64,000 nt of DNA from assembly GCA_963674695.2 (NCBI GenBank), contig CAXXGI010000001.1:544001-608000 (forward strand), read 5' to 3'. Source of the DNA: a bacterium (GTDB taxonomy: Bacteria; UBA10199; 2-02-FULL-44-16; JAAZCA01). Below, one piece after another: positions 1-64,000 of the stretch (within the stretch, counting starts at the first letter, position 1; each line of letters opens with the position of its first letter). A program made the position numbers and the translations under genes. The notes beneath the pieces were generated by a model. It was not told the DNA's origin and did not search any database. It saw only the letters and a list, made by a program, of their open reading frames with translations.

Positions 1-385
1 CGAGGCGTCGGACCTGGCCGGGCAGCCACGCTCGGAGACGCTGCGCAAACTCCGCCTTCACGGCCTCTTTGAGCGCCACGTCGACGCGGCCGAAGAACGG
101 CGCCGACGACGCGCCGCTGCGATGGCGCTCGGCCGCGGTCGCGATGGCATCGACCATCCAGGTGCGCCCCTCCTCGGAGAGCGCGCGAGCGAGCGTGCGA
201 CGCGCGAGCCCCTCGACATAGCCGGCAACACCGTCCATGGCAGAGCTGTTTGCAATGGCGGTGACATTGCCATCGGTCAGCCCACCAAATTCAACCGTTT
301 CGGCGGAAGAGGCGAAACCCACCCCTGCGATGAGCACGACTGCGCTCGCGACGACGCCGACACACCACTGTACGACCCAATTCAT
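1..385 (-). CDS. Secreted hypothetical protein, 5' part only (runs off window edge)
   Basis: Manual translation from ATG 385: MNWVVQWCVGVVASAVVLIAGVGFASSAETVEF..., open to position 2; signal-peptide-like N-terminus; sigma54 motif directly upstream. Confidence 0.6.
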   Translation of the reverse strand, partial: MNWVVQWCVGVVASAVVLIAGVGFASSAETVEFGGLTDGNVTAIANSSAMDGVAGYVEGLARRTLARALSEEGRTWMVDAIATAAERHRSGASSAPFFGRVDVALKEAVKAEFAQRLRAWLPGQVRRL

Positions 386-397
386 GCGCGCATGCAA

Positions 398-413
398 TGC
401 AAGAACCAAGCCA
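398..413 (-). promoter_or_regulatory. sigma54 -24/-12 promoter
   Basis: Minus strand TGGCTTGGTTCTTGCA (TGGC-N7-TTGC) just upstream of ATG 385. Confidence 0.55.
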
Positions 414-496
414 ACAAGGCTCACTTGTTTTTCAGGGAGTTATGGATTCGCCACCGCCGCCAATTGCAGCAGTTGATGCAAAACGCAGCAGCGCCG

Positions 497-1885
497 TTAC
501 GGATGAATCGGCAGATCGATCAAATAGACACCCTTCTGGTCACAGCCACTCCACGAAAATCTCACGACGACATATTCCCCACCGTCTGCCCAGAAACTGG
601 TTCCATACGTATCCATATGGCAGGTTTCCGAACGATCCCCAAACACCGGAAGCTCGCGCTGCATCCACGACCACAGACCGCTGCCTTGATCATAAGCCTT
701 ATAGGCCAACGAATTATCATTGTCCCTGATCATCAAAGGCATAATCGGGACGCCGAGCTCGAAACCGGGGAAGTGAATAAGATCACTATTGCGATTATGA
801 TAGAGGTAATTCGCGTTTCGAGCTGTTCTCCAATCATCGAGAATGCCCTGATCTTCGATCGCCTCCCAGGAGGCATCCGCCTGATCCGCTCGACGGCGGT
901 ATAGGACAAAGGAATGATCCTGCGTTGTTCCTCCGAAAAAGAGATAGGGCTGCACGATCTCCAACAACGGATATGTATTCTCATCCGATGGCCGTTCAAA
1001 GACCGTACCATGCGTGATATCCCTCAATTCATAAGAGGAATCGCCCATCGCAAGCTCATAAATCTGATTTGAACCACCGACCAAATAGAGTCGCTTGTTC
1101 ACATCATCGAATCGAATCGCATAGGGCATAGCGAGATAAAAGAAATTCTCGGGGAGTGACACTTGAGTAATACGATCTCCGGGTGCCTTCTGCGTGGAAA
1201 CAATTTGTTGAAAAAAGGATAACTGAGAGCGCTGCGAAGCATTGCCCCGTTCATTTTGTTTCCACATTTCAAGCACGCTGCCATCACGGTTATAATATTC
1301 AACGAGAAACACGGCCCGTTTATCAACAAGATACATCCCGAAGACATTTGCGTCCCGGAAGCGCTCGATCGGCACCCACATGTTCCCCTTCGGATCCAGC
1401 TGAAAGGCGTGCCCATAGAATGACGCGTAGTACATGCCATTGAACTCAAAGACATTGATATAATCCTCATTCATATTCACAACCGGGGGAAGCCCCCTGC
1501 CAAGACGTCGAAAATTTGACAGCCGAGGCCTTTCCCATCCAGAATGATCACGGGCGTCGATGGCCAGCTGAAAGGTCACGGCTTCTTCGTTGAGTTCATA
1601 GATTCCATTAAGAGAGGGATCGATCTCGTCAGCCACAACGAAAAAAGTGCGATCCCCGTTGAAACGAATGGCACGAATAGCATTCGACCGAAATTCAGAG
1701 GCAATATGATGCCATTTCCCTCGCTCTCGCTTCCGATCGAACGCGATATAATACGGTCTCTGCATGGAAATCTGCGGGGGCTCCTTACGCGGCGTGTGCT
1801 TAAGCGATTGCGCCTGCACACCGGAGACACTTCCAAAAACGATGACAAATGCCGCTATCCCGACAATTCCTGTCCGTATCTTCAT
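497..1885 (-). CDS. Secreted hypothetical protein (possibly beta-propeller-like)
   Basis: ORF 497..2002; likely start MKIRTGIVG at 1885 after GGAGG RBS; signal peptide ending VQAQ; aromatic, beta-rich composition; visibly lower GC than neighbours. Confidence 0.6.
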   Translation of the reverse strand: MKIRTGIVGIAAFVIVFGSVSGVQAQSLKHTPRKEPPQISMQRPYYIAFDRKRERGKWHHIASEFRSNAIRAIRFNGDRTFFVVADEIDPSLNGIYELNEEAVTFQLAIDARDHSGWERPRLSNFRRLGRGLPPVVNMNEDYINVFEFNGMYYASFYGHAFQLDPKGNMWVPIERFRDANVFGMYLVDKRAVFLVEYYNRDGSVLEMWKQNERGNASQRSQLSFFQQIVSTQKAPGDRITQVSLPENFFYLAMPYAIRFDDVNKRLYLVGGSNQIYELAMGDSSYELRDITHGTVFERPSDENTYPLLEIVQPYLFFGGTTQDHSFVLYRRRADQADASWEAIEDQGILDDWRTARNANYLYHNRNSDLIHFPGFELGVPIMPLMIRDNDNSLAYKAYDQGSGLWSWMQRELPVFGDRSETCHMDTYGTSFWADGGEYVVVRFSWSGCDQKGVYLIDLPIHP

Positions 1886-2008
1886 ATCCGCCTCCCGTGA
1901 GAACCAAAGCAGTATACAAGCAACAACCATGCCAACAGCTACTGACATTCCTTCAGCCGAAATGCGATATTGAATCCTATCAGAGGAAAGCGGCGTGATC
2001 AATCATCG

Positions 2009-3637
2009 TTACTGCTGACAGACCAGGCGCGCCTCATCTACGAAGTCGGCCCGGCAGCGCGTGTTCGTGCCGGCGGCCAACTGCAGGCGGCGCGATACGC
2101 TCCGGCCGGTGGGCGGATGATGCACGCGCACCTCGTGGGCCCCGGGGGCAAGCGTGAGGTGCAGCGGCGCCTCGCGACCGCGCGCGGCCCCCGCGACATC
2201 GACCATCCCCCACGGGCGCGCGGTCACGGAAAGGCGCGCATGCCCGCGTCGCGCGAGCGAAACATTCGCCACCATCGCGGGGCTCTCCGGCGTCAGGCGA
2301 AAGGTCTTCGTGGCGGGGACATGTCCGGGGAGCGAGAGCGTGACGCGACCGTCGATGCCATCGCCCAGATCGATGGCATCCTGCACGAAGGGAGTGGTGA
2401 TGGCGCGGCGCTCGCCGCCAAAGAAGAGCGTCCCGGTCGCGCCGGTGGGGGTGCTGTCGATCACGATGCGGCCGCTGACCGGGACGGTCGGCGATGGGGC
2501 GGACGCTGCCGCCACTTCCTGCGATATGCTGCTCGGCGGCACCTCTACCGACACCTCGCGCGAACCGACCGGCGGCACCGCCGCGAGCAAAAGGAGAATG
2601 ACCGCTGCCCCCATCAGGCGCAGGCGATGCCACGACCACTTCCGGAGTCTCTGGCCCACCTCCACCGGCATGACGCGCGTGCCGTCGCCCTCGGCCTCTG
2701 TCCCGAGTGTCGCACGCGGCGCGCACGCGAAGCGCTCGTGCAGGAGGCCCGCCATCTCCAACGAGGTACTCATCGCCCCCAGGATCTGCATCGCCTGCCG
2801 CACGTCGGCGAGCATCTCCGAGGCATGCTGGTAGCGAACATCCGAGTCGGCCGCGAGGGCGAGGAGGAGGATCGCGCGCAACTCCGGTGGCAGATGCGCC
2901 ATGCGTTCCTGCGGCAGATCGACCGAACGCACGCGCTCGAGGACCTCGATGTCGGTCGGCGCATCGAAGAGGCGCGAAGCGGTGAGAAGCTCGAAGAGCA
3001 TAATGCCGCAGGCGAAGAGATCGGCGCGGCAATCGACGGACTCGCCGCGCGCCTGCTCCGGCGCCATGTAGGCGTACTTGCCGCGCGGCGCCCCCATCGC
3101 CGTGACGTGCGTGCGATGCCCTCCCTTGGCGATGCCGAAGTCGGTCACCTTCACCTCGCCGTTGACGGAGATGAGGATGTTCGAGGGCGAAATATCGCGA
3201 TGAACGATATGGAGGGGCGTGCCATCGGCGCCGACCGAGCGATGGGCAAACTCGAGGGCGACGAGCACCTGGGCCGTGATGAAGAGCGCCTGCGCCATGG
3301 GCAGGGGTTCCTCATCGCGCAGGCAGAAACGCAAGAGCTGCCCCGCGTCGATGCCGTCGACATATTCCATGGCGATGAAGGGGACCGACGCGTCGCGACC
3401 CAGTTCATAGACCTGCACGATCGCCTGGTGCTGCAGGTGCGTGAGCACGCGCGCCTCGTCGATGAGGAGCGTGCGCAGCTCGGCGTTGCCGCACCAGTTG
3501 GGCAGCAGGCGCTTGATCGCAACGGTCTTGACGAACCCATCGGAGGACTCAAACCGGGCGCGAAAGACCTCGGCCGTCCCCCCGCGCGCGATGCGCTCCA
3601 GGAGCGTATACCGGCCAAACCGATGCGGGAGTTTCAT
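2009..3637 (-). CDS. Hanks-type Ser/Thr protein kinase with TM helix and C-terminal PEGA-like domains
   Basis: IARGGTAEVF, VAIKR, HRDISPSN, DFGIAK, YMAPEQ, DLFACG motifs; hydrophobic helix; IDSTPTGA and VTARPWG PEGA-like starts. Confidence 0.92.
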   Translation of the reverse strand: MKLPHRFGRYTLLERIARGGTAEVFRARFESSDGFVKTVAIKRLLPNWCGNAELRTLLIDEARVLTHLQHQAIVQVYELGRDASVPFIAMEYVDGIDAGQLLRFCLRDEEPLPMAQALFITAQVLVALEFAHRSVGADGTPLHIVHRDISPSNILISVNGEVKVTDFGIAKGGHRTHVTAMGAPRGKYAYMAPEQARGESVDCRADLFACGIMLFELLTASRLFDAPTDIEVLERVRSVDLPQERMAHLPPELRAILLLALAADSDVRYQHASEMLADVRQAMQILGAMSTSLEMAGLLHERFACAPRATLGTEAEGDGTRVMPVEVGQRLRKWSWHRLRLMGAAVILLLLAAVPPVGSREVSVEVPPSSISQEVAAASAPSPTVPVSGRIVIDSTPTGATGTLFFGGERRAITTPFVQDAIDLGDGIDGRVTLSLPGHVPATKTFRLTPESPAMVANVSLARRGHARLSVTARPWGMVDVAGAARGREAPLHLTLAPGAHEVRVHHPPTGRSVSRRLQLAAGTNTRCRADFVDEARLVCQQ

Positions 3638-3660
3638 AGAAGCGTTCTTTCGTAAAGTTC

Positions 3661-3735
3661 GTCATTCTGAGCGCAAGCGAAGAATCCCGATTTCAGATCG
3701 TCAATCGGTATCCTTCGCTTCCAGCTCAGGATGAC
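3661..3735. repeat. REP-like palindrome pair, type B (GTCATTCTGAG...CTCAGGATGAC)
   Basis: GTCATTCTGAGCGCAAGCGAAGAATC ... ATCCTTCGCTTCCAGCTCAGGATGAC; homologous copy at 9672-9747. Confidence 0.75.
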
Positions 3736-3814
3736 TCACCCTGGAAACCGAGTTTTTGGAAATGTCCCTCATTGCACATCCACACGACTACAGAACGACG
3801 CAGCCCCCTGGTAA

Positions 3815-3830
3815 AGCAAGGGGCGTGCCA
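3815..3830 (-). promoter_or_regulatory. sigma54 -24/-12 promoter upstream of the Ser/Thr kinase
   Basis: Minus strand TGGCACGCCCCTTGCT, full match to TGGCACG-N4-TTGCW. Confidence 0.7.
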
Positions 3831-3978
3831 AGGAGGGCGATTCATTTTCGGCAATCATTTCAGCACACGCATCGGCAGACCGGGGGCGAATGCGTTCGCG
3901 GGATGAAACAGTGTGCGTCGGATGAAACAGTCAGCCGCATTGACCGGACGAGTCCCCTTCATTATAGAGGGGATGACC

Positions 3979-4779
3979 ATGTCGATTCCCATCCTCATCG
4001 GGCTGGCCGTCGCACTCGCCATCGTCGCCTTTGCGGCTGCCATCCTCGGCATCGGCGGGGGGGCGGCCTACACGCCGCTGCAGGTCATCGCCGGCGTCGA
4101 GATCCACACCGCGGCGGCCACGAGCCTCCTGCTCATCGCGGTACTCTCGCTCTCGGCCACGCGCGTCTATCGGCGCGCACGCAGAATCGACTGGGGCATG
4201 GCACTCGTCTTCGAGACGGCCACCGTCATCGGCGGATTTCTGGGAGGCTACGGCTCGCACCTGATTCCCTCGCGCCCGCTCACCATCCTGCTCATCGCGG
4301 CAATCACCTTTTCCGGCATCCTGATGCTCAAGGGACGGCTGTACACGCACGAAATACGGCCGCGCCGAATGCGCTTCTACCACTGGCAGCGCAGGCTGGG
4401 GGATGAGCGCTACAGCGTGAACCTCCTGCTCGCGCTGCCCCTCTGCCTCATCGCCGGCATCATCGCCGGGCTCGTGGGGATCGGCGGCGGCATCCTCAAG
4501 GTGCCGATGATGGCGCTGCTGCTGGGCGTGCCGATCGACATCGCCATCGCGACGAGCGCCTTCATGGTGGGGCTGACCGCGCTGGGAGGATTTGCGGGAC
4601 ACCTGAGCGCGGGGCACGTCGACTGGCGCAGCGCGGCCGTGCTCGCCCCCACGGTCTTCATCGGCGCGCAGATCGGCGCCCACTGCATGCTGCGCATCCC
4701 GAAGGGACGCCTCAAGCGTATCTTCGGCATCGCCATGCTCGTCATCGCCGCGGGGCTGGCGTGGAAGGTGCTGAAATAA
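3979..4779 (+). CDS. Sulfite exporter TauE/SafE family membrane protein
   Basis: Duplicated GIGGG motif (LGIGGGAAYTP, VGIGGGILKVP), AATS/IATS, about 8 TM helices; GAGGGG RBS. Confidence 0.88.
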   Translation: MSIPILIGLAVALAIVAFAAAILGIGGGAAYTPLQVIAGVEIHTAAATSLLLIAVLSLSATRVYRRARRIDWGMALVFETATVIGGFLGGYGSHLIPSRPLTILLIAAITFSGILMLKGRLYTHEIRPRRMRFYHWQRRLGDERYSVNLLLALPLCLIAGIIAGLVGIGGGILKVPMMALLLGVPIDIAIATSAFMVGLTALGGFAGHLSAGHVDWRSAAVLAPTVFIGAQIGAHCMLRIPKGRLKRIFGIAMLVIAAGLAWKVLK

Positions 4780-4826
4780 CAGAAGATTTTAAGATATACG
4801 GACGTTGTTGAAATATTCTTTTTCCA

Positions 4827-4854
4827 CACAACTTTTTCGCGTCTTCGCCGATGA
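4827..4854 (+). promoter_or_regulatory. Recurrent promoter-like motif (sigma28-type -10), copy A
   Basis: CACAACT-N13-GCCGATGA upstream of ATG 4902. Confidence 0.55.
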
Positions 4855-4901
4855 GGAGAAGAGCGCAGCACCCGAGCTCCAAACGAGAGAAAGTGACACC
4901 G

Positions 4902-6173
4902 ATGACGACCTTCGCGATAACCCCAGGAACCTCAGCGTCCGCGTTCATGGCGTTTGACTCCAACCTGGGATCTGCCGATGGCAGCTCAAGCGAGGTGGGA
5001 AATGTCGGGTCCGTACCGATGGAGACCGACGCCTTCGATGACGCCCCCATCCTGGCCGAAGCGCAACCGATCAAACTCGTCGCCCTGGGGGACGTGCATA
5101 AGAAGTGGGGCCCGGTCCAACAGATTCTCGACCATGAATTTCCTGAAGGCAACGGCGTCGCCCTCAGCGTGGGGGATCTCATCTCCTATCCGCCGTTGGA
5201 GAACGGCCATCGCATCCTCTTCACGCATGGCAATCACGAAAACTTCGGGGCACTCGAAACACTCCACGAGGATTCACGCGGGCAGTATCAACCGATCTTT
5301 GCAGGACAGTCCCTCGCAATCGGCGGACTGACGCTCGCCGGCATTCCGGGCATCTTTTTGCAGCGCTTCTACGATAACCCCGATCTTACATCCCTCAAGT
5401 ATTTCACTCGATCACAGGTCGAGACGATGAGGGCGATGGAGCGCTCGGTCGACATCCTGCTCATGCATGACGCGCCGTCGAGAGTGGGGTTTCAAAAAAA
5501 TGGCACCGCCCGGGGCGACCCGTTACTCACGGGCATCATCGAATATCTGCGCCCGCGCCTGGTCCTGTTTGGCCATCATCATCAATCATTTCAGGGACAG
5601 CTGGGAGAGACGCGCATCGTGGGCCTTGATTACCCACACCGATCCTACGGCGTCATCGAGTTCGATCCCAAAACGGAATTACTCCGGATGACGCGACACA
5701 ACGCCAAACTCGAGAAGGGCCCCGGCAAAATGCTGGTGTTTCATTATGCCTGGCAATCTGATAAGAACGTTGGTGGATCAGAGGTTCTCTTCAAGGGGAG
5801 GATTGCCGTGGGACGTGAACAGGAGTTACAGGAACAGCTCATCACCGCACATCGCGATCGCATCATTGCGGACCTCAAAGGACGGATTCAATCCGGCCTC
5901 ACAACGACCGACGCGGACACACTCGCCCAGCGACGCGCGACGCTTGCCGTCAACAGCGCACTCCCCTTCGCCGCACGCTATGCGGCAGCGATCGAGAAAA
6001 ATCCAAATATGTCGAAGGAAGAAAAAGAAGATCTGCTCAAAGAAATATATTGCCGCATGTGCACAACGCCCTTTCCCGAAGCCTCGGACGAGACGCTGCT
6101 GGCTTTTCAGGAAGCTCTCAAGGCGCTGGGGATGGTGCAAAACATTGCGGATAGACCATCTCAGCTGACATGA
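4902..6173 (+). CDS. Calcineurin-like metallophosphoesterase with acidic N-terminal leader and helical C-terminal extension
   Basis: GDVH, VGDL, GNHE, MHD, GHHH metal-binding motifs; start chosen at MTTFAITPG. Confidence 0.8.
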   Translation: MTTFAITPGTSASAFMAFDSNLGSADGSSSEVGNVGSVPMETDAFDDAPILAEAQPIKLVALGDVHKKWGPVQQILDHEFPEGNGVALSVGDLISYPPLENGHRILFTHGNHENFGALETLHEDSRGQYQPIFAGQSLAIGGLTLAGIPGIFLQRFYDNPDLTSLKYFTRSQVETMRAMERSVDILLMHDAPSRVGFQKNGTARGDPLLTGIIEYLRPRLVLFGHHHQSFQGQLGETRIVGLDYPHRSYGVIEFDPKTELLRMTRHNAKLEKGPGKMLVFHYAWQSDKNVGGSEVLFKGRIAVGREQELQEQLITAHRDRIIADLKGRIQSGLTTTDADTLAQRRATLAVNSALPFAARYAAAIEKNPNMSKEEKEDLLKEIYCRMCTTPFPEASDETLLAFQEALKALGMVQNIADRPSQLT

Positions 6174-8547
6174 GCAGACGCTCACCCGCATCCGGAAAGA
6201 ATGGACTCTCCGGTGTCATCACGGAAAATTGTACGTTGCGATCCCATCCCGATTCCCGCATCCGAGCACGCGTGTGATTGAACGCATCGCGCATGCGCTG
6301 ATCGCAATTGAATTCATCCAGCCTACTCTGTTTATTCACCACACGATCGAACTTCTTATATTGTTTGGTGACACCAATACTTCCGTCGGGCAGCTGCCGC
6401 TGCCACCACTCCAATCCCTGCATCTCCGCGCCACTGTTAGCTGACTGCCATGATCGAATCGATTCGATCGTTCGCGCCACAAAGCCATCAAACCGATCTG
6501 GTGTGACGACCACGGCGATATCGATGTCGCTGGCCTTTGCCGCCCTTCCCTCGATCCCCAGGTGAGAAACCCAGCGAAAGGGAATATCCGTCCCGGACTT
6601 AAACCCCGTCACGGAACTACCCTGGACGTAAACGGCAACGCCGGACTCATAGAGCGGCACGCCAGCTGCATGAAGCTCCGCCATCGCAACGCATTGAAAC
6701 TCCTGATACTGCGCAATCGATTCAAACCCGAGGGGCAACTCCGTTCCGTACCCCAGAAACTGTTGCATCCCCTTCACGCCGATGAGGGATTGCAACTCCT
6801 CTCCCGTCCAACGCTGTGCACCGATAAGGTGATCGATGAGATCGGACTGCTCCTGCACCGAAAGTCCATTCAGCTCGCGCGCACCGAGCCAACCTTCTAC
6901 CTGGGAACGCCGCTCGACGGTGAGCTCGCCCAGACGAAAGGCACCTGTCTGTTCGGGATTGGAGAGATTGATTGGTCGCGCAGAGCCCATCGCCCTCGTC
7001 TCGATGACATCATCAGCGAGCTTTGGAGGAGGAAGATTCTTTTCGAGAACGGCACTCGAGGCCCGCCGTGATTCAACACGCGTGATCCAGTCCGGAATGG
7101 CGATGAACCCGCGCTCATCGGCGAGCGCCGTCTTGAGATACGTCACAAACTCCGACCGACTCATCGCGCCGATACGATCGACACCGAGGCGCACAACACG
7201 CATGCCACCGCCGGCGGCACCGCGCACGGTCGCATAGGCCGCGCGGCCCACCAGATCCAGGCCAGACAGATGCCACGCGCCGATCGCCGTTTGACGACCG
7301 AGGTGCGCCGTGGTCGAAAACGCCACGCGCGCTCGTGAAGCACCGCTGCGCGAGAGTGCTCGCATCATGCTATACGTGGAGCTCACCGCCTCGTTTGCAC
7401 GCAGTGCAAGTACCGGCGCCTCCAACGCGCAGACCGCGAGCGCCGTATACATGATGAGCTGCGCGGTCTCCTCTGAGCGATCCTGGGCGACGCTCCATTC
7501 AGCGTTATTCAATGCATCGGGCTCGTCGGGCAGTTCATCCGTCGCCCAGCGATAACAATAGACCGCTCCATCCTTCATGAGCACGAAGGGATCGGTAAAG
7601 AAACGCACCACCCCTTTTCCGGCAACATAGTTTTGATCCGAAATGCTCGCATGTCCTAAACCTGTCTTCCAGGTCTTCTTGTGCAACTCCTTCGCCAACC
7701 TCACAACCCCTTCATGAACGGCAGGGGAATCAACATCGATCTTTGCCCCCAATATTTTTTCATCCAAACCCGTGCGAAAGGCGAAGCGCTTGAATCGCAT
7801 CACGGCATCGACGAGCACCCCCTCCAACGCGGCGACGCGATCCTCTTTTTTTTCAGGGACACAGATCTCAATGTGCCCGTTTGCATTCCAGGCCTCGAAC
7901 ATCCCGATAGATTTAGGGTCGAGAATCGGCGTGACGATTTCAGGGTTATGCTCCAACGGCAGGGCAATCTGCGTCAGCATGTGCCCGAGTTCAAAGAGAT
8001 CACGGCGACGCGCAGGACCGGGCTCGATGCGATCTTCAGCATAATCCCAGACGCTTCCTGTCTGTTCGAGATGGGAGCGCACCTCATCGTCATCCATTTC
8101 GAAAATCGCTTCCGCCCTGAGCAGTTGATGTTCGAACCATTCCTGCAGTTCTGGTACCACCGCGCTTGTTGTAAAATGCTCGATCGCAACCGCCAACGCT
8201 TCGCGGGCACGCACACTCTCTTCGCCACACGCGATGAACCGAAACAGGTTATCGAGTGCGTCTCCCAATGCATCATAGCGGCGGGCAAACGTCGGCGAGA
8301 GATCATAGCCAACCGCCTCCGGTATTTCCGAATCGGAAATGGAAATGGAATCAGGAGACCAGATGACGTGATCGGCATGCGATGCGGAGCACGAAAAAGC
8401 ATCTGGGGTTGATAGCTCGAAGCCATCTCCGGGATCGATCGCTTCATAGGCGAGCGATTCGGCTTCGATCTCGGGCGCAAGGGGAGCGACGACTGAACCG
8501 GCATCAGTCGCATCCTTTTTGATCAGATTGTCGCCGCCGGAATGCAT
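6118..8547 (-). CDS. Large orphan protein with C-terminal pol-beta-like nucleotidyltransferase domain (effector/toxin-like)
   Basis: About 809 aa; QGSSVTG...SDIDIAVV (GS...DxD) near the C-terminus; acidic leader; hydrophobic segment and LADERGFIAIP before the catalytic region. Confidence 0.65.
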   Translation of the reverse strand: MHSGGDNLIKKDATDAGSVVAPLAPEIEAESLAYEAIDPGDGFELSTPDAFSCSASHADHVIWSPDSISISDSEIPEAVGYDLSPTFARRYDALGDALDNLFRFIACGEESVRAREALAVAIEHFTTSAVVPELQEWFEHQLLRAEAIFEMDDDEVRSHLEQTGSVWDYAEDRIEPGPARRRDLFELGHMLTQIALPLEHNPEIVTPILDPKSIGMFEAWNANGHIEICVPEKKEDRVAALEGVLVDAVMRFKRFAFRTGLDEKILGAKIDVDSPAVHEGVVRLAKELHKKTWKTGLGHASISDQNYVAGKGVVRFFTDPFVLMKDGAVYCYRWATDELPDEPDALNNAEWSVAQDRSEETAQLIMYTALAVCALEAPVLALRANEAVSSTYSMMRALSRSGASRARVAFSTTAHLGRQTAIGAWHLSGLDLVGRAAYATVRGAAGGGMRVVRLGVDRIGAMSRSEFVTYLKTALADERGFIAIPDWITRVESRRASSAVLEKNLPPPKLADDVIETRAMGSARPINLSNPEQTGAFRLGELTVERRSQVEGWLGARELNGLSVQEQSDLIDHLIGAQRWTGEELQSLIGVKGMQQFLGYGTELPLGFESIAQYQEFQCVAMAELHAAGVPLYESGVAVYVQGSSVTGFKSGTDIPFRWVSHLGIEGRAAKASDIDIAVVVTPDRFDGFVARTIESIRSWQSANSGAEMQGLEWWQRQLPDGSIGVTKQYKKFDRVVNKQSRLDEFNCDQRMRDAFNHTRARMRESGWDRNVQFSVMTPESPFFPDAGERLLMSAEMVYPQCFAPSPAP

Positions 8548-8618
8548 GAAACCCCCCAAATGAGGTGCACAGGAGGCGCGGATGAGGATTCACACACGCC
8601 CCTGCCGTTACCTCTTTA

Positions 8619-8648
8619 TTATCGGCAGGTTGGGGGGAGAGAGTTGCG
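8619..8648 (-). promoter_or_regulatory. Recurrent promoter-like motif, copy B
   Basis: Minus strand CGCAACT-N15-GCCGATAA upstream of ATG 8547. Confidence 0.6.
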
Positions 8649-8705
8649 TGGGAGGACAAGAAAATGCGTACGACGATTATCACGTAACCATAGGGAATAA
8701 TATAA

Positions 8706-9587
8706 CTATTTCTTCTTTTGGATGAGACCCAGCAACGTGCGGAGATTCTTGGAGTCGTGGGCAGTCGGATTCTCGGCCTTGGGGGTCTCCAGGATCATGG
8801 GGAGGGGGGCGAGCGCGGGGTCGTTCATGAGGAGGCGAAAACCGGAAAGACCGATTTTTCCCTCGCCGATGTGCGCGTGGCGATCGCGATGCAAACCCAG
8901 ATCGAACATCGAGTCGTTCAGATGCAGGGCGGCGAGTTTCTTCATGCCGACGGTGGAACGAAACTGTCGCCAGGTTTCATTCCATCCCTTCTTCGTGCGC
9001 AGCTCATAGCCGGCCGCGAAGACGTGTGCGGTGTCGAGGCAGACGACGACGCGTGAGGAGTCGGCGACCCCGTCGATGATGGCGGCGAGCTCCTCGAAGC
9101 GGCTGCCGATCGAGGTGCCCTGACCGGCGGTGGTCTCCAGGGCGATCTTTGTGGAGAGGGCCTTCGTCTCGTCGAGGATGCGGTCGATCGAATCGATGAT
9201 GCGCGCGATCCCCCAGTCGAGGCCGCGATCCTTGTGCGCGCCGGGGTGGACGACGACGAAGGGGAGCGAGAGCATCGCGGCGCGCTCGATCTCTTCGCGC
9301 ATGCCGCGGAGCGAGCGCGCATAGGTCGTGCGGTCGGGGGCAGCGAGATTGATGAGATAGCTGGCATGCGCGATGGCAACGCGGATACCACCCGCCTTCA
9401 TCTCCTGCGCGAAGGCCTCGGCGTCGTCGTCGGAGATCGGGCGCGTGCGCCACTGCTGGTTGCTGGAGGTAAAGAGTTGAATCGCGGTGCAGCCGAGTTC
9501 CGCACCCGTCTTCGGTGCGTTTGCCACGCCGCCGGCGATGGAACAGTGCACGCCGATGAGGCGCCCCTTGTAGCGATCTTTTTTCAT
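8706..9587 (-). CDS. nfo: Endonuclease IV (AP endonuclease)
   Basis: GVHCSIAGG, HASYLINL, HPG, LETTAGQG, CLDTAHVFAAGY, HLNDS, DRHAHIGEG, ILETP. Confidence 0.95.
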   Translation of the reverse strand: MKKDRYKGRLIGVHCSIAGGVANAPKTGAELGCTAIQLFTSSNQQWRTRPISDDDAEAFAQEMKAGGIRVAIAHASYLINLAAPDRTTYARSLRGMREEIERAAMLSLPFVVVHPGAHKDRGLDWGIARIIDSIDRILDETKALSTKIALETTAGQGTSIGSRFEELAAIIDGVADSSRVVVCLDTAHVFAAGYELRTKKGWNETWRQFRSTVGMKKLAALHLNDSMFDLGLHRDRHAHIGEGKIGLSGFRLLMNDPALAPLPMILETPKAENPTAHDSKNLRTLLGLIQKKK

Positions 9588-9671
9588 GGGCGTTCGATGA
9601 CATCGCCCGCACAAAAACGCAAGGCGATCTCTCCAATATGGGCGCATCTCTAAACCGCATCTTACGAAGCC

Positions 9672-9747
9672 TGTCATTCTGAGTGTAAACGAAGAATCCC
9701 GATGAGCCGCGTCACATCGGGATCCTTCGCTGACACTCAGGATGACA
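9672..9747. repeat. REP-like palindrome pair, type B
   Basis: TGTCATTCTGAGTGTAAACGAAGAATC ... GATCCTTCGCTGACACTCAGGATGACA. Confidence 0.75.
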
Positions 9748-9778
9748 CATCCTGGAAATCACGTTTTTCGATATGCGA

Positions 9779-10543
9779 TCAATCGAAGTGCGGCGCGACG
9801 CCATCGGGCATCGACTGGGAGCTGGAGTCAATCGTGGAGGGCTCCTCCGTGGCAGCTGGATTTCCGACTTCGATCGAGGAACCCTCCCCCTCGTCGAGCG
9901 AGATAAGCGTGAAGGAGATCGCCCCATCGCTGACGGTATAGCCCATCACCGCCACATCGCCATCCTTGTCGAACTCGATCTGTCCGGGTTCGAGGATGCG
10001 CCACCCACCGCGCGTGATCACATCGCCCCCCTCGTCGACGAAGAAACCGGAGGGGAGGAAGGTGATGTAGGGCGAAGAGGCGGTGACGGTCATCAGCTCT
10101 TCGCTTTCGGCCGCCGGCAACGAGCCTTCATCGGCACTTTCTGAACTCGGCACCGCATCCCAGCTATCCATCACATCGTCCTGCGCATTGACCTGTTTGC
10201 CCTTGCGCTGTGCCGCGACGGGATCATCACCCTCATCCGGCGCGACCGTGCCGCCGACGGTTTCCTCTACGGGATCATCATCTCCGTGCTGCGGCCGTTC
10301 ATAGTCCGGAACCGGCTGGATGCGCCCCTCGTAGGACTCGGACATCTCGACGACCGTGTCGGCATCGACATTCTCGCCCACCCCGACCTCGCGCGCGCTC
10401 AGGTTAAACCCGCTCATGGCAGCGATGCGATAGCGACCGCCCTCGATGAGCTTCGTCTCATCCTCGCTCATGCCGCCCTTTTCACAGGCGGTGAAGATGA
10501 AGGCGATCGTTGCGATCAGGATGACGATTGCGTTGCGTTTCAT
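9779..10543 (-). CDS. Acidic lipoprotein (paralog of 12334-13035)
   Basis: Lipobox FTAC after signal peptide; GGAGG RBS; shared blocks with the 12334-13035 protein. Confidence 0.75.
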   Translation of the reverse strand: MKRNAIVILIATIAFIFTACEKGGMSEDETKLIEGGRYRIAAMSGFNLSAREVGVGENVDADTVVEMSESYEGRIQPVPDYERPQHGDDDPVEETVGGTVAPDEGDDPVAAQRKGKQVNAQDDVMDSWDAVPSSESADEGSLPAAESEELMTVTASSPYITFLPSGFFVDEGGDVITRGGWRILEPGQIEFDKDGDVAVMGYTVSDGAISFTLISLDEGEGSSIEVGNPAATEEPSTIDSSSQSMPDGVAPHFD

Positions 10544-10597
10544 TTGGTACCTCCATGATTTCGTCTCTTTTTACATCCGACACCACACCGTATTACT

Positions 10598-10613
10598 CTC
10601 AATGATCGTGCCA
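10598..10613 (-). promoter_or_regulatory. Possible sigma54 promoter (variant -12)
   Basis: Minus strand TGGCACGATCATTGAG; -24 perfect, -12 TTGA instead of TTGC. Confidence 0.35.
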
Positions 10614-10662
10614 ACACGCCGATTATGTATCTCGTCTGTCTGGAAAAGACGATTTTTACCGA

Positions 10663-10768
10663 TTGTTGTCATTCCCGCGAAGGCCGGAATCCCGAAGTAC
10701 TTGAAAAATCGAGATTTTCGCCGGAGTTTACCCTCGAGTGATTTAATCGGGGGCGGGAATGACAACAA
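10663..10768. repeat. REP-like palindrome pair, type A (GTCATTCCCGC...GCGGGAATGAC) with loop insert
   Basis: GTCATTCCCGCGAAGGCCGGAATC ... GGCGGGAATGAC; family repeated about 9 times in the window. Confidence 0.8.
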
Positions 10769-10846
10769 AACCCTATTCGACAGGCTCTATTTGTTCAATA
10801 AACGGGGCAAAGATTCCACTCATTCTGAGAATCTCACCTTCAGCCG

Positions 10847-11425
10847 TCATCCGTTTGACGCCCCTGCCAACTCCTCATCGGTAAAAAGCAGCGATTCGAC
10901 GATGGAGATAAAGTCGTCCATGATCGCCTGACCCTGGGCCTCGGTCGTGGCGACGATCTCGATGCGCAGGATCGCGATCTGCGTCCCGTCGGTGGCGTAA
11001 TAGAAGAAGGGATAGGCGCCGTTTGCCTCCGGCGTCTGTTGCGAAACGCCCGCGCCCTCCATCCCCTCCTCGGAAAAAAATTCGACGACATCGTCGGCAT
11101 GGCGCGCGTTGACATAGTCGGTGAAACTCGTGCCCGCTGGCAGCGTGTCGATGAGCGCCACGAAGTTGGAATCATCCTTCGTAAAATACGCGACGATCTT
11201 CGCGCTGCCGAGCGGATCGGTATAGACCTCCGGCCCCGGCGTCCCCTCCACCGTATAGTCCACATACGTCCAGCCCGGCGGAAGGGTGAGCTGTACGCCA
11301 TCCTCCTTGTCGATGTAGACCGAGCTCTCGTCGATCGGGTTGGTCACCTCGGTCCCGCGCTGCGTACAGGCCGACAGAGAAAGAATGATGACGAATACGC
11401 CGATGATGATGCGTTTCAATTCCAT
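10847..11425 (-). CDS. Lipoprotein with GTEVTNP motif, coupled to the TIGR02147 gene
   Basis: Lipobox LSAC then TQRGTEVTNP; start overlaps the end of 11416-12258. Confidence 0.75.
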   Translation of the reverse strand: MELKRIIIGVFVIILSLSACTQRGTEVTNPIDESSVYIDKEDGVQLTLPPGWTYVDYTVEGTPGPEVYTDPLGSAKIVAYFTKDDSNFVALIDTLPAGTSFTDYVNARHADDVVEFFSEEGMEGAGVSQQTPEANGAYPFFYYATDGTQIAILRIEIVATTEAQGQAIMDDFISIVESLLFTDEELAGASNG

Positions 11426-12258
11426 TGGGCCTCCGAGAGCGGAAAGAGCTGAAAGTTCATCTGACAGACGACGTCTTTGCGTTCGGCCTTCGACGCCAGG
11501 TCGTGGATCTCGTGACGACAGCGTTCGATCGCCGCGCGCATCTTCTCGAACGTGGCGCGATCGATGCCGACGGTGAGTGCGGAGAGATCGCGGTCGGCGG
11601 CGCGACTCCCATCGATCGACTCGATCGCCTTGGCAAACATCTGTCGATAGAAGGCGTTGACCGCCACCGAAAAGAGGCGCGGCTCGCAGACGATATCGGC
11701 CTCGGTTTGCGTCAGGCGACCATTCGTATCGCGCGCGAGAAGCCCCAGGTCGATAAGCAGCGCGATGGCGCGATCGACGGCCACAGCAGAGAGCTTTGTG
11801 CCGAGCTGCGCGTTGATCCAGACGGCATTCTCTTCAAACTCGGAAAGTCCCACGAGTTCGCGGATGGCCACGTGATACCACTTGGCCAGATACTCGTAGC
11901 GCTCGGCCTCGACCGCCTTCACCTGCGTGCGATGGCGCAGGCGCGAAATGATCGCCATCTGCGCCGCGCGCTCTTGGCCCGTCTTGGCCTGTTCAAACCC
12001 GACAAGCGCCGTGAAGTATTCGCGTTCGAGCCTATTGAGTTTGAGCGCCCCTAACAGTTTTTCCTGTGCGCGCCTTCCCAGATTGCGTTTGCCGTCCATG
12101 ACGAGTTTTAAAAAGTTGGGGGAAGCAAACCCACAGGTGCGCACGAAGACGCGGTGCGAAAATCCTTTCTGCGTGTTTTTTTTCAGTTCGTAGAGATCGC
12201 GCAGATAGATGCGATAGCTCGTATACTCGAAAAGGTTGATATCGATTGCGGGCATCAT
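11416..12258 (-). CDS. TIGR02147 / DUF4423 family protein
   Basis: LFEYTSYRIYLRDLY, FSHR..GFASPNFLKLVMDGKRNL (HTH-like), WYHVAIREL, RDLSALT, QMNFQLFPL. Confidence 0.9.
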   Translation of the reverse strand: MMPAIDINLFEYTSYRIYLRDLYELKKNTQKGFSHRVFVRTCGFASPNFLKLVMDGKRNLGRRAQEKLLGALKLNRLEREYFTALVGFEQAKTGQERAAQMAIISRLRHRTQVKAVEAERYEYLAKWYHVAIRELVGLSEFEENAVWINAQLGTKLSAVAVDRAIALLIDLGLLARDTNGRLTQTEADIVCEPRLFSVAVNAFYRQMFAKAIESIDGSRAADRDLSALTVGIDRATFEKMRAAIERCRHEIHDLASKAERKDVVCQMNFQLFPLSEAQWN

Positions 12259-12333
12259 GCATCCCCCATGCAGGCCCGCCCACCCCGCGTTTGCGGCGGG
12301 GTGAACGGGGGCTGCGTCTCCATTATACTGTAC

Positions 12334-13035
12334 TCACAGCATATCCGCGCCTGAAAAAACGGTCTCCGAGCCCTCGATGTAGGTGAGCGCAATCTCGCTG
12401 CCGTCGAGCGTATAGGCGAAGGTGAACTCGTAGCGCTCCAGCGTGATTTCGAGAACGCCCTCGCTCGTAACGCTCCACTCCGTGCCTGTGACCGTCTCGC
12501 CCGCATCCCGGTCGCGGCCGAACTCATAGCCCTGCTCGCCGAACTGGATGGTGAGCGGGATCGCATCCTCGGAGGAAACCGCATCGCTTCCGGTCTGGTG
12601 TGAAACCTCGGCGCAATCCACCGGTTCATCATGTACGTCCCGGTCACAGCGGCAGTCGCAATGACAGCAGCAACCGCGCTCAACTCCCTCGGCCGACGGC
12701 GTCGGATCCAACGCCTGATCCTCGTCCGTCGGCATCGCCTCCGGAATGTCAGTGCCGACCACGTCGCCGTCGTTTTCGGGCAAAACGTCGTCATCATATA
12801 AGCGCTGTGCCGAAACGCTGTTGCTGCTCGCGGAATCTTCGAAATGCAGGCCGCTCGCGTCGATCGAAAATCCGTTCGTCTCGACGATGGTCAGCCGCCC
12901 CGCGTCGATGAGCGCCTGTTCGGCATCGATGAGACCGGATGGAGTGCCGCCTCCCATGCCACAGCCCATGAGCCCGAGCCCTGCGATAACTGTTGCCGCC
13001 ATCCCGACCATCCGTTTCGTCCATATCCTTTTCAT
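12334..13035 (-). CDS. Acidic lipoprotein with internal Cys cluster (paralog of 9779-10543)
   Basis: Start MKRIWTKR after GGAGG; lipobox LMGC; GCCCHCDCRCD insert. Confidence 0.75.
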   Translation of the reverse strand: MKRIWTKRMVGMAATVIAGLGLMGCGMGGGTPSGLIDAEQALIDAGRLTIVETNGFSIDASGLHFEDSASSNSVSAQRLYDDDVLPENDGDVVGTDIPEAMPTDEDQALDPTPSAEGVERGCCCHCDCRCDRDVHDEPVDCAEVSHQTGSDAVSSEDAIPLTIQFGEQGYEFGRDRDAGETVTGTEWSVTSEGVLEITLERYEFTFAYTLDGSEIALTYIEGSETVFSGADML

Positions 13036-13084
13036 GACCGCCTCCTGGTGTTGGTGAAGATATTCCCCCCGATTCACACCTGGA

Positions 13085-13113
13085 TTATCGGCCGTCGTCC
13101 AGCGCGAGTTGCG
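13085..13113 (-). promoter_or_regulatory. Recurrent promoter-like motif, copy C
   Basis: Minus strand CGCAACT-N14-GCCGATAA upstream of ATG 13035. Confidence 0.6.
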
Positions 13114-13129
13114 CCCAAAAAGAACAATA

Positions 13130-13244
13130 TGTATTCATTTTTGAATACAAGATTTGAGATGAATACATAATAACACATATAAAATCATATTGTTATAACA
13201 ACTTCGCCTTAATTAATAAAAATAACAGCCTGAATATGAATACA
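13130..13244. promoter_or_regulatory. Candidate operator: TGTATTCA-N4-TGAATACA palindrome plus extra TGAATACA half-sites
   Basis: Palindrome 13130-13149, half-sites at 13160-13167 and 13237-13244 in an AT-rich region. Confidence 0.5.
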
Positions 13245-13312
13245 GCCACCGCTGGTCAAGTCCGGCTCAATCGTTTGACAACTCCCATCCGAAAATGACG
13301 ATTTCTCCGATT

Positions 13313-13413
13313 TTTGTCATTCCCGCTCCCGATTCAATCATTCGAGGGCAGGCTCCAGCGGGAATCTCGAAGTACTTGAAAAATCGAGATTCCCGCCTCC
13401 GCGGGAATGACAA
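13313..13413. repeat. REP-like palindrome pair, type A with loop insert
   Basis: GTCATTCCCGC-[TCCCGATTCAATCATTCGAGGGCAGGCTCCA]-GCGGGAATC ... GATTCCCGCCTCCGCGGGAATGAC. Confidence 0.8.
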
Positions 13414-13636
13414 CCTTCGGTTTTCGGGAATGACAACCTTCGGGTTCGGGAATGACAACCTTCGGGTTCGGGAATGACAACCTTCGGGTTCGGGAATGAC
13501 AACCTTCGGGTTCGGGAATGACAACCTTCGGGTTCGGGAATGACAACCTTCGGGTTCGGGAATGACAACCTTCGGGTTCGGGAATGACAACCTTCGGGTT
13601 CGGGAATGACAACCTTCGGGTTTCGGGAATGACAAC
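13403..13636. repeat. Tandem array of a 22-bp unit GGGAATGACAACCTTCGGGTTC
   Basis: 11 copies of GGGAATGACAAC separated by near-identical CTTCGGGTTC; begins at the right end of the REP. Confidence 0.95.
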
Positions 13637-13728
13637 ATGAGCCGCCTCCCGGACAGGAACGAGATAACGCCGGGGCATCGATGCGATTCACTCGACAAAC
13701 CGAGCAGTTTTCGCGATGACCCTCTTCC

Positions 13729-14628
13729 ATGTATGCCATCGGAATAGCGGCGGGTTTGGCCACCGCCCTGTGTTGGGCCGGCTGCGCGATGTTCTTCACC
13801 TCGAGCTCGCGCCGCATCGGCGTCTTTGCGATGAACAACTGGCGCGTGCTCTTCGGCGCGCTGATGCTCATCGTCGCGCACCTGATCATCATGGGCACGC
13901 CGATTCCCACGGCAACGCGCGAGCAGTGGATCCTGCTCATCGCCAGCGGACTGATGGGCATCTTCATCGGCGACACCTTCCTCTTTCAGGCCCTGCACGA
14001 TCTCGGCCCGCGCATCGGGCTGGCGCTCTTCAATATGATGCCCTTCATGACCGCGCTCCTGGCGTGGGCGATCCTCGGCGAAACGCTTTCGGCGCAGGCC
14101 TGGATCGGGATCGCCGTGACGGTTGCGGGCGCAACCCTCGTACTCTTCGAGGAACACCGCAGCGATCCGGCGGTGCGCAAACCGCGCATCCTGCGCGGCG
14201 TCCTGCTGTCGCTGGCCGCCTCGATCACCTGCGGTCTGGGCTATGTCATCGCCAAGCCGGCGCTCGAAGGAACCGCCGGCGCCGATCCCCTCTCGGCCAC
14301 ACTCATCCGCGTGGCCGCAGCGGTCATCGGCTACTGGCTGGCCGCCCTCACGGGCGGACGCGTGCGCCGCGTGGCCGGCTTCGCCCGCGACCGCCGTGCG
14401 ATGACCTACCTCGTCGTGGGCGCCCTGCTGGGCCCGTTCGGCGGAATCTGGCTCTCGATGGTGGCGCTCAAATTCGTACCGTCCGGAATTGCCTCGACGC
14501 TCTTTGCCACCATGCCCGTCCTCATCCTGCCGATGGTGGCCATCGCCTACCGCGAGCGCATCACCTGGCGCGCCGCGCTCGGTGCGGTCATCACCGTAAT
14601 CGGCGTGGCGGTCCTGGCCAACGCTTGA
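13729..14628 (+). CDS. DMT/EamA family transporter
   Basis: About 10 TM helices, two EamA halves (ILGETLS...IG, YRERITWR...G). Confidence 0.9.
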   Translation: MYAIGIAAGLATALCWAGCAMFFTSSSRRIGVFAMNNWRVLFGALMLIVAHLIIMGTPIPTATREQWILLIASGLMGIFIGDTFLFQALHDLGPRIGLALFNMMPFMTALLAWAILGETLSAQAWIGIAVTVAGATLVLFEEHRSDPAVRKPRILRGVLLSLAASITCGLGYVIAKPALEGTAGADPLSATLIRVAAAVIGYWLAALTGGRVRRVAGFARDRRAMTYLVVGALLGPFGGIWLSMVALKFVPSGIASTLFATMPVLILPMVAIAYRERITWRAALGAVITVIGVAVLANA

Positions 14629-14726
14629 GTCAGAGTTATCCGACCGCGCAAACCAAATGAAATCGCCGCACTTTCCTGCACGAGATGCTTGTCGTGAGCG
14701 TCCAAGACGTATAAAACAATAGTGCT

Positions 14727-17700
14727 ATGCCTTCCGAAATGCCCCCGCGGCGAGACACGAGCATCGAGCTGAGCATGGACGAGTCGCAGAACCGTCGACT
14801 CGCTGCCATCATGTTCACCGACATCAAGGGGTTCTCGTCCATCATGGAGACGGATGAGAGCACCGCCGTCGGGATGGTGAAAGCCCAGCGCGAGATCATC
14901 CGCCGACAGATCGCTCTGCATCAGGGGGAAGAACGCGAGACGATCGGCGATGCGTTTCTCGTCATCTTCGAGAGTGCGATCAACGCCGTCCAGTGCGCCA
15001 TCGACATCCAGCGCGAAATTCTGAAGTATAATCAGGAGCGCGAAGAGGAGAAACACGTCTGGGTGCGCATCGGCATCCACCTGGGCGACATCATCGTCGA
15101 GGAGGGCTCGATCTTCGGCGGCGGCGTAAACCTGGCCGCGCGCGTGGAACCGCTGGCCGAGCCCGGCGGTGTTTGCATCACGCAGCAGGTCCTCGACCAG
15201 GTCAAGCACCACATCGACATCGCGGTCAAACGCCTCTCGATCAAAGAGCTCAAGAACATCACCGACATCCCGGCGCTCTATCACATCATCCTGGATACGG
15301 TCGCGCCGCGCGGACCGCTCACCATCAAGGAACGCCTTCAGGAGTTCTTCGAATCGCCGCTGCACATCGCGCTCGTCGCGGGCGGAGGGAGCCTGCTTCT
15401 GCTCATCCTCCTCTGGTGGTTCTTCCTGGCGACCCATACGAGCTATGCCCGCCAAATCGCTCTCCTGCGTCACGAACCCAAGGCACGCTTCACCATCGGA
15501 AGCGGACAGGCGCAGAAGCTGACCGACTTCTATCGGCTGACCAAGCGTGGCACGCGCGTGAAGCAGGTGGATCACATCACAAAACCCAAGACGACGCCGG
15601 AGCAGAACCATCCACAGTGGCGCGTCGGCATCATGCGTGCGGTCCATCGGGACGACCCGCTGACCCACTACGCCTATGACCGCGGGCGCATCTCCGAACA
15701 GAGTTTCTCCGATGCCTTCGGAGCATTTCACTATAAGCTCATCTTCACCGAGGGCGGGAAGCTCTCGACGGCGCGGGACAACTCTGGTTTTGTCATGACG
15801 TTTGAAAACCAGATCGCAGGCTATCGCTACGACTTTGACGATCGCGGCCGCGTGATCGAACGACAGAACCGCAACGCCTTCGGATGGCTGCGCGACGACA
15901 ACGACGGTGTGGCGATCTATCGCTATCGCTACAATAGCGACGACCTGCCCACCGACATCAGCCGCTTCGACGCCAGCGGAAACCCGATCGAAGACAAACA
16001 GGGCATCTCGGTTACGAAACTCGCATATAACGACCAGGGGCTGGTGACCAAAGAGACCTATCACGATCGCTACGGCTCGGTGCGCGAGGCGCGCAACGGC
16101 GTGGCCATCGTGGAGCGACTCTATGACAAACCCGGACGATTGGTGCGAGAGAGCTATTTCGACCGTTCGGCCCGTGCCGCGACGAACACCGATGGTGCCT
16201 GCGCGCTGCTCTTTATACGCGACAAGGCCGGACGCGCGACGCGCGAAACGACGCTGAGCTGCGCTGGTCAACCCAAGACCTCGCGGCAGGGCTATGCCAT
16301 GCGCGCCCTCGAATACGAGGGCGACAACCTCGTGGGCATTCGCTATCTCGATCAGGAGGGAAAACCCGACGACGACGATCGCGGCGTGTCCATCGTGCGC
16401 ATCGCCCATGACGATGCCGGACGCATTACGGAATTGAACTTCTTCGGCCCCGATGAACAACCGGTCGCCGCCAGCGACCAAGCGCATGCCATCCGTTTTC
16501 GCTATAACGAGGACGGCCGCCCGTTGAGCTCCACCATCATCGGACTCAACGGAAAGCCGACGATCGGCGCTGAGGGATATGCGCAGTTTCGTTTCCAGTA
16601 TAACGACCGTGGCGATGTGGTCGAATGGGCCTACTTCGACGCCGAGGGGGATCTCACCAACATCCATGAGGGATTTGCGGTCGTCAAAACCCTCTACGAT
16701 CAATTCGGCAACCAGGTCTCAAAATCCATGTTCGATCGTGAAGGCAATCCCGCCATGGGGCGTGCGGAGAGCTGCCATCGGATGGAATTCACCTACGACA
16801 ACAAGGGCAACCTCGCCGAAACGCGTTGTTTCGATGGAACCGGAAGTCTGACCCCCGGCCTCAAGAGCTGCGCGATTACCAAGACAGAGTACAATACCAT
16901 CGGGAAGCTCTCGCGCGTGGAGTGTTACGTCGATGAGGGCAAGCTCATCGACGTCCCCAACCTCCCCTCCGTGCTCACGGCCAAATACGATAAACACGGC
17001 TACACCTCTGAGGTGCGTGCCTTCGATGCGGAGGGCAACCCCGCCGAGCGCTATCAGGGAGCGGCTATCTGGCGCGCCAAGTCCGATGCCTACGGCAACG
17101 AAATCGAGATCGCCACCTATGACGGCAACGGCAACTTAATCGACAACCCGCGCTACGGCGCGGCCATCTTCCGTCGCGAATTCGACAACCGCGGAAACCA
17201 ACTGCGCATCCAGGCCTTCAACATGGAGAATAAGCCCACCCGCGGCAATTGGGGTTTTGCCGAAATCAGATCCACCTACAACGAGCGCGGGCAGCAGACC
17301 TCCGAGGCCTATTTCAACGAGGAGGGAGAGCCGACGGAGAACTGGCAGGGCGTGCACGATTCGCGGCGTGCCTACGACGATCGTGGTCGCCTGGTGGAAC
17401 ACGCCTTCTTCGACGATGAGGGAAAACCCGTAGAGAACGCCCAAGGGGTCGCCGCCATTCGCTATACCTACGACAAGTGGGACTGGGTCACCGGCATCGA
17501 CTATCTGGGCGACGACGGCCAACCAGCCGTCAACCTATCGTTGCACTGCGCATCAGAACACTACACCAACGATGATCGCGGCAACGTGATCAAGATCGAG
17601 CGCCTGGATACTGCAGGCGCTCTCTGCCGCAATGAAAACTGTATCCCGGTGGTCGAGCAGACCTTCGACACCAACAACCTGATGAACAAGCAGCGATTTC

Positions 17701-18137
17701 ACAGTGCCGATGGAGGGCCGGCCCTCGATGACGAGAATGCCGCCGGCTATGACTATCAGTATGACCAGCAGCGGCGCATCAGCACGGAAGCGGTGATCAG
17801 CGCCGACGGTAAACCAGGGCATGACCGCAGAGGTGTGCACGCCTACCACATCCACTACCGACCCGAATTCGATGACAGCCTCTGGTTTATGACGTTCACC
17901 GACCTGGACGACACACCCATGCGCGCGAAGAACGGCGCGAGCCTCAAGCTCTTTCTCTACGACAAGGCTTACCGTCATCGCCTCATCGCACGCGTCTTCG
18001 TTACCAGCGCTGGGAAAATTGTTGAAACGGAATGCGTGGACAACGCGGGAAACGTCACCGCTGAGAAGGCATGCGCCGACCCCAAGACCGTGAGCGAGGA
18101 GCTCGCGCGAATCAAACCCCTGCTGGAAAAGCCGTAA
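14727..18137 (+). CDS. Class III nucleotidyl cyclase + TM + large extracytoplasmic YD-like repeat domain
   Basis: FTDIKGFS, ETIGDAFL, RIGIHLGD, FGGGVNLAARVE; TM LLLLILLWWFFL; many YDxRG...FDxxGxP repeats; start may be slightly downstream. Confidence 0.85.
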   Translation: MPSEMPPRRDTSIELSMDESQNRRLAAIMFTDIKGFSSIMETDESTAVGMVKAQREIIRRQIALHQGEERETIGDAFLVIFESAINAVQCAIDIQREILKYNQEREEEKHVWVRIGIHLGDIIVEEGSIFGGGVNLAARVEPLAEPGGVCITQQVLDQVKHHIDIAVKRLSIKELKNITDIPALYHIILDTVAPRGPLTIKERLQEFFESPLHIALVAGGGSLLLLILLWWFFLATHTSYARQIALLRHEPKARFTIGSGQAQKLTDFYRLTKRGTRVKQVDHITKPKTTPEQNHPQWRVGIMRAVHRDDPLTHYAYDRGRISEQSFSDAFGAFHYKLIFTEGGKLSTARDNSGFVMTFENQIAGYRYDFDDRGRVIERQNRNAFGWLRDDNDGVAIYRYRYNSDDLPTDISRFDASGNPIEDKQGISVTKLAYNDQGLVTKETYHDRYGSVREARNGVAIVERLYDKPGRLVRESYFDRSARAATNTDGACALLFIRDKAGRATRETTLSCAGQPKTSRQGYAMRALEYEGDNLVGIRYLDQEGKPDDDDRGVSIVRIAHDDAGRITELNFFGPDEQPVAASDQAHAIRFRYNEDGRPLSSTIIGLNGKPTIGAEGYAQFRFQYNDRGDVVEWAYFDAEGDLTNIHEGFAVVKTLYDQFGNQVSKSMFDREGNPAMGRAESCHRMEFTYDNKGNLAETRCFDGTGSLTPGLKSCAITKTEYNTIGKLSRVECYVDEGKLIDVPNLPSVLTAKYDKHGYTSEVRAFDAEGNPAERYQGAAIWRAKSDAYGNEIEIATYDGNGNLIDNPRYGAAIFRREFDNRGNQLRIQAFNMENKPTRGNWGFAEIRSTYNERGQQTSEAYFNEEGEPTENWQGVHDSRRAYDDRGRLVEHAFFDDEGKPVENAQGVAAIRYTYDKWDWVTGIDYLGDDGQPAVNLSLHCASEHYTNDDRGNVIKIERLDTAGALCRNENCIPVVEQTFDTNNLMNKQRFHSADGGPALDDENAAGYDYQYDQQRRISTEAVISADGKPGHDRRGVHAYHIHYRPEFDDSLWFMTFTDLDDTPMRAKNGASLKLFLYDKAYRHRLIARVFVTSAGKIVETECVDNAGNVTAEKACADPKTVSEELARIKPLLEKP

Positions 18138-18174
18138 TCCGTGAACCGTAAACAAGATCGTGTTATACTGCCAA

Positions 18175-18328
18175 GTTCACCGTTCACCGTTCACCGTTCA
18201 CCGTTCACCGTTCACCGTTCACCGTTCACCGTTCACCGTTCACCGTTCACCGTTCACCGTTCACCGTTCACCGTTCACCGTTCACCGTTCACCGTTCACC
18301 GTTCACCGTTCACCGTTCACCGTTCACC
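18175..18328. repeat. Heptamer tandem repeat (GTTCACC)22
   Basis: 154 bp of perfect 7-bp units between convergent genes. Confidence 0.97.
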
Positions 18329-18331
18329 GCA

Positions 18332-19582
18332 TTACGGCAGTTCGCGGGCGACGGTCGCGAGCGAGGCGCGGATGATGTCTGCGGCTTCGTCGAGATCGGC
18401 ATCGGTGTGACGATGGGCGATGTAGGAGTGGTGATAGGGCTGCATGAAGAGCCCGCGCCGGATCGCCTCGGTGAAGAAGAGCGTGCGGCGTTTTTTGTAG
18501 GTCTTGTCCGGATCGGACGGAAACGTGAAATAGGGCATCGGCGGAATGCCGGAGAGCTCGGCCTTGGCCCCCGTCTCGTCGATGATGGCCTGCAACTTCT
18601 TGAGAAAGACCGTGCCGCGCTCCCAGATGGAATCACAGACGCGCTCGCGTTCGAGAATTTCAATCGTCTTGAGCGCCGCCACCATCTCCAGCGAATTCGG
18701 AAAATAGGTCGAAGAGACAAAGACCGTGGCATCGGCTAAAGCCTTCATGATGTCGCGGCGACCGCTCACGGAAGCGATCGGATAGCCGTTGGCCATCGCT
18801 TTCCCCATCGTGGTCATATCGGGTGTGACGCCATAGCGCGCCTGCGCGCCGCCGAGCGACACGCGAAAACCGGTGCGGATCTCATCGAAGATGAGCACCG
18901 CGCCGTGATCGGTGGCGAGCTTGCGCACACCCTCCAGGAACCCCGGCGCCGGCTCCTGCACCGGCTTGGCCAGTGGATGACCGATGGGGGTCACGATGAT
19001 CGCGGCAACCTCCCCTTTATTTTCGGCAAGGATCCGCTCGAGCGAGGCCGCATCATTATATTGGAACTCGTGCGTGAGCCCGGCCACCTCATTCGGAATG
19101 CCGCCGTGCACCTCGGCACACCAATCGTGCCAGCCGTGATAGCCACAGCGTGCGATCTTTTCGCGCCCGGTAAAACCACGCGCGATGCGGACAGCGGCGG
19201 TAGTCGCGTCCGACCCGGTCTTGACGAAGAAGCTCTGCTCGGCACACGGGATGAGCGCGCGCAGTTTCTTGGCCAGCTCGTTCTGCACCGACTGACAGAG
19301 GTTGAAGCAAAACCCCCTCTTCGTCTGTTCGGCCACCGCCTGGTCGATCTCCGGCTCGCAGTGCCCGAGGATGATCGGCCCATAGGCACAGAGCAAATCG
19401 ATGTATTCGTTGCCGTCGACATCCCAGACGCGCCCACCGCGCCCCTCCTTCAGAAAGAGCGGGTACTGGCCCGGCACGAAGTTGTAGGGACGGCGAATGC
19501 CCAATACCCCACCGGGAACGAGGTCGAGCGCCTCCTCCCAGAGGGCGTTGGATTTGGTGAGATTGAGCGGCGTTGATTCCAT
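18332..19582 (-). CDS. Class III PLP aminotransferase (glutamate-1-semialdehyde aminomutase-like)
   Basis: DVDGNEYID, GPIILGH, KTGSDA, YHGWHD, LIFDEIRTGFR, GKAMANGYP. Confidence 0.88.
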   Translation of the reverse strand: MESTPLNLTKSNALWEEALDLVPGGVLGIRRPYNFVPGQYPLFLKEGRGGRVWDVDGNEYIDLLCAYGPIILGHCEPEIDQAVAEQTKRGFCFNLCQSVQNELAKKLRALIPCAEQSFFVKTGSDATTAAVRIARGFTGREKIARCGYHGWHDWCAEVHGGIPNEVAGLTHEFQYNDAASLERILAENKGEVAAIIVTPIGHPLAKPVQEPAPGFLEGVRKLATDHGAVLIFDEIRTGFRVSLGGAQARYGVTPDMTTMGKAMANGYPIASVSGRRDIMKALADATVFVSSTYFPNSLEMVAALKTIEILERERVCDSIWERGTVFLKKLQAIIDETGAKAELSGIPPMPYFTFPSDPDKTYKKRRTLFFTEAIRRGLFMQPYHHSYIAHRHTDADLDEAADIIRASLATVARELP

Positions 19583-19625
19583 GGAAAACTCCTTTCAGCA
19601 CCGAGAAGTATCAACCCCTCGCCCA

Positions 19626-19794
19626 AAGGTCAAAGCTGAAAGCTTTCAGGCTGATGATAACCCCTTGAATGTTGTCATTCCCGCGAAAGCGGGAATCTCG
19701 GTGTGCCGTAACAAGCGAGATTCCCGCTTTCGCGGGAATGACAAAAACTCAGGTTTGTCATCAGCCTCTGGTTAAAACTTTCAGCTTTGACCTT
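19626..19794. mobile_element. Nested palindromic element: 17-bp outer IR / middle IR / type A REP pair
   Basis: AAGGTCAAAGCTGAAAG...CTTTCAGCTTTGACCTT enclosing AGGCTGATGATAACC...GGTTTGTCATCAGCCT enclosing REP 19671-19745. Confidence 0.65.
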
Positions 19795-19821
19795 CTGTCC
19801 CCGCTGTTTTACACAGGGGGC

Positions 19822-22758
19822 ATGGTTTTCGCCCAAGACAAGCGCCTGATGCAAAAACGCATCTCGGAGGTACTGCTGGTCTCCTCCCCGTATGACCTCT
19901 ACCTCATGGAGGAAGAAGGGTTCCTCTCCGATCGCATCTCGGACGAATATGCCCTGCTGCACCTAACGCACGCACCAGCGGTCACGCGCGTTTCCACCGC
20001 CGAAGAGGCGCTGGAGGCGATGGAGAAGCGCCACTTCGATCTGGTCGTGACCGGCATGCGCGTCGGGAAGGCAATGAACGCCTTCGAAATGAGTCGGCGC
20101 ATCAAACAGGATCACCCGGAAATACCCGTCGCACTGCTCACCTCGGAGACCGGGAGACTGGCCACCGCAACGGCGAGTCAGCGTCGCGACATGAGAAGCA
20201 TCGACAAGATCTTTCTCTGGCACGGCGATACCCGTCTCTTCATCGCGCTGATCAAGCTCTTCGAAGATCGCGTCAACGCCGAACACGACTGTCTCAAAGA
20301 ACAGGTGCGCGCCATCATCCTCGTGGAGGACTCGCCCCACTTCTACAGCACCTACCTCCCCTTCATCTACACCGAGATCCTGGAGCAAATGCGCGCGCTC
20401 ATCCTGGAGGGAACGACCGACGAAGAAAAGCTCTTGCGCATGGCCAGCCGCCCAAAGATTCTGCTCGCCAGCAACTACGAGGAGGCTTGCACCCTCTATC
20501 AACGCTATCACGACAGCGTCCTGGGGGTCATCAGCGACATCCGTTTTCCGCGCGCCGGCGTCCTCGATGCCGAGGCCGGATTTGCCATCACCGAGATGGT
20601 CAAGAATGACAACCCGGACGTGCCGGTGCTGCTGCAGTCGAAGGATTTGGAAAAGGCCTACCGCGCCGCCGCCATGGGTGCCGAATTCGCCGATAAGAAC
20701 TCCCCCCACCTCCTGCAGAGCCTGCATCGGTTCATCACGGAATATTTTGGCTTCGGCGACTTCGTCTTCCGGCTTCCGGGAGGAGGAGAGGTGGGACGCG
20801 TTTCCACGATGCGCGGCATGGAGCGCACGCTCGAGGACGTTCCCGAGGCGGCCATCGAATATCACGCCCAGCGCAATCATTTCTCCAACTGGTTCTTCGC
20901 GCGCGGCGAGTTCGAACTGGCGGCGGGATTGCGCCCGATGAAGATCGGCGACTTCGACGACATCGAGGAGGTCCGAAACCTCCTCATCTCGCGTTTGCGT
21001 TCGGTGCGCCTGGGACGGCGACAGACGCGCATCGCCCGATTTTCCGAACGCGACTTCGACCCGACCACGCCCTTCATCCGCTTTGGCGAGGGGTCGATCG
21101 GGGGCAAGGGACGCGGCATCGCCTTCATGAGCCGCATGCTCGCCGATCCCAAAACGGCCAAACGTTTTGAAGGATATCGCGTCGGCGTGCCCCGCACCGC
21201 CGCCATCGGCACGGACATGTTCGACCGCTTTCTGCACCGCAACCGCCTCTATCGCATCGCCATGGAGGGCACCGACGATGCGGCGATCGCACAAGCGTTT
21301 CTGAACTCGGAACTCGAATCGAAATTGGTGGGAGAGCTGACCGCGTTTTTGCGCCGGGTGGAGCAACCGCTGGCCGTGCGCTCCTCGTCCCTTTCGGAGG
21401 ATTCCCTCTCGCAGCCATTCGCGGGGCTCTATTCGACCTACCTCATTCCGAACAACCACCCGGATTTCAACGAACGGCTCGCGCAGTTTTTAGCCGCCGT
21501 GAAACTCATCTATGCCTCGACCTTCTTCGCCAACCCCAAGGCCTATATGGAGGCGAACAACATCGCCATCGAGGGCGAGAAGATGGCGATCATCATCCAG
21601 GAGGTCGTGGGAACGCCGCACGGGCGATACTTCTACCCGGACATGGCCGGCGTTGCCCAATCCTACAACTATTTTCCCGTCGGCTATCTCAAACCCGAGG
21701 ACGGAGTGGCACAACTGGTCATGGGCCTGGGCACGCTCGTCGTGCGCGGCGAACGGGCGCTGCGGTTTTCGCCCCGCTATCCGCAGATCCTGCCGCAATT
21801 CACCAAGGCGCGCGACATCGTGGCCTATTCACAGCGTTCCTTTCAGGCGCTCGATCTCGAAAGCGCCAATACGACGCTCTTCACCGATGAGTCGGCGACG
21901 ATCGCCACGCTCGAATTGAGCCAGGCCGAGCATGATGGCGTGCTGGCAAAGGTCGGCGGCGTCTACGAGCCGGAGGACGACGTCGTCTACGACGGACTCT
22001 CGCGACCCGGGAAACGCGTGGTCTCCTGTCGACAGGTGCTCGCCGGTTCGCGCTTCCCCCTTCCGAATATCCTATTGGAACTCCTCGACATCGGATCCCA
22101 CGGCATGGGCTGCCCGGTCGAGTGCGAGTTCGCCTGCCAGCTCGGCGATGCCGACACGCCCCCCGCCTTCTCGCTGCTGCAGATCCGCCCGCTCGTCACC
22201 GGCGGCGAGGCCGATGAAGTGCGCATCGACGAGGTCACGACGCCGGAGTGCATCGTCACAACCAACCGCGCCATGGGCAACGGCGTCTTCGACGAGATCA
22301 CCACCATCATCGCGGTCAAACCGCAGACGTTCGACCTGTCGCGCACGAGTGAGATCGCCCAGGAGGTCGGCCGCTTCAACGCCGAGATGGTTCGACGCGG
22401 TGAAACCTATATTCTGCTCGGATTCGGACGATGGGGAACGGTGAACCCTCTGCTCGGCATCCCGGTGACCTACGCGCAGGTCTCGCATGCGAAGGTAATC
22501 GGCGAAATCTCCACAGAGGAAATTCACATCGAACCCTCGCAGGGGACGCACTTCTTCCACAACATCGCTTCCTGCCGCATCGGCTACCTCTCGATCGACA
22601 CCACCGACGGCGACGACGAGTTCGTCGACTGGAACTGGATCGCCGCGCAGCCCGTCGAGATGGAATCTCAATTTGTTCGGATGATCCGCTGTGCAAAACC
22701 GGTGGTAACGCGTGTCGATGGACGCACGGGGAAGGGCGTGATTTTGAAACCGCACTAA
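19822..22758 (+). CDS. Receiver-domain + PPDK/PEP-synthase N-terminal (ATP-grasp) domain protein with C-terminal His motif
   Basis: Degenerate REC, split REC (ILVEDS...ISDIRFP), GSIGGKGRG, AVRSSSLSED, FAGLY, GRWG, PSQGTHFFHN; no PEP-binding barrel apparent. Confidence 0.85.
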   Translation: MVFAQDKRLMQKRISEVLLVSSPYDLYLMEEEGFLSDRISDEYALLHLTHAPAVTRVSTAEEALEAMEKRHFDLVVTGMRVGKAMNAFEMSRRIKQDHPEIPVALLTSETGRLATATASQRRDMRSIDKIFLWHGDTRLFIALIKLFEDRVNAEHDCLKEQVRAIILVEDSPHFYSTYLPFIYTEILEQMRALILEGTTDEEKLLRMASRPKILLASNYEEACTLYQRYHDSVLGVISDIRFPRAGVLDAEAGFAITEMVKNDNPDVPVLLQSKDLEKAYRAAAMGAEFADKNSPHLLQSLHRFITEYFGFGDFVFRLPGGGEVGRVSTMRGMERTLEDVPEAAIEYHAQRNHFSNWFFARGEFELAAGLRPMKIGDFDDIEEVRNLLISRLRSVRLGRRQTRIARFSERDFDPTTPFIRFGEGSIGGKGRGIAFMSRMLADPKTAKRFEGYRVGVPRTAAIGTDMFDRFLHRNRLYRIAMEGTDDAAIAQAFLNSELESKLVGELTAFLRRVEQPLAVRSSSLSEDSLSQPFAGLYSTYLIPNNHPDFNERLAQFLAAVKLIYASTFFANPKAYMEANNIAIEGEKMAIIIQEVVGTPHGRYFYPDMAGVAQSYNYFPVGYLKPEDGVAQLVMGLGTLVVRGERALRFSPRYPQILPQFTKARDIVAYSQRSFQALDLESANTTLFTDESATIATLELSQAEHDGVLAKVGGVYEPEDDVVYDGLSRPGKRVVSCRQVLAGSRFPLPNILLELLDIGSHGMGCPVECEFACQLGDADTPPAFSLLQIRPLVTGGEADEVRIDEVTTPECIVTTNRAMGNGVFDEITTIIAVKPQTFDLSRTSEIAQEVGRFNAEMVRRGETYILLGFGRWGTVNPLLGIPVTYAQVSHAKVIGEISTEEIHIEPSQGTHFFHNIASCRIGYLSIDTTDGDDEFVDWNWIAAQPVEMESQFVRMIRCAKPVVTRVDGRTGKGVILKPH

Positions 22759-22777
22759 CGAAGTATATGGACTTGTG

Positions 22778-22850
22778 TTGTCATTCCCGCGAAGGCGGGA
22801 ATCTCGACTTTTCAAGCACTTCGAGATTCCCGCCTTCGCGGGAATGACAA
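22778..22850. repeat. REP-like palindrome pair, type A
   Basis: GTCATTCCCGCGAAGGCGGGAATC ... GATTCCCGCCTTCGCGGGAATGAC. Confidence 0.85.
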
Positions 22851-22886
22851 AAATCGGCATAATCAACTTTTTCGGACAGACACTGT

Positions 22887-23444
22887 TTACGTTTTCATCC
22901 GCAAATCGATGTCCACGATCTGGTCGGCAAATTCGATGCCCGCCTCATAGACGCGTTCGAAGACGGTGGGATGGAACATGCGCACCCAGCGTACGGTTCC
23001 GTGCAGGGCGCAGGCCGCGAGATTGGGCGGCGCGATGACGAGGTGCCGACCCTGTTCGATCGGTTCATGCGACTGAAAACGTATCCCCAACGTGGAGACA
23101 TCCTTCACCCGAGCCGTGTGCCATTGCGAATCGTGATCAAAGCAATAGGAGATCGTCGCCGCGATATCATGACGAGGCACGCGGCGGCGCTCCGGTCCGG
23201 AGGCAACCGCAGGCACCTGTTTGTGCTGATCGAGTTTGACCAACAGGTCATAGCGCGCACGACGCGACGCATCCGAGAGCGTCTCATAGGCCAGATTGAT
23301 TTCGGCCGCCTCGTCGGTGTCGCCCCCCCGGTCGGGATGCTTGCCCATGGTCGACATGAGCGTCCGGTAGGCCGCAGTGATCATCTCCGGCTCAGCATCG
23401 GCGGAGATTTGAAGGATGTCATAGTAGGTGCGTGTTTTGTCCAT
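22887..23444 (-). CDS. DnaJ (J-domain) + PilZ domain protein
   Basis: YYDILQI, HPD, INLAYETLSD..RARYD; RRRVPR (RxxxR) and DVSTLG (DxSxxG). Confidence 0.88.
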   Translation of the reverse strand: MDKTRTYYDILQISADAEPEMITAAYRTLMSTMGKHPDRGGDTDEAAEINLAYETLSDASRRARYDLLVKLDQHKQVPAVASGPERRRVPRHDIAATISYCFDHDSQWHTARVKDVSTLGIRFQSHEPIEQGRHLVIAPPNLAACALHGTVRWVRMFHPTVFERVYEAGIEFADQIVDIDLRMKT

Positions 23445-23453
23445 GATGACCCT

Positions 23454-23481
23454 TTATCGCATCTTCTTCAAAAAGGTTGCG
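23454..23481 (-). promoter_or_regulatory. Recurrent promoter-like motif, copy D
   Basis: Minus strand CGCAACC-N13-TGCGATAA, ending about 10 nt before ATG 23444. Confidence 0.5.
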
Positions 23482-23676
23482 CAAAAAAACACCCCCACAC
23501 GAATTATTGAAAAACAGAATAAAATTCAATGGGATCGCCATCCTCCCCCCCGATCCGACAGGGGGAATATCATCGCGGGCAAGTCCTTTACAGTTATCGG
23601 AACATCCTTTATATCCATTTGGATTCGCCGATCGCAGCGGAAATGCCGCATTCTCGATCCGGCGGGGGGTTTTCAC

Positions 23677-24690
23677 GTGGTTTCCAGCAAGGCCAAACGA
23701 ATTGCCGTCATCGACGACTCGGAGACAACGCGCGCCTTCATGGGCGTGATCCTGTCGGAGGCGGGCTATAGCGTACTGACGGCAAATGACGGCCGGGAGG
23801 GGCTCAATCTCATCGAGCAGGCCAAGCCCGACCTCATCATCCTCGACCTGGTCATGCCGAATCTCTCCGGATTTGCCGTCCTCAACATCCTGCAGGCCAA
23901 GGGCATTACCACCCCCGTACTCGTCATCACCGGCATTGCCGAAATCAGCGACGATCTCGCGCACTTGGGCATTGCCGGGCTCATCGTCAAACCGATCGAT
24001 GCGGATCGCCTGCTGCGCCACATCGATGCCATCTTCAAACTCCAGGAAGTTTCCGAGGAGATGGAGACAAACGTCGAGGATATCTGGGAGTCACAGGAAC
24101 GCTCCATCGACGAGGAGTCCTGGCCGGAACCACTGGCGCACGTGGAAGGCAAACCCCTCCACCACAGCGGTTCGATGATCCGACCCAATCAGAAGCCATC
24201 GGCTGATTCCTCGAAGATCGAGACGGAGTCCCCGCCTGCATCGCTGCCACCGGATGTCGCATCTCCCCCTCCGATCGAACCGGAGGAGGTGGACCCGAAC
24301 AAACCAAAACCGCTGGTTCTCATCGTCGAAGACGAGGAGGACCTGCGCAGCATGCTCTCACAGATGCTCGAGTTCTCCGGCTTTCGCGCGGCAACGGCTG
24401 CCGATGGACAGGAGGGACTCAACAAGGCGCAGGAACTGACCCCGAACGCCATCATCCTGGACCTGATGCTCCCCAAACTGGACGGCTTTCAGGTCTGCCG
24501 ACTGCTCAAGTTCGATGAGAAATACCGCGAGATCCCGATCATCATCCTCACCGCACGCAGCCAACCGGAGGACCAGAGACTTGCCGAAGCCTCCGGTGCG
24601 GATGCCTACATGACCAAACCCTTTGAGACGGATGTCCTGCTGGAAACACTGCACCGCGTGATCGTCAATCGGGCACATGCGCATCACTAG
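23677..24690 (+). CDS. Response regulator with two receiver domains and a Pro/acidic linker
   Basis: IDDS...LDLVMP...KP and VEDE...LDLMLP...TKPF; GTG start after GGGGG. Confidence 0.88.
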   Translation: MVSSKAKRIAVIDDSETTRAFMGVILSEAGYSVLTANDGREGLNLIEQAKPDLIILDLVMPNLSGFAVLNILQAKGITTPVLVITGIAEISDDLAHLGIAGLIVKPIDADRLLRHIDAIFKLQEVSEEMETNVEDIWESQERSIDEESWPEPLAHVEGKPLHHSGSMIRPNQKPSADSSKIETESPPASLPPDVASPPPIEPEEVDPNKPKPLVLIVEDEEDLRSMLSQMLEFSGFRAATAADGQEGLNKAQELTPNAIILDLMLPKLDGFQVCRLLKFDEKYREIPIIILTARSQPEDQRLAEASGADAYMTKPFETDVLLETLHRVIVNRAHAHH

Positions 24691-24702
24691 AGATGGATTT
24701 TG

Positions 24703-24775
24703 TTGTCATTCCCGAGAAATCGGGAATCTCGGTGTACTTGAAAGATCGGGATTCCCGCTTTCGCGGGAATGACAA
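24703..24775. repeat. REP-like palindrome pair, type A
   Basis: GTCATTCCCGAGAAATCGGGAATC ... GATTCCCGCTTTCGCGGGAATGAC. Confidence 0.85.
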
Positions 24776-24843
24776 AAATATTTTCAATCGCCATTTCCCG
24801 ACAGGTTCTCACGAACGAGCAGCAACGCGGCATAAGATGTGCT

Positions 24844-25212
24844 TTACGTCACCACCTTGGCCATCTGATCGAAGACGAAGGACATGAAGCGATTCTTGTC
24901 GACGTCGGGCATATTCTTGATCATGACGCCGGTTTCATAACTCGTATTCGTGATCTTGCTCTGCCAGACCACCTCGCCCTCCGCCGTGATCGGATCACCC
25001 TCGTCATCGCCCAGCACGATATCGAGCGCCAGCATGGTTCCGTTGGCGAGCGCGGTGGGCGTCATCAGACGAAGACCGCCGATGCTCACATCGCTGGAAA
25101 TCCCCTCGCGCGGATCGGGCGCCATCTCCGACTGCCCGATGATGCGATAGCTGACGGTGAGCGCCAAATCGAGGCGCGCAAACTTTCTTCTCTCCGAACC
25201 CGATGGTGACAT
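24844..25212 (-). CDS. Stand-alone PilZ domain protein
   Basis: ERRKFAR, DVSIGG, GEVVW; GGAGGAG RBS. Confidence 0.88.
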   Translation of the reverse strand: MSPSGSERRKFARLDLALTVSYRIIGQSEMAPDPREGISSDVSIGGLRLMTPTALANGTMLALDIVLGDDEGDPITAEGEVVWQSKITNTSYETGVMIKNMPDVDKNRFMSFVFDQMAKVVT

Positions 25213-25244
25213 GATGCTCCTCCATTTCACGCTTCACGCTTGAA

Positions 25245-25369
25245 CACCTCTAAAAACTCATACGAGCCGCCGCGAGGGGAAATCATGTGCGTCTGGAACA
25301 AGCTTCATCTGTGAAGATGCACATGATTTCCCCGGGAGGCGGCATTCGAACCCACGTTTTTTAGAGGTG
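25245..25369. mobile_element. MITE-like element with CACCTCTAAAAA terminal IR and internal 19-bp hairpin
   Basis: CACCTCTAAAAA/TTTTTAGAGGTG ends; GCCGCC/GGCGGC; GGGGAAATCATGTGCGTCT/AGATGCACATGATTTCCCC. Confidence 0.55.
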
Positions 25370-25438
25370 CCCGCTCCACCCCTATAGTCCCTCGGTGGAT
25401 TGTTGACAATCATCTTCTCGACCACTATCCCCGCGCCC

Positions 25439-26188
25439 ATGCCTATCGACACACTCACCATTGTGCTCGTCGAGCCCCAGGGCGATGCCAACATCGGTGC
25501 CGTCGCGCGCGCGATGAAGAACTTCGACATCGAGGATCTGCGACTCGTCGGCGGCGTGCCGCACATGACGCCCAACGCCTTCAACTGGGCCGTGGGCGCA
25601 CGCGACCGACTCGAGCGGGCGCAGCGCTTCGACGATCTCGCCTCCGCACTCGGCGATGTCGACTATGCCCTGGGACTCACCCGTCGCATCGGACGCAACC
25701 GCCGCCGTCACGAGACGATGCACACCGCCGCAATGGAAGCGGCCACACGGTGCCGATCCGGTCGCGCCGCCATCGTCTTCGGCCGCGAGGACGCGGGGCT
25801 CACCAACGACGAGATCGCGCACTGCGACGCGATCGTCTCCATCCGCACGAGCGAACACTTCCCCTCGCTCAACTTGGCACAAGCCGTCCTCATCGCCTGC
25901 CGCGACATCTTCGAGGCCGCCGCAGATGAATCCCCCTCGACGACAGAGACCCTCGAGGAACCCTTCCTGCCGCGCTCCGAGTGGCAACCGATCATGGACC
26001 GCCTCGAGGGCATGCTCGGGATGCTCACCTACGAGGACATCCCCGATCATCCGCTCAAGACGAACATCCTCGAGCGGTGGCGCAAGCTTTTCGGCCGCGC
26101 CGGCCTGACCGAACGCGACCTGAACATGCTCGAAGGCCTCATCAATCGAATTGAAACCTCCATCACACCCGATGAAAGCAAGCGCTGA
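25439..26188 (+). CDS. trmJ: SPOUT RNA methyltransferase, TrmJ/LasT family
   Basis: VLVEPQGDANIGAVARAMKNF, VFGREDAGLTNDE, SLNLAQAV. Confidence 0.88.
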   Translation: MPIDTLTIVLVEPQGDANIGAVARAMKNFDIEDLRLVGGVPHMTPNAFNWAVGARDRLERAQRFDDLASALGDVDYALGLTRRIGRNRRRHETMHTAAMEAATRCRSGRAAIVFGREDAGLTNDEIAHCDAIVSIRTSEHFPSLNLAQAVLIACRDIFEAAADESPSTTETLEEPFLPRSEWQPIMDRLEGMLGMLTYEDIPDHPLKTNILERWRKLFGRAGLTERDLNMLEGLINRIETSITPDESKR

Positions 26189-26209
26189 AATACGTGCACG
26201 CTATGAGAG

Positions 26210-26351
26210 GCCAACATCCAGGAGAGTAGTGCTCTTCGGGGATCTCTTCTTTCATCGCAATCGAAGCCTCTGATAATGCGATGAAAGAAGAAAAAGCCGT
26301 CGAAGGCTGAGACGGCGGTCCCCGAAGAGCACTACTCTCCTGGATGTTGGC
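26210..26351 (+). ncRNA. Structured three-way-junction element, copy 1 (ncRNA or palindromic mobile unit)
   Basis: 35-bp outer stem (one G-U), 15-bp stem with 17-nt loop, AAAA linker, 6-bp stem; core shared with 61595-61740; strand only tentatively inferred from the G-U pair. Confidence 0.55.
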
Positions 26352-26418
26352 ATCCGATGAGAGCAGCACAAACGGATCAATCTCTTGCCTCGCACCCTCC
26401 GCTCCGATATGAAGGGGT

Positions 26419-28602
26419 ATGGCCCCGCCCACCATGACCTCGAAGGTCAAACGCCTGGCCGCCCTACCCGAACAGCTGCGCGGGAAGCTTCGCCAGCATC
26501 GGCGCATCCGCGCGATCTGGGCCGTGATCATCGCTCTGGTCAGCACGGGGATCTTCGCCCTCTTCATCGATTCCCCTTTTCTCACCACCTGGGAGCTCAA
26601 GACCTACGACTGGCGCATGATGGCCACGCGCCCGCACGCCCCAGGCGAAGGGGAAAACGTCGCGCTGCTCTACGTCGATGAACCGTCGCTGACCACGATG
26701 AAGGAGATGGGGATCTCCTGGCCCTGGCCGCGCGAACTCTATGCCAATATGCTCGACTTCTGTCGGCGGGGAGGCGCGCGCGCGGTTCTCTTCGACCTCT
26801 TCTTCTCGGAGGATTCGATCTATGGCGTCGAAGATGACGAGGCCTTCGCGGCCGGGGTGACGCAGTTCGACCCGGCCTATTTCGTCCTCTTCGCCAGTCG
26901 GCAGGATGCCGGCGGACCGCCCCCGCCGAAGGCAGTGTTCACCAAATCGCGCGTTCCGTTCGAGGACCGCATCCCCCGCTTCATGCCTCACGCCGCGTCG
27001 CTGGCCTCGCTTCCGCTGCCGTCGCTCGTCGAAGCCGCAACCGGTCTGGGAAATGTGCGCACCGACCCGGACGTCGACGGCATCTACCGGCGCGTTCCGC
27101 TGCTCACGCGTTTGGGGCAAGCGGTCATCCCGCACGTCTCGCTCAAGGTGGTCAGCGATCTCACCAACGTTGAGGCCATCGTTTGGCCCCGACGGACGCG
27201 CCTCTTTGTGGACGGCCGCCCCGTTCCGCTCGACCGACACGGCAACCTGATGATCAACTATATCGGCGGCGTGGATAGCTATCCGAACTATCCCCTCGCG
27301 CAGGTCCTCATCTCCGCCCAGCAGCTCGCCGAGGGAAAGGAGCCCGACCTGAATCCTGCGGTGCTCGCGGGTCGCGTCGTCGTGGTGGGCGTTGCAGCCC
27401 CCGGCCTCTACGATCTCAAACCCACGCCGCTGGCGCGCGTCTATCCGGGACCCGAGATCCACGCCACGCTCATCGATTCGCTCCTGCGCCGTGATTTCAT
27501 CCGCCCGGTCCGGCCCTGGGTGACGGCCCTCGTTGCGTTGGCCATGGCGCTAGCCGCGGCCTTAGGGATGGCGCACCTGGAACGCCTGGGGCTGATCGCG
27601 GCGTGGCTGGGGGGATTTTTCGGTCTCATCATCGGCGTCTCGGTGCTGCTCTTTTGGCTCAACATCTGGATGCCGATCATCGCCCCGGTGGGGGCGGGAA
27701 TGTGCGCGGCTTTCACGATGCTGCTGCGCCGCTATCTCACCGAGGGACGCAAGCGCCGCGCCATCCGCAAGGCGTTCGGCCAGTACCTCTCGCCGGAGGT
27801 CGTCACCGAGATCGCCAAGGATCCGGAGAACGTCCGACTCGGCGGCGAGGAGAATATCGTCACCATCTTCTTCTCCGACATCGCGAACTTCACGACCACC
27901 GCTGAAACGATGTCACCATCGGAACTGGTGGCTCTGCTCAACCGCTATCTCACCGAGGTCAGCTCCATCATCGTCGGCCACGAGGGGACGCTCGACAAAT
28001 ATATCGGCGACGCCGTGATGGCCTTCTGGGGCGCGCCGCTCAAGCTCGAGGATCACGCCGCGCTCGCGGTGTTGACCGCACTTGAAGTCCAGGAGAAGCT
28101 CGTCGCCTTTCCGGAGCTTCCCACCCGCATCGGCATTCACACGGGGCAGGCGGTGGTCGGCAACATCGGCTCGGACATGCGTTTCAACTACACCGCCATC
28201 GGCGACACCGTGAATCTCGCCAGCCGCCTGGAGGGGGTCAACAAACAGTTCGGCACGCGCATCATCATCAGCGAAACGACCTATGCCCGCGTGGGCACCG
28301 CCATCGAGGCGCGCCAGATCGGACGGGTGCGCGTGAAGGGACGGGCCGAGCCGATCGCTATCTATGAACCGCTCTGCCCGAAGGGGATGCTCGACGATGC
28401 CCAACGCGCGCGGCAGGAAACCTTTGCAGACGGCATGGAACAATTCTTCGCCGGAAACTTCGAAGCGGCGCATAAGATCTTCGACGGCCTGCGCGGAGAA
28501 GAGGATCCGGTGGTTGCAACCTATCGGACCATATGCGATAGATTCAAATGCGAGCCGCCGCCAGAACCCTTCGACGGCGTCATCACCTTCACGACGAAAT
28601 AA
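26419..28602 (+). CDS. CHASE2-domain adenylate cyclase
   Basis: WPWPR, DVDGIYRR, PGPEIHA, 3 TM, FSDIANFT, DKYIGDAVM, YTAIGDTVNLASRLE. Confidence 0.93.
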   Translation: MAPPTMTSKVKRLAALPEQLRGKLRQHRRIRAIWAVIIALVSTGIFALFIDSPFLTTWELKTYDWRMMATRPHAPGEGENVALLYVDEPSLTTMKEMGISWPWPRELYANMLDFCRRGGARAVLFDLFFSEDSIYGVEDDEAFAAGVTQFDPAYFVLFASRQDAGGPPPPKAVFTKSRVPFEDRIPRFMPHAASLASLPLPSLVEAATGLGNVRTDPDVDGIYRRVPLLTRLGQAVIPHVSLKVVSDLTNVEAIVWPRRTRLFVDGRPVPLDRHGNLMINYIGGVDSYPNYPLAQVLISAQQLAEGKEPDLNPAVLAGRVVVVGVAAPGLYDLKPTPLARVYPGPEIHATLIDSLLRRDFIRPVRPWVTALVALAMALAAALGMAHLERLGLIAAWLGGFFGLIIGVSVLLFWLNIWMPIIAPVGAGMCAAFTMLLRRYLTEGRKRRAIRKAFGQYLSPEVVTEIAKDPENVRLGGEENIVTIFFSDIANFTTTAETMSPSELVALLNRYLTEVSSIIVGHEGTLDKYIGDAVMAFWGAPLKLEDHAALAVLTALEVQEKLVAFPELPTRIGIHTGQAVVGNIGSDMRFNYTAIGDTVNLASRLEGVNKQFGTRIIISETTYARVGTAIEARQIGRVRVKGRAEPIAIYEPLCPKGMLDDAQRARQETFADGMEQFFAGNFEAAHKIFDGLRGEEDPVVATYRTICDRFKCEPPPEPFDGVITFTTK

Positions 28603-28610
28603 GTGATCAT

Positions 28611-28744
28611 AAATCCAAAAACCGAAATCAAAATGTCTAAACAAATCCAAAATCCCAATGTCCAAAGCACAAACATCAATATGGGCATTTGAAATTTGGA
28701 AATTAGGGTTTGCTTAGATATTTGGATTTCGGATTTTGGATTTC
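28611..28744. repeat. AT-rich imperfect inverted repeat with 6-7 nt periodicity
   Basis: AAATCCAAAAACCGAAATC...GATTTCGGATTTTGGATTT. Confidence 0.6.
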
Positions 28745-28791
28745 CCCCGGCTCCTCACTTGATTCCAGCTACGCCGGGTTAGGAGGTTCAC

Positions 28792-29286
28792 ATGAAACGC
28801 ACCATCCTCTTCACCTTCCTGATCCTGCTCGTCGCTACATCCGCATCGGCGGTCAAACGACAGAAGGCCTCAACGCAAAAAGGACCACAACAGGTCTCGG
28901 TGCAGGTGCGCGAGGCCGCGGTGAAGGCCTCGCCCAATTACATGGGCGCCACCGTTGGAACGGTGCGCTACAGCGATCGCCTGACGATCCTGGGCGAACA
29001 GGGAAGCTGGTACCAGATCAGCGCTCCGGCAGGATGGATCCCCAAAAATGCCGCGCGCAAAGGAACGGTGAAAGTCGATTCCGACAAGCGCTATGCCGGC
29101 AGCGGCGTGCGCCACGACGAAGCCGCGCTCGCGGGAAAGGGCTTCAACCCGACGGTCGAGCGCCAGTTCAAAGCCGACCACGCCGATCTCGCCGCGGCCT
29201 TCGGCCAGGTCGACCGCGTCGAGCGAATGACCGTTTCGAATGCAACCCTGCGCGCTTTCGCCCAGCAGGGAAAACTCAACCCCTGA
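28792..29286 (+). CDS. Secreted SH3b-domain protein
   Basis: Signal peptide; VKASP...VGTVRYSDRLTILGEQGSWYQI..AGWI; AALAGKGFN. Confidence 0.8.
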   Translation: MKRTILFTFLILLVATSASAVKRQKASTQKGPQQVSVQVREAAVKASPNYMGATVGTVRYSDRLTILGEQGSWYQISAPAGWIPKNAARKGTVKVDSDKRYAGSGVRHDEAALAGKGFNPTVERQFKADHADLAAAFGQVDRVERMTVSNATLRAFAQQGKLNP

Positions 29287-29303
29287 TCTCAAAAGTGAAT
29301 AAT

Positions 29304-29352
29304 CGAGATTCCCGCCTTCGCGGGAATGACAAGAATTGGTGGGAATGACAAA
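29304..29352. repeat. REP type A half element plus a repeated GGGAATGACAA end
   Basis: GATTCCCGCCTTCGCGGGAATGACAA followed by GGGAATGACAA. Confidence 0.7.
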
Positions 29353-29372
29353 AATTGGAAGGAATTCACGTT

Positions 29373-30245
29373 ATGTTACGACATATCATCACCCTCTTGG
29401 TCATCATCATCATCGCCATTCCGTTTGGAAAGGCACACGCCTTCGATCTCGGCCAGGCAATCGGTTCGGCCATCACCGGCGCGCAACAGCTCCACGAGGC
29501 CGCTAAGGAGATCACCCCGTCAGAGGAGCACTACATCGGACGCGCGGTAGCAGCGATGGTGCTGGCCAAGTATCCGCTGCTGGGCAATGCCGCGCTCGAC
29601 GCCTATGTCAGCAAGGTGGGAACGCTCGTCGCTTATCGATCGGAACATCCCGTCACCTACGGGGGCTATCACTTTGCCGTCCTCAACAGCAGTGAGGCCA
29701 ACGCGTTTGCCTGCCCCGGTGGATTCATCTTCATCACCAAGGGACTGCTCAAGACGATTGAAAACGAGGATCAGCTCGCCAACGTCCTCGGACATGAGGT
29801 CACCCACGTCGCCAAGCGCCACGGCATCAAGGCGATCAAGAAAGCGCGCTGGACAAAATTTGCTTTCTTCGCGGCGGGCGAGGTGGGCAAGCAGTATACG
29901 CCGAGCGAACTGACGCAGCTCACCCAGGCCTTTCAGAGTGTGGTCACCGATGTGGCCAAGCAGGTCATCGACAAGGGGTACAGCAAAAAGGATGAGCGCC
30001 AGGCCGACGATCTCGGCATGCGCTATGCCGCGCTGGCCGGCTATGACCCTCAGGCGATGGCAACCTTCATCCAGCACGAAATCGCGCTCGGAATGGGAGA
30101 ACACTCCGGCCCATTTTCCTCCCATCCAACGCCAAAAAACCGCTTAAAACAGGTCGATTCAGCCATTACTGCAGAACATCTGGCGGGAACGGTCGCCTCT
30201 GTGCGTACGGCCCGCTACAAACGCTCGACCGCCTCGGTGCGATAG
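29373..30245 (+). CDS. M48 family zinc metallopeptidase, secreted
   Basis: NAFACPGG, HEVTH, ERQAD, SSHP; signal peptide. Confidence 0.9.
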   Translation: MLRHIITLLVIIIIAIPFGKAHAFDLGQAIGSAITGAQQLHEAAKEITPSEEHYIGRAVAAMVLAKYPLLGNAALDAYVSKVGTLVAYRSEHPVTYGGYHFAVLNSSEANAFACPGGFIFITKGLLKTIENEDQLANVLGHEVTHVAKRHGIKAIKKARWTKFAFFAAGEVGKQYTPSELTQLTQAFQSVVTDVAKQVIDKGYSKKDERQADDLGMRYAALAGYDPQAMATFIQHEIALGMGEHSGPFSSHPTPKNRLKQVDSAITAEHLAGTVASVRTARYKRSTASVR

Positions 30246-30417
30246 CGCTTTTCCGTTGCCAATGGAGAGGAACTGACATAGCCTTTTATCAGTATTGAGC
30301 TTGTCCGGTGGGTCCAGCACGCGACGTAATGGTACGTTCGACCGCAGGCCACCAAAACGGTGCCTGTTTTTTTTGCGTTGCGGTTTCACCGGGCGAGGGC
30401 AGAAAGGAAGGGTCGGC

Positions 30418-30624
30418 ATGAAGAAAGGAAAGGTAAAGTGGTTCAACGATGCAAAGGGATTCGGATTCATTGAGCCGGATGATGGCGGCGAGGACGTTTT
30501 CGTCCACTTCTCCGTGATCACAGGCGAGGGATTTAAAACCCTCAAGGAGGGAGAAGCCGTCGAATTCGAGGTCACCGAGGGTCCGAAGGGCTTGCAGGCA
30601 GCAAACGTACAGAAAGCATCATAA
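30418..30624 (+). CDS. csp: Cold-shock protein
   Basis: [33 protein letters not shown]. Confidence 0.97.
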
Positions 30625-30645
30625 CCATCACTCCTACAGACATCG

Positions 30646-30680
30646 AACCCCCCGGTCGCAGGTGCGGACGGGGGGTTTTT
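30646..30680 (+). terminator. Rho-independent terminator
   Basis: AACCCCCCG...CGGGGGGTT hairpin followed by T-run after csp. Confidence 0.75.
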
Positions 30681-30767
30681 CTGTGCCCACACAACATTCC
30701 AACGGTTTAGGGTTGAACCCGTCACCGCACGCATCTAGAATGGCCCCTTCGAGTCAGGGGGTATGGG

Positions 30768-32126
30768 GTGAGCATTCTCATCGTCGGCGGCGGCGAGATC
30801 GGCCGATTCATCGCCGAAAAATTGATCCAGGAAAAGAAGGCCGTCGTCATCATCGAAAAGAGCGAGCGCGTTCTCGACGAGATCGAGGAGTCGCTCGACG
30901 CCAAGTTCGTTCTGGGGAACGGAGCCTCCCCGCGCGTGCTGCGCGAAGCGGGTCTCGAAAAAGCGGAGATGGTCGTAGCGGTCACCAATAGCGACGAAGC
31001 CAACATCCTCGCGACGATCATCGCCGGCATGGAAGCGCCGCAGGCGGTGCGCATCGCGCGCATTCGCAATCCCGAATTCGACCTGGAGGGAGAGACCTTC
31101 CAGGACGCCATGCGCATCAACCTGCTCATCAACCCCGAGAAGGAAGCGGCGAGCGCCATCCTCAAAGTGCTACAGATGCCGGGCGCCATCGACATCCTCG
31201 ATTTCTTCGATGGCGAGATCAAACTGGTCGGAACCACCGTGTTGCGTTCAAGCCCGCTCATCAACCGACCGCTACAGGAGCTCGACGACCTGCGCGACAG
31301 GGGGCACTTCCTCATCGCGGCCATCTTCCGCGGCAATCAGCTCATCGTCCCTTCGGGGGAGAACCGCATCATGCCCGGCGACACGGTCTACTACGTCGCT
31401 GACAGCGAATATGTCTCAAAGGGCATGCGGCTGCTGGGCCACCGGGGTGAGAAGACGGGTGAAGTCATGATTCACGGCGGCACCTTCATCGGCATGAACC
31501 TCGCGCGCTCGTTAGAAGAACGCGGCCTGCACGTGAAGATCATCGAATCCGATCCAAAACTCTGTTCCGCCCTGAGCCGCCAGCTCGATCACACGCTCAT
31601 CCTCAACGCCGCCGGAACCGACGAGGAGGTTTTGGAGCAGGAGAACATCGCTCACATGGATGCCTTCGTCGCCGTGACCAAGGATGACGAAGACAACATC
31701 ATCAGCGCGCTCTTGGCAAAACGCCTCGGCGCCCCCATGGCCATTGCCCTTTCGCACAAATCGGCTTACCGACAGTTGATCTCTTCGATCGGCATCGATG
31801 TGGTGGTCAACCCGCGACAGCTGGCCAACAACGTCATCCTGCAATACATCCGGCGAGGAAAGGTGTTGCACGTCTCGAATCTTCGCGAACAGGCCGAGAT
31901 CATCGAAGCGGAGGCCCTGGAGACGACGGATCTCGTCGGCAAACCGCTGGCGGATCTCAAGCTGCCCAACGGCACGCTCGTCCTCTCGCTCAAGCGTGGC
32001 GATGAGATCATCGTCCCCTGGGGCGACACCGTCATCGAGCCGGGTGACCGCGTGCTGCTGCTCGCACGTCGTGAAGAGGTCCCCAACATCGAGAAGTTCA
32101 TCACCGTCAAGATGGAGTATTTCTGA
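30768..32126 (+). CDS. trkA: Trk K+ uptake NAD-binding subunit
   Basis: Two RCK_N/RCK_C pairs; GGGEIG, VTNSDEAN, DDEDNI. Confidence 0.95.
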   Translation: MSILIVGGGEIGRFIAEKLIQEKKAVVIIEKSERVLDEIEESLDAKFVLGNGASPRVLREAGLEKAEMVVAVTNSDEANILATIIAGMEAPQAVRIARIRNPEFDLEGETFQDAMRINLLINPEKEAASAILKVLQMPGAIDILDFFDGEIKLVGTTVLRSSPLINRPLQELDDLRDRGHFLIAAIFRGNQLIVPSGENRIMPGDTVYYVADSEYVSKGMRLLGHRGEKTGEVMIHGGTFIGMNLARSLEERGLHVKIIESDPKLCSALSRQLDHTLILNAAGTDEEVLEQENIAHMDAFVAVTKDDEDNIISALLAKRLGAPMAIALSHKSAYRQLISSIGIDVVVNPRQLANNVILQYIRRGKVLHVSNLREQAEIIEAEALETTDLVGKPLADLKLPNGTLVLSLKRGDEIIVPWGDTVIEPGDRVLLLARREEVPNIEKFITVKMEYF

Positions 32127-33598
32127 TGCGTCTGGGTTTCGTCTTCGCCGTGCTGGCGCGGCTCAATCTCTTCATCGGGCTGGCGATGCTCGCCCCGCTC
32201 GCGTTCGCCTGGGCCGACGACGGTCGCGACCTTGCGCCGATCGCCCTGGCGATGTTCATCACACTCATCATCGCAAGCCTCGCCGCCGTCCTCTTGAAGA
32301 CGCCGCGCGAAGACCTCACCCATCGCGAAGGCATGATGATCGTCACCTTCGGATGGGCGACGGCCGGTTTTTTCGGCGCCCTCCCCTTCTTTTTCGCCGA
32401 GATGCTCGGGCCGATGACACCGGCCAACTTCGTCAACTGCTACTTCGAATCGCTCTCGGGGTTCACCACCACCGGGGCCTCCGTGCTTGGCGCCACCGTC
32501 CAGATCGAGAGCCTCGGTCAGGGGCTGCTCTTCTGGCGCAGCCTCACCCACTGGCTCGGCGGCATGGGGATCATCGTGCTGGCGGTCGCCATCCTGCCCC
32601 TGCTGGGCGTTGGCGGCATGCAACTCTTTCATGCCGAAGCTCCCGGGCCGACCAAGGAGAAACTCTTTCCCCGCATCCGGGAGACAGCCGCAACCCTCTG
32701 GCTCGTCTATGTCGTCCTCTCCGCCATCGAAACCGTTCTCCTCATGCTGGGGGGCATGTCGCTCTTTGAGGCGCTCTGCCAAACCTTCGGCACGATGGCG
32801 ACCGGCGGTTTTTCCACACGCAACGCCTCCGTCGGCGCTTTCAATAGCGCCTACATCGACGGCATCATCATCCTCTTCATGTTCCTGGCGGGAGCAAATT
32901 TCTCGCTGCACTATCTGGCGCTCACCGGGCGACTCAAGGCCTATTGGCGCAACAGCGAATTCCGCGCCTATGGCGCCATCACGCTGACAGCGATCGTCTT
33001 CCTGACCATCTGGCTCCTTTTCAGCGGCACCTACAGTACGTTCCTGAGCTCTTTGCGCTACGGCGCCTTCCAGACCGTCTCGATCATCACCACCACGGGA
33101 TTTGCCACCGCCGACTTCGAGCTCTGGCCGATCCTCACGCAGCTGGCCTTGCTCGTCTTCATGTTTATCGGCGGCTGTGCCGGCTCCACCGGCGGGTCGA
33201 TCAAGATCGTGCGGCTGATGCTCCTGTTCAAGTATGCCTATCGCGAACTCTTCCGCATGATCCACCCGAGGGCCTTCGCCGCGGTCAAGTTGGGCGGACG
33301 GGTGGTGGGCAAGGATATCCTCGAGAGCGTAGCCGGCTTTTTCATCATCTATATGGGAGTCTTCGTCATCGCCTCGCTCGTCATGGCGGCGATGGGGCTC
33401 GATCTCATCACCGCCATAAGCTCGGTGGCGGCGACGCTCGGAAATATCGGTCCTGGACTCGGAACGGTGGGCCCGGCGGACAACTACTATCACATCCCGA
33501 CAGCAGGAAAGTGCGTGCTCACCTTCTGCATGCTGCTCGGCCGCCTTGAACTCTTCACGGTGCTGTTGCTGTTGGTTCCGGAATACTGGAGAAAGTAG
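32126..33598 (+). CDS. trkH: Trk K+ uptake membrane subunit
   Basis: FESLSGFTTTGAS, WLGGMG, ATGGFS, TTTGF, GGCAGSTGG, NIGPG, GRLE. Confidence 0.96.
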   Translation: MRLGFVFAVLARLNLFIGLAMLAPLAFAWADDGRDLAPIALAMFITLIIASLAAVLLKTPREDLTHREGMMIVTFGWATAGFFGALPFFFAEMLGPMTPANFVNCYFESLSGFTTTGASVLGATVQIESLGQGLLFWRSLTHWLGGMGIIVLAVAILPLLGVGGMQLFHAEAPGPTKEKLFPRIRETAATLWLVYVVLSAIETVLLMLGGMSLFEALCQTFGTMATGGFSTRNASVGAFNSAYIDGIIILFMFLAGANFSLHYLALTGRLKAYWRNSEFRAYGAITLTAIVFLTIWLLFSGTYSTFLSSLRYGAFQTVSIITTTGFATADFELWPILTQLALLVFMFIGGCAGSTGGSIKIVRLMLLFKYAYRELFRMIHPRAFAAVKLGGRVVGKDILESVAGFFIIYMGVFVIASLVMAAMGLDLITAISSVAATLGNIGPGLGTVGPADNYYHIPTAGKCVLTFCMLLGRLELFTVLLLLVPEYWRK

Positions 33599-33785
33599 CG
33601 GATCGCATATATCACACCGACCTGACCAATCCTGATTATGATATAGATATCGATAATGACATCGATTATTGATTCCTGAAGTATGATACCGGCTCACCTG
33701 AGCCGGCAGAGCATTCGACTGATCCGATCCGCTCGCTCCTTGTTCTCCATTTCACATCCGTTGAGAACGAAATCGCCGTTGGGAC

Positions 33786-34118
33786 CTACATTTTCTTCGT
33801 CCTTCCATACTGCCGAATGAACATGCCCGATTTGGCATTCGAACTCTGAGCGGTCATGCGATACTCGTCGTCGATCTGATACTGATCGGCGCAAGGGAGG
33901 CAGAGCCACTCCTTACCTTCGATCAAGCGATTGCGATGCCGATAGCGTTCGACATCGGGTGCGGTCTTCCCGCAGGCTTCACACATGATACGAATGTGAT
34001 CCTTGCGCATCGTGGCCGACTTCTTCATGTGTTGCTTCTTCACGTGGTCGCGCTCCAAATCCTTCTTGGAAACAAGCCCCGCATCGATAAGCGCCTTTTT
34101 GAGTTGTTCCATTCCCAT
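33786..34118 (-). CDS. Small Zn-finger hypothetical protein
   Basis: GGAGG RBS before MGMEQLKKALIDAGLV; CEAC...CLPC. Confidence 0.65.
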   Translation of the reverse strand: MGMEQLKKALIDAGLVSKKDLERDHVKKQHMKKSATMRKDHIRIMCEACGKTAPDVERYRHRNRLIEGKEWLCLPCADQYQIDDEYRMTAQSSNAKSGMFIRQYGRTKKM

Positions 34119-34147
34119 AAAACCTCCCCCTTCGCCCTTCATCGCCT

Positions 34148-35080
34148 TTAACGTACCCCACTCTCCTCGATCACCAGCCTCGGGGGATACGACGAGAGTT
34201 TCGCCCGCACGCCAATCGGAATCGTAATATTCTCGACACCATGTCCGGAAGGAAGGCCGAACAGGACCGGATAGGCCGCATCCTTGAAGTGCCGACGCAA
34301 GAACCGCAAGAGCCTTCGGCGATCGCCTTCGATACAATTGGTCATCTCGGAGAAGACGACCCCCTGCACATGATCGAACTTACCGGCGATGCGCAGGTGG
34401 TTGAGATCGCCATCGAGCTGCAGGTGCCCCTCCCCCACCTCCTCGATGAAAAAGATGGCCCCCCGCGTATCGATTTCGAACGGCGTCCCCAGCGTACGCA
34501 ACATGCGCGTGAGATTCCCCCCGATGATCCGCCCGCGCCCCTCGCCCACGTTGATGACCTCCAGATCCTTCCCGTAGATATCCCCCAACCGCGTGCGTTT
34601 GGTGACCGCCTCCTGCAGGGCGATCTCAGTCGCGGGCGGCATGCCCTTGTAAATCTCACCGGCGACGGTCGGCCCGTGGAAGGTGACCCAGCCGTATCGC
34701 ATGTGAAAGTAGAGGAGCAAAATGGTGATGTCGGAAAATCCGACGAAGATCTTGGGATAGGCCGAGAGATCGACCCGATCCAGATAGGGGATCAGGGCGA
34801 TGGAACCATACCCCGCCTCGGCGCAGAAGATCGCCGCGATCGACGGATTCCGAAAGAGCCGAATGATCTCGGCCGCCTTCTCCTCATAACGCTTCATCCG
34901 TTCGTTATCGGAGGGTGATCGTGAATGCGTCAGCACGCGCCGAGGCACGACCGGGTCAAACCCCCACCAGCGCAGTTTGTCGATGCCACGGCGCAACCCC
35001 TTCCGTTCAAAGGAAGAGGCCGGTGCCGCAATGCCGATGCGATCGCCGGGAACGAGGCCAAAGGGTTTGATGGGGCGCAT
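34148..35080 (-). CDS. ldcA: LD-carboxypeptidase (S66 family)
   Basis: IAAPAS, GYGS, GFSDIT, HGP, GGNL, IEEVGE, SGH. Confidence 0.9.
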   Translation of the reverse strand: MRPIKPFGLVPGDRIGIAAPASSFERKGLRRGIDKLRWWGFDPVVPRRVLTHSRSPSDNERMKRYEEKAAEIIRLFRNPSIAAIFCAEAGYGSIALIPYLDRVDLSAYPKIFVGFSDITILLLYFHMRYGWVTFHGPTVAGEIYKGMPPATEIALQEAVTKRTRLGDIYGKDLEVINVGEGRGRIIGGNLTRMLRTLGTPFEIDTRGAIFFIEEVGEGHLQLDGDLNHLRIAGKFDHVQGVVFSEMTNCIEGDRRRLLRFLRRHFKDAAYPVLFGLPSGHGVENITIPIGVRAKLSSYPPRLVIEESGVR

Positions 35081-35181
35081 GATTCTGAACCTATCGAATT
35101 TGTTTGTGTTTTTTGAGTATAGCGCGTTGGGCACCATCGCGCAAGCGATGCGCCCTCCGCCAGGGAGAAAAGAGGCTGGGG

Positions 35182-35559
35182 TCAGTACGGCCTCCGGTAC
35201 ATCATGGATGCCCACAGGTACGACCCGGCACCATGAGGATGGTGGACATAGGCCGTCGCCCAGAGCATGGGATTCATATAATACCGACGCGGCGCCGGAA
35301 CGACGTGGCCGACGGGAAGCGGCGTGTTGTGCAAGGCATTGAGCAGCTGACGGTGATCCGGATCCATCGCCCCCATCCCTCCGCCGCGGTAGGTCGTGCC
35401 GATCGTCCCCGGCGCGTTCACCATGCAGCCGCGCAGATCGCTCAGGCGTTCCACCTGACTCGGACAGGGACCGCCAGCGAAGGCCGTGGCGGATCCCGCA
35501 AGGATCAGCGCGACCAGCACGAGCATCATCGCAAACTGAATGTGTCGATCGACGTTCAT
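35182..35559 (-). CDS. Small secreted hypothetical protein
   Basis: Signal peptide ending AFA; GAGGAG RBS; preceded by the recurrent promoter motif. Confidence 0.6.
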   Translation of the reverse strand: MNVDRHIQFAMMLVLVALILAGSATAFAGGPCPSQVERLSDLRGCMVNAPGTIGTTYRGGGMGAMDPDHRQLLNALHNTPLPVGHVVPAPRRYYMNPMLWATAYVHHPHGAGSYLWASMMYRRPY

Positions 35560-35577
35560 AGAGGCTCCTCACTATCA

Positions 35578-35605
35578 CTATCGGTCGAAGAAAGGAAAAG
35601 TTGCG
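35578..35605 (-). promoter_or_regulatory. Recurrent promoter-like motif, copy E
   Basis: Minus strand CGCAACT-N13-ACCGATAG. Confidence 0.55.
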
Positions 35606-35664
35606 TCGATTCTTCTCGCTCCCCGCCCCCGGAATCGTGATTGACCAAGCGGGAGGGGAACACT

Positions 35665-37122
35665 ATGCTGTCGCCCATGAACCATCGAAATACGCTGATC
35701 ATAACTCTCCATCTCATTGGAATTATTTGCCTTTTCCTCTTCACCCCTTCGGCTGACGCCTACGATCGAGATATCTCCCGCATCACCCTGAGCGACAGCA
35801 TCATCAATCCGGTCACGGCCGAATATATCGAAACAGCGATAGACCGTGCCACGAAGGAGCAGGTCGGGGCGCTGATCATCGAGCTGGACACGCCGGGGGG
35901 GCTCATCTCCTCCACACGGCGGATCGTACGCGCCATCATGAACGCCGAGATTCCGATCATCGTCTATGTCACCCCCAAAGGGGCGCGCGCGGGCTCAGCC
36001 GGCGTCTTCATCACGCTCGCCGCGAACGTCGCGGCGATGGCCCCCTCGACGAATATCGGGGCGGCCCATCCGGTGCAGATGCAACAGAAACAGGGGTTTG
36101 GCGAAACGCTGGAACGACTCGTCCGCCGCCTGACGCCGAAGAAAAAAGATTCCGTCGAAGAAAAAAACGACCGCACGACGACGGATGCCACACCACCGAT
36201 GGAAGAGAAGATCGTGAACGACACCCGGGCCTGGGTGAGTGCAATCGCGCGGGAACGCGGTCGCAACATCGCATGGGCCGAGCGGGCCGTCACCGAGAGC
36301 GTCTCGATCACCGATGAGGAGGCCCTGCGCGACGGCATTATCGACATCATCGCGACGGACTTCGATGATCTCCTCGCCCAGCTCGACGGACGAACCGTCA
36401 CCCTCCCCAGCGGCGAGGTGACACTCGCGACCAAGAACGCCCGCATCATCAGCATCCCCATGGACACCCGCCTACGCTGGCTGGCGATACTGGCCCATCC
36501 GAACATCGCCTACATCCTGCTCATGCTCGGGTTCTATGGGCTGCTCTTCGAATTCACGCATCCGGGCATCGGCTTTCCCGGCATCGCGGGTGCGATCTGC
36601 CTGGTGCTGGCCTTCTTCGGCCTGCAGGTCCTTCCCACGAACATTGCCGGCCTCATCCTCATCCTGCTGGCGATCGCGATGTTCTTCGCCGAGATCAAGA
36701 TAACGAGCTACGGCCTTCTCACGCTCGGCGGCATCGTCACCCTCTTCCTGGGATCGCTCATCCTCTTCACCTCGTCCCATGATTTTTTGCGCGTCTCGCT
36801 GCCGATCGTCATCGCCTTTTCGCTGGCCACCGCCCTCATCGCTCTCTTTCTCGGAACGATCGTCGCGCGCCTGGCCAAGCGCCGCGCCACCACCGGCAGC
36901 GAAGGCATGGTGGGTGCTGCGGGTCAGGTTCTTCATTGGCAGAAGGACAGCGGCACCGTCTTCGTGCACGGGGAGATCTGGAACGCCCGATCTGATGCCG
37001 CCCTGGAAAAGGACGATCGCATCAGCGTCATCGCGATAGAGGGCATGACCCTCGTCGTTGCAAAAACGACCATAGGCCATAGTCACCTTTCAAAGGAGGT
37101 TTCATGTCCACGCCGCTCATGA
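35665..37122 (+). CDS. nfeD: NfeD family membrane serine protease (ClpP-like)
   Basis: [21 protein letters not shown] bundle, C-terminal OB fold (VHGEIW). Confidence 0.93.
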
Positions 37123-37868
37123 TCTTCATCGCCTTCATCGTCCTGTATTTCCTCAGCTGCATCAAGGTCCTCAAGGAGTATGAGCGTGCCGTCATCTTCC
37201 GTCTCGGGCGACTGCTCCCCCAGACCAAGGGGCCGGGCATCTTCTTCGTCTTCAAGCCGGTCGACAAGATGGTCCGCGTCTCCCTGCGCACGGTCACGCT
37301 CGACGTTCCGCCGCAGGATATCATCACGAAGGATAACGTCTCGGTGCAGGTCAACGCGGTGGTCTACTTTCGCGTGATGGATCCGAACAAAGCGATCACC
37401 GAGGTGGAAAACTTTGGCTTCGCCACCAGTCAGATGTCGCAGACAACACTCAGAAGCATTATCGGCGAGCGCGAGCTCGACGACCTGCTCTCCCAGCGCG
37501 AGGAGATCAACGAGAAGATCCAGATCATCCTCGACAAGCAGACCGACCCGTGGGGCATCAAGGTCTCCAACGTCGAGATCAAGCACGTCGATCTGACCGA
37601 GGAACTCAAGAGGGCCATGGCGCGCCAGGCTGAGGCCGAACGCGAACGCCGCGCCAAGGTGATCAGCTCTGAGGGCGAGTATCAGGCCGCCGAAAAGCTC
37701 GTGGCCGCTGCAGAGAAGATCGAGAAACACCCCATCAGCCTGCAACTGCGCTATCTGCAGACCCTCGTCGACATCACCAATCAGTCGGGTGCCAAGACGA
37801 TCATCCCGCTGCCGCTGGATGTGATCAGACCATTGCAAGCGATGATGGAGAACATCAAATCAAGCTGA
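37104..37868 (+). CDS. SPFH/stomatin (slipin) family protein
   Basis: [43 protein letters not shown]. Confidence 0.95.
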
Positions 37869-38902
37869 TGACTGCACCGACCGCCAAAACCGAACCGTCG
37901 TGGGCGCAGCTGACCGACGAGGAGTTGCTCGCATGGCGCATCCGCGACCTGGGGCTGACCATCGTGGGGACGGAACTTGAGACGCGCATCGAGCAGCTCT
38001 GGCAAGAACTCGGCGCGCGCGGCATTACTTTTCTTCCCCAATGCTATCTCGCCGACGAATGGTTCTGCCCGAACGAGGTTCCGACCATCGCCATCCCCTT
38101 TTATCTCGCGCACCCACGGCTCAAACAACTCGAATCGCACATCATTCTCGAAGTAGAAGGCGGCACCAAACAGGACTGCATGCGACTGCTGCGACACGAA
38201 TGCGGACACGCGCTGGGCTATGCCTATCGCCTCTGGCGACGCAAACGATGGCGGGAACACTTCGGCGATTTCCGCGACGACTATCCCGAAAGCTATCGCC
38301 CCAAACCGCACAGCCGTCGCTTCGTGCGACATCTGGAAAAATGGTATGCGCAGTATCATCCCGATGAAGACTTCGCCGAAACCTTCGCCGTCTGGCTCAA
38401 CCCAAGTTCCAATTGGCACGAACGGTATCGTGGCTGGCCTGCGCTCAAGAAACTGGAATACGTCGATGAACTCATGCGGTCGATCGCGGGACAACCAGCA
38501 CCTGTGACCGGTGGACGACGCATCTGCGAGGCATCTCGGCTCACACAAAAACTCTCCACCTATTACGCACGCAAACGCCGTGAATATGCCGAGGACATGC
38601 CCGACTTCTTCGACCGCGACTTGAATCGCATCTTTCTCGAAGCCGTTCCGGGGCAAAAACACACCTCGGCCAGTGCCTTCCTGCGTCGCCAACGAAGATC
38701 CATCGTCGCGAACGTCTCCCGATGGACAGGGGAGCGCAAGTTCACCGTAGCCCGCTTCCTGCAGAAACTCATCGCACGATGCCACGAACGAAAACTCGTA
38801 TTGCCCGATGAAACCGACGAGGCGATCGCCCAGACGATCGCGTTTCTCACAGCAACCGTGATGAACTATCGGTTTCAGGATAAGATCAGACGGCATCCGT
38901 AG
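37868..38902 (+). CDS. Putative zinc-binding metallopeptidase (zincin-like)
   Basis: LRHECGH, YAQYHPDEDFAETF; TGATG overlap with slipin stop. Confidence 0.85.
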   Translation: MTAPTAKTEPSWAQLTDEELLAWRIRDLGLTIVGTELETRIEQLWQELGARGITFLPQCYLADEWFCPNEVPTIAIPFYLAHPRLKQLESHIILEVEGGTKQDCMRLLRHECGHALGYAYRLWRRKRWREHFGDFRDDYPESYRPKPHSRRFVRHLEKWYAQYHPDEDFAETFAVWLNPSSNWHERYRGWPALKKLEYVDELMRSIAGQPAPVTGGRRICEASRLTQKLSTYYARKRREYAEDMPDFFDRDLNRIFLEAVPGQKHTSASAFLRRQRRSIVANVSRWTGERKFTVARFLQKLIARCHERKLVLPDETDEAIAQTIAFLTATVMNYRFQDKIRRHP

Positions 38903-38970
38903 AGCCGTGACACGTGACTCGAAAAATCGATACGACTGTCGCCGCAACTGCTCGATGAAAAACCTTGGCG

Positions 38971-39042
38971 TTGTCATCCCCGTGAAAACGGGGATCTCGA
39001 CGTGGCTTCAAAATCGAGATTCCCGCGTTCGCGGGAATGACA
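38971..39042. repeat. REP-like palindrome pair, type A
   Basis: GTCATCCCCGTGAAAACGGGGATC ... GATTCCCGCGTTCGCGGGAATGAC. Confidence 0.8.
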
Positions 39043-39099
39043 GGCTTTGGTTCACAGGGATAATGACAACAGATAGATGACATCAATTCAGGAGTCTCG

Positions 39100-40125
39100 A
39101 TGAAACAGAAGCTCAAGGTGCTGGTCCTATTCGACACGGCGGGAAGACCGCCCGAGGATCAGGATTTTCGTGAGGACTTAAAGACCGAGGACTGGAAGAC
39201 CGAACGTCACGTCATCCGCGCATTGCGCCGTCTCGGACACGACGTCAATACCGTCGGCATCTACGACGACATCTCGCCCCTGTCCACGGCAGTCCGCGAC
39301 ACAAAGCCCGACATCGTCTTCAACCTCGTCGAACACTTCGGCGGAGATCGCTCCAAAGACCGCAACGTGGCGGGCCTCTTGGAACTCCTCGGCGTCCCGT
39401 ATACCGGCAGTGGCCCGGCGGGAATGCTGCTCTGTCGCGACAAGGGGATTTCGAAGACGATCCTCTCCGCCCACCGCGTGCGCACCCCGCGATTCGTCGT
39501 CTTCCGTCGCGGCCAGAAGATCCGTCGTCCAAAGGCACTCAGTTTTCCCCTCTTCGTCAAACCGGTGCGCGAAGACGCATCCACCGGCATCTCGCAGGCC
39601 TCGTTCGTAGAGGATGAGACCATGCTCGCCTCGCGTGTGCAGTTCATCCATGAACAGGTCGGCGACGACGCACTCGCCGAAACCTATATCGACGGCCGCG
39701 AACTCTACGTCAGCATCCTGGGAAACGATCGACTGAAGGTCTTTCCCGTGCGCGAGATGACGTTTTCAAAGGTCCCCGAGGATGAGCCGAAGATCGCCAC
39801 CTATACCGCCAAGTGGAACGCCGACTATCGGAAGCGCTGGGGGATCACCACCCGCTTCATTCCGAACCTCCCCGATGAGACCTGGCGTCGGATGAAGCAT
39901 ATCTGCAAACGCACCTATCGCTTGATGCGCATCCGGGGCTGGGGCCGCATCGACCTGCGGCTGACCTCCGCTGGCGAAATCGTCATCCTCGAGGCCAACC
40001 CGAATCCATTCCTGGCCGCCGACGAGGACTTCGCCGACTCCGCCAAGAAGGCGGGACTCTCCTACGAACAACTGATCGAACGCATCCTCGCGCTGGGACT
40101 GAAAGCCCATTCGCAGGGGAATTGA
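39100..40125 (+). CDS. D-Ala-D-Ala ligase-like ATP-grasp protein
   Basis: [45 protein letters not shown]. Confidence 0.88.
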
Positions 40126-40180
40126 CATCGACACCACATCGCGGCAAGTATGCGTCTCACTTTCTTCAGGAGGTAACGCC

Positions 40181-40927
40181 ATGTACACGCTCGTCCTGCT
40201 CCGCCACGGCGAGAGCATCTGGAACAAGGAAAACCGCTTTACCGGCTGGACCGACGTCGACCTCTCGGAAAAGGGCGTCGGGGAGGCCCACGAGGCAGGC
40301 AGAACGCTCAAGCGCGAAGGGTTCGACTTCGACGTCGCCTTTACCTCGGTGCTCAAGCGCGCAATCCGCACGCTCTGGATTACGATGAGCGAGATGGATC
40401 GGATGTGGATACCGGTGACGCGCTCATGGCGCTTGAACGAACGCCACTACGGCGCACTGCAGGGGCTCAATAAGGCCGAGACCGCTGCCAAATACGGCGA
40501 CGACCAGGTGCTGATCTGGCGACGCAGCTACGACACGCCGCCGCCGGCACTCGAGATCACCGACGAGCGCTATCCGGGAAACGATCCGCGCTATGCGGCG
40601 CTCACGAAAGAAGAGCTACCGCTGACCGAGTGCCTCAAGGACACGGTCGAGCGCTTCCTCCCCTACTGGCATGAGACGATCGCACCGGTGGTCACCAGCG
40701 GCAAGCGCGTCATCATCGCGGCCCATGGAAACTCATTGCGCGCGCTGGTGAAATATCTCGACGACGTCTCCGACGAAAAAATTGTAAGCCTCAACATCCC
40801 GACCGGCATGCCGCTCGTCTATGAACTCGACGAAAACTTGAAGCCGATCAAAAACTACTACCTGGGCGATCCGGAGGCGGTCAAAAAAGCGATGGAGGCC
40901 GTGGCCAACCAGGGGAAGGCGAAGTAA
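40181..40927 (+). CDS. gpmA: 2,3-bisphosphoglycerate-dependent phosphoglycerate mutase
   Basis: [36 protein letters not shown]. Confidence 0.98.
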
Positions 40928-40992
40928 ACCAATCTCGTGGGGTCGTGGTCTCGTAAGATCGTGGTCTCGCAAACAGAAAAGAAGCGAAGCCC

Positions 40993-41646
40993 ATGCGCAC
41001 CCACGCCATCATCTTTGATCTCGACGGAACGCTGCTCGATACGATCGACGATCTGACCGCGTCGATGAACGCCGCGCTCGCTTCCCTCGGGTTTCCGACG
41101 CACGACCGGGAGGCCTACAAGATCTTCGTCGGCGATGGGGTGCGCGAACTCGTTGCCCGCGCATTTCCCGAAGCGCATCGCGATGATGCGACGGTCGCGC
41201 GCGGCATGAAGCGGATGCGTGAGGAATACAGAAAACGGTGGGCCGATGCCACCAAACCCTACGATGGCATCCTCGAAATGCTCGACGCACTCGCGGCCCG
41301 AAACATTCCGACCGCAATCCTTTCAAACAAACCCGAGGACTTTACGCGCACCTGCGTCGACCACTTTCTCGACCGCTGTCCGTTTGCCATCGTGCGCGGC
41401 GCACGCGACGGCACGCCCAAAAAACCGGATCCGGCCGCCGCGATCGCCATCGCGCAAACATTGGGTTTTGATCCGAAGGAGATCCTCTTCGTCGGAGACA
41501 CCTGCACGGACATGCGCACGGCGGTCGCTGCCGGCATGATTCCTGTCGGCGTCCTCTGGGGATTTCGCGGGGAAGCGGAACTGCGCGACACCGGCGCCCA
41601 GCATCTCATCGCCCATCCGTCGGAACTCGTGACCCTGCTCACCTAA
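40993..41646 (+). CDS. HAD family phosphatase (phosphoglycolate phosphatase-like)
   Basis: FDLDGTL, SNK, KKPDP, VGDT..D. Confidence 0.9.
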
Positions 41647-42695
41647 GCCACCGTGATCGCTTGATCCAGATAGACATCCTGAATGGCGCCCAGAAGCTCG
41701 ATGCCGTCGGCCATCGGCTTCTGGAAGGCCTTGCGCCCGGAGATGAGTCCCATACCGCCCGCGCGCTTATTGATCACTGCGGTTTTGACCGCCTGTTGCA
41801 GATCGTCCTTGCCCGACGGGCCGCCGGAGTTGATGAGCCCCATCCGCCCCATGTAGCAGTTGGCGATCTGGTAGCGCGTCAGGTCGATCGGATGATCGGT
41901 GGTGAGCTTGTCGTAGACGATCGGACTCGTCTTTCCAAAGTGAATCGCGTTGTAGCCACCGTTGTTCGTCGGCAGCTTCTGCTTGATGATGTCGGCCTCG
42001 ATCGTCACGCCCAGGTGATTTGCCTGTCCGGTGAGGTCGGCGCTGGCGTGATAGTCCACGCCATCCTTCTTGAAGCCGTCGTTGCGCAGATAGCACCAGA
42101 GGATCGTGGCCAGCCCCATCTCGTGCGCATACTGAAACGCCTCAGAGATCTCTTCGATCTGTCGACGCGACTCTTCCGATCCGAAATAGATCGTCGCCCC
42201 GATGGCCACCGCCCCCAGGTCGAAGGCCTGATCGACCGAGGCGAAGAGGCGCTGATCGAAGGTATTCGGATAGGAGAGCATCTCGTTGTGATTGATCTTC
42301 AGGATGAAGGGAATTTTGTGCGCGTATTTTCGCGCGACGGAACCGAGCACGCCGAGCGTGGAGGCCACGCCGTTGCACCCGCCCTCGATGGCGAGCTTCA
42401 CGATATTTTCCGGATCGAAGTAGAGCGGATTGGGCGCAAAGCTCGCCCCCGCCGAATGCTCGATGCCCTGGTCGACCGGAAGGATGGAGACGTATCCCGT
42501 GTTCGCCAGCCGCCCATTCCCGAACAATCGCCCCAAGTTTCCGAGCACGCGCGTGGAACGATCGGAGATCGTAAAGATGCGATCGATGAAATCCGGCCCG
42601 GGCAGATGCAGCATCTCTTTGGAGATGGTCGTGCAGCGATGTTCGAGCAGCGCCTTGCCCTCATCGCCCAAGATATCCAGAACGGTCTTTGCCAT
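41643..42695 (-). CDS. fbaB: Class I fructose-bisphosphate aldolase
   Basis: [40 protein letters not shown]. Confidence 0.96.
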
Positions 42696-42768
42696 GTCGT
42701 CCTCCTTTTTTCGGATGATGGAAAGCGAGTATAGCGATATGGGGCCACATTCCAATGTCTTTATGGAA

Positions 42769-42802
42769 TAAAAAAGCGAGCCCCGTTCGGGCCCGCTTGT
42801 TT
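42769..42802 (-). terminator. Rho-independent terminator after the lipoprotein pair
   Basis: Minus strand AAGCGGGCCCGAACGGGGCTCGCTTTTTT. Confidence 0.6.
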
Positions 42803-42820
42803 CTTCGGCACATCGTCGCG

Positions 42821-43339
42821 CTATTGCGCCGGCTTTCCCATCGCCAACCCGACACAGACGCCGCCCACGCACTTGAACTGCGCAAACTCCTGAAAGCGGC
42901 AGGGCGTCTCGGGACACATGGGTCCGAACCAATCATCCGGTCCGCACTTGTCGTTGGCCGCCTTGCGCTTCTGCGCCTCGGCCTTGTTGACCACATACGG
43001 CGTGCACGACGCCTGGCAGGTGCAATCGTTTTCCGTCTTCGGCGCGTTTTCAAACTTGGTGAAGGTGCAATCCTCTTCGGTCTTGCAGGGATAGGTGGAG
43101 GAGATCTCGTCGAACTGCTCGTGTCCCTCGACCTTTTCGCCGATGACCTGGCCCTCTTCATAAGTCGTTCCGGCAGAAGCGGCAGCCGGTGCAGGGGCCG
43201 CAGCCCCTGCCCCATCCGCCGGCGGCATCGCCTCTTTCTGATCCTCCACCGGGATAGCCTCTTGTCGGTTACATCCAACAACCGCACCGACAACGATGAG
43301 CATCCCCAACACGGCCATCATGATTCCAAAACGTCGCAT
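42821..43339 (-). CDS. Cys-rich lipoprotein (10-Cys domain), paralog 2
   Basis: Lipobox VVGC, Ala/Pro linker, 10 Cys aligned with 43363-43926. Confidence 0.8.
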
Positions 43340-43362
43340 ACCTTACGCTCCTTTCCGGTCGA

Positions 43363-43926
43363 TCACATCGACCGCGATTTTCCCATGGCCAATCCCACGC
43401 ACATCCCCTTCATACACTTGAATCCCTCGAAGGCCTGGAACCGGCAGGGAATGGCCGGGCACATGGGGCCATACCAATCATCCGGATCGCAGTATTGATT
43501 GTTGGATTTCTCACGCTTGTCCCGCTCGGAGATGCTCACGACAAACGGCGTGCACGCCGCAGCACACATGCAGCTGTTCTCACCCTTCGGCACATTCTCG
43601 TATTTGCTGAAGGAACAATCGCTGGCCGATTTGCACGGATACTCGGAGAAAATCGCGTTGAACTGCACCTGCCCTTCGGTCTTTTCATAGCGCACGTCGC
43701 CCTGCTTATAGTCGACCGTCGGCGCCGGCTTTGGCAACGCGGCCATCGGGGCAGACCCAGATGCGGCCGGCGCACCTGGTGCCGCTTCCGCTGGAGCCGC
43801 GGCTGCATCCGTCGCGGGAAGCGGCTCATCTATCGACGACGGTCCATGACAGCCGATCACACAACCGACGAGAGCGATGCCCAGGATGAACATTGCCGTT
43901 TGACCCCTTGCCAACGCACGCTTCAT
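43363..43926 (-). CDS. Cys-rich lipoprotein (10-Cys domain), paralog 1
   Basis: Lipobox VIGC, Ala/Pro linker, YPCK..C..C.C...CTP...C.PDDW.GPMCP..PCRFQ.F..FKC..G.CVGL. Confidence 0.8.
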   Translation of the reverse strand: MKRALARGQTAMFILGIALVGCVIGCHGPSSIDEPLPATDAAAAPAEAAPGAPAASGSAPMAALPKPAPTVDYKQGDVRYEKTEGQVQFNAIFSEYPCKSASDCSFSKYENVPKGENSCMCAAACTPFVVSISERDKREKSNNQYCDPDDWYGPMCPAIPCRFQAFEGFKCMKGMCVGLAMGKSRSM

Positions 43927-44109
43927 ACGTCCTCCTTAGTGTTCCCGTAAAATAGACCAGGACCGGATCGACTTCAACTTCAATCGGGCCCTTTTTCAAG
44001 ACCAACCCATTATCCGACACCGCCAAGACGTCCCCGCCTTGACAGAAGGTCACTCAATCCCTATTTTAAGAGAAATTGAACGTCACCAACACCCACTGCG
44101 AGGATCCCC

Positions 44110-44640
44110 ATGAAGCTCTCTACCGCCATCATCATCATCGTCGCCCTGATCGTCGCGGCCATCTGTATCGTCAAGTACAACACCCTCTCCGATTACGACG
44201 AAGCGGCCGAGAAGTCATTTGCCCCGCTGACCAGTTTTCTGCAGGAACGCTATCAGGCCGTGCCGCGACTGGTCAGCTCGATCGTCCTCTATACCGGCAA
44301 GGAGGATCGCGAAGTCAAGCAGCTCAATGAAGCCTACAAAGCCTATACCCAGGCGACGACAATGCAGCAGCGCGTGGAGACGAGCGCCACACTGGAAGCC
44401 ACACTCATGAACACGAAGCAACAGATCATGGATCGCTATCCGGGAATTTCCAGCAACTATCAGTTCAACTCGATCGCCAAGACGATCGCACAGGCCGGGA
44501 ATGACCTGATGGGACCGCTGGGCGCCTACAACACAGCGGCGAGCACCTACAACTCCTATGTGCGTCGCTTCCCCAACAACATCGTCGGCGCGATCTTCAT
44601 GTTTCCATCGCGCTATCCGTACTTCAAGCGTGAAAGCTAA
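44110..44640 (+). CDS. lemA: LemA family protein
   Basis: N-terminal TM, YNTL, RYP, YN..VRRFPNNIVG. Confidence 0.8.
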   Translation: MKLSTAIIIIVALIVAAICIVKYNTLSDYDEAAEKSFAPLTSFLQERYQAVPRLVSSIVLYTGKEDREVKQLNEAYKAYTQATTMQQRVETSATLEATLMNTKQQIMDRYPGISSNYQFNSIAKTIAQAGNDLMGPLGAYNTAASTYNSYVRRFPNNIVGAIFMFPSRYPYFKRES

Positions 44641-44656
44641 TGTGCACGTTGGCATA

Positions 44657-44694
44657 AATAAAAAACCCCCGGTCGAACCGGGGGTTTTTTTATT
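44657..44694. terminator. Bidirectional Rho-independent terminator
   Basis: AATAAAAAACCCCCGGTCGAACCGGGGGTTTTTTTATT. Confidence 0.85.
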
Positions 44695-44776
44695 GAAGCG
44701 TAGAACGTTTCGCCGGAAAAGCCCTTGTCGTCCGGCATGTGGACTGCTATTCGAAGGATGTTCCTGAGGGCACCCT

Positions 44777-46066
44777 ATGCAGCCCAACGAGATGCACAGC
44801 ACGATGTCCCGTTCGGCCGATTCGCTGGCCAACGTCATGGCTGAATTCGATGCAGCGGCAAAGCATCTGCACCTCGATCCTGACAGCATCGCCTCGATTC
44901 GCGAACCGCGATGTGCCATGCGATTGGCACTTCCGGTGCGCACCGACGACGGCCACATTCGGGTCCTGCGAGCCTACCACACCATCCACTCCCGCATGCG
45001 CGGCCCCTCGATCGGTGGCGTCCAGTTTCGACCGGACGTCGACCCACACACGGTCGAAGCGCTCGCCTTCTGGTCTTCTCACCGCTGCGCCCTGGTGGGC
45101 ATCCCTTTCGGCGGGAGCTCCGGCGCCATCGATTGCGATCCACGCCAATTCAGCCTCGGTGAACTCGAACGCATCACCCGGCGCTACATCGCTGAACTCG
45201 CGCACGTCATCGGCCCCAATCGCAACATTTTGACAGCGGACATCGGCACCAACCAGCAGATCATGTGCTGGGCGATGGACACCTATTCGATGAACCACAA
45301 CGACTACACCCCGGCCGTCGTAACGGGAAAACCAGCCGATCTCGGAGGATCAGCGTTGACGGTCGCACCGGCCGCAATCGGGGCTGAGATCTGCATCCGC
45401 AAGGCCTGCGCCCACATCGGCCTTGCGCTGGAAGGCGCGCGCGTCGCCATTCAGGGGTTCGGCAAGGTCGGCATGACGATCGCAAAGCTCCTCGCCGCCC
45501 GTGGGGCGAAGATCATCGCCATCGCCGATATCAGCGGCGCCTACATCAACGAAGACGGCATCGAGATCGACGAGATCATCTGGCACCAGCAGTCCTACGG
45601 CATCCTCGACGGACTCGAGGGCGAGGCGGATGTCGAACGCCTCCCCGATCCGAAGGATATCTTTGCCCTTCCCGTCGACATCCTGGTTCCGGCCGCCGTC
45701 GAGCTGCAGATCACCGAGCTGAATGCGGCAGCGGTGCAAGCCCGCATCATCGCTGAAATCGCCCATGACCCGGTCTCGCCCGAAGCCGATCGGATGCTCA
45801 CCGAGCGCGGCGTTTTCATCATTCCGGACGTCCTGTGCAACGCCGGCGGCGTTATCGGATCATACCTGGAATGGGTCCAGAATCGGATGGGATATGTCTG
45901 GGACGCCGAGCGCGTCGAACAGGCCCTCGCACAGCTACTCGAACAGGCGTTCGATACCGCGGTGAAAACAGCTCAGCGCGAACAGATCCCCCTGCGCCTG
46001 GCCGCTGCTGTCCTGGCGGTCAAACGTATCGTCCAGGCATCGACGATGAGGGGGGCCTATGCTTGA
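44777..46066 (+). CDS. Glu/Leu/Phe/Val dehydrogenase homologue with degenerate active site (pseudo-GDH)
   Basis: Full GDH fold (VVTGKP, QGFGKVG, IPDVLCNAGGV.SYLEWVQN) but GPSIGG, HRCA, GGSSGA replace the Lys-containing motifs. Confidence 0.85.
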   Translation: MQPNEMHSTMSRSADSLANVMAEFDAAAKHLHLDPDSIASIREPRCAMRLALPVRTDDGHIRVLRAYHTIHSRMRGPSIGGVQFRPDVDPHTVEALAFWSSHRCALVGIPFGGSSGAIDCDPRQFSLGELERITRRYIAELAHVIGPNRNILTADIGTNQQIMCWAMDTYSMNHNDYTPAVVTGKPADLGGSALTVAPAAIGAEICIRKACAHIGLALEGARVAIQGFGKVGMTIAKLLAARGAKIIAIADISGAYINEDGIEIDEIIWHQQSYGILDGLEGEADVERLPDPKDIFALPVDILVPAAVELQITELNAAAVQARIIAEIAHDPVSPEADRMLTERGVFIIPDVLCNAGGVIGSYLEWVQNRMGYVWDAERVEQALAQLLEQAFDTAVKTAQREQIPLRLAAAVLAVKRIVQASTMRGAYA

Positions 46067-47825
46067 GACGCCGCCGATTCAGATTGGGGAAGGTTCGCTT
46101 GGCGGAAAGGGCAAGGGCATCGTGCGCGTGATCGAAGCGATCGCCGCGCTCAAAGCCGACGGCACGGATGCAGCACTTGCCGAACGCATCGCCGTTCCGC
46201 GCACGGCATTTCTGGCCACCGACATCTATCGCGACTTCATCGCCCATAATGAATTCGAAGCACTCATCGCACAGACCAAGACCGCCGAAGCAATCGACAC
46301 GGAAACAATCGCCCCGCGTTTTCTGGGCGGCCAGTTTCCTCAACCAATCGTAGCAGCGTTGCAGAAACTGTTGAAGCAATTTGAAAAACCCCTGGCTGTG
46401 CGCTCGTCCTCACTACTCGAAGACCAAAAAGGTGCCTCGTTCGCTGGAAAATACGAATCCGTCTTCGTCGCCAACACGGGATCACCTCAAGAACGCCTCG
46501 AAGCGCTGCTCGCGGCCATCACGACCGTCTATGCCTCGACCTTCAATCCGAATGCCTTGGCGTATCGCCGCAAGCACGGGTTTCTCGACGACCGCGAGGA
46601 GATGGCGATCGTCATCCAGGAAGTGGTGGGACAATCCTTCGGACGTTATTTCTTCCCCGCCCTCTCCGGCGTCGGCTTCTCCCAGAACGGCTACTGTTGG
46701 AACAAGAACATCAAGAAACACGACGGATTGGTGCGACTCGTCTTCGGCCTGGGAACCCGCGCGGTGGGCCGCGGATACGTGCGGCTCTTCTCACCGCCGG
46801 CTCCGGAGATGCGACCGGAGGGGAATGAAGTCAACAACATCCAGAAGTGCAGCCAGAAGAAGGTGGATGTCATTGATCTCGAGAAGGGTTGTTTTGCCTC
46901 GGTCCACTTTCGCAAGCTCATCACCGATGGATTCACCTGCCCCCCCGGCACACAATTATTCGTCTCCCTCCGAGACGGCGGCTATCTCTACCGCCCTGTC
47001 TCCAATCTCTGGGATTCCTCGCACGTTCCGGTACTCACGCTCGATGGCGTGCTCTCCGGCATGTGGATGGGGATCAATGTGCCGAAGACCCTGGGCTGGA
47101 TCCTGCGCGAGTTGGAGACGCGCATGGGATGTGCCATCGACATGGAATTCGCCATCGACGTCGACAGCCAAAAACAACGCGCCAACATCTTCATCGTCCA
47201 GGCGCGCCCACTCTCTGAACGAGAAAACCAAAAGCCGGAACCGATCCCGAAGCTGCCCGCGAATGACATCCTCTTCACGGTGCACCGCAACCTGCCCACA
47301 GCAACCGTTCCCGACATCGACCTGCTCGTCGCGGTCAACGAAACGCGCTATCACGAATGGCCCGCCGACGACCGGCAGAGCGTTGCCCGCGTCATCGGCG
47401 CCCTCAACGACCTGCTGGCGAAGAAACGTTTTGCGCTGATCGGACCCGGCCGCTGGGGCTCCTGGAATCCCCAGCTCGGTGTCCCCGTGAGCTACGCCGA
47501 GATCGCGGGCACCGTACTGCTCATCGAAGTGGCCCGAAGAAAAGCGACCTACGTCCCGGAGGTTTCGTTCGGTTCGCACTTCTTCCAGGATCTGATCGAA
47601 GACAACATCGCCTACCTCCCGCTCTATCCGGATGAACCGAACGAAACATTCAACGAGAAGATCCTTCAGCTTCCTTCCTGTTTCCCCACGCTCCTCCCCG
47701 ACCCGTATTTTCGAAAGTTCGATGAGCTGATCACCGTTATCGATGTCGCAGCCCAGGCCGGTGGCCGCAAGGCCCATGCGATTCTGAACGGCGAAACGGA
47801 GGAGGCAATCGTCTTCCTCCGTTAG
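46059..47825 (+). CDS. PPDK/PEP-synthase N-terminal ATP-grasp protein with C-terminal His motif (no REC, no PEP barrel)
   Basis: GSLGGKGKG, AVRSSSLLED, FAGKYES, GLGTRAV, GPGRWGS, SFGSHFFQD; start overlaps pseudo-GDH end. Confidence 0.85.
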   Translation: MLETPPIQIGEGSLGGKGKGIVRVIEAIAALKADGTDAALAERIAVPRTAFLATDIYRDFIAHNEFEALIAQTKTAEAIDTETIAPRFLGGQFPQPIVAALQKLLKQFEKPLAVRSSSLLEDQKGASFAGKYESVFVANTGSPQERLEALLAAITTVYASTFNPNALAYRRKHGFLDDREEMAIVIQEVVGQSFGRYFFPALSGVGFSQNGYCWNKNIKKHDGLVRLVFGLGTRAVGRGYVRLFSPPAPEMRPEGNEVNNIQKCSQKKVDVIDLEKGCFASVHFRKLITDGFTCPPGTQLFVSLRDGGYLYRPVSNLWDSSHVPVLTLDGVLSGMWMGINVPKTLGWILRELETRMGCAIDMEFAIDVDSQKQRANIFIVQARPLSERENQKPEPIPKLPANDILFTVHRNLPTATVPDIDLLVAVNETRYHEWPADDRQSVARVIGALNDLLAKKRFALIGPGRWGSWNPQLGVPVSYAEIAGTVLLIEVARRKATYVPEVSFGSHFFQDLIEDNIAYLPLYPDEPNETFNEKILQLPSCFPTLLPDPYFRKFDELITVIDVAAQAGGRKAHAILNGETEEAIVFLR

Positions 47826-47898
47826 CGCCCATCAGGCGAGTGTTGCATTGACCCGCCGCTATCAGCTATCATTGGACTTCGAGCAAAGGGGGGCACCC

Positions 47899-48288
47899 AT
47901 GGGAAACAAGCGCATCCTGGTGGTTGAGGACGAACCGGATCTGGCCGATCTGCTCATCCAATATTTAAAACATGAAGGCTATTCCATCATGGTCGCCCTG
48001 GATGGAAAGGATGGCCTGGAACGCGCCAAGGAAGAGCATCCGGATCTGATCATCACCGACGTGATGATGCCCAAGCTCGATGGCTTTCACCTCTGTCGCC
48101 TGCTCAAGTTCGATGCCAACTTCAAGAATATCCCGATCATCATGCTGACTTCGCGCGGAGAGGGCGAAGCCAAGCAGACGGGCACGAGCGTCGGCGCAGA
48201 TGCCTACCTCACCAAACCATTCGAGAGCGAGGAACTCCTCGCGACGATCCGGAAGCTCCTCGGCGAGGATGAAATCAAGGAAGGATAG
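47899..48288 (+). CDS. Single-domain response regulator receiver protein
   Basis: VVEDE, TDVMMP, LTS, TKPF. Confidence 0.92.
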   Translation: MGNKRILVVEDEPDLADLLIQYLKHEGYSIMVALDGKDGLERAKEEHPDLIITDVMMPKLDGFHLCRLLKFDANFKNIPIIMLTSRGEGEAKQTGTSVGADAYLTKPFESEELLATIRKLLGEDEIKEG

Positions 48289-48360
48289 ACCATCCCAAAG
48301 AAAACTCGTGTAAGGGGCGCCTGCGAAGAAAGCGCTCCAGGGTGATGACAAACCTTGGTT

Positions 48361-48461
48361 TTGTCATCCCCGCCCCCGATTCAACCATTCGAGGGCAGGC
48401 TCCAGCGGGGATCTCGATGTACCGTATAAAGCGAGATTCCCGCTTTCGCGGGAATGACAAC
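48361..48461. repeat. REP-like palindrome pair, type A with loop insert
   Basis: GTCATCCCCGC-[CCCCGATTCAACCATTCGAGGGCAGGCTCCA]-GCGGGGATC ... GATTCCCGCTTTCGCGGGAATGAC. Confidence 0.8.
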
Positions 48462-48515
48462 ATGAAATGACTTAATCAGCAGTCTGAGAGCGCCGACGCA
48501 TGCGGCGCTCCTTTT

Positions 48516-49739
48516 TTATGACGTGAACGCCTCTGCAGGATTCCGGCCCGCCGCGCGCAAGCGACGAATATCGGCGGTGAGTTTCGGCAAGATATCAAAG
48601 AGATCTCCGACCAAACCGTAATCGGCCAGCCGAAAGATCGGGGCATGCGGATCGCGATTGATGGCGAGCAGCTTTTCCGACGTCTTCATCCCGACGATAT
48701 GCTGAATGGCACCCGAGATGCCGACGGCGACGTAGAGTTTCGGACAGACCGTCTTGCCCGTCTGACCGATCTGATTGGCATAGTCGATCCAGCCTTTGTC
48801 GACCGCTGAACGTGTGGCGCCGACCGCGCCGCCGAGGGCATCGGCCAAGTCCTGAATCAATGCAAAGTTCTCCGGGTTTCCCAACCCCCCGCCGCCGGAG
48901 ACGATGATATCGGCATCGACCAGATTCACCCCGATCCCCTCGCGCACAATCGATTCGACCACCTTCACCCGCGAGACGAGCGATCGCTCCGGAACGGAGA
49001 CCGCGATCACCTCGCCGCTACGGCCGGCCTGTGCTTCTGCCTCGCGCATCACCTTATAGCGCACGGTGGCCATCTGAGGACGATGCCGACGCGTGACGAT
49101 CGTCGCCATGATGTTGCCACCGAAGGCCGGACGCGTCTGCGCCAGATGCCCCGCCGCATCGATGTGCAGCTCGGTGCAATCGGCGGTGAGCCCCGTACGC
49201 AACTCGGCCGCCACGCGAGGGATGAATGCGCGCCCAACGGGAGTCGCGCCGGCCAGGATGATCTCCGGCTTCTGCTGGGCAGCCAACGCCGCAAGCGCCG
49301 TCCCATAAAGGTCGTCTCGAAAATCGGCCACCTTTGGATCGTCGAGCAGATAGACGCGGTCGGCCCCGCGCGCAATGAGTTCATCGGCGAGCGAAGTGAC
49401 GCCATCGCCAAAGAGTACGGCGGCAAGAAACGTATCGCGAGCATCGGCGAGTTTGCGCCCTTCACCCAAGAGTTCAAAGGAGACCCGGTGGAGGCTGCCC
49501 CGACACTGTTCGGCAAAGACCCAAACGCCCTGATACGCCGAAAGATCCGGCGTCTCCATGTGTGGCATTTCGAAACGAATGGCATGATACGGACAGACCG
49601 AGACGCACGCGGTACAGAGCGTGCACACATCCTCATCGATAGCCGCACACCCCTCGACGAGACGAATCGCTTCGACCGGGCACTCATTCAGACAGAGGCC
49701 ACAGCCCGTACACTTGGCTTTGATTATTTCGATGCCCAT
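48516..49739 (-). CDS. etfA: Electron transfer flavoprotein alpha subunit with N-terminal 2[4Fe-4S] ferredoxin
   Basis: CTGCGLC..CP and CTLCTAC..CP; GLTADCT, RPAFGGN, QIGQTG, GISGAIQH. Confidence 0.95.
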   Translation of the reverse strand: MGIEIIKAKCTGCGLCLNECPVEAIRLVEGCAAIDEDVCTLCTACVSVCPYHAIRFEMPHMETPDLSAYQGVWVFAEQCRGSLHRVSFELLGEGRKLADARDTFLAAVLFGDGVTSLADELIARGADRVYLLDDPKVADFRDDLYGTALAALAAQQKPEIILAGATPVGRAFIPRVAAELRTGLTADCTELHIDAAGHLAQTRPAFGGNIMATIVTRRHRPQMATVRYKVMREAEAQAGRSGEVIAVSVPERSLVSRVKVVESIVREGIGVNLVDADIIVSGGGGLGNPENFALIQDLADALGGAVGATRSAVDKGWIDYANQIGQTGKTVCPKLYVAVGISGAIQHIVGMKTSEKLLAINRDPHAPIFRLADYGLVGDLFDILPKLTADIRRLRAAGRNPAEAFTS

Positions 49740-50521
49740 AGTTCCTTCAACTCTTGCTGCAGACTCTGTGCGATGTGAGCAATATTCGCCTCCGTCGCCA
49801 CGAGCGGCTCACTCCCCTGACGCATCGGTGGCGTAAAGATGCGGTCGACCCAGGTGGGCGAACCCTCGAGACCAAGGCGCTGGAGATCGCAACCAATATC
49901 CACCGCACTCCAAACGGGAATATTCGAACGCTTCGCCCGCACCTTCCCCATAAACGAGGTATAGCGCGGTGTGCTGATCTCTTTGACGACCGAGAGCAGG
50001 CACGGCAGCGGCAGGCGCACGATATCGTGGCCGCATTCCGTCATGCGCTCCACGACGACGTGTCGCGGGCCCACCTCCTGCACGCGACGGACGAAGGCGG
50101 CCTGCGGCAGGAGCAGATGCACCGCGATCCCCGGACCCACTTGCGCGGTATCGCCGTCGGAGGCCTGCTTGCCCGTCAGGATCAGATCGAAGGCACCGTG
50201 ATGGATGATTGCCCGAGCCAATGCATAGCTGGTCGCAAGCGTGTCGCTGCCGGCAAAGGCACGATCAGAGATGAGCACCGCATCGTCCGCCCCCATGGCG
50301 ATCGCCTCTTCGAGCGCCACCCGCGCCTGCGGTGGACCCATGGTGAGGACCGTCACGCGCCCCCCGTGCGCTTCGCGCAGGCGCAGCCCCTCTTCGATGG
50401 CATAGAGATCGAACGGATTGATGATCGAGCGCACCCCATCGCGCACGAGCGTGTTCGTCTGCGGATTGATCTTCACATCCGTCGTATCGGGAACCTGTTT
50501 GATGCAGACAATGATATCCAT
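49724..50521 (-). CDS. etfB: Electron transfer flavoprotein beta subunit
   Basis: VCIKQVPD, NPFD, GSDTLAT, DGDTAQVGP, GSPTWV. Confidence 0.95.
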   Translation of the reverse strand: MDIIVCIKQVPDTTDVKINPQTNTLVRDGVRSIINPFDLYAIEEGLRLREAHGGRVTVLTMGPPQARVALEEAIAMGADDAVLISDRAFAGSDTLATSYALARAIIHHGAFDLILTGKQASDGDTAQVGPGIAVHLLLPQAAFVRRVQEVGPRHVVVERMTECGHDIVRLPLPCLLSVVKEISTPRYTSFMGKVRAKRSNIPVWSAVDIGCDLQRLGLEGSPTWVDRIFTPPMRQGSEPLVATEANIAHIAQSLQQELKELWASK

Positions 50522-50644
50522 AAAAATTAAAAAGGAAAAATATGAAATGAAAAACACAGACCAAAAATAAAAGATAAAGTCGTAAAATTTTTCATTTTTG
50601 ATTTGTGTATTTCATTTTTCATTTCCTATTTTTCATTTTGAAAT
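50522..50644. repeat. AT-rich imperfect inverted repeat between ETF-QO and etfB
   Basis: A-rich arm AAAAAGGAAAAATATGAAATGAAAAACACAGACCAAAAAT vs T-rich arm ATTTTTGATTTGTGTATTTCATTTTTCATTTCCTATTTTTC. Confidence 0.55.
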
Positions 50645-52290
50645 CACATTCCCTTGTAATTCGGTCCGCCGCCGCCCTCGGGGGGAACCCAGGTGACGAT
50701 CTTGTACGGATCCTTGATATCGCACGTCTTGCAGTGCACGCAGTTGGACGGGTTCAGGTGGAGGCGTGTGACGCCATCGGCCTCCTCGACCATTTCGAAG
50801 ACGCCCGCGGGACAGAAGAACTGACACGGATTGCCGTACTCCTGCTTGCAACGCCCGTTACAGATGGAGGTGTCATCGACCAGGATGTGACAGGGCTGGT
50901 CCTCCTCGTGTTTCGTACCGGAAGCAAAGACACAGGTCGTGCGATCGAAAGTCACCTTGTCATCCGGAACGAAGGGCGGCTCTTTGTGTGCCTTCACCTG
51001 GCTGAGCTCTTTCGTGCAGTCCGCATCCGAAGGCACCGGAATGCGATCGTGCAATCCCCGACCGCCGGTGAGGATACCCAGACTCGCATTGATCATCCCG
51101 CCGATGAGCCCCCCGTGAAATCCCTGGTGAAAATTGCGCGCAAGCTTGAGTCCCTTCGCCATCCAACTTCCCCGCACGCGTTCATCATAGACCGAGAGTT
51201 TTGCTGCCGAACAGTCATCCACACGCAACGCATCGATCGCCGTCTCGGCAGCCAGCATCCCCGACTTCATCGCCAAATCGATCCCCTTGAGCTTCATGGC
51301 GTTCAAAAACCCGGCGCTCTCGCCGATGATGAGGAATCCATCGCCATAGGTTCGCGGAATGCAGTAGAACCCCCCCTCCGCGATCGTGCGCGCGCCATAG
51401 GAGAGCATGCGGCCGCTCTCGAAAAGCGGTCGAATCGCCGGGTGCGCCTTCCAGCGCTGAAAGAGCTCGTAGGGATAGGTGCGCGGATCCTTCCAATCGA
51501 GCGAGACCACGAGCCCCGCCGCCACATGCCGATCGCGCAGATGATAGATGAAACTCCCGCCAAAGGTCTTCGCGTCCAGCGGATGGCCCATCGTGTTGAC
51601 GATGGTCCCCTCCCGGAAATGCTTCGGGTCCACCTCCCAGAGTTCCTTGATTCCCACCGCATACCCCTGAGGCAGGCAGTGTTCATCGAGCCCCTGTGAT
51701 TCGACGAGGCGCCGCGTCAAGTGTCCGCGCGCGCCCTCGCCCAGCACGACAATGCGCGCGCCGATATCGGTCGGGGGCAGGTAGTTCGACTTCTGCTTAC
51801 CCTCCTTATCGCACCCCTTCCCCTTGATGCGCACACCGATCACGGCCCCGCGTTCATCCTGGATAAGTTCATCGACCGCCTCACCGGAAAAGATCTCGAC
51901 CCCTTCGGCCTCGCAATGGCCGCCCAGCCATCGCACGAACTCCGCCAGCGAGATAATATACTTGCCGTGGTTGGACATCGGCGGCGGAACGAGGGGTGCG
52001 GGGATGTGATGATTGCGCGTCAGATACCAGAGGCGCTCACGGCTCACCTTCGTGCCGAAGGGGATGTCGCGACTGCGCCAATCGGGCATCAGTTCGGCCA
52101 GCGCTCGCGGGTCAAGCGCCGCGCCCGAGAGCGAATGATCACCCAGATTTGGCGCCTTCTCGATGACGGCCACCGTCATGCCGGAGAGCTTCGGATCTGT
52201 CTTGGCCAGACGTTTGAGATGCAGCGCACCGGCGAGCGATGCCGGCCCGCCGCCGACAAAGATGACATCGAAGGAAAGTTCAAAGGACAT
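50644..52290 (-). CDS. etfdh: Electron transfer flavoprotein-quinone oxidoreductase
   Basis: GGGPA, SGA, GIKELW, KGIDLAMKSG, EEDQPCH, CPAGV, NCVHCKTCDIKDP, PEGGGGP. Confidence 0.93.
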   Translation of the reverse strand: MSFELSFDVIFVGGGPASLAGALHLKRLAKTDPKLSGMTVAVIEKAPNLGDHSLSGAALDPRALAELMPDWRSRDIPFGTKVSRERLWYLTRNHHIPAPLVPPPMSNHGKYIISLAEFVRWLGGHCEAEGVEIFSGEAVDELIQDERGAVIGVRIKGKGCDKEGKQKSNYLPPTDIGARIVVLGEGARGHLTRRLVESQGLDEHCLPQGYAVGIKELWEVDPKHFREGTIVNTMGHPLDAKTFGGSFIYHLRDRHVAAGLVVSLDWKDPRTYPYELFQRWKAHPAIRPLFESGRMLSYGARTIAEGGFYCIPRTYGDGFLIIGESAGFLNAMKLKGIDLAMKSGMLAAETAIDALRVDDCSAAKLSVYDERVRGSWMAKGLKLARNFHQGFHGGLIGGMINASLGILTGGRGLHDRIPVPSDADCTKELSQVKAHKEPPFVPDDKVTFDRTTCVFASGTKHEEDQPCHILVDDTSICNGRCKQEYGNPCQFFCPAGVFEMVEEADGVTRLHLNPSNCVHCKTCDIKDPYKIVTWVPPEGGGGPNYKGM

Positions 52291-52440
52291 GCCCCATCCC
52301 CCCTGGAATTCTTAAGCCGCAGCAGCATAGATGGTCGAAAGCCTTCGGTCAAGAAGAGCCCCACTAGGAACCGACATCAAAATCTGCTAGAATGCGGGCA
52401 CCTCAAAAAACTCAATTTTTGATGTCGCCTCCCGGGGAAA

Positions 52441-53430
52441 ATGGAGACCTACATGGACCGCTACCCCAAACCGCAGCTGGTCGTCAGCAAATGCCTCGGA
52501 TTTGCTGACTGTCGTTGGAACGGCATCGCGATTTCCTCAACCGTCGTCGAAAAGCTTGAGCCCTTCGTCACGTTTCATCCGGTCTGCCCGGAAATGGAAA
52601 TCGGTTTGGGTGTACCGCGAAAGCCGATTCGCATCGTACTCAAAAAGGAGCGACGCCTTCTGTTGCAATCGATAAACGAGATGGATGTCACCGAACGCAT
52701 GGAGCGTTTCTGCTCGCAGTTTCTCGACGGCCTCACGGGAAAACCTCTCGACGGCTTCATCCTCAAAGGACGCAGCCCCTCCTGCGGCATCAAGGACGTC
52801 AAACTCTACCCCCGCCTGGGCAAAGTCGCCGCGCTCTCGGGAAAGGCAAAGGGGTTCTTCGGCAGCGCGGTCCTGAAACGCTTTCCGCTGCTGGCCGTCG
52901 AGGATGAGGGGCGGCTGACGAGCTTCCAGATCCGCGAACATTTTCTGACCCAAGTCTTCGCGCTCGCGAGGCTGCGCGAATTTCTCGAACACCCCACGCC
53001 GGCAGGGCTGGTGGAGTTTCAGGCACGTCACAAACTCCTGCTCATGGGATATAACCAATCGAAGATGCGCGAGTTGGGGCGCATCGTTGCCAACCACGAA
53101 CAGCATCCCTTCGATCGCGTCTGTTCGGCTTTTGCCGATGGATTCCGTCTGGCCATCTCCAAGGCGCCGCGCACGAGATCAAACGTGAACGTCCTGATGC
53201 ACGCGCTCGGTCACTTCTCGGAAGGACTCGGAGCCCCCGAGAAAGCGCACTTCCTCGGTGAACTCGAAAGGTTTCGCGCGGGGCATACACCGCTTTCGGT
53301 CCCGATCGGCATTATCCGTTCCTTCATCGCCCGCTTCGGCAACGATTACCTCGCCAAACAATACTATTTCGATCCCTATCCCGAATCACTCGTCGAAATC
53401 ACCGATTCCGGAAAAGGACGCAGCTGGTAG
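52441..53430 (+). CDS. ybgA: DUF523 + DUF1722 (YbgA family) protein
   Basis: VSKCLG, VCPEMEIGLGVPR, SPSCG, EDEGRL, HKLLL, NVLMHALG, PYP. Confidence 0.9.
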   Translation: METYMDRYPKPQLVVSKCLGFADCRWNGIAISSTVVEKLEPFVTFHPVCPEMEIGLGVPRKPIRIVLKKERRLLLQSINEMDVTERMERFCSQFLDGLTGKPLDGFILKGRSPSCGIKDVKLYPRLGKVAALSGKAKGFFGSAVLKRFPLLAVEDEGRLTSFQIREHFLTQVFALARLREFLEHPTPAGLVEFQARHKLLLMGYNQSKMRELGRIVANHEQHPFDRVCSAFADGFRLAISKAPRTRSNVNVLMHALGHFSEGLGAPEKAHFLGELERFRAGHTPLSVPIGIIRSFIARFGNDYLAKQYYFDPYPESLVEITDSGKGRSW

Positions 53431-53438
53431 GTTTTTTC

Positions 53439-54803
<1,365 letters not shown>

Positions 54804-54887
54804 ATCGAACATTGACGCGATGGGGTGATATGATATGCAAAATCATCGATCTCACACCATGTATCCCCACCCGAACGGAGTTTTGCG

Positions 54888-55898
54888 ATGCCACATTCAA
54901 AAAAGGCCATTCTTTCGCCCTCCTCCGAAGGAGAATCGATCGATGCGATCCCCGTCGGGGAGTTCGGCGGCATCGAGCCGACCGAAAAGGATATGGGGCT
55001 GGTCCAGTTCACGCTCGATAAGGGCGTGCGCACGACGGTGGTAGGCACGGTCTATGGCCTCGACTTCGAAATCGAAAATGAGGGCTATCGCGTCCGTATC
55101 TTCTTCGACTACTACAATAAGCGTTTGAAGGTCCTCGACTACGATGCCGAGAACTACTCCGCACTCGTCACGCGACTGTCCTGGCTGGCCGAACACAACC
55201 AGTTCGACAAAATCTTCTTGAAGGCCCACGAATCCGACTTTCAGCAGTTTCTCTCGCACGGATATCTGATGGAGGGAATCCTGCGCTACTACTTCCAGGG
55301 AAAGGACGCCTATATCCTCTCGCGCTTCTCCTCGGAAGCGCGCGTCACCAGCGATCACGTCATCGAAGAGGCACAGATGATCGAGGAGCTGATGTGCCAC
55401 ACCGAACACATCGAGCGCCGCCCGCTCGATCCAACGATCACGATCCGGCGTGCAACCCCCGAAGACATTCCACAGCTCATCCTCATCTATCGCAGCGTCT
55501 TTGACACCTATCCGTCGCCGCTGACAAACCCCGACTACATCAAGTCGACGATGGAGCGAAACGTCATCTATCGCATCGCTTTTGAGAATGAGCAGGCGAT
55601 CGCTGCCGCCAGCGCCGAGATCACCGATCGCCATTCCAACGCCGAGGTGACCGACTGCGCCACCACCCCCGAGGCACAGGGCAAGGGCATCATGCAGCAC
55701 TTGATCGCTGCACTCGAGGACGACTTGCGCGAACGCAAGATCAGGACGGCCTACACGTTGGCGCGCGCCTTGAGTATCGGCATGAACCGCTCGTTCTATC
55801 GTCTGGGGTATGAGTTCTGCGGAAGACTCATCAACAACTGCGACATCTTCGGCAAGTTCGAGGACATGAACATCTGGGTCAAGCGGCTGGCGCGATAG
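54888..55898 (+). CDS. ablB: Putative beta-lysine N-acetyltransferase (AblB-like GNAT)
   Basis: YYNKRLKV, F.TYPSP, AEVTDCAT, YTLARA, FEDMNIW. Confidence 0.8.
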   Translation: MPHSKKAILSPSSEGESIDAIPVGEFGGIEPTEKDMGLVQFTLDKGVRTTVVGTVYGLDFEIENEGYRVRIFFDYYNKRLKVLDYDAENYSALVTRLSWLAEHNQFDKIFLKAHESDFQQFLSHGYLMEGILRYYFQGKDAYILSRFSSEARVTSDHVIEEAQMIEELMCHTEHIERRPLDPTITIRRATPEDIPQLILIYRSVFDTYPSPLTNPDYIKSTMERNVIYRIAFENEQAIAAASAEITDRHSNAEVTDCATTPEAQGKGIMQHLIAALEDDLRERKIRTAYTLARALSIGMNRSFYRLGYEFCGRLINNCDIFGKFEDMNIWVKRLAR

Positions 55899-56126
55899 CG
55901 CTTCGCTCTCACTCATTGCCCTCACAAATTTCGTCATCAATTCCACTCAATCAGAATGCAATCGTGATTGTTTCAGCGAGGAGCGCGGCCTCCTCCCCGC
56001 CCACTTTGCACTGTCCGGTCAGGACGATGAGCTCGAATGATCTCATAATCGTCATCTCCGAACAGAGAAAAATATATCATTGAATATCATACAGTTATAA
56101 ACTACCCCTCCCATAACGAAAAAAAG

Positions 56127-56154
56127 CGCAACTTTTTTGCGCCTCATGCGATAA
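56127..56154 (+). promoter_or_regulatory. Recurrent promoter-like motif, copy F
   Basis: CGCAACT-N13-TGCGATAA upstream of ATG 56200; IHF-like TATCATACAGTTA further upstream. Confidence 0.6.
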
Positions 56155-56199
56155 CGAATGGGTTCGATTCATATCCGACAATAGACCTGGAGGAAAGCG

Positions 56200-57510
56200 A
56201 TGAATATGTTGGCACAGGGCGCAATGCCCTTCGTGGGCACCCCCTTTATCGATCCCGCAGGGAATGATTTGAATTTAATGTTCACCGCAGAGCCGGGCAC
56301 GGGAGCGACCGACGATCCGAGTGCAAACAACGATGCGTTTGCAATGGACGATCCGTATCCGACCCCACCGCCGAATGCCGAGCGGATGGCCGACTGGCGG
56401 TGGTGGAAACCATGGAATGTTGACGAGACGACCGAACGACAGATCGCGGATGTCTTTGAAGCCAACGCCCCGATCGAAGAGCGGCTCTGGGACGGCTTCC
56501 GGGTGTTGTCCCACCGCCGATATGCGGATGTCGTTCAGCGCAGCGGCGTCGAAAAAACGCTCGGTGCGATCGACGGCGCCCGCGACGACTTCACCTTTCT
56601 GGGCCATCCCATGATGAATGCAGAGGATCTCGCAGCAGCGAGCGAATCCTACTTCGCCCTCTTCCCTCCCTCCATCCGAGAGCAGGTCCCCGGCAGGACG
56701 ATCGCCGATTTCAACCGCGCCTTCAAACTTCATATCGCGGAGATGAAGGCAAGGAACGAGGCGGTCGATCCCCTCGCTATGTGGAAAACCATGAGGGAAT
56801 TCGACAAGATCCAGCGTTCGCAGCATCATAGCGGGCTCCTCTACAGCGATGGCACCATCTGGCTCGCCCCCCTCTTGCGCGATGTCCCCAACGGCATCGG
56901 CCTCATCAATGTCCTCACACATGAAGCCGCCGGCCACGACGCCGCCGCACGCGGCGCCAACGGCGCCATTGCATCCGCCCTCCTGTATCTCGGGAGCAAC
57001 ACCGCATTGAATATTGTACGCGCTCTCCTGGACCCCACGACCCCGCTGTCAAACCGCCTTCTGACCTATCTCGTCGAGGGCGAGGCGATCGGCGCCGAGT
57101 GGGAGTACATCCATCGCATTCCCGCCGACATGCGCACGCAACTCATGGAGGCGATCGCCGATTCGATGGAGGAGAAAGAACGCACGCTCCTCAACGAGAA
57201 GGGCTGGATCCCGCGCCGAGCGCTCGACGCCCTCGGCCTCGAGAAGGGAAGCGCCGAGCGCGTCCGTGCGCTCTACCGCGCCGGAGCCTACCAGCACCTG
57301 GCGCTCGCAGATCGAAAGAAGGGGGCCTATATCCGCCGCGTCCGAAAGATGGGCGGTTACTCTCCGCTTCGCATGCTCTGGGAACCGACGCGCCGCGACT
57401 GGTATGTCTCCTCGATGGAGGGGCTCACCAAGAGTTTTTGGCAGAAGCGCATCGGCTATGCCGCCAAGCTCTCGGCCTTTGCCTATCTCCTCTCGCAGGT
57501 CGTCGGATAA
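56200..57510 (+). CDS. Orphan protein with acidic leader and zincin-like HExxxH motif
   Basis: GGAGG RBS; VLTHEAAGH followed by EGEAIGAE; no signal peptide. Confidence 0.65.
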   Translation: MNMLAQGAMPFVGTPFIDPAGNDLNLMFTAEPGTGATDDPSANNDAFAMDDPYPTPPPNAERMADWRWWKPWNVDETTERQIADVFEANAPIEERLWDGFRVLSHRRYADVVQRSGVEKTLGAIDGARDDFTFLGHPMMNAEDLAAASESYFALFPPSIREQVPGRTIADFNRAFKLHIAEMKARNEAVDPLAMWKTMREFDKIQRSQHHSGLLYSDGTIWLAPLLRDVPNGIGLINVLTHEAAGHDAAARGANGAIASALLYLGSNTALNIVRALLDPTTPLSNRLLTYLVEGEAIGAEWEYIHRIPADMRTQLMEAIADSMEEKERTLLNEKGWIPRRALDALGLEKGSAERVRALYRAGAYQHLALADRKKGAYIRRVRKMGGYSPLRMLWEPTRRDWYVSSMEGLTKSFWQKRIGYAAKLSAFAYLLSQVVG

Positions 57511-57629
57511 TCCCCGTATCCCCGCTCGACGTGGCAGCCCGCAGAGATATTTGTATTCTCTGAGGTGATGGCGTAGAGTCCCCCCGGTCTGCAGAGATAA
57601 AACCCATCACACCATCCCGGGGGAATACC

Positions 57630-58418
57630 ATGAAGAAATTTCACGTGATCGCATTGAGCCTCATCGCAACAGCGGCAATCACCGTCGGCGTTTTCATTGG
57701 TTGCGGTAGCAGCGGCTCGACGCCCACGCCGACGCCGACGCCCGGCACTGTCACCGCTTTGAAAATCACCAACACCGGCTCATCCTCCGTCATCATCGGT
57801 TTTGTCAGTGCCGCCGTCGGCGGCGCCTGCCCCACATCGACGACCATCCTGACAGCGGAGGAGCTCCACAACGCGGGATGGTGCACCGACTACGAAGCGG
57901 GCGTAAACGGCGCGGGGAAATGCCTCAAGACCCTGGGGGCCGCCGGAAGTGCAACCGCCTCGACCACCGTTCCCAATCCGGACAACAAGTGCATCTCCGG
58001 AAACTTCGGGGCCGGCGGATTCGCATCCTGCCAGACGGTGGAATATCCCCACGGATGGACGCAGGGCGAGTTCACGCTCAACCCGACCGCAACCACGCAG
58101 GAGGCGATCGACATCAGCGGTGTGAACGGCATCAACTATGCGGTCTCCATCGTCGTGGGCAGCGGCTGGTATTATGAGGACGGCACGACCATCGCAGATG
58201 GCGGAACCGTCGGCCCGAACGGTGCGCTCAATGACAACATCGGCGTCAAGGGCGTCTACCCCAACAGCTGCACCGACTGCATTCAACTGGTCGGCACGAT
58301 CCCCTGCGAGGGCCTCTCCTCGCTCCCGCCCACCTGCCAGGCCAGCCGCGTCTGCAACGTCCAGCGCGATGTCACCTTCGGCGGCACGGTCGAATTCCAG
58401 ATCGGCGAGGTGTTGTAG
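57630..58418 (+). CDS. Lipoprotein with thaumatin/osmotin-like domain
   Basis: Lipobox FIGC, TP linker, ITNTG, TQGEFTL..IDISGVNGINYAV resembling thaumatin TLAEFTL..YDVSLVDGFN; many Cys. Confidence 0.65.
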   Translation: MKKFHVIALSLIATAAITVGVFIGCGSSGSTPTPTPTPGTVTALKITNTGSSSVIIGFVSAAVGGACPTSTTILTAEELHNAGWCTDYEAGVNGAGKCLKTLGAAGSATASTTVPNPDNKCISGNFGAGGFASCQTVEYPHGWTQGEFTLNPTATTQEAIDISGVNGINYAVSIVVGSGWYYEDGTTIADGGTVGPNGALNDNIGVKGVYPNSCTDCIQLVGTIPCEGLSSLPPTCQASRVCNVQRDVTFGGTVEFQIGEVL

Positions 58419-58455
58419 GAAGCTCGGACGTTCGAGTCCATACGAAACACAAGAG

Positions 58456-58493
58456 ATCGGGAGGGTCGAAAAAACGACCCTCTCGATTTTTTT
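58456..58493 (+). terminator. Rho-independent terminator
   Basis: ATCGGGAGGGTCG-AAAAAA-CGACCCTCTCGAT followed by T-run. Confidence 0.75.
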
Positions 58494-58530
58494 GTGCCCC
58501 TGAAGGAATTATGGTCGAATCTGAGATAAT

Positions 58531-58561
58531 CTTATTACGCAATAATATATTGCGTAATAAG
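58531..58561. promoter_or_regulatory. Perfect 14-bp inverted repeat (candidate operator)
   Basis: CTTATTACGCAATA-ATA-TATTGCGTAATAAG upstream of the two-gene operon. Confidence 0.7.
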
Positions 58562-58606
58562 CATTATATTATTGCATATTGCACTCACTTCCCGTACCCT
58601 TTCCCT

Positions 58607-59161
58607 ATGAACATGAATCGACAGCAACTCCTCGCCTATCTGGGCGAGTTGGGGCGGGTCTATGAGGAGCTCGATGGCCCTCCCATCGAATTGGGGATCT
58701 GCGGTGGAGCAAGTCTCATCCTGACGAATTTGATCGATCGGGCCACCAAGGATATCGATATCCTCTTTCCCACCCCATGGCCAAATGAGTTAACGGAGGC
58801 GGCGCGAATCGTGTCACGCCTCTTCGGACTTCCCGAAGACTGGATCAATGCAGGCCCCGATGTTATCACCTCGATGGGCCTGCCGGAGAAATTTCGAACG
58901 CGTGCAACGATCATGACATTCGGCTCACGCCTGACCGCTTGTTTCGCCTCTCGATACGATCAAATCTTTTTCAAGGTCTATGCGGCTGCCGACCGCGCTG
59001 GCTATCATGTCGATGACCTTTTGGCATTACATCCCACACCCGAAGAGATTTTGGCAGCGGCAAGATGGTGTCGATCTCACGACACCTCGGATGGATTCAA
59101 GACAATCCTGATCAATATGCTGGAGCAATTGGGTTATGGCGAAGCCGCACAACAACTCTAG
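58607..59161 (+). CDS. DUF6036-like nucleotidyltransferase (AbiEii-like toxin candidate)
   Basis: CGGASL..RATKDID (GG..DxD), DWIN, KVYAA.R..H.DDL. Confidence 0.75.
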   Translation: MNMNRQQLLAYLGELGRVYEELDGPPIELGICGGASLILTNLIDRATKDIDILFPTPWPNELTEAARIVSRLFGLPEDWINAGPDVITSMGLPEKFRTRATIMTFGSRLTACFASRYDQIFFKVYAAADRAGYHVDDLLALHPTPEEILAAARWCRSHDTSDGFKTILINMLEQLGYGEAAQQL

Positions 59162-60236
59162 TCGCGTCCTTCGCGACCGCATTCTCGCGATCATCTGGGC
59201 CCAGTGGAATCGCCTCGGCCTCAACGGCACCGGTGAAAGCAATCATTATTCCGTCGACATCGAATCCGCACTGATCGCCGCTGCGTTTGGCTCACGCCTG
59301 GATGGACGCCTCTTTGAAGGGGTGCGAGCGTGGCTGAATCGCTATGGCGCGCTGGTCAACGGTGAGCGCATGGCAACGCTCACCCGCGATGCAAATGACG
59401 AATGGAGCGCCCGCTTCCTCGGGGCGCTCTTCGAAGGGATCGATCCCGTTCAATGGAAGGGAGTGATCAAGAGGTGCGCTTCATCCCGTTCACCATCGTG
59501 GAAAAGGACGCCCCTGCTGATTCGTTCAGCGAACAAGGGCTGGCGCGACAAAGATCCCATTTGGGAAAAGTGGGGCATCATCGCTGATCGTACATCCCCC
59601 CGACCGAAGATGCAGGACCACAACACCGTCCTTCGACACAACGCCCTCATGCGATACCGCGCGCTCTACGGAACTATCGTTCGCGCCGACGTCTTCTATC
59701 TGCTTTCGGTCCATCACCATTCCCGCACAACGCGAGGATGGAATCTGCCAACGACCGTCAACCTCGCCCACCTGCTCCACTGTCACCCCTCGACCATTCA
59801 CCGCATTCAGAAGGAACTCGAACGGGGTGGATTCATCGAACCGCTTGACGCGAGCCGCAAACGACGTTCATCGACAGGGGCGTGGCCATTGAGAGACCTT
59901 CCTCTCCTCCCGACGGAAGAAGGCGACGACCTCGGAATCGTCGATTGGGTTGGGATCAATTCTCTCCTGCACGACACCTTCACCCTCGCGGCAGAGCTGG
60001 AGACCAATCCGGATGAGGCGATCGCAAAGGTTTCCCTCCAGGATTTTCAGACCCGGAACTTTCCGCTCCTGATCGATCATGGCGTCGTCATCCCCAAGGC
60101 CTCCGGAGTTGCACTCGGACCGCTGGGAACCCACTCCCTCGACGAGCTCGTTGGCATAATCACCAAAGCGCTCGCATCGTTCGTACAGATCATCGGTTGC
60201 AGGGCGATTTCGAATGACGTCATCGAGAAGGCATAA
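59136..60236 (+). CDS. Hypothetical HTH-containing partner protein (antitoxin candidate)
   Basis: Overlaps the NTase end; WAQWNRLG, RADV, TVNLAHLLHCHPSTIHRIQKELERGG HTH-like. Confidence 0.65.
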   Translation: MAKPHNNSSRVLRDRILAIIWAQWNRLGLNGTGESNHYSVDIESALIAAAFGSRLDGRLFEGVRAWLNRYGALVNGERMATLTRDANDEWSARFLGALFEGIDPVQWKGVIKRCASSRSPSWKRTPLLIRSANKGWRDKDPIWEKWGIIADRTSPRPKMQDHNTVLRHNALMRYRALYGTIVRADVFYLLSVHHHSRTTRGWNLPTTVNLAHLLHCHPSTIHRIQKELERGGFIEPLDASRKRRSSTGAWPLRDLPLLPTEEGDDLGIVDWVGINSLLHDTFTLAAELETNPDEAIAKVSLQDFQTRNFPLLIDHGVVIPKASGVALGPLGTHSLDELVGIITKALASFVQIIGCRAISNDVIEKA

Positions 60237-60383
60237 CAGGCCAGCGCTTCCAACCCTTCGACTCGTCGCTCAGGGCGGGCGGTGCATCGGCAAATGCAAA
60301 ACGGGTGAGCGCTCCTTGAGGGAGCGTCGTTGAATCCAGTTGGTCAAATGGTATTAAAACGACAGACAATAATTCTCAACATT

Positions 60384-61160
60384 ATGAAAAGTATATTTCA
60401 AAATAAAGAGTTCGCTTCTTTTTACAACGAAATGTCCGGCAGATATGGCCAAGCGTATAAGCGATATGTGGTAACGCCAACACTTTTTCGCTTCATCAAA
60501 TCTCTCAAAGGCAAGGCTGTTTTAGAACTTGGATGTGGCAACGGTTTCTGCGCTCAAAAATTCCTGAGAAAGGGTGCAAAAGAAGTCATTCTTTTGGATA
60601 TATCAAAGCATAATTTAGAATATGCAAGGCAATTGGTAGGAGAAAATCCTCGTGTTCGTTATGTGTGTCAAGATGCGACTAAGAAATGGACGGTAAGATC
60701 GGGAACCGTAAAGCTCGTTTATAGCGACATGATGCTCAATGAAGTATCGAACATCAGGACTCCGATTCGGGAGGCATACCGTGTGCTTGCGCCGGGAGGT
60801 TTGTTTCTCGTAGCCGTTACTCATCCTGCGTGGGATCTGTTTGAATATGTAAAGGCCACCTATGGGAACGGGTCACAGATAATCGAAACGCCTATGCCTT
60901 ACTTCGAAAAGGGGTATTCTACATATTTGATGGGTACCGCGAGCCAGAGACCAAAGCCAGGGTGCGAATATAAGAAAACGTACAAGGTAGAACATTACCA
61001 ACGCACCATTCAGGACTATCATCATGAATTTCGAAGTGCAGGTTTTGTAGTTGATCGTATTCTAGAACCAAAATGTACAAAAAAATTACTGCTCGAGTTT
61101 GAAGGGTATAAGGATTTGAGTGAACATCCTATCTCGCTTTTATTCATCATGCGTAAATAG
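60384..61160 (+). CDS. Class I SAM-dependent methyltransferase (low GC)
   Basis: VLELGCGNG, LDIS, YRVLAPGG; visibly AT-richer than the rest of the window. Confidence 0.88.
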   Translation: MKSIFQNKEFASFYNEMSGRYGQAYKRYVVTPTLFRFIKSLKGKAVLELGCGNGFCAQKFLRKGAKEVILLDISKHNLEYARQLVGENPRVRYVCQDATKKWTVRSGTVKLVYSDMMLNEVSNIRTPIREAYRVLAPGGLFLVAVTHPAWDLFEYVKATYGNGSQIIETPMPYFEKGYSTYLMGTASQRPKPGCEYKKTYKVEHYQRTIQDYHHEFRSAGFVVDRILEPKCTKKLLLEFEGYKDLSEHPISLLFIMRK

Positions 61161-61225
61161 ATCGTCTCACAGGTCGTCGAACCAGCCGCCTGACGGCGGC
61201 GCTTCTCGCCACCGGGAGCGCAAAA

Positions 61226-61264
61226 GAGAACGGGGTGGCCAGAATGGCCACCCCGTTCTCTTTT
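61226..61264. terminator. Bidirectional terminator between the methyltransferase and tRNA
   Basis: GAGAACGGGGTGGCCA-GAA-TGGCCACCCCGTTCTC with A/T flanks. Confidence 0.75.
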
Positions 61265-61265
61265 G

Positions 61266-61338
61266 CGCTCCCAACGGGACTCGAACCCGTGTTTCAGCCT
61301 TGAGAGGGCTGCGTCCTAGACCGCTAGACCATGGGAGC
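61266..61338 (-). tRNA. tRNA-Glu (anticodon CTC), CCA not encoded
   Basis: GCTCCCATGGTCTAGCGGTCTAGGACGCAGCCCTCTCAAGGCTGAAACACGGGTTCGAGTCCCGTTGGGAGCG folds as a cloverleaf. Confidence 0.96.
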
Positions 61339-61594
61339 CGTGAGCGAACATCTTCTCTTCAATTATCATCTGCTCTGCAACAACAAGACCGCTAGGCCAT
61401 GAGAGCACTGAGCGAGCGGCGTACCTAACAGAAAGCCTGCCCACAGGCAAGGCGAATATATGACAAGAAGATCATAAGGTTAGATCACATCCGACTGCAA
61501 AAACACGCTGAGTGTCGATGAATCGGGTGGCTGCGCCTTGCCGGGAATCGGCGGGGTACCCATCGCGAACGGGCGAGCTGCCTTCACGGATGGG

Positions 61595-61740
61595 GAGCCT
61601 TCATGCGAAGGAGATGTTCGGGGATCTCTTCTTTCATCGCAATCGAAGCCTTTGATGATGCGATGAAAGAAGAAAAAGCCGTCGAGGCGGCGTATGAGCC
61701 GAGACGGCGGTCCCCGAACATCTCCTTCGCATGAAGGCTC
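61595..61740 (+). ncRNA. Structured three-way-junction element, copy 2
   Basis: 32-bp outer stem, same 15-bp stem and AAAA linker as 26210-26351, extended third stem. Confidence 0.55.
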
Positions 61741-61807
61741 ACTGCCTTGCCCCCCGATGTTTTTCCCCTTCCCTTCCGCGCCGAAACCCGCTAAAAGCGC
61801 GGACTTC

Positions 61808-62416
61808 ATGAGCCCCTTGCTTCCCAAACCTGCGCTGCTCCTCATCGGCCCGACCGGCGCCGGAAAGTCGCCGCTGGGCACGGCCCTGGAAGCACGCGAT
61901 GACTGGGCCCACTTCGACTTCGGCGCACACCTGCGCGCGATCGAAACGGGTGAGGAGAAGCATGGGCTCAGCGATTCCGACCGTCGCTTCGTGTGCGAGC
62001 TCATCGCGAGCCACGCCCTCTTTCCGAGCGATCGTTTCGACATCGTCGCGCAGATTCTGACCGATTTTTTGGGAAAGAAGGCCGACGCCCCTGGCGTAGT
62101 CCTCAACGGTCTGCCGCGCACGATCGATCAGGCCGAGCGCATCGCGCCCTATCTCGACGTTCAGAGAATCGTCGTCCTGAATTGCCGACCGGAGGTGATC
62201 GCCGAGCGGATCCTGCGCCGCAAGCAGGGGCTCACCAGCGATCATGCGAATCGCAGCGATGACACCCCGCCGGCCATTCGAAAAAAGGTGGAGATCTATC
62301 AGACGCAAACCGCGCCGCTCATCGAACACTACGAACGCGCGGGGATCAAAAAAACCGTCGTCCCCGTAGAAACGGAGACGACGGAAGAAAACCTCGTTCA
62401 CGCCATCCTGAAATAA
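61808..62416 (+). CDS. Adenylate kinase-like nucleoside monophosphate kinase
   Basis: GPTGAGKS, FDFGAHLR, LNGLPRTIDQA, RSDDT, YQTQTAPLIEHY. Confidence 0.8.
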   Translation: MSPLLPKPALLLIGPTGAGKSPLGTALEARDDWAHFDFGAHLRAIETGEEKHGLSDSDRRFVCELIASHALFPSDRFDIVAQILTDFLGKKADAPGVVLNGLPRTIDQAERIAPYLDVQRIVVLNCRPEVIAERILRRKQGLTSDHANRSDDTPPAIRKKVEIYQTQTAPLIEHYERAGIKKTVVPVETETTEENLVHAILK

Positions 62417-62430
62417 AGAAGAGCCCATCT

Positions 62431-62488
62431 GGATTCCCGCTTACGCTTGCCCTCGAGCGATTGAATCGGGGGTCACGCGGGAATGACA
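62431..62488. repeat. REP type A half element with loop insert
   Basis: GGATTCCCGC...TGCCCTCGAGCGATTGAATCGGG...GCGGGAATGACA. Confidence 0.7.
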
Positions 62489-62505
62489 GACGAAACGCGC
62501 CTCCC

Positions 62506-63876
62506 CTATTCCTCTTCGACAAACGGCGTCGGATCCTCTTTCGCGGGCGACTCCACGATGTGATGTGCCCGATCGATCCGATCGGTAACGTATCGATAGA
62601 CAAGCAGGAGCAGAAAAGCCACCACGCCGATCGCTGCATAGAAATACCAAATATAATGCGCATGCGCATAGGCCGTCGCCATCTGGTCGGGCGCCACCGT
62701 ACGCGGGTCGGGACAATAGGCATCGAGCAAGTAGCCCGAGATGGCAAACCCGAAGAGCCAGGCAAAGAAGGTGCTCAGGTGCTGATAGCCCATGTAGAGG
62801 CCCACCTCACCCGGAGGGGCCTGCTTGCTGGCATACTCCAAAAATCGCGGCGAGAGAAAACACTCGGCCACACCTTGCAACGCGATGCCGAAGATCATCA
62901 TGACGGTGATCGGGCTCATCGTGATATTGCCGAAGAGATGGATCGAGGCACCCGTGATATGCTCGAGCACCGGCGAGAGCGCGATCGAGAGCGCAGAGAG
63001 CGGTATGATAAAGAGACCGATGCCGATCGAGGAGATCGGACGGATCTTGCGCACCATGTGCGTGATCGGCACGACGAAGAGCACCACCACAAACGGGTTG
63101 ATGTTGGCCAACCACTCGGGAGAGGCCCCCTCGCCGATGAGCCGCAGCGTATATTTCGGCATCGTCGCATAGAGCTGTCCCTGAATCGCCCAGAATCCAC
63201 CGATAATAATGATGAGCGCCATGAACCGGAAGTTCTTCACCACGCGCCAGAGCCCGGCCAGAAGTTCACGCACATTCTTTCCCGTCCCCTGCGTATCAAC
63301 ATTCTTGAAGAAGACGAGAACGAGTATGAGCGCGGTGAAGGCCATCGCCGCCGCATAGAAGTTGATGTATTCGAGCCCGAGGGAGACGCGCAGGGGTTTG
63401 GCAATCGTCTTTCCCCCAAACGCGCCGATATTGACGACCTGATAGAAGATCGAGAAGGCCCGCGCGCGATGGGCGTCGTCTGAGCACTTGGCCACCGTTC
63501 CCGAGATGACCGGTTTGACGATGGCACCGCCTAACAGGATGAGCCCGAGCGAGGCGATGGCCGTCCACTTGAATTGAAACGCGCCCAAGAGCGCATAGCC
63601 TGCGGTGAGCAGAGCAAAGGCAAGCGTGAGCGCCTGTTTAAATCCGATGCGATCGGCCAACGCCCCCATGAACGTGGGCATAAAGTAGAGGAGCGAGGCG
63701 AAGACAGCGATCACCCAGCCGGTCTCGATATCGGTGAAACCGACACGACGCGTGAGATAGAGCGCCATGACGATGAAGGCGCCATAGTAGGCCGCGCGCT
63801 CGAAGAGTTCGATGGAGTTGGCCACCCAGAAGGTGCGCGGAAATTTCCAGGAAAGCTTTGCCGTGCCGTCGGTCAT
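62506..63876 (-). CDS. MFS transporter, POT/peptide transporter-like
   Basis: ELFERAAYYG (ExxERxxYYG), GALADRIG, FYQVVNIG, about 12 TM; AAGGAG RBS. Confidence 0.88.
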   Translation of the reverse strand: MTDGTAKLSWKFPRTFWVANSIELFERAAYYGAFIVMALYLTRRVGFTDIETGWVIAVFASLLYFMPTFMGALADRIGFKQALTLAFALLTAGYALLGAFQFKWTAIASLGLILLGGAIVKPVISGTVAKCSDDAHRARAFSIFYQVVNIGAFGGKTIAKPLRVSLGLEYINFYAAAMAFTALILVLVFFKNVDTQGTGKNVRELLAGLWRVVKNFRFMALIIIIGGFWAIQGQLYATMPKYTLRLIGEGASPEWLANINPFVVVLFVVPITHMVRKIRPISSIGIGLFIIPLSALSIALSPVLEHITGASIHLFGNITMSPITVMMIFGIALQGVAECFLSPRFLEYASKQAPPGEVGLYMGYQHLSTFFAWLFGFAISGYLLDAYCPDPRTVAPDQMATAYAHAHYIWYFYAAIGVVAFLLLLVYRYVTDRIDRAHHIVESPAKEDPTPFVEEE

Positions 63877-64000
63877 AAAAAGACTCCTTGTCGCAGTTTC
63901 TCCATCCTTATCGGCCCCCGCACCCATTGACAAGCAAAAGGGGAGGCGGGTGCAAACTCCGATGAATCCCGCCCATGCCGAACCCATGTTGCAGACAATG

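Follow-up and report, generated by a model that had tools for sequence, protein, structure and literature searches.

A sigma-28-type promoter probably joins three genes of an uncultured phylum to a large regulon with a possible link to a non-flagellar type III locus

The window, by which is meant the whole stretch of 64,000 nucleotides that was analysed, carries three genes (here A, B and C) that the initial annotation had described as unrelated enzymes sharing a promoter motif and an acidic N-terminal leader ending in D-A-F. The genes and their parts are as follows.

4902..6173, forward strand: gene A, 423 aa; leader, metallophosphoesterase domain and C-terminal region without a family.
5028-5036, forward strand: DAF of A, within the leader.
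6118..8547, reverse strand: gene B, 809 aa; its 3' end runs 56 bases into gene A.
Residues 1-40 of B, reverse strand: leader of B.
7063-8427 (residues 41-495), reverse strand: module of B of about 455 aa, also present in a paralogue of the same genome, there followed by a terminal PP2C domain.
8419-8427 and 8395-8403, reverse strand: DGF and DAF of B, respectively.
6517-6621, reverse strand: C-terminal Pol-beta-like GS...DxD motif of B (G643 S644, D674 D676).
56200..57510, forward strand: gene C, 436 aa; no Pfam family.
56332-56340, forward strand: DAF of C.

According to Pfam, A is a metallophosphoesterase, as initially annotated (PF00149, E 1.9e-8, 35.4 bits against a cut-off of 21.5), and the metal-binding motifs GDVH, GD, GNHE and GHHH can be read in its translation. 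A disordered leader of about 57 residues is followed by the calcineurin-like metallophosphoesterase domain (residues 58-240). Seventeen homologues were found, several of which start MTITPITPG or MTTFLPP, as A does. A start at 4902 is favoured because these N-termini agree and because the alternative ATG, at 4851, lies upstream of the end of the promoter's -10 element (4854). We regard A as an active-looking metallophosphoesterase.

The N-terminal module of B is shared, at 45% identity across residues 41-495, with the paralogue P0003, which carries a PP2C domain (PF00481), lacks a promoter of the kind described below and was the only protein returned by a k-mer homology search with B. The assignment of B as a nucleotidyltransferase was not borne out beyond a conserved motif. 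Pol-beta-like nucleotidyltransferases have the signature G-S ... D-x-D, and this is conserved, as GSS(V/M)xG ... SD(I/Y)DI is invariant in all three aligned C-terminal sequences; the Pfam match (NTP_transf_2, PF01909), on the other hand, stays below the cut-off of 21: B reaches 13.0 bits (E 0.14), and a relative in genome G009 reaches 16.5 bits (E 0.011). A protein-atlas lead pointed from the C-terminal domain to a Pol-beta-like nucleotidyltransferase with a score of 0.85, and an AlphaFold2 model of this domain from the three-sequence alignment was unusable (pLDDT 41.5). B reads, provisionally, as a modular protein with a nucleotidyltransferase-like end.

In C, residues 1-61 are predicted to be disordered, and the remainder is a mostly helical domain with a hydrophobic C-terminal helix. 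A k-mer homology search returned C itself only, and 13 distant homologues were found among 1.84 billion representatives. In the resulting alignment of 14 sequences (A1), H241 E242, E293, R306 and R312 are invariant and W301 E302 nearly so. The description of C as zincin-like has no support: the spacing is HExxxH as against HExxH, the second histidine falls outside the invariant and nearly invariant columns, and no fold match was obtained. The AlphaFold2 model (pLDDT 80.9, pTM 0.79) gave nothing at E<=0.001 in a Foldseek search of the PDB, its best hit in a wide VIA-align search was a designed cage protein (Z 6.4), and profile searches of PDB sequences with alignments A1 and A3 gave nothing below E 0.15.

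The word "unrelated" does not suit A and B. An A homologue adjoins a protein with the B C-terminal domain in two other genera, convergently in G009, as here, and divergently in G062, and this recurrent adjacency suggests that A and B may work on the same substrate or pathway.

Each of the three genes does lie behind a sigma-28-like motif, as had been proposed, that of A having a one-base variant of the -10 element (CGATGA where the canonical form is CGATAA). Further promoters of this kind precede two other genes of the window.

4829..4854, forward strand: promoter of A, CAACTTTTTCGCGTCTTCGCCGATGA; CAAC-N16-CGATGA, class I geometry with a 16-base spacer.
8619..8646, reverse strand: promoter of B, CAACTCTCTCCCCCCAACCTGCCGATAA; CAAC-N18-CGATAA, class II, with an 18-base, C-rich spacer, GCCGATAAT.
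56129..56154, forward strand: promoter of C, CAACTTTTTTGCGCCTCATGCGATAA; CAAC-N16-CGATAA, class I, with an upstream A-tract and a 16-base spacer.
13085..13111, reverse strand: promoter with a 17-base spacer, preceding a 225-aa gene (12334..13011, reverse strand).
23454..23479, reverse strand: class I promoter, preceding the gene of a 185-aa J-domain protein (22887..23444, reverse strand).

The two classes are distinguished by spacer length and by their flanks. In the consensus, built from 92 sites, the -10 element is of the sigma-28 type, (G)CCGATAA, matched by GCCGATAA at B, TGCGATAA at C and GCCGATGA at A. The sigma-28 consensus is TAAA-N15-GCCGATAA; the spacing of CAAC-N16-18-CGATAA is close to this canonical geometry, and the -35 element is (CG)CAAC(TT), not the TAAA that sigma-28 promoters carry about 15 bases upstream of GCCGATAA.

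Within the window, CAAC-N15-19-CGATRA matches eight times against 1.77 expected, a number reached in none of 100 shuffles, and five of the eight matches are intergenic and face a gene. Genome-wide, CAAC-N15-19-CGATAA has 123 matches (20-29 in shuffles), of which 102 are intergenic, with a median distance of 38 bases to the called start, and the motif precedes 96-174 genes. All 93 genomes of the phylum contain the stricter form CGCAAC-N16-18-CGATAA, in 2-87 copies, compared with 0-4 for a reversed control pattern. The promoter is real, and the set of genes behind it is far larger than first proposed.

Relatives of A, B and C have retained the promoter and not the leader sequence. A canonical CAAC-N16/17-CGATAA stands just upstream of A homologues in G009 and G090 (two of the four loci examined), CAAC-N18-CGATAA directly precedes B-family genes in G062, G058 and G006 (three loci), and GCAACATTTTTCAAGCCTTGACGATAA lies about 120 bases upstream of a C homologue in G030 (one locus). 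Likewise, G017 has a 180-aa protein (L146) that is similar to the J-domain protein and lies behind a class I promoter. A 910-aa sigma-like protein was considered as the reader of class I promoters and rejected because 16-base-spacer sites occur in genomes without a match to it, such as G017 and G015; it has matches at E<=1e-30 in 11 of the 93 genomes, this one counted, and its N-terminal part is reached outside this genome by six matches in five genomes.

The leaders fared differently. Counted on the translations, DAF does stand where it had been reported, at residues 43-45 of A (from the start at 4902), 49-51 of B, which has an additional DGF at residues 41-43, and 45-47 of C; and, judged by eye, none of the three proteins has a Sec or lipoprotein N-terminus. 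Such sharing is at chance level. Among the 52 proteins of the window, residues 35-60 contain 24 different tripeptides that each occur in at least three proteins (LSD in five), and all 216 contiguous blocks of 52 genes in the genome hold a tripeptide of this kind. Neither the 225-aa product, which has a lipoprotein-like N-terminus, nor the J-domain protein has a DAF. D-x-F at residues 35-60 is not enriched behind the motif (10/96 against 154/2216 other genes, p=0.14); DAF is marginally so (4/96 against 27/2216, p=0.037), in counts that, like those for D-x-F, include the seed genes. At residues 20-70 DAF reaches p=0.058 and falls outside the best 20 of 418 tripeptides tested, and in two other genomes of the phylum (G017 and G015) it was found in 1/35 against 2/87. 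Phenylalanine is not enriched in the N-termini of class I products. DAF-like tripeptides were also seen in a few other N-termini behind the promoter, for example in the 910-aa sigma-like protein and in paralogues at C3:387005-401396.

Nor is the tripeptide kept in homologues: DAF is absent from all 17 homologues of A, none was seen in the 13 of C, and the paralogue of B has DGF only. The acidic character that had been ascribed to the leaders is likewise no special feature, because motif-bearing proteins are acidic along their whole length (first 60 residues against the remainder, p=0.15), and the leaders of some homologues are basic or uncharged. Since sharing is at chance level, enrichment is absent or marginal and homologues show no conservation, D-A-F in the leaders of A, B and C is a coincidence and not a signal. 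The N-terminal 40-60 residues of the three proteins are predicted to be disordered and are fast-evolving.

Among 86 promoter-gene products scanned with Pfam, only 54 families were matched in all, DnaJ being one, and no flagellar family is among the 25 listed of these 54. The set includes a 4-alpha-glucanotransferase, an amylase, a GGDEF protein and a sigma factor. Sec-type N-termini are present in 8/52 products of class I and 15/44 of class II. All N-terminal statistics, including the following, carry noise from crude gene calls and start codons. Class I products are poor in K/R at residues 2-25 (0.091 against 0.134, p=8e-4), and their first K/R comes at a median of residue 12 against 6 (p=3e-6). 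The low K/R content was replicated in G017 and G015 (0.076 against 0.126, p=0.0013, n=22 against 68), and in all three genomes residues 2-25 of class I products are rich in S/T/P/N/Q/G.

The idea of a co-regulated set linked to an apparatus encoded elsewhere finds support in outline. The genome has a non-flagellar type III locus, and the set, at 96-174 genes, is no small group of effectors. A search for export and Tad genes found one FHIPEP export gate, the type III locus and a Tad-like locus. The gate protein is present in 91 of the 93 phylum genomes, and FliP/Q/R-like genes were recognised by eye. The locus encodes an SctJ-type lipoprotein, for which NCBIfam ranks SctJ above FliF, together with an ATPase, SctL, FliN/SctQ, a FliG-like protein, a TPR chaperone and a sigma factor. 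Flagellin, rod and hook genes are lacking in the genome, which is rated 100% complete, and it has no match to the FlgM family. Three secretins are encoded, none near the type III locus; one belongs to the Tad-like locus (C2:687556), which also has two single-domain T2SSF genes (C2:690356 and C2:692031).

The sigma factor of the locus has 289 aa, and its best NCBIfam matches are all to FliA/WhiG, at 132.4 bits, below the cut-off of 189.6. In 18 of 19 related loci its gene keeps this place, with synteny preserved. Of two small genes in the locus, orf180 and orf141, one lies immediately upstream of the sigma gene; a class II promoter precedes them in 12 of 13 and 11 of 14 relatives, respectively. 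The promoter of B is of this same class, whereas A and C carry the other. A further gene, orf165, is conserved downstream of the sigma gene.

The reading that we consider probable is that A, B and C belong to a large sigma-28-type regulon in a phylum with a type III locus, that their D-A-F tripeptides are coincidental and that part of the regulon may be exported. The regulon would be defined by (CG)CAAC-N16-18-CGATAA, a promoter type conserved throughout the uncultured phylum, and its promoters would be read by the sigma-28-family factor of the type III locus. The class II form, with the 18-base spacer found before B, would drive the two small secretion-locus genes, and a generic, charge-poor N-terminus might direct part of the regulon, B most plausibly, to the type III machine for export. 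Promoter boxes that mark type III effectors in plant pathogens would be a parallel. Type III export of A, B and C themselves appears plausible. Counted against this reading are the Sec-type N-termini, the metabolic enzymes, the sigma score below cut-off and the CAAC -35, along with the variant -10 of A, the B paralogue without the promoter, the distant secretins and an acidity not confined to the N-terminus.

A bolder form, which we put forward tentatively, is that, in a phylum which would be non-flagellated, a flagellar sigma-28 circuit was rewired onto the non-flagellar type III machine, so that the promoter marks the repertoire of delivered proteins, A, B and C included. CGCAAC-N16-18-CGATAA would then mark small exported components of the machine itself and, per genome, some 100 or more acidic, fast-evolving, domain-poor proteins, with modular enzymes that combine a common N-terminal module with different catalytic ends among them. 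With a secreted, FlgM-like inhibitor, the sigma factor might in turn respond to whether the machine is active.

Conversely, the motif might define a regulon for growth phase, development or stress whose products belong to the cytoplasm and envelope, with A, B and C acting inside the producing cell and the type III link being merely the chance location of the sigma gene. Consistent with this are the metabolic and signalling enzymes of the regulon, its many Sec-type N-termini and passages of PMC12871210 in which sigma-28-family factors run non-flagellar programmes (e.g., WhiG in Streptomyces). The near-constant place of the sigma gene within the type III locus, the conserved class II promoters before two genes of that locus, the charge-poor, S/T/P/N/Q/G-rich class I N-termini in three genomes and the scarcity of Pfam families among the products make it, in our judgement, unlikely.

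Still less probable is that A and B form a self-contained two-gene nucleotide module to whose function the leaders are irrelevant, for example one in which a nucleotidyltransferase produces a signal or modifies a target and a phosphoesterase undoes this, in the manner of defence or toxin-antidote pairs. Their pairing in G009 and G062 fits such a module, and A matches the defence-candidate model PDC-S10 (E 5.6e-8), as does the B-like protein of G009 the model PDC-S09 (E 0.046). However, these PADLOC matches reflect only the general fold, there is none for B itself, the promoters of A and B are of differing classes, and the association of the 455-aa module with a PP2C end resembles the domain shuffling of delivered enzymes. 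A two-gene module would be compatible with export of both proteins and is not exclusive of the regulon reading preferred here.

The model of the initial annotation, in which an acidic leader ending in D-A-F (or D-x-F) near residue 45 is the targeting signal of secreted effector enzymes, has in its favour the three DAFs at residues 43-51, their marginal excess and the few DAF-like tripeptides behind other promoters, and is very improbable, as it is largely refuted by the tripeptide controls, the D-x-F counts and the homologues.

As proposed, that leader would have been a new secretion signal, and it is not one. What is gained is a simple DNA pattern by which candidate cargo of a type III machine, and genes co-regulated with it, can be listed in a phylum that metagenomes alone have revealed, for which no effector is known and sequence searches give almost no relatives of these proteins. 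The pattern offers a testable way into what such small-genome bacteria do to prey or hosts, and may exemplify how a sigma-28-family factor serves a secretion machine and not a flagellum.

Type III signals are disordered N-termini that are not cleaved, show little conservation and abound in small and polar residues; they lie mostly within the first 20-30 residues and follow no set motif. The K/R-poor, S/T/P/N/Q/G-rich residues 2-25 of class I products resemble such signals, whereas a D-A-F at residue 45 fits neither their position nor their motif-free nature. Like flagellar FliA, the system has the -10 element GCCGATAA, a similar overall spacing and a sigma gene embedded among type III export genes. 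The late-gene regulon of the flagellum is controlled by sigma-28 together with FlgM, a secreted anti-sigma factor, as passages of PMC12784957 describe; here, in contrast, the -35 is CAAC and not TAAA, FlgM has no match, flagellin, rod and hook genes are missing, and the targets are domain-poor, lineage-specific proteins in place of flagellar and chemotaxis genes.

In Myxococcus xanthus, a needle-less T3SS* and a Tad-like "Kil" apparatus take part in contact-dependent prey killing (passages of PMC10849154). The passages concerned describe no substrates and no sigma-28-type regulon; by their description, T3SS* is like the present system in being a non-flagellar type III machine of a deltaproteobacteria-like lineage, with no secretin in its own locus and a co-occurring Tad-like locus. 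Literature searches on non-flagellar type III, sigma factor, Myxococc and FliA gave no sigma-28 factor in such a locus among the matches listed, and those on GCCGATAA with type III secretion described no such system.

A further parallel is HrpL of Pseudomonas syringae and Dickeya, whose "hrp box" precedes apparatus, effector and variable non-effector genes and, since it stands before effectors, can be used to list effector candidates (passages of PMC3879358 and PMC2957411). HrpL is of the ECF type and reads a different box, whereas the factor here matches best as FliA/WhiG and the -10 is the sigma-28 CCGATAA; the present set is also larger (96-174 genes), is phylum-wide and is known from sequence alone. 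Like HrpL as those passages portray it, the factor would be an alternative sigma factor tied to type III genes and to a conserved promoter box, here read from the sequence.

The three genes on which the initial annotation had based a DAF or DxF leader were confirmed as open reading frames by translation, and the promoter motif it described lies upstream of all three, as well as of two further genes (classes I and II are the two spacing classes of this promoter, defined below):

4902..6173, + strand, gene A, metallophosphoesterase
4829-4854, + strand, motif upstream of A, CAAC-N16-CGATGA
8547..6118, - strand, gene B, annotated as a nucleotidyltransferase
8646-8619, - strand, motif upstream of B, CAAC-N18-CGATAA
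56200..57510, + strand, gene C, annotated as zincin-like
56129-56154, + strand, motif upstream of C, CAAC-N16-CGATAA
12334..13011, lipoprotein-like protein gene, motif-preceded, without DAF
22887..23444, - strand, J-domain protein gene (185 aa), class I promoter at 23454-23479, without DAF

Eight matches to CAAC-N15-19-CGATRA occur in the window against 1.77 expected, a number reached in 0 of 100 shuffles, and five of the eight are intergenic and oriented toward a gene. DAF occupies residues 43-45 of A, 49-51 of B and 45-47 of C, counted on the translations, and B has an additional DGF at residues 41-43. As annotated, A, B and C lack a Sec or lipoprotein signal, their N-termini being judged by eye. 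The start of A at 4902 is supported over an alternative ATG at 4851, since A begins with MTTFAITPG, much as several homologues begin with MTITPITPG or MTTFLPP, and since the promoter -10 end (4854) lies downstream of that ATG.

The DAF tripeptide in A, B and C is a chance occurrence. In the genome carrying the window (G000; 3.03 Mb in three contigs, C1-C3, 58.5% G+C, 2312 genes by crude calling), the proteome contains 315 DAF tripeptides vs. 218 expected from composition, and the first 80 residues include DAF in 70 proteins. When residues 35-60 are compared across the 52 proteins of the window, 24 tripeptides, DAF included, are common to at least three proteins (LSD to five), and each of the 216 blocks of 52 contiguous genes in the genome contains a tripeptide so shared. 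DxF at residues 35-60 is not enriched among the 96 genes that have the strict motif (CAAC-N15-19-CGATAA) no more than 250 bases upstream, relative to the 2216 others (10/96 vs. 154/2216, p=0.14). DAF itself is found there in 4/96 vs. 27/2216 (p=0.037, seed genes counted in); at residues 20-70 (p=0.058) it falls outside the best 20 of 418 tripeptides tested, and Phe is not enriched in motif-gene N-termini. For replication, 40 regions surrounding listed promoter sites were taken from two genomes of another family (G017 and G015, 43-44% G+C); there DAF was found in 1/35 vs. 2/87.

Homologues of the three proteins differ in their leaders. DAF precedes the catalytic domain in none of 17 homologues of A (35-53% identity), whose leaders are 17-50 residues long, G/A/P/S/T-rich and nearly uncharged, or else are replaced by much longer N-terminal regions. 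The sole match to B in a word-based search is a 936-aa paralogue in the same genome, 45% identical over B residues 41-495, which retains DGF and lacks DAF in the aligned stretch. A word-based search with C matched only C itself; among 1.84 billion representatives, 13 distant homologues were found, with homology beginning at about residue 46-65 and leaders ranging from none to about 150 residues (one basic and Arg/Ser-rich), in which no DAF was seen. DAF as a common leader signal is thus not borne out, its sharing being at chance level and homologues not retaining it. Despite the differing leaders, relatives keep the promoter: it lies upstream in two of four A-homologue loci examined (G009 and G090), before three B-family genes (G062, G058 and G006), each time with an 18-base spacer, and before the C homologue of G030. 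No promoter of this kind precedes B's paralogue.

The promoter is a phylum-wide element with two spacing classes. Strict sites number 123 in the genome vs. 20-29 in three shuffles; 102 are intergenic, at a median of 38 bases from the called start, and 96 genes bear the promoter in strict form and 174 in relaxed form. Class I (n=50) comprises an A-tract, CGCAACTTTTT, a 16-base spacer, CGATAA and then G-rich bases, and separates cleanly from class II (n=42), which comprises ACGCAACTTTG, a C-rich 17-18-base spacer and GCCGATAAT; A and C belong to class I, and B to class II. The sigma-28 consensus is TAAA-N15-GCCGATAA; the -10 element is the same here and the overall spacing is close, but the -35 is CAAC. 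CGCAAC-N16-18-CGATAA occurs in all 93 phylum genomes at 2-87 copies each (reversed control pattern, 0-4), and in G000 at 73 copies vs. 1. These 93 genomes form one class, and relatives carry labels of Deltaproteobacteria, Myxococcota or Pseudomonadota MAGs. A 180-aa protein similar to the window's J-domain protein likewise follows a class I promoter in G017 (locus L146), so this regulon member seems old.

The acidity that the initial annotation assigned to a leader is real, yet it is a property of the whole protein. Net charge is -5 or lower in the first 60 residues of 43/96 motif proteins vs. 353/2216 (p=9e-11), charge per residue beyond residue 100 is also lower (-0.055 vs. -0.013, p=7e-9), and the N-terminus does not differ significantly from the rest (p=0.15). 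When proteins with a Sec-type start are set aside, the products of class I genes (n=44 vs. 1523) have fewer K/R at residues 2-25 (0.091 vs. 0.134, p=8e-4), a later first K/R (median residue 12 vs. 6, p=3e-6) and a higher S/T/P/N/Q/G content (0.363 vs. 0.306, p=1.5e-4), none of which was found for class II products. In G017 and G015, 22 class I products compared with 68 neighboring ORFs again differ in K/R (0.076 vs. 0.126, p=0.0013), S/T/P/N/Q/G (0.384 vs. 0.328, p=0.012) and whole-protein charge (-0.030 vs. -0.004, p=0.0012), though not in the position of the first K/R (p=0.63). These statistics, which in all three genomes rest on crude gene calls and start codons, suggest that an N-terminus poor in charge is used by the products of class I genes. 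A cluster of genes for 453-621-aa proteins (G000:C3:387005-401396, locus L009) has G/A/D/F-rich N-termini without K/R, GDAF in four genes, and class I promoters before two (C3:387005 and C3:394548).

A is a calcineurin-like metallophosphoesterase, with the usual metal-binding motifs visible in its translation. B is built of modules. The N-terminal one, about 455 aa long, is found again in the paralogue, there joined to a PP2C end, and proteins distantly related to it, each exceeding 900 aa, occur in G058 and G006. In the C-terminal domain of B a GS...DxD signature is conserved in three of three sequences; scores of this domain against NTP_transf_2 are sub-threshold and its protein-atlas lead is weak. 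A and B are convergent, their 3' ends overlapping by 56 bases (6118-6173). In G009 (C27, convergent as here) and in G062 (C41, divergent, head to head), an A homologue has as its neighbor a protein that carries the C-terminal domain of B, and because this adjacency recurs, A and B are probably functionally linked; PADLOC gave fold-level hints alone for the pair. C contains no zincin-type HExxH, and the zincin-like label is not supported. A mostly helical domain is confidently predicted after disordered residues 1-61, His241 and Glu242 are invariant in the family, and fold searches returned no recognizable fold match.

A Pfam scan of 86 of the 96 strict members (those of 70-1000 aa) matched just 54 families in total, several on one protein, including thrombospondin type 3 repeats (three proteins), DUF4423 (two proteins), serpin, LRR, HEAT, TPR, GAF, GGDEF, S8 and S41 peptidases, 4-alpha-glucanotransferase and amylase, a J-domain protein and a sigma factor. 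A Sec-type N-terminus is present in 8/52 products of class I and 15/44 of class II (background 615/2138), and a lipobox in 6/44 of class II vs. 103/2138. Given these enzyme and signaling families, Sec-type N-termini and lipoboxes, the regulon is broad and not purely one of effectors. Glycogen/starch enzymes were unexpected in a secretion-linked regulon; a gene at G000:C1:363458-364933 starts like a 4-alpha-glucanotransferase and has a class I promoter upstream. Another class I promoter precedes a gene for a 910-aa protein (G000:C3:147960-150692; loci L102 and L181) whose RpoD/RpoS-like sigma domain is confined to residues 650-909, behind an N-terminal extension of 650 aa. The N-terminus of this protein carries DAF twice (MHAMDAF..., ...ETDAFV); few phylum genomes have relatives reaching this N-terminal part.

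An export apparatus encoded elsewhere in the genome, as the initial annotation had supposed, is present as a type III locus on contig 3, at about 4-20 kb:

TPR chaperone gene
SctJ-type lipoprotein (TIGR02544 129 bits vs. FliF 36)
289-aa sigma factor (the top-scoring models are all FliA/WhiG; its 132.4 bits fall short of the cut-off of 189.6)
G000:C3:9988-11052 (locus L006), FliG-like protein with FliG_M and FliG_C domains
SctL/FliH
ATPase
FliN/SctQ
FliP/Q/R-like genes, recognized by eye

The genome, rated 100% complete, has one FHIPEP export-gate gene (FHIPEP is present in 91/93 phylum genomes) and no flagellin and no rod or hook families; its only type III system is non-flagellar, with its own sigma-28-family factor. 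The conserved order is orf102, orf180, TPR chaperone, SctJ, orf141, sigma, orf165, FliG-like, SctL, SctN and onward, and of the 19 related loci that a search with the sigma factor found, 18 have the sigma gene in this place, the sole exception being a 40%-identical match in a Myxococcota MAG. Class II promoters are conserved within this locus: a promoter with a 17-18-base spacer lies upstream of orf180 in 12/13 relatives and of orf141 in 11/14, and both genes have class II promoters in G000. Such a promoter directly precedes the sigma gene, which comes after orf141, in 0/15. The FliG-like gene is kept within related non-flagellar type III loci; we know of no injectisome locus with FliG as a component. 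The gene orf165 (G000:C3:9399-9896; L006:9399-9893) starts where the sigma-28-like gene ends, matches no Pfam or NCBIfam family, and is present in 17 related loci; the N-terminal half of its product varies, and the last 65 residues are highly conserved.

The sigma factor of the type III locus would read these promoters, and part of the regulon may be cargo of the type III machine; B appears to be the best candidate, as it shares its promoter class with the locus. The closest known arrangement is the HrpL/hrp-box regulon, which is reported to be likewise broad and to extend beyond effectors (PMC3879358), although the sigma family differs, that of G000 being the family of the flagellar late-gene circuit. 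The genome also encodes a Tad-like locus (G000:C2:687556-692402, with a weak secretin match of 60.5 bits and two single-domain T2SSF genes in open frames of 263 and 295 aa) and, on contig 3, two further sets, one type II secretion-like and one type IV pilus-like; none of its three secretins lies near the type III locus. This set resembles, by analogy, that of Myxococcus xanthus, where a needle-less type III system and a Tad-like apparatus are reported to be used in contact-dependent prey killing (PMC10849154).

What the first reader, a model, noticed from the sequence alone, without database searches (positions are those of the whole stretch)
44777..48288. Catalytically dead glutamate dehydrogenase translationally coupled to a dikinase-like protein and a receiver
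Seen: canonical GDH motifs GPxKGGxR, MTxKxA, GGxKGG, PAPD and GGSxGRxxAT read GPSIGGVQ, SSHRCA, GGSSGA, LTAD and GGSALTVAPA, so all three active-site lysines and the conserved Arg are lost. The NAD(P) motif GFGKVG and the ORF are intact, and its end overlaps the start of the PPDK-like gene. Known: Thermus GdhA is an inactive regulatory GDH subunit; PPDK-N proteins of this type often neighbour gdh genes. Inference: a pseudo-enzyme sensor (amino acid or redox cofactor) wired to an ATP-grasp/His kinase and REC, i.e. an undescribed metabolic signalling module.
Basis: partly seen in the sequence, partly recalled or inferred. Interest (0 to 1): 0.75.

Follow-up and report, generated by a model that had tools for sequence, protein, structure and literature searches.

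The report
Dead glutamate dehydrogenase with dikinase-like partner
This gene encodes a well-conserved glutamate dehydrogenase look-alike that has lost its catalytic residues and is always made together with an uncharacterised ATP-using enzyme, most likely as part of an undescribed control system for a central enzyme of nitrogen metabolism.

Summary
The ORF at 44777-46066 is a full-length GDH-family protein in which all three active-site lysines and the substrate arginine are replaced, while the dinucleotide loop is intact. Its stop overlaps the start of a PPDK_N-type gene by 8 nt, and a receiver gene follows.

It is not a decaying copy. It belongs to a monophyletic clade in which all 38 proteins covering the sites share the losses. 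That clade is under purifying selection as strong as on an active neighbour.

In 12 of 12 related loci an intact GDH gene lies directly upstream of the dead one. The PPDK_N-type gene follows in 8 of 8 loci that extend far enough, with the same 8-nt overlap in 9 of 9 loci including the window. A receiver follows in 0 of 7. The window is the only locus without the active GDH in cis and the only one with a receiver.

My best reading is a catalytically dead regulatory or adaptor subunit of a hetero-oligomeric GDH, analogous to Thermus GdhA but of independent origin. It would be worked on or sensed by a barrel-less dikinase-like enzyme made of an ATP-grasp domain and a probable phospho-histidine domain.

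This scan has already noted the wider GDH/PPDK_N pairing, including lysine-less copies, on other DNA. My searches found no paper describing it.

The parts
44657..44694 (+). Strong hairpin followed by a U run, after the LemA-family gene (44110-44640). It is a likely terminator that separates the operon from upstream genes.
   Evidence: Sequence read. RNA fold of 44650-44700 gives -24.7 kcal/mol, z -4.37, and 0 of 200 shuffles fold as well. The pattern scan did not list it.
44777..46066 (+). Catalytically dead glutamate dehydrogenase paralogue (429 aa). Both GDH domains, the GFGKVG loop and Asp251 are kept. The three active-site Lys, the substrate Arg and the Asn of ANGP are replaced.
   Evidence: Monophyletic clade. 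Purifying selection.
46059..47825 (+). Barrel-less dikinase-like protein (588 aa). It has a PPDK_N ATP-grasp domain (about residues 1-397) and a 190-residue C-terminal domain with invariant GPGRWGS and G[ST]HFFQDL motifs (His507). Its start overlaps the dead GDH stop by 8 nt.
   Evidence: Overlap.
47899..48288 (+). Stand-alone receiver (REC) protein of 129 aa. The ORF is open from TTG 47848; the likely start is ATG 47899. The acidic pocket, acceptor Asp, Thr and Lys are all present by eye.
   Evidence: It is not conserved at this position in relatives.
48488..48510 (+). Terminator-like hairpin (8 pairs, 7 of them G-C) followed by a T run. It is the likely end of the three-gene transcription unit.

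Best explanation
The dead GDH is a non-catalytic subunit (regulator or adaptor) of a hetero-oligomeric glutamate dehydrogenase. It is made in fixed ratio with a dikinase-like enzyme that uses ATP to act on, or report the state of, that GDH complex.

Shown:
- The catalytic residues are gone but the protein is strongly conserved.
- In relatives the gene order is always active GDH, then dead GDH, then PPDK_N-type gene.
- The dead GDH and the PPDK_N-type gene are always translationally coupled.
- Related PPDK_N-type genes sit directly after intact GDH genes.

Inferred:
- The dead subunit co-assembles with an active GDH. In this genome that would be the unlinked copy on contig 2, which is 69% identical to the partner type.
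- It keeps the inter-subunit amino-acid (leucine-type) site and an adenine-dinucleotide pocket.
- The PPDK_N-type protein autophosphorylates on His507 from ATP and passes the phosphate to the GDH complex or to a ligand bound in the remodelled pocket.
- In this genome alone the unit has been separated from the active gene and has picked up a receiver, which may gate the dikinase-like enzyme or accept its phosphate.
For: 1. Loss of catalytic residues with conservation.
- 38 of 38 clade members that cover the sites lack all three Lys.
- 136 of 429 positions are at least 90% conserved in the clade, and 18 positions are conserved only in the clade.
- For the one unsaturated pair (L023/L109), dN/dS is 0.024 for the dead gene against 0.032 for its active neighbour.
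- The clade is one branch: 48 of 48 rows with support 100 (FastTree), and 22 of 22 rows with SH-aLRT 100 and stem length 0.89 (IQ-TREE quick on a random subsample).

2. Gene order.
- A GDH gene lies directly upstream on the same strand in 12 of 12 related loci. Nine cover all ten sites and are canonical at all of them. Three are cut by the contig end and are canonical where covered.
- The gaps between the two GDH genes are 5-30 nt in the 6 loci measured.
- The PPDK_N-type gene follows in 8 of 8 loci that continue.
- The 8-nt start/stop overlap is present in 9 of 9 loci.

3. The same PPDK_N subfamily follows intact GDH genes.
- This holds in 9 of 9 second-tier loci with upstream context in this phylum.
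- It holds in 51 of 80 distant loci.

4. Precedent: Thermus GDH.
- It is described as a heterohexamer in which inactive GdhA is the regulatory subunit, with an extra AMP-sensing subunit (PMC9570180, passages).
- The printed sequence of 3aoe_E shows the catalytic Lys replaced (GGAAGG).
- The Arg of TRRY, the Asp of MDTYS and the C-terminal Tyr, which align with the leucine-site residues named in that paper, are kept in the window protein.

5. The partner enzyme.
- Its ATP-grasp half matches rifampin phosphotransferase, PEP synthase and PPDK (Foldseek E down to 7.5e-17; profile vs PDB E 2.7e-16).
- The best fold matches of the C-terminal domain are phosphoryl-carrier swivel domains: PPDK 2fm4 (Z 6.1, rmsd 3.6 over 113 residues), pyruvate kinase C-terminal domain (Z 6.0), maize PPDK 388-511 (Z 5.7), RPH 757-866 (Z 5.4) and Enzyme I (Z 5.0).
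- It has an invariant His at the start of a helix.
- A barrel-less PPDK relative, VadK, autophosphorylates on His and binds metabolic enzymes (PMC13400623, abstract and section 8).
Against: - No physical interaction was tested; no complex prediction was obtained.
- In this genome the active GDH is not in cis. The window's operon is bracketed by terminator-like hairpins, so here the pair may work without an active GDH.
- The swivel-domain match is weak. Z of about 6 is within the range the tool calls common, Foldseek found nothing at E <= 0.001, and Pfam finds no PEP-utilizers domain.
- The nearest characterised relatives of the ATP-grasp half (RPH, HpeI) phosphorylate small molecules, not proteins (search listings).
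- Several residues near the nicotinamide and substrate site are also changed (Asn310 to Leu, Asn330 to His, Gly331 to Asp, Val361 to Gly). Dinucleotide binding is therefore not assured.
- dS is saturated in most pairs, so the dN/dS figure rests on one pair.
Confidence: 0.5

Rival explanations
1. Small-molecule pathway. The dead GDH has become a binding or carrier protein, or a new-function enzyme, for an amino-acid-like compound. The dikinase-like enzyme phosphorylates that compound, as rifampin phosphotransferase or the HpeHI kinase do with their substrates. The adjacent active GDH would supply or remove a pathway intermediate.
For: - The closest solved relatives of the ATP-grasp half are small-molecule kinases: RPH entries 5hv1/5hv3 and HpeI entry 9goj (abstracts in the listing).
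- The former active-site cleft is remodelled rather than randomised. Ile79, Gln83, Arg103, Ala117, Asp331 and Gly361 are conserved within the clade, and Asp155 and the Rossmann loop are kept.
Against: - No further pathway genes are conserved around the module. Downstream genes differ among relatives.
- Tight coupling to a GDH-fold protein across many phyla, whether that protein is active or dead, fits a protein target better.
- The partner has no separate substrate-binding domain like the RIF-binding domain of RPH. It is 588 aa against about 850 aa.
Confidence: 0.2
2. This is a free-standing signalling module in which the pseudo-GDH senses an amino acid or a redox cofactor, controls autophosphorylation of the ATP-grasp/His protein, and the phosphate passes to the receiver.
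For: - In the window the three genes form one unit between terminator-like hairpins, with no active GDH.
- The receiver has its acidic pocket, acceptor Asp, Thr and Lys.
- A paralogue in the same window (19669-22758) fuses a receiver-like domain to the same ATP-grasp and C-terminal module.
- A receiver-GDH fusion exists elsewhere (P0309).
Against: - A receiver follows in 0 of 7 related loci.
- None of the 119 nearest receiver homologues listed shares a contig length with the dead-GDH or PPDK_N lists. I checked this by eye.
- Receivers lie within 6 kb in only 7 of 80 distant loci, none adjacent.
- An active GDH lies upstream in 12 of 12 relatives.
- In the fused paralogue the receiver is N-terminal and lacks the acceptor Asp. 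That points to an input domain rather than a phosphate acceptor.
Confidence: 0.2
3. The gene is a decaying, non-functional GDH copy.
For: - All key catalytic residues are lost.
- The protein scores far below the cut-offs of the GDH equivalog models: 368.6 against 620 bits, and 367.3 against 750 bits.
Against: - The frame is intact and full-length.
- The same substitutions are found in 38 of 38 clade members.
- dN/dS is 0.024 in the one unsaturated pair, and at most 0.26 in the window pairs where dS could be computed.
- Translational coupling is conserved.
Confidence: 0.02

Closest known systems
Thermus thermophilus GdhA/GdhB hetero-hexameric GDH with its AMP-sensing APRT-homologue subunit (PDB 3AOE; Tomita et al. 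2010, 2011 and 2019, as cited in PMC9570180)
   Same: - A catalytically inactive GDH paralogue serves as regulatory subunit of an active paralogue, and a third, nucleotide-binding protein joins the complex (PMC9570180, passages).
- The catalytic Lys of GGxKGG is replaced in the 3aoe_E sequence (GGAAGG).
- In relatives of the window the dead and active genes are adjacent.
- The residues aligned with the leucine site are kept.
   Different: - Origin is independent. The window protein is nearer to chain A (GdhB; E 7.4e-103) than to chain E (E 4.3e-80). The Thermus GdhA-like cluster (P0312) lies outside the clade.
- The Thermus chain keeps the other two Lys, the Arg and the Asn. Here all are lost.
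- The third component here is a PPDK_N-type ATP-grasp protein, not an APRT homologue.
- That chain E is GdhA is inferred from the paper's statement that chain A is GdhB. The original Tomita papers were not held.
VadK (Rv1127c) of Mycobacterium tuberculosis, a truncated PPDK relative (PMC13400623)
   Same: Both have an ATP-binding PPDK_N half plus a histidine phospho-carrier domain and lack the PEP/pyruvate barrel. VadK autophosphorylates on His with ATP and Mg and interacts with metabolic enzymes (abstract and section 8).
   Different: - VadK keeps a recognisable PEP-utilizers-type His domain. Here the C-terminal domain has no Pfam match and only weak fold matches.
- The partner enzymes differ: methylcitrate cycle enzymes against GDH.
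- No sequence comparison with VadK was run here.
Rifampin phosphotransferase and 'PEP synthase-like' kinases (RPH-Lm 5hv1/5hv3; HpeI 9goj)
   Same: These are the best structural and sequence matches of the ATP-grasp half. RPH is built from an ATP-grasp domain and a swivelling His domain (PMC4844700, abstract in the listing).
   Different: - There is no RIF-binding-type substrate domain.
- Those enzymes have small-molecule substrates.
- Identity over the aligned part is about 20%.
Lysine-less GDH copies in PPDK_N operons noted earlier by this scan (e1-4442706, e1-4398852)
   Same: These are GDH look-alikes without the catalytic Lys that sit in dikinase-like operons near a normal GDH. I saw five further such cases among 66 GDH ORFs of 80 distant loci.
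   Different: - Those copies lost mainly the third Lys (GGSEGG, GGAYGG; L037, L056, L087 and L090 keep the first two).
- The window's clade lost all three Lys plus the Arg and the Asn.
- It forms its own deep branch and is a second GDH gene inserted between the active GDH and the PPDK_N-type gene.

Membership tests
Glu/Leu/Phe/Val dehydrogenase superfamily (fold) | Both Pfam domains, ELFV_dehydrog_N and ELFV_dehydrog, over their full length | tested here: met
   E 6.9e-42 (profile positions 4-128 of 129) and E 8.1e-63 (1-241 of 241).
Active glutamate dehydrogenase (EC 1.4.1.2-4) | Catalytic Lys in GGxKGG | tested here: not met
   Ser115. It is non-Lys in 38 of 38 clade members and Lys in 81 of 81 other hits.
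Active glutamate dehydrogenase (EC 1.4.1.2-4) | Substrate-carboxylate-binding Lys of GPxKGG and of xKxA, and Arg of GSxGR | tested here: not met
   Ile79, Arg103 and Thr195. That these residues bind the substrate is recalled textbook knowledge of Clostridium symbiosum GDH.
Active glutamate dehydrogenase (EC 1.4.1.2-4) | Score above the curated cut-off of an NCBIfam GDH equivalog model | tested here: not met
   Best scores are 368.6 bits against a cut-off of 620, and 367.3 against 750.
Active glutamate dehydrogenase (EC 1.4.1.2-4) | Gly-rich dinucleotide loop and the acidic residue after the second strand | tested here: met
   QGFGKVG and Asp251 are kept.
Regulatory pseudo-subunit of hetero-oligomeric GDH (Thermus GdhA type, by function) | Encoded next to an active GDH paralogue | tested here: inconclusive
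   Met in 12 of 12 related loci. Not met in the window itself: LemA and a terminator lie upstream, and the active GDHs are on contig 2.
Regulatory pseudo-subunit of hetero-oligomeric GDH (Thermus GdhA type, by function) | Forms mixed hexamers with the active subunit and changes its activity | not testable with these tools
   No complex prediction was obtained. This needs biochemistry.
Regulatory pseudo-subunit of hetero-oligomeric GDH (Thermus GdhA type, by descent) | Orthology with Thermus GdhA | tested here: not met
   Nearer to 3aoe_A (E 7.4e-103) than to 3aoe_E (E 4.3e-80). The GdhA-like cluster P0312 is a separate representative.
PEP-utilising dikinases (PEP synthase, PPDK) | PPDK_N ATP-grasp domain | tested here: met
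   Pfam E 5.7e-49. Foldseek finds RPH, PEP synthase and PPDK with E from 7.5e-17 to 1e-8.
PEP-utilising dikinases (PEP synthase, PPDK) | Swivelling phospho-histidine domain (PEP-utilizers) | tested here: inconclusive
   No Pfam match and no Foldseek match at E <= 0.001. The top VIA-align matches are swivel domains at Z 5.0-6.1. His507 is invariant.
PEP-utilising dikinases (PEP synthase, PPDK) | C-terminal PEP/pyruvate-binding TIM barrel | tested here: not met
   The protein ends at residue 588 with no such Pfam match. NCBIfam PEP synthase models are matched only over about residues 40-235 and far below their cut-offs.
Two-component phosphorelay | Receiver domain with acceptor Asp | tested here: met
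   Response_reg E 3.8e-30. The acceptor Asp in LIITDVMMP, and the Thr and Lys, are seen in the translation.
Two-component phosphorelay | Cognate HisKA/HATPase_c histidine kinase in the unit | tested here: not met
   None among the ORFs scanned between 35641 and 57510.

The most novel reading that the evidence does not exclude
The dead GDH is the dedicated handle through which an ATP-driven, phospho-histidine dikinase-like enzyme covalently switches a hexameric glutamate dehydrogenase. This would be a GDH counterpart of the GlnE/glutamine synthetase system. The enzyme binds and phosphorylates the pseudo-subunit, or a ligand held in its remodelled pocket, and the modified subunit tunes the active subunits in mixed hexamers. 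In this genome the switch has been uncoupled from the active gene and placed under a receiver, so that it acts in trans on unlinked GDHs.
Probability: 0.25. Interest if true: 0.85.

Novelty: new variant of a known kind. Interest (0 to 1): 0.6.

Why it matters
GDH sits at the junction of carbon and nitrogen metabolism. Apart from allostery and the Thermus heterocomplex, little is known about dedicated control systems for it in bacteria.

- The GDH/PPDK_N-type pairing is very widespread. More than 600 matching stretches were found in one scan of species genomes, from many phyla, yet my searches found no paper on it.
- This clade is a natural experiment. The partner gene stays welded to a GDH-fold protein that can no longer catalyse. 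That argues the partner recognises the GDH fold itself rather than its reaction.
- It also offers a simple system for testing binding, phosphotransfer and regulation.
- Public databases name these proteins 'glutamate dehydrogenase (NAD(P)+)'. That label is probably wrong for metabolic reconstructions.

Tried and rejected
- **Complex prediction** (dead GDH residues 38-429 with the whole PPDK_N-type protein, both as alignments). The queue was full for many hand-ins. There is no result in either direction.
- **Expression.** No RNA holder was listed for the stretch. The runs laid were contigs only, so co-transcription is untested.
- **Foldseek of the C-terminal domain against PDB.** Nothing at E <= 0.001.
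- **Original Thermus papers** PMC3199488 and PMC6597394 are not held.
- **Literature searches** gave no paper on a lysine-less GDH paralogue coupled to a PPDK_N-type protein. PMC3543383 (passages) was irrelevant. A recalled 1987 report of reversible in vivo inactivation of Bacteroides fragilis GDH was not found in the library and is not used.
- **dN/dS.** Most pairs had saturated dS, so only one pair is informative.
- **Sister group of the dead clade.** It is not resolved; there is a polytomy with the partner-type and contig-2-type GDHs.
- **Receiver conservation.** The nearest receiver homologues (60% identity or less) show no shared contigs with the module, checked by eye on contig lengths.
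- **Pseudogene reading.** Rejected; see the rival explanations.
- **Metagenome scan with the clade profile.** It gave only 8 loci.
- **Profile search of 1.84 billion representatives.** The clade collapses to one full-length 50% cluster plus two fragments, so its breadth cannot be judged from that.


Full report
**What is there**

The region holds three co-oriented genes.
- 44777-46066: a 429-aa protein with both GDH Pfam domains over their full length.
- 46059-47825: a 588-aa protein whose only Pfam match is PPDK_N, at residues 13-397.
- 47848-48288: a receiver ORF, more likely starting at ATG 47899, which has a G-rich ribosome site before it.

The first two genes overlap by 8 nt, ATGCTTGA.

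The unit has clear boundaries.
- Upstream, a LemA-family gene ends at 44640. It is followed by a hairpin and U run (-24.7 kcal/mol, z -4.4).
- Downstream of the receiver lies a terminator-like hairpin at 48488-48510. After it come convergent ETF genes.

Independent contigs of two public runs from one sample span the LemA/GDH junction without differences. The unusual left boundary is therefore not a MAG assembly error, although that sample may be the window's own source.

Aligned to Thermus GDH 3aoe_A (E 7.4e-103) and to 35 homologues, the substitutions are as follows.
- Lys of GPxKGG is Ile79.
- Lys of xKxA is Arg103.
- Catalytic Lys of GGxKGG is Ser115.
- Arg of GSxGR is Thr195.
- Asn-Gly of ANGP is His-Asp.
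- Arg of GGVR is Gln.

GFGKVG and Asp251 are also kept.

The protein scores far below the cut-offs of the curated GDH equivalog models.

**It is a conserved family, not decay**

- Among the 120 best database hits, 38 have all three lysines replaced, 81 have all three, and one fragment does not cover the sites.
- The lysine-less proteins are 53-68% identical to the window protein.
- They form one branch: 48 of 48 rows with support 100 in a 190-row FastTree, and 22 of 22 with SH-aLRT 100 and stem 0.89 in an 80-row IQ-TREE quick run on a random subsample.
- In that second tree the window protein branches first, with support 85.
- The sister group is unresolved.
- Within the clade, 136 of 429 positions are at least 90% conserved. 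Thirty-seven positions that are invariant in active relatives are replaced, and 18 positions are conserved only in the clade. These include a surface-type segment around W269-E283.
- dS is saturated for most pairs. In the one informative pair (L023/L109), dN/dS is 0.024 for the dead gene and 0.032 for its active neighbour.

**The context that changes the interpretation**

In the window's phylum (93 species genomes) the dead GDH occurs in four other genomes, all in the window's order. Eight metagenome contigs add further loci.

Across all 12 non-window loci:
- A GDH gene lies immediately upstream on the same strand. Nine are complete and canonical at all ten sites. Three are cut by the contig end and are canonical where covered.
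- The gaps between the two GDH genes are 5-30 nt.
- The PPDK_N-type gene follows in 8 of 8 loci that continue.
- The start inside the last codons of the dead GDH gives the same 8-nt overlap in 9 of 9 loci, including the window.
- A receiver follows in 0 of 7 loci with at least 900 nt of further sequence.
- Other downstream genes differ between loci.

The conserved unit is therefore active GDH, then dead GDH, then PPDK_N-type protein.

The window is the single exception (1 of 13). It has no active GDH in cis and carries an added receiver. A genome of the same family keeps the flanking Peptidase_Mx and Ddl-like genes beside the full three-gene unit. This suggests that the active copy was lost from this locus in the window's lineage.

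The window's genome has two intact GDH genes on another contig, both without PPDK_N neighbours. One is 69% identical to the partner type.

**The partner family**

The PPDK_N-type protein belongs to a very large family defined by invariant GPGRWGS and G[ST]HFFQDL motifs in a 190-residue C-terminal domain.

In the same phylum:
- A second tier, 43-49% identical, occurs in 11 genomes.
- It lies directly after an intact but divergent GDH in 9 of 9 loci with upstream context.
- Three genomes carry both modules.

Among 80 distant loci from many phyla:
- 55 have a GDH within 6 kb, 51 of them upstream on the same strand.
- The usual form there is GDH, a roughly 590-aa PPDK_N protein, and a roughly 1065-aa one with a C-terminal Pol-beta-type nucleotidyltransferase domain.
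- Five of the 66 GDH ORFs in these loci lack the catalytic Lys.

Among the 150 best 50%-identity cluster representatives found with the clade profile, 23 outside this clade lack at least one of the three lysines. One of them, P0312, is the Thermus GdhA-like cluster. Lysine-less GDH paralogues are therefore recurrent. This clade is the most thoroughly stripped one I saw.

**What the partner is**

- The full model (pLDDT 86) matches rifampin phosphotransferase, HpeI, PEP synthase and PPDK through its ATP-grasp half.
- The C-terminal domain, modelled alone (pLDDT 93), has no Pfam match and no significant Foldseek match.
- An all-against-representatives structural search puts phosphoryl-carrier swivel domains at or near the top. 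The rows are PPDK 2fm4 (Z 6.1), pyruvate kinase C-terminal domain (Z 6.0), maize PPDK 388-511 (Z 5.7), RPH 757-866 (Z 5.4) and Enzyme I (Z 5.0).
- By the tool's own calibration, Z of about 6 can be a common arrangement. I therefore call the domain a probable, strongly diverged phospho-histidine domain.
- The invariant His507 sits at the N-terminus of a helix, as in G-x-[ST]-H swivel motifs. That comparison is recalled, not tested.
- There is no PEP/pyruvate barrel.
- The nearest characterised analogue in architecture is VadK, a barrel-less PPDK relative. It autophosphorylates on His and interacts with methylcitrate-cycle enzymes (PMC13400623, abstract and sections 8 and 17).

**The receiver**

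The receiver is intact and sits in the same unit in the window. Nothing shows that it is a conserved member.

Indirect support for a functional link comes from fusions.
- The same window encodes a 1029-aa paralogue (19669-22758) with an N-terminal receiver-like domain and the same ATP-grasp and C-terminal module. It is 31% identical, and the acceptor Asp is replaced.
- Similar proteins of about 1000 aa occur in eight other genomes of the phylum.
- One database protein fuses a receiver to an intact GDH (P0309).

These fusions suggest that receivers act as inputs to this enzyme type.

**Comparison with the known**

Thermus GDH is described as a heterohexamer with inactive regulatory GdhA, active GdhB and an AMP-sensing APRT homologue (PMC9570180, passages).

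The 3aoe_E sequence printed lacks only the catalytic Lys (GGAAGG) and keeps the other two Lys, the Arg and the Asn. That this chain is GdhA is inferred from the paper's statement that chain A is GdhB.

The window protein is nearer to chain A than to chain E. The resemblance is therefore convergent, not orthology.

The residues aligned with the Thermus leucine site are kept: the Arg of TRRY, the Asp of MDTYS and the C-terminal Tyr. A one-residue numbering offset against the paper remains unresolved.

**Verdict**

The protein is a conserved pseudo-enzyme coupled to a dikinase-like protein, but the module is built around an active GDH, and the receiver is a local addition.
- I put 0.5 on a regulatory or adaptor pseudo-subunit of a hetero-oligomeric GDH served by the dikinase-like enzyme.
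- I put 0.2 on a small-molecule pathway, 0.2 on the free-standing sensor-kinase-receiver model, and 0.02 on decay.
- This scan has flagged the GDH/PPDK_N pairing, including lysine-less copies, many times on other DNA.
- My literature searches found no description of it.
- No interaction, phosphotransfer or expression result could be obtained here.

Noticed in passing
window 19669-22758 (+) and 23428-24690 (+): A 1029-aa paralogue joins a receiver-like domain, whose acceptor Asp is replaced (VVTGM), to PPDK_N and the same C-terminal GRWG/GTHFF domain. It is 31% identical to the finding's protein. The next gene has two receiver domains. No GDH lies beside them. The listed ATG at 19669 lies inside a repeat element, so the true start is probably further downstream.
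   Followed up: partly
window 48439-48459 and 11 other sites (for example 19673-19743, 22779-22849, 24704-24774, 38972-39042): A REP-like 21-mer occurs 12 times in the window against 0 expected, mostly as inverted pairs 50 nt apart between genes. Contig depth in public runs rises from about 17 to 260-800 at 48226-48627.
   Followed up: partly
proteins P0309 and P0265: P0309 is a receiver domain fused to an intact GDH. P0265 is a CTP_transf_1 domain fused to a GDH. Several other GDHs carry N-terminal extensions of 115-260 aa with no Pfam match.
   Followed up: no
proteins (for example P0276, P0277, P0296, P0300, P0305, P0372, P0375): Twenty-three further 50%-identity cluster representatives among the top 150 lack at least one of the three active-site lysines. 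P0312 is the cluster nearest Thermus GdhA (3aoe_E, E 9.4e-134). Their gene neighbourhoods were not examined.
   Followed up: partly
L065:4972-8160 and similar ORFs of about 1065 aa in L029-L107: Long members of the PPDK_N-type family carry a C-terminal Pol-beta-type nucleotidyltransferase domain (PF18765/PF01909) and an N-terminal extension of about 350 aa without a Pfam match. A subgroup of about 780-830 aa (for example L038, L063, L070, L086, L103) has no GDH within 5 kb upstream.
   Followed up: no
window 48516-52290 (-): Convergent with the operon lie genes for an ETF alpha subunit with an N-terminal ferredoxin domain, an ETF beta subunit and ETF-quinone oxidoreductase. No link to the finding was tested.
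   Followed up: no
public names of clade members: Members of the dead clade are named 'glutamate dehydrogenase (NAD(P)+)' or 'Glu/Leu/Phe/Val dehydrogenase' in public sources. This is likely to mislead metabolic reconstructions.
   Followed up: yes
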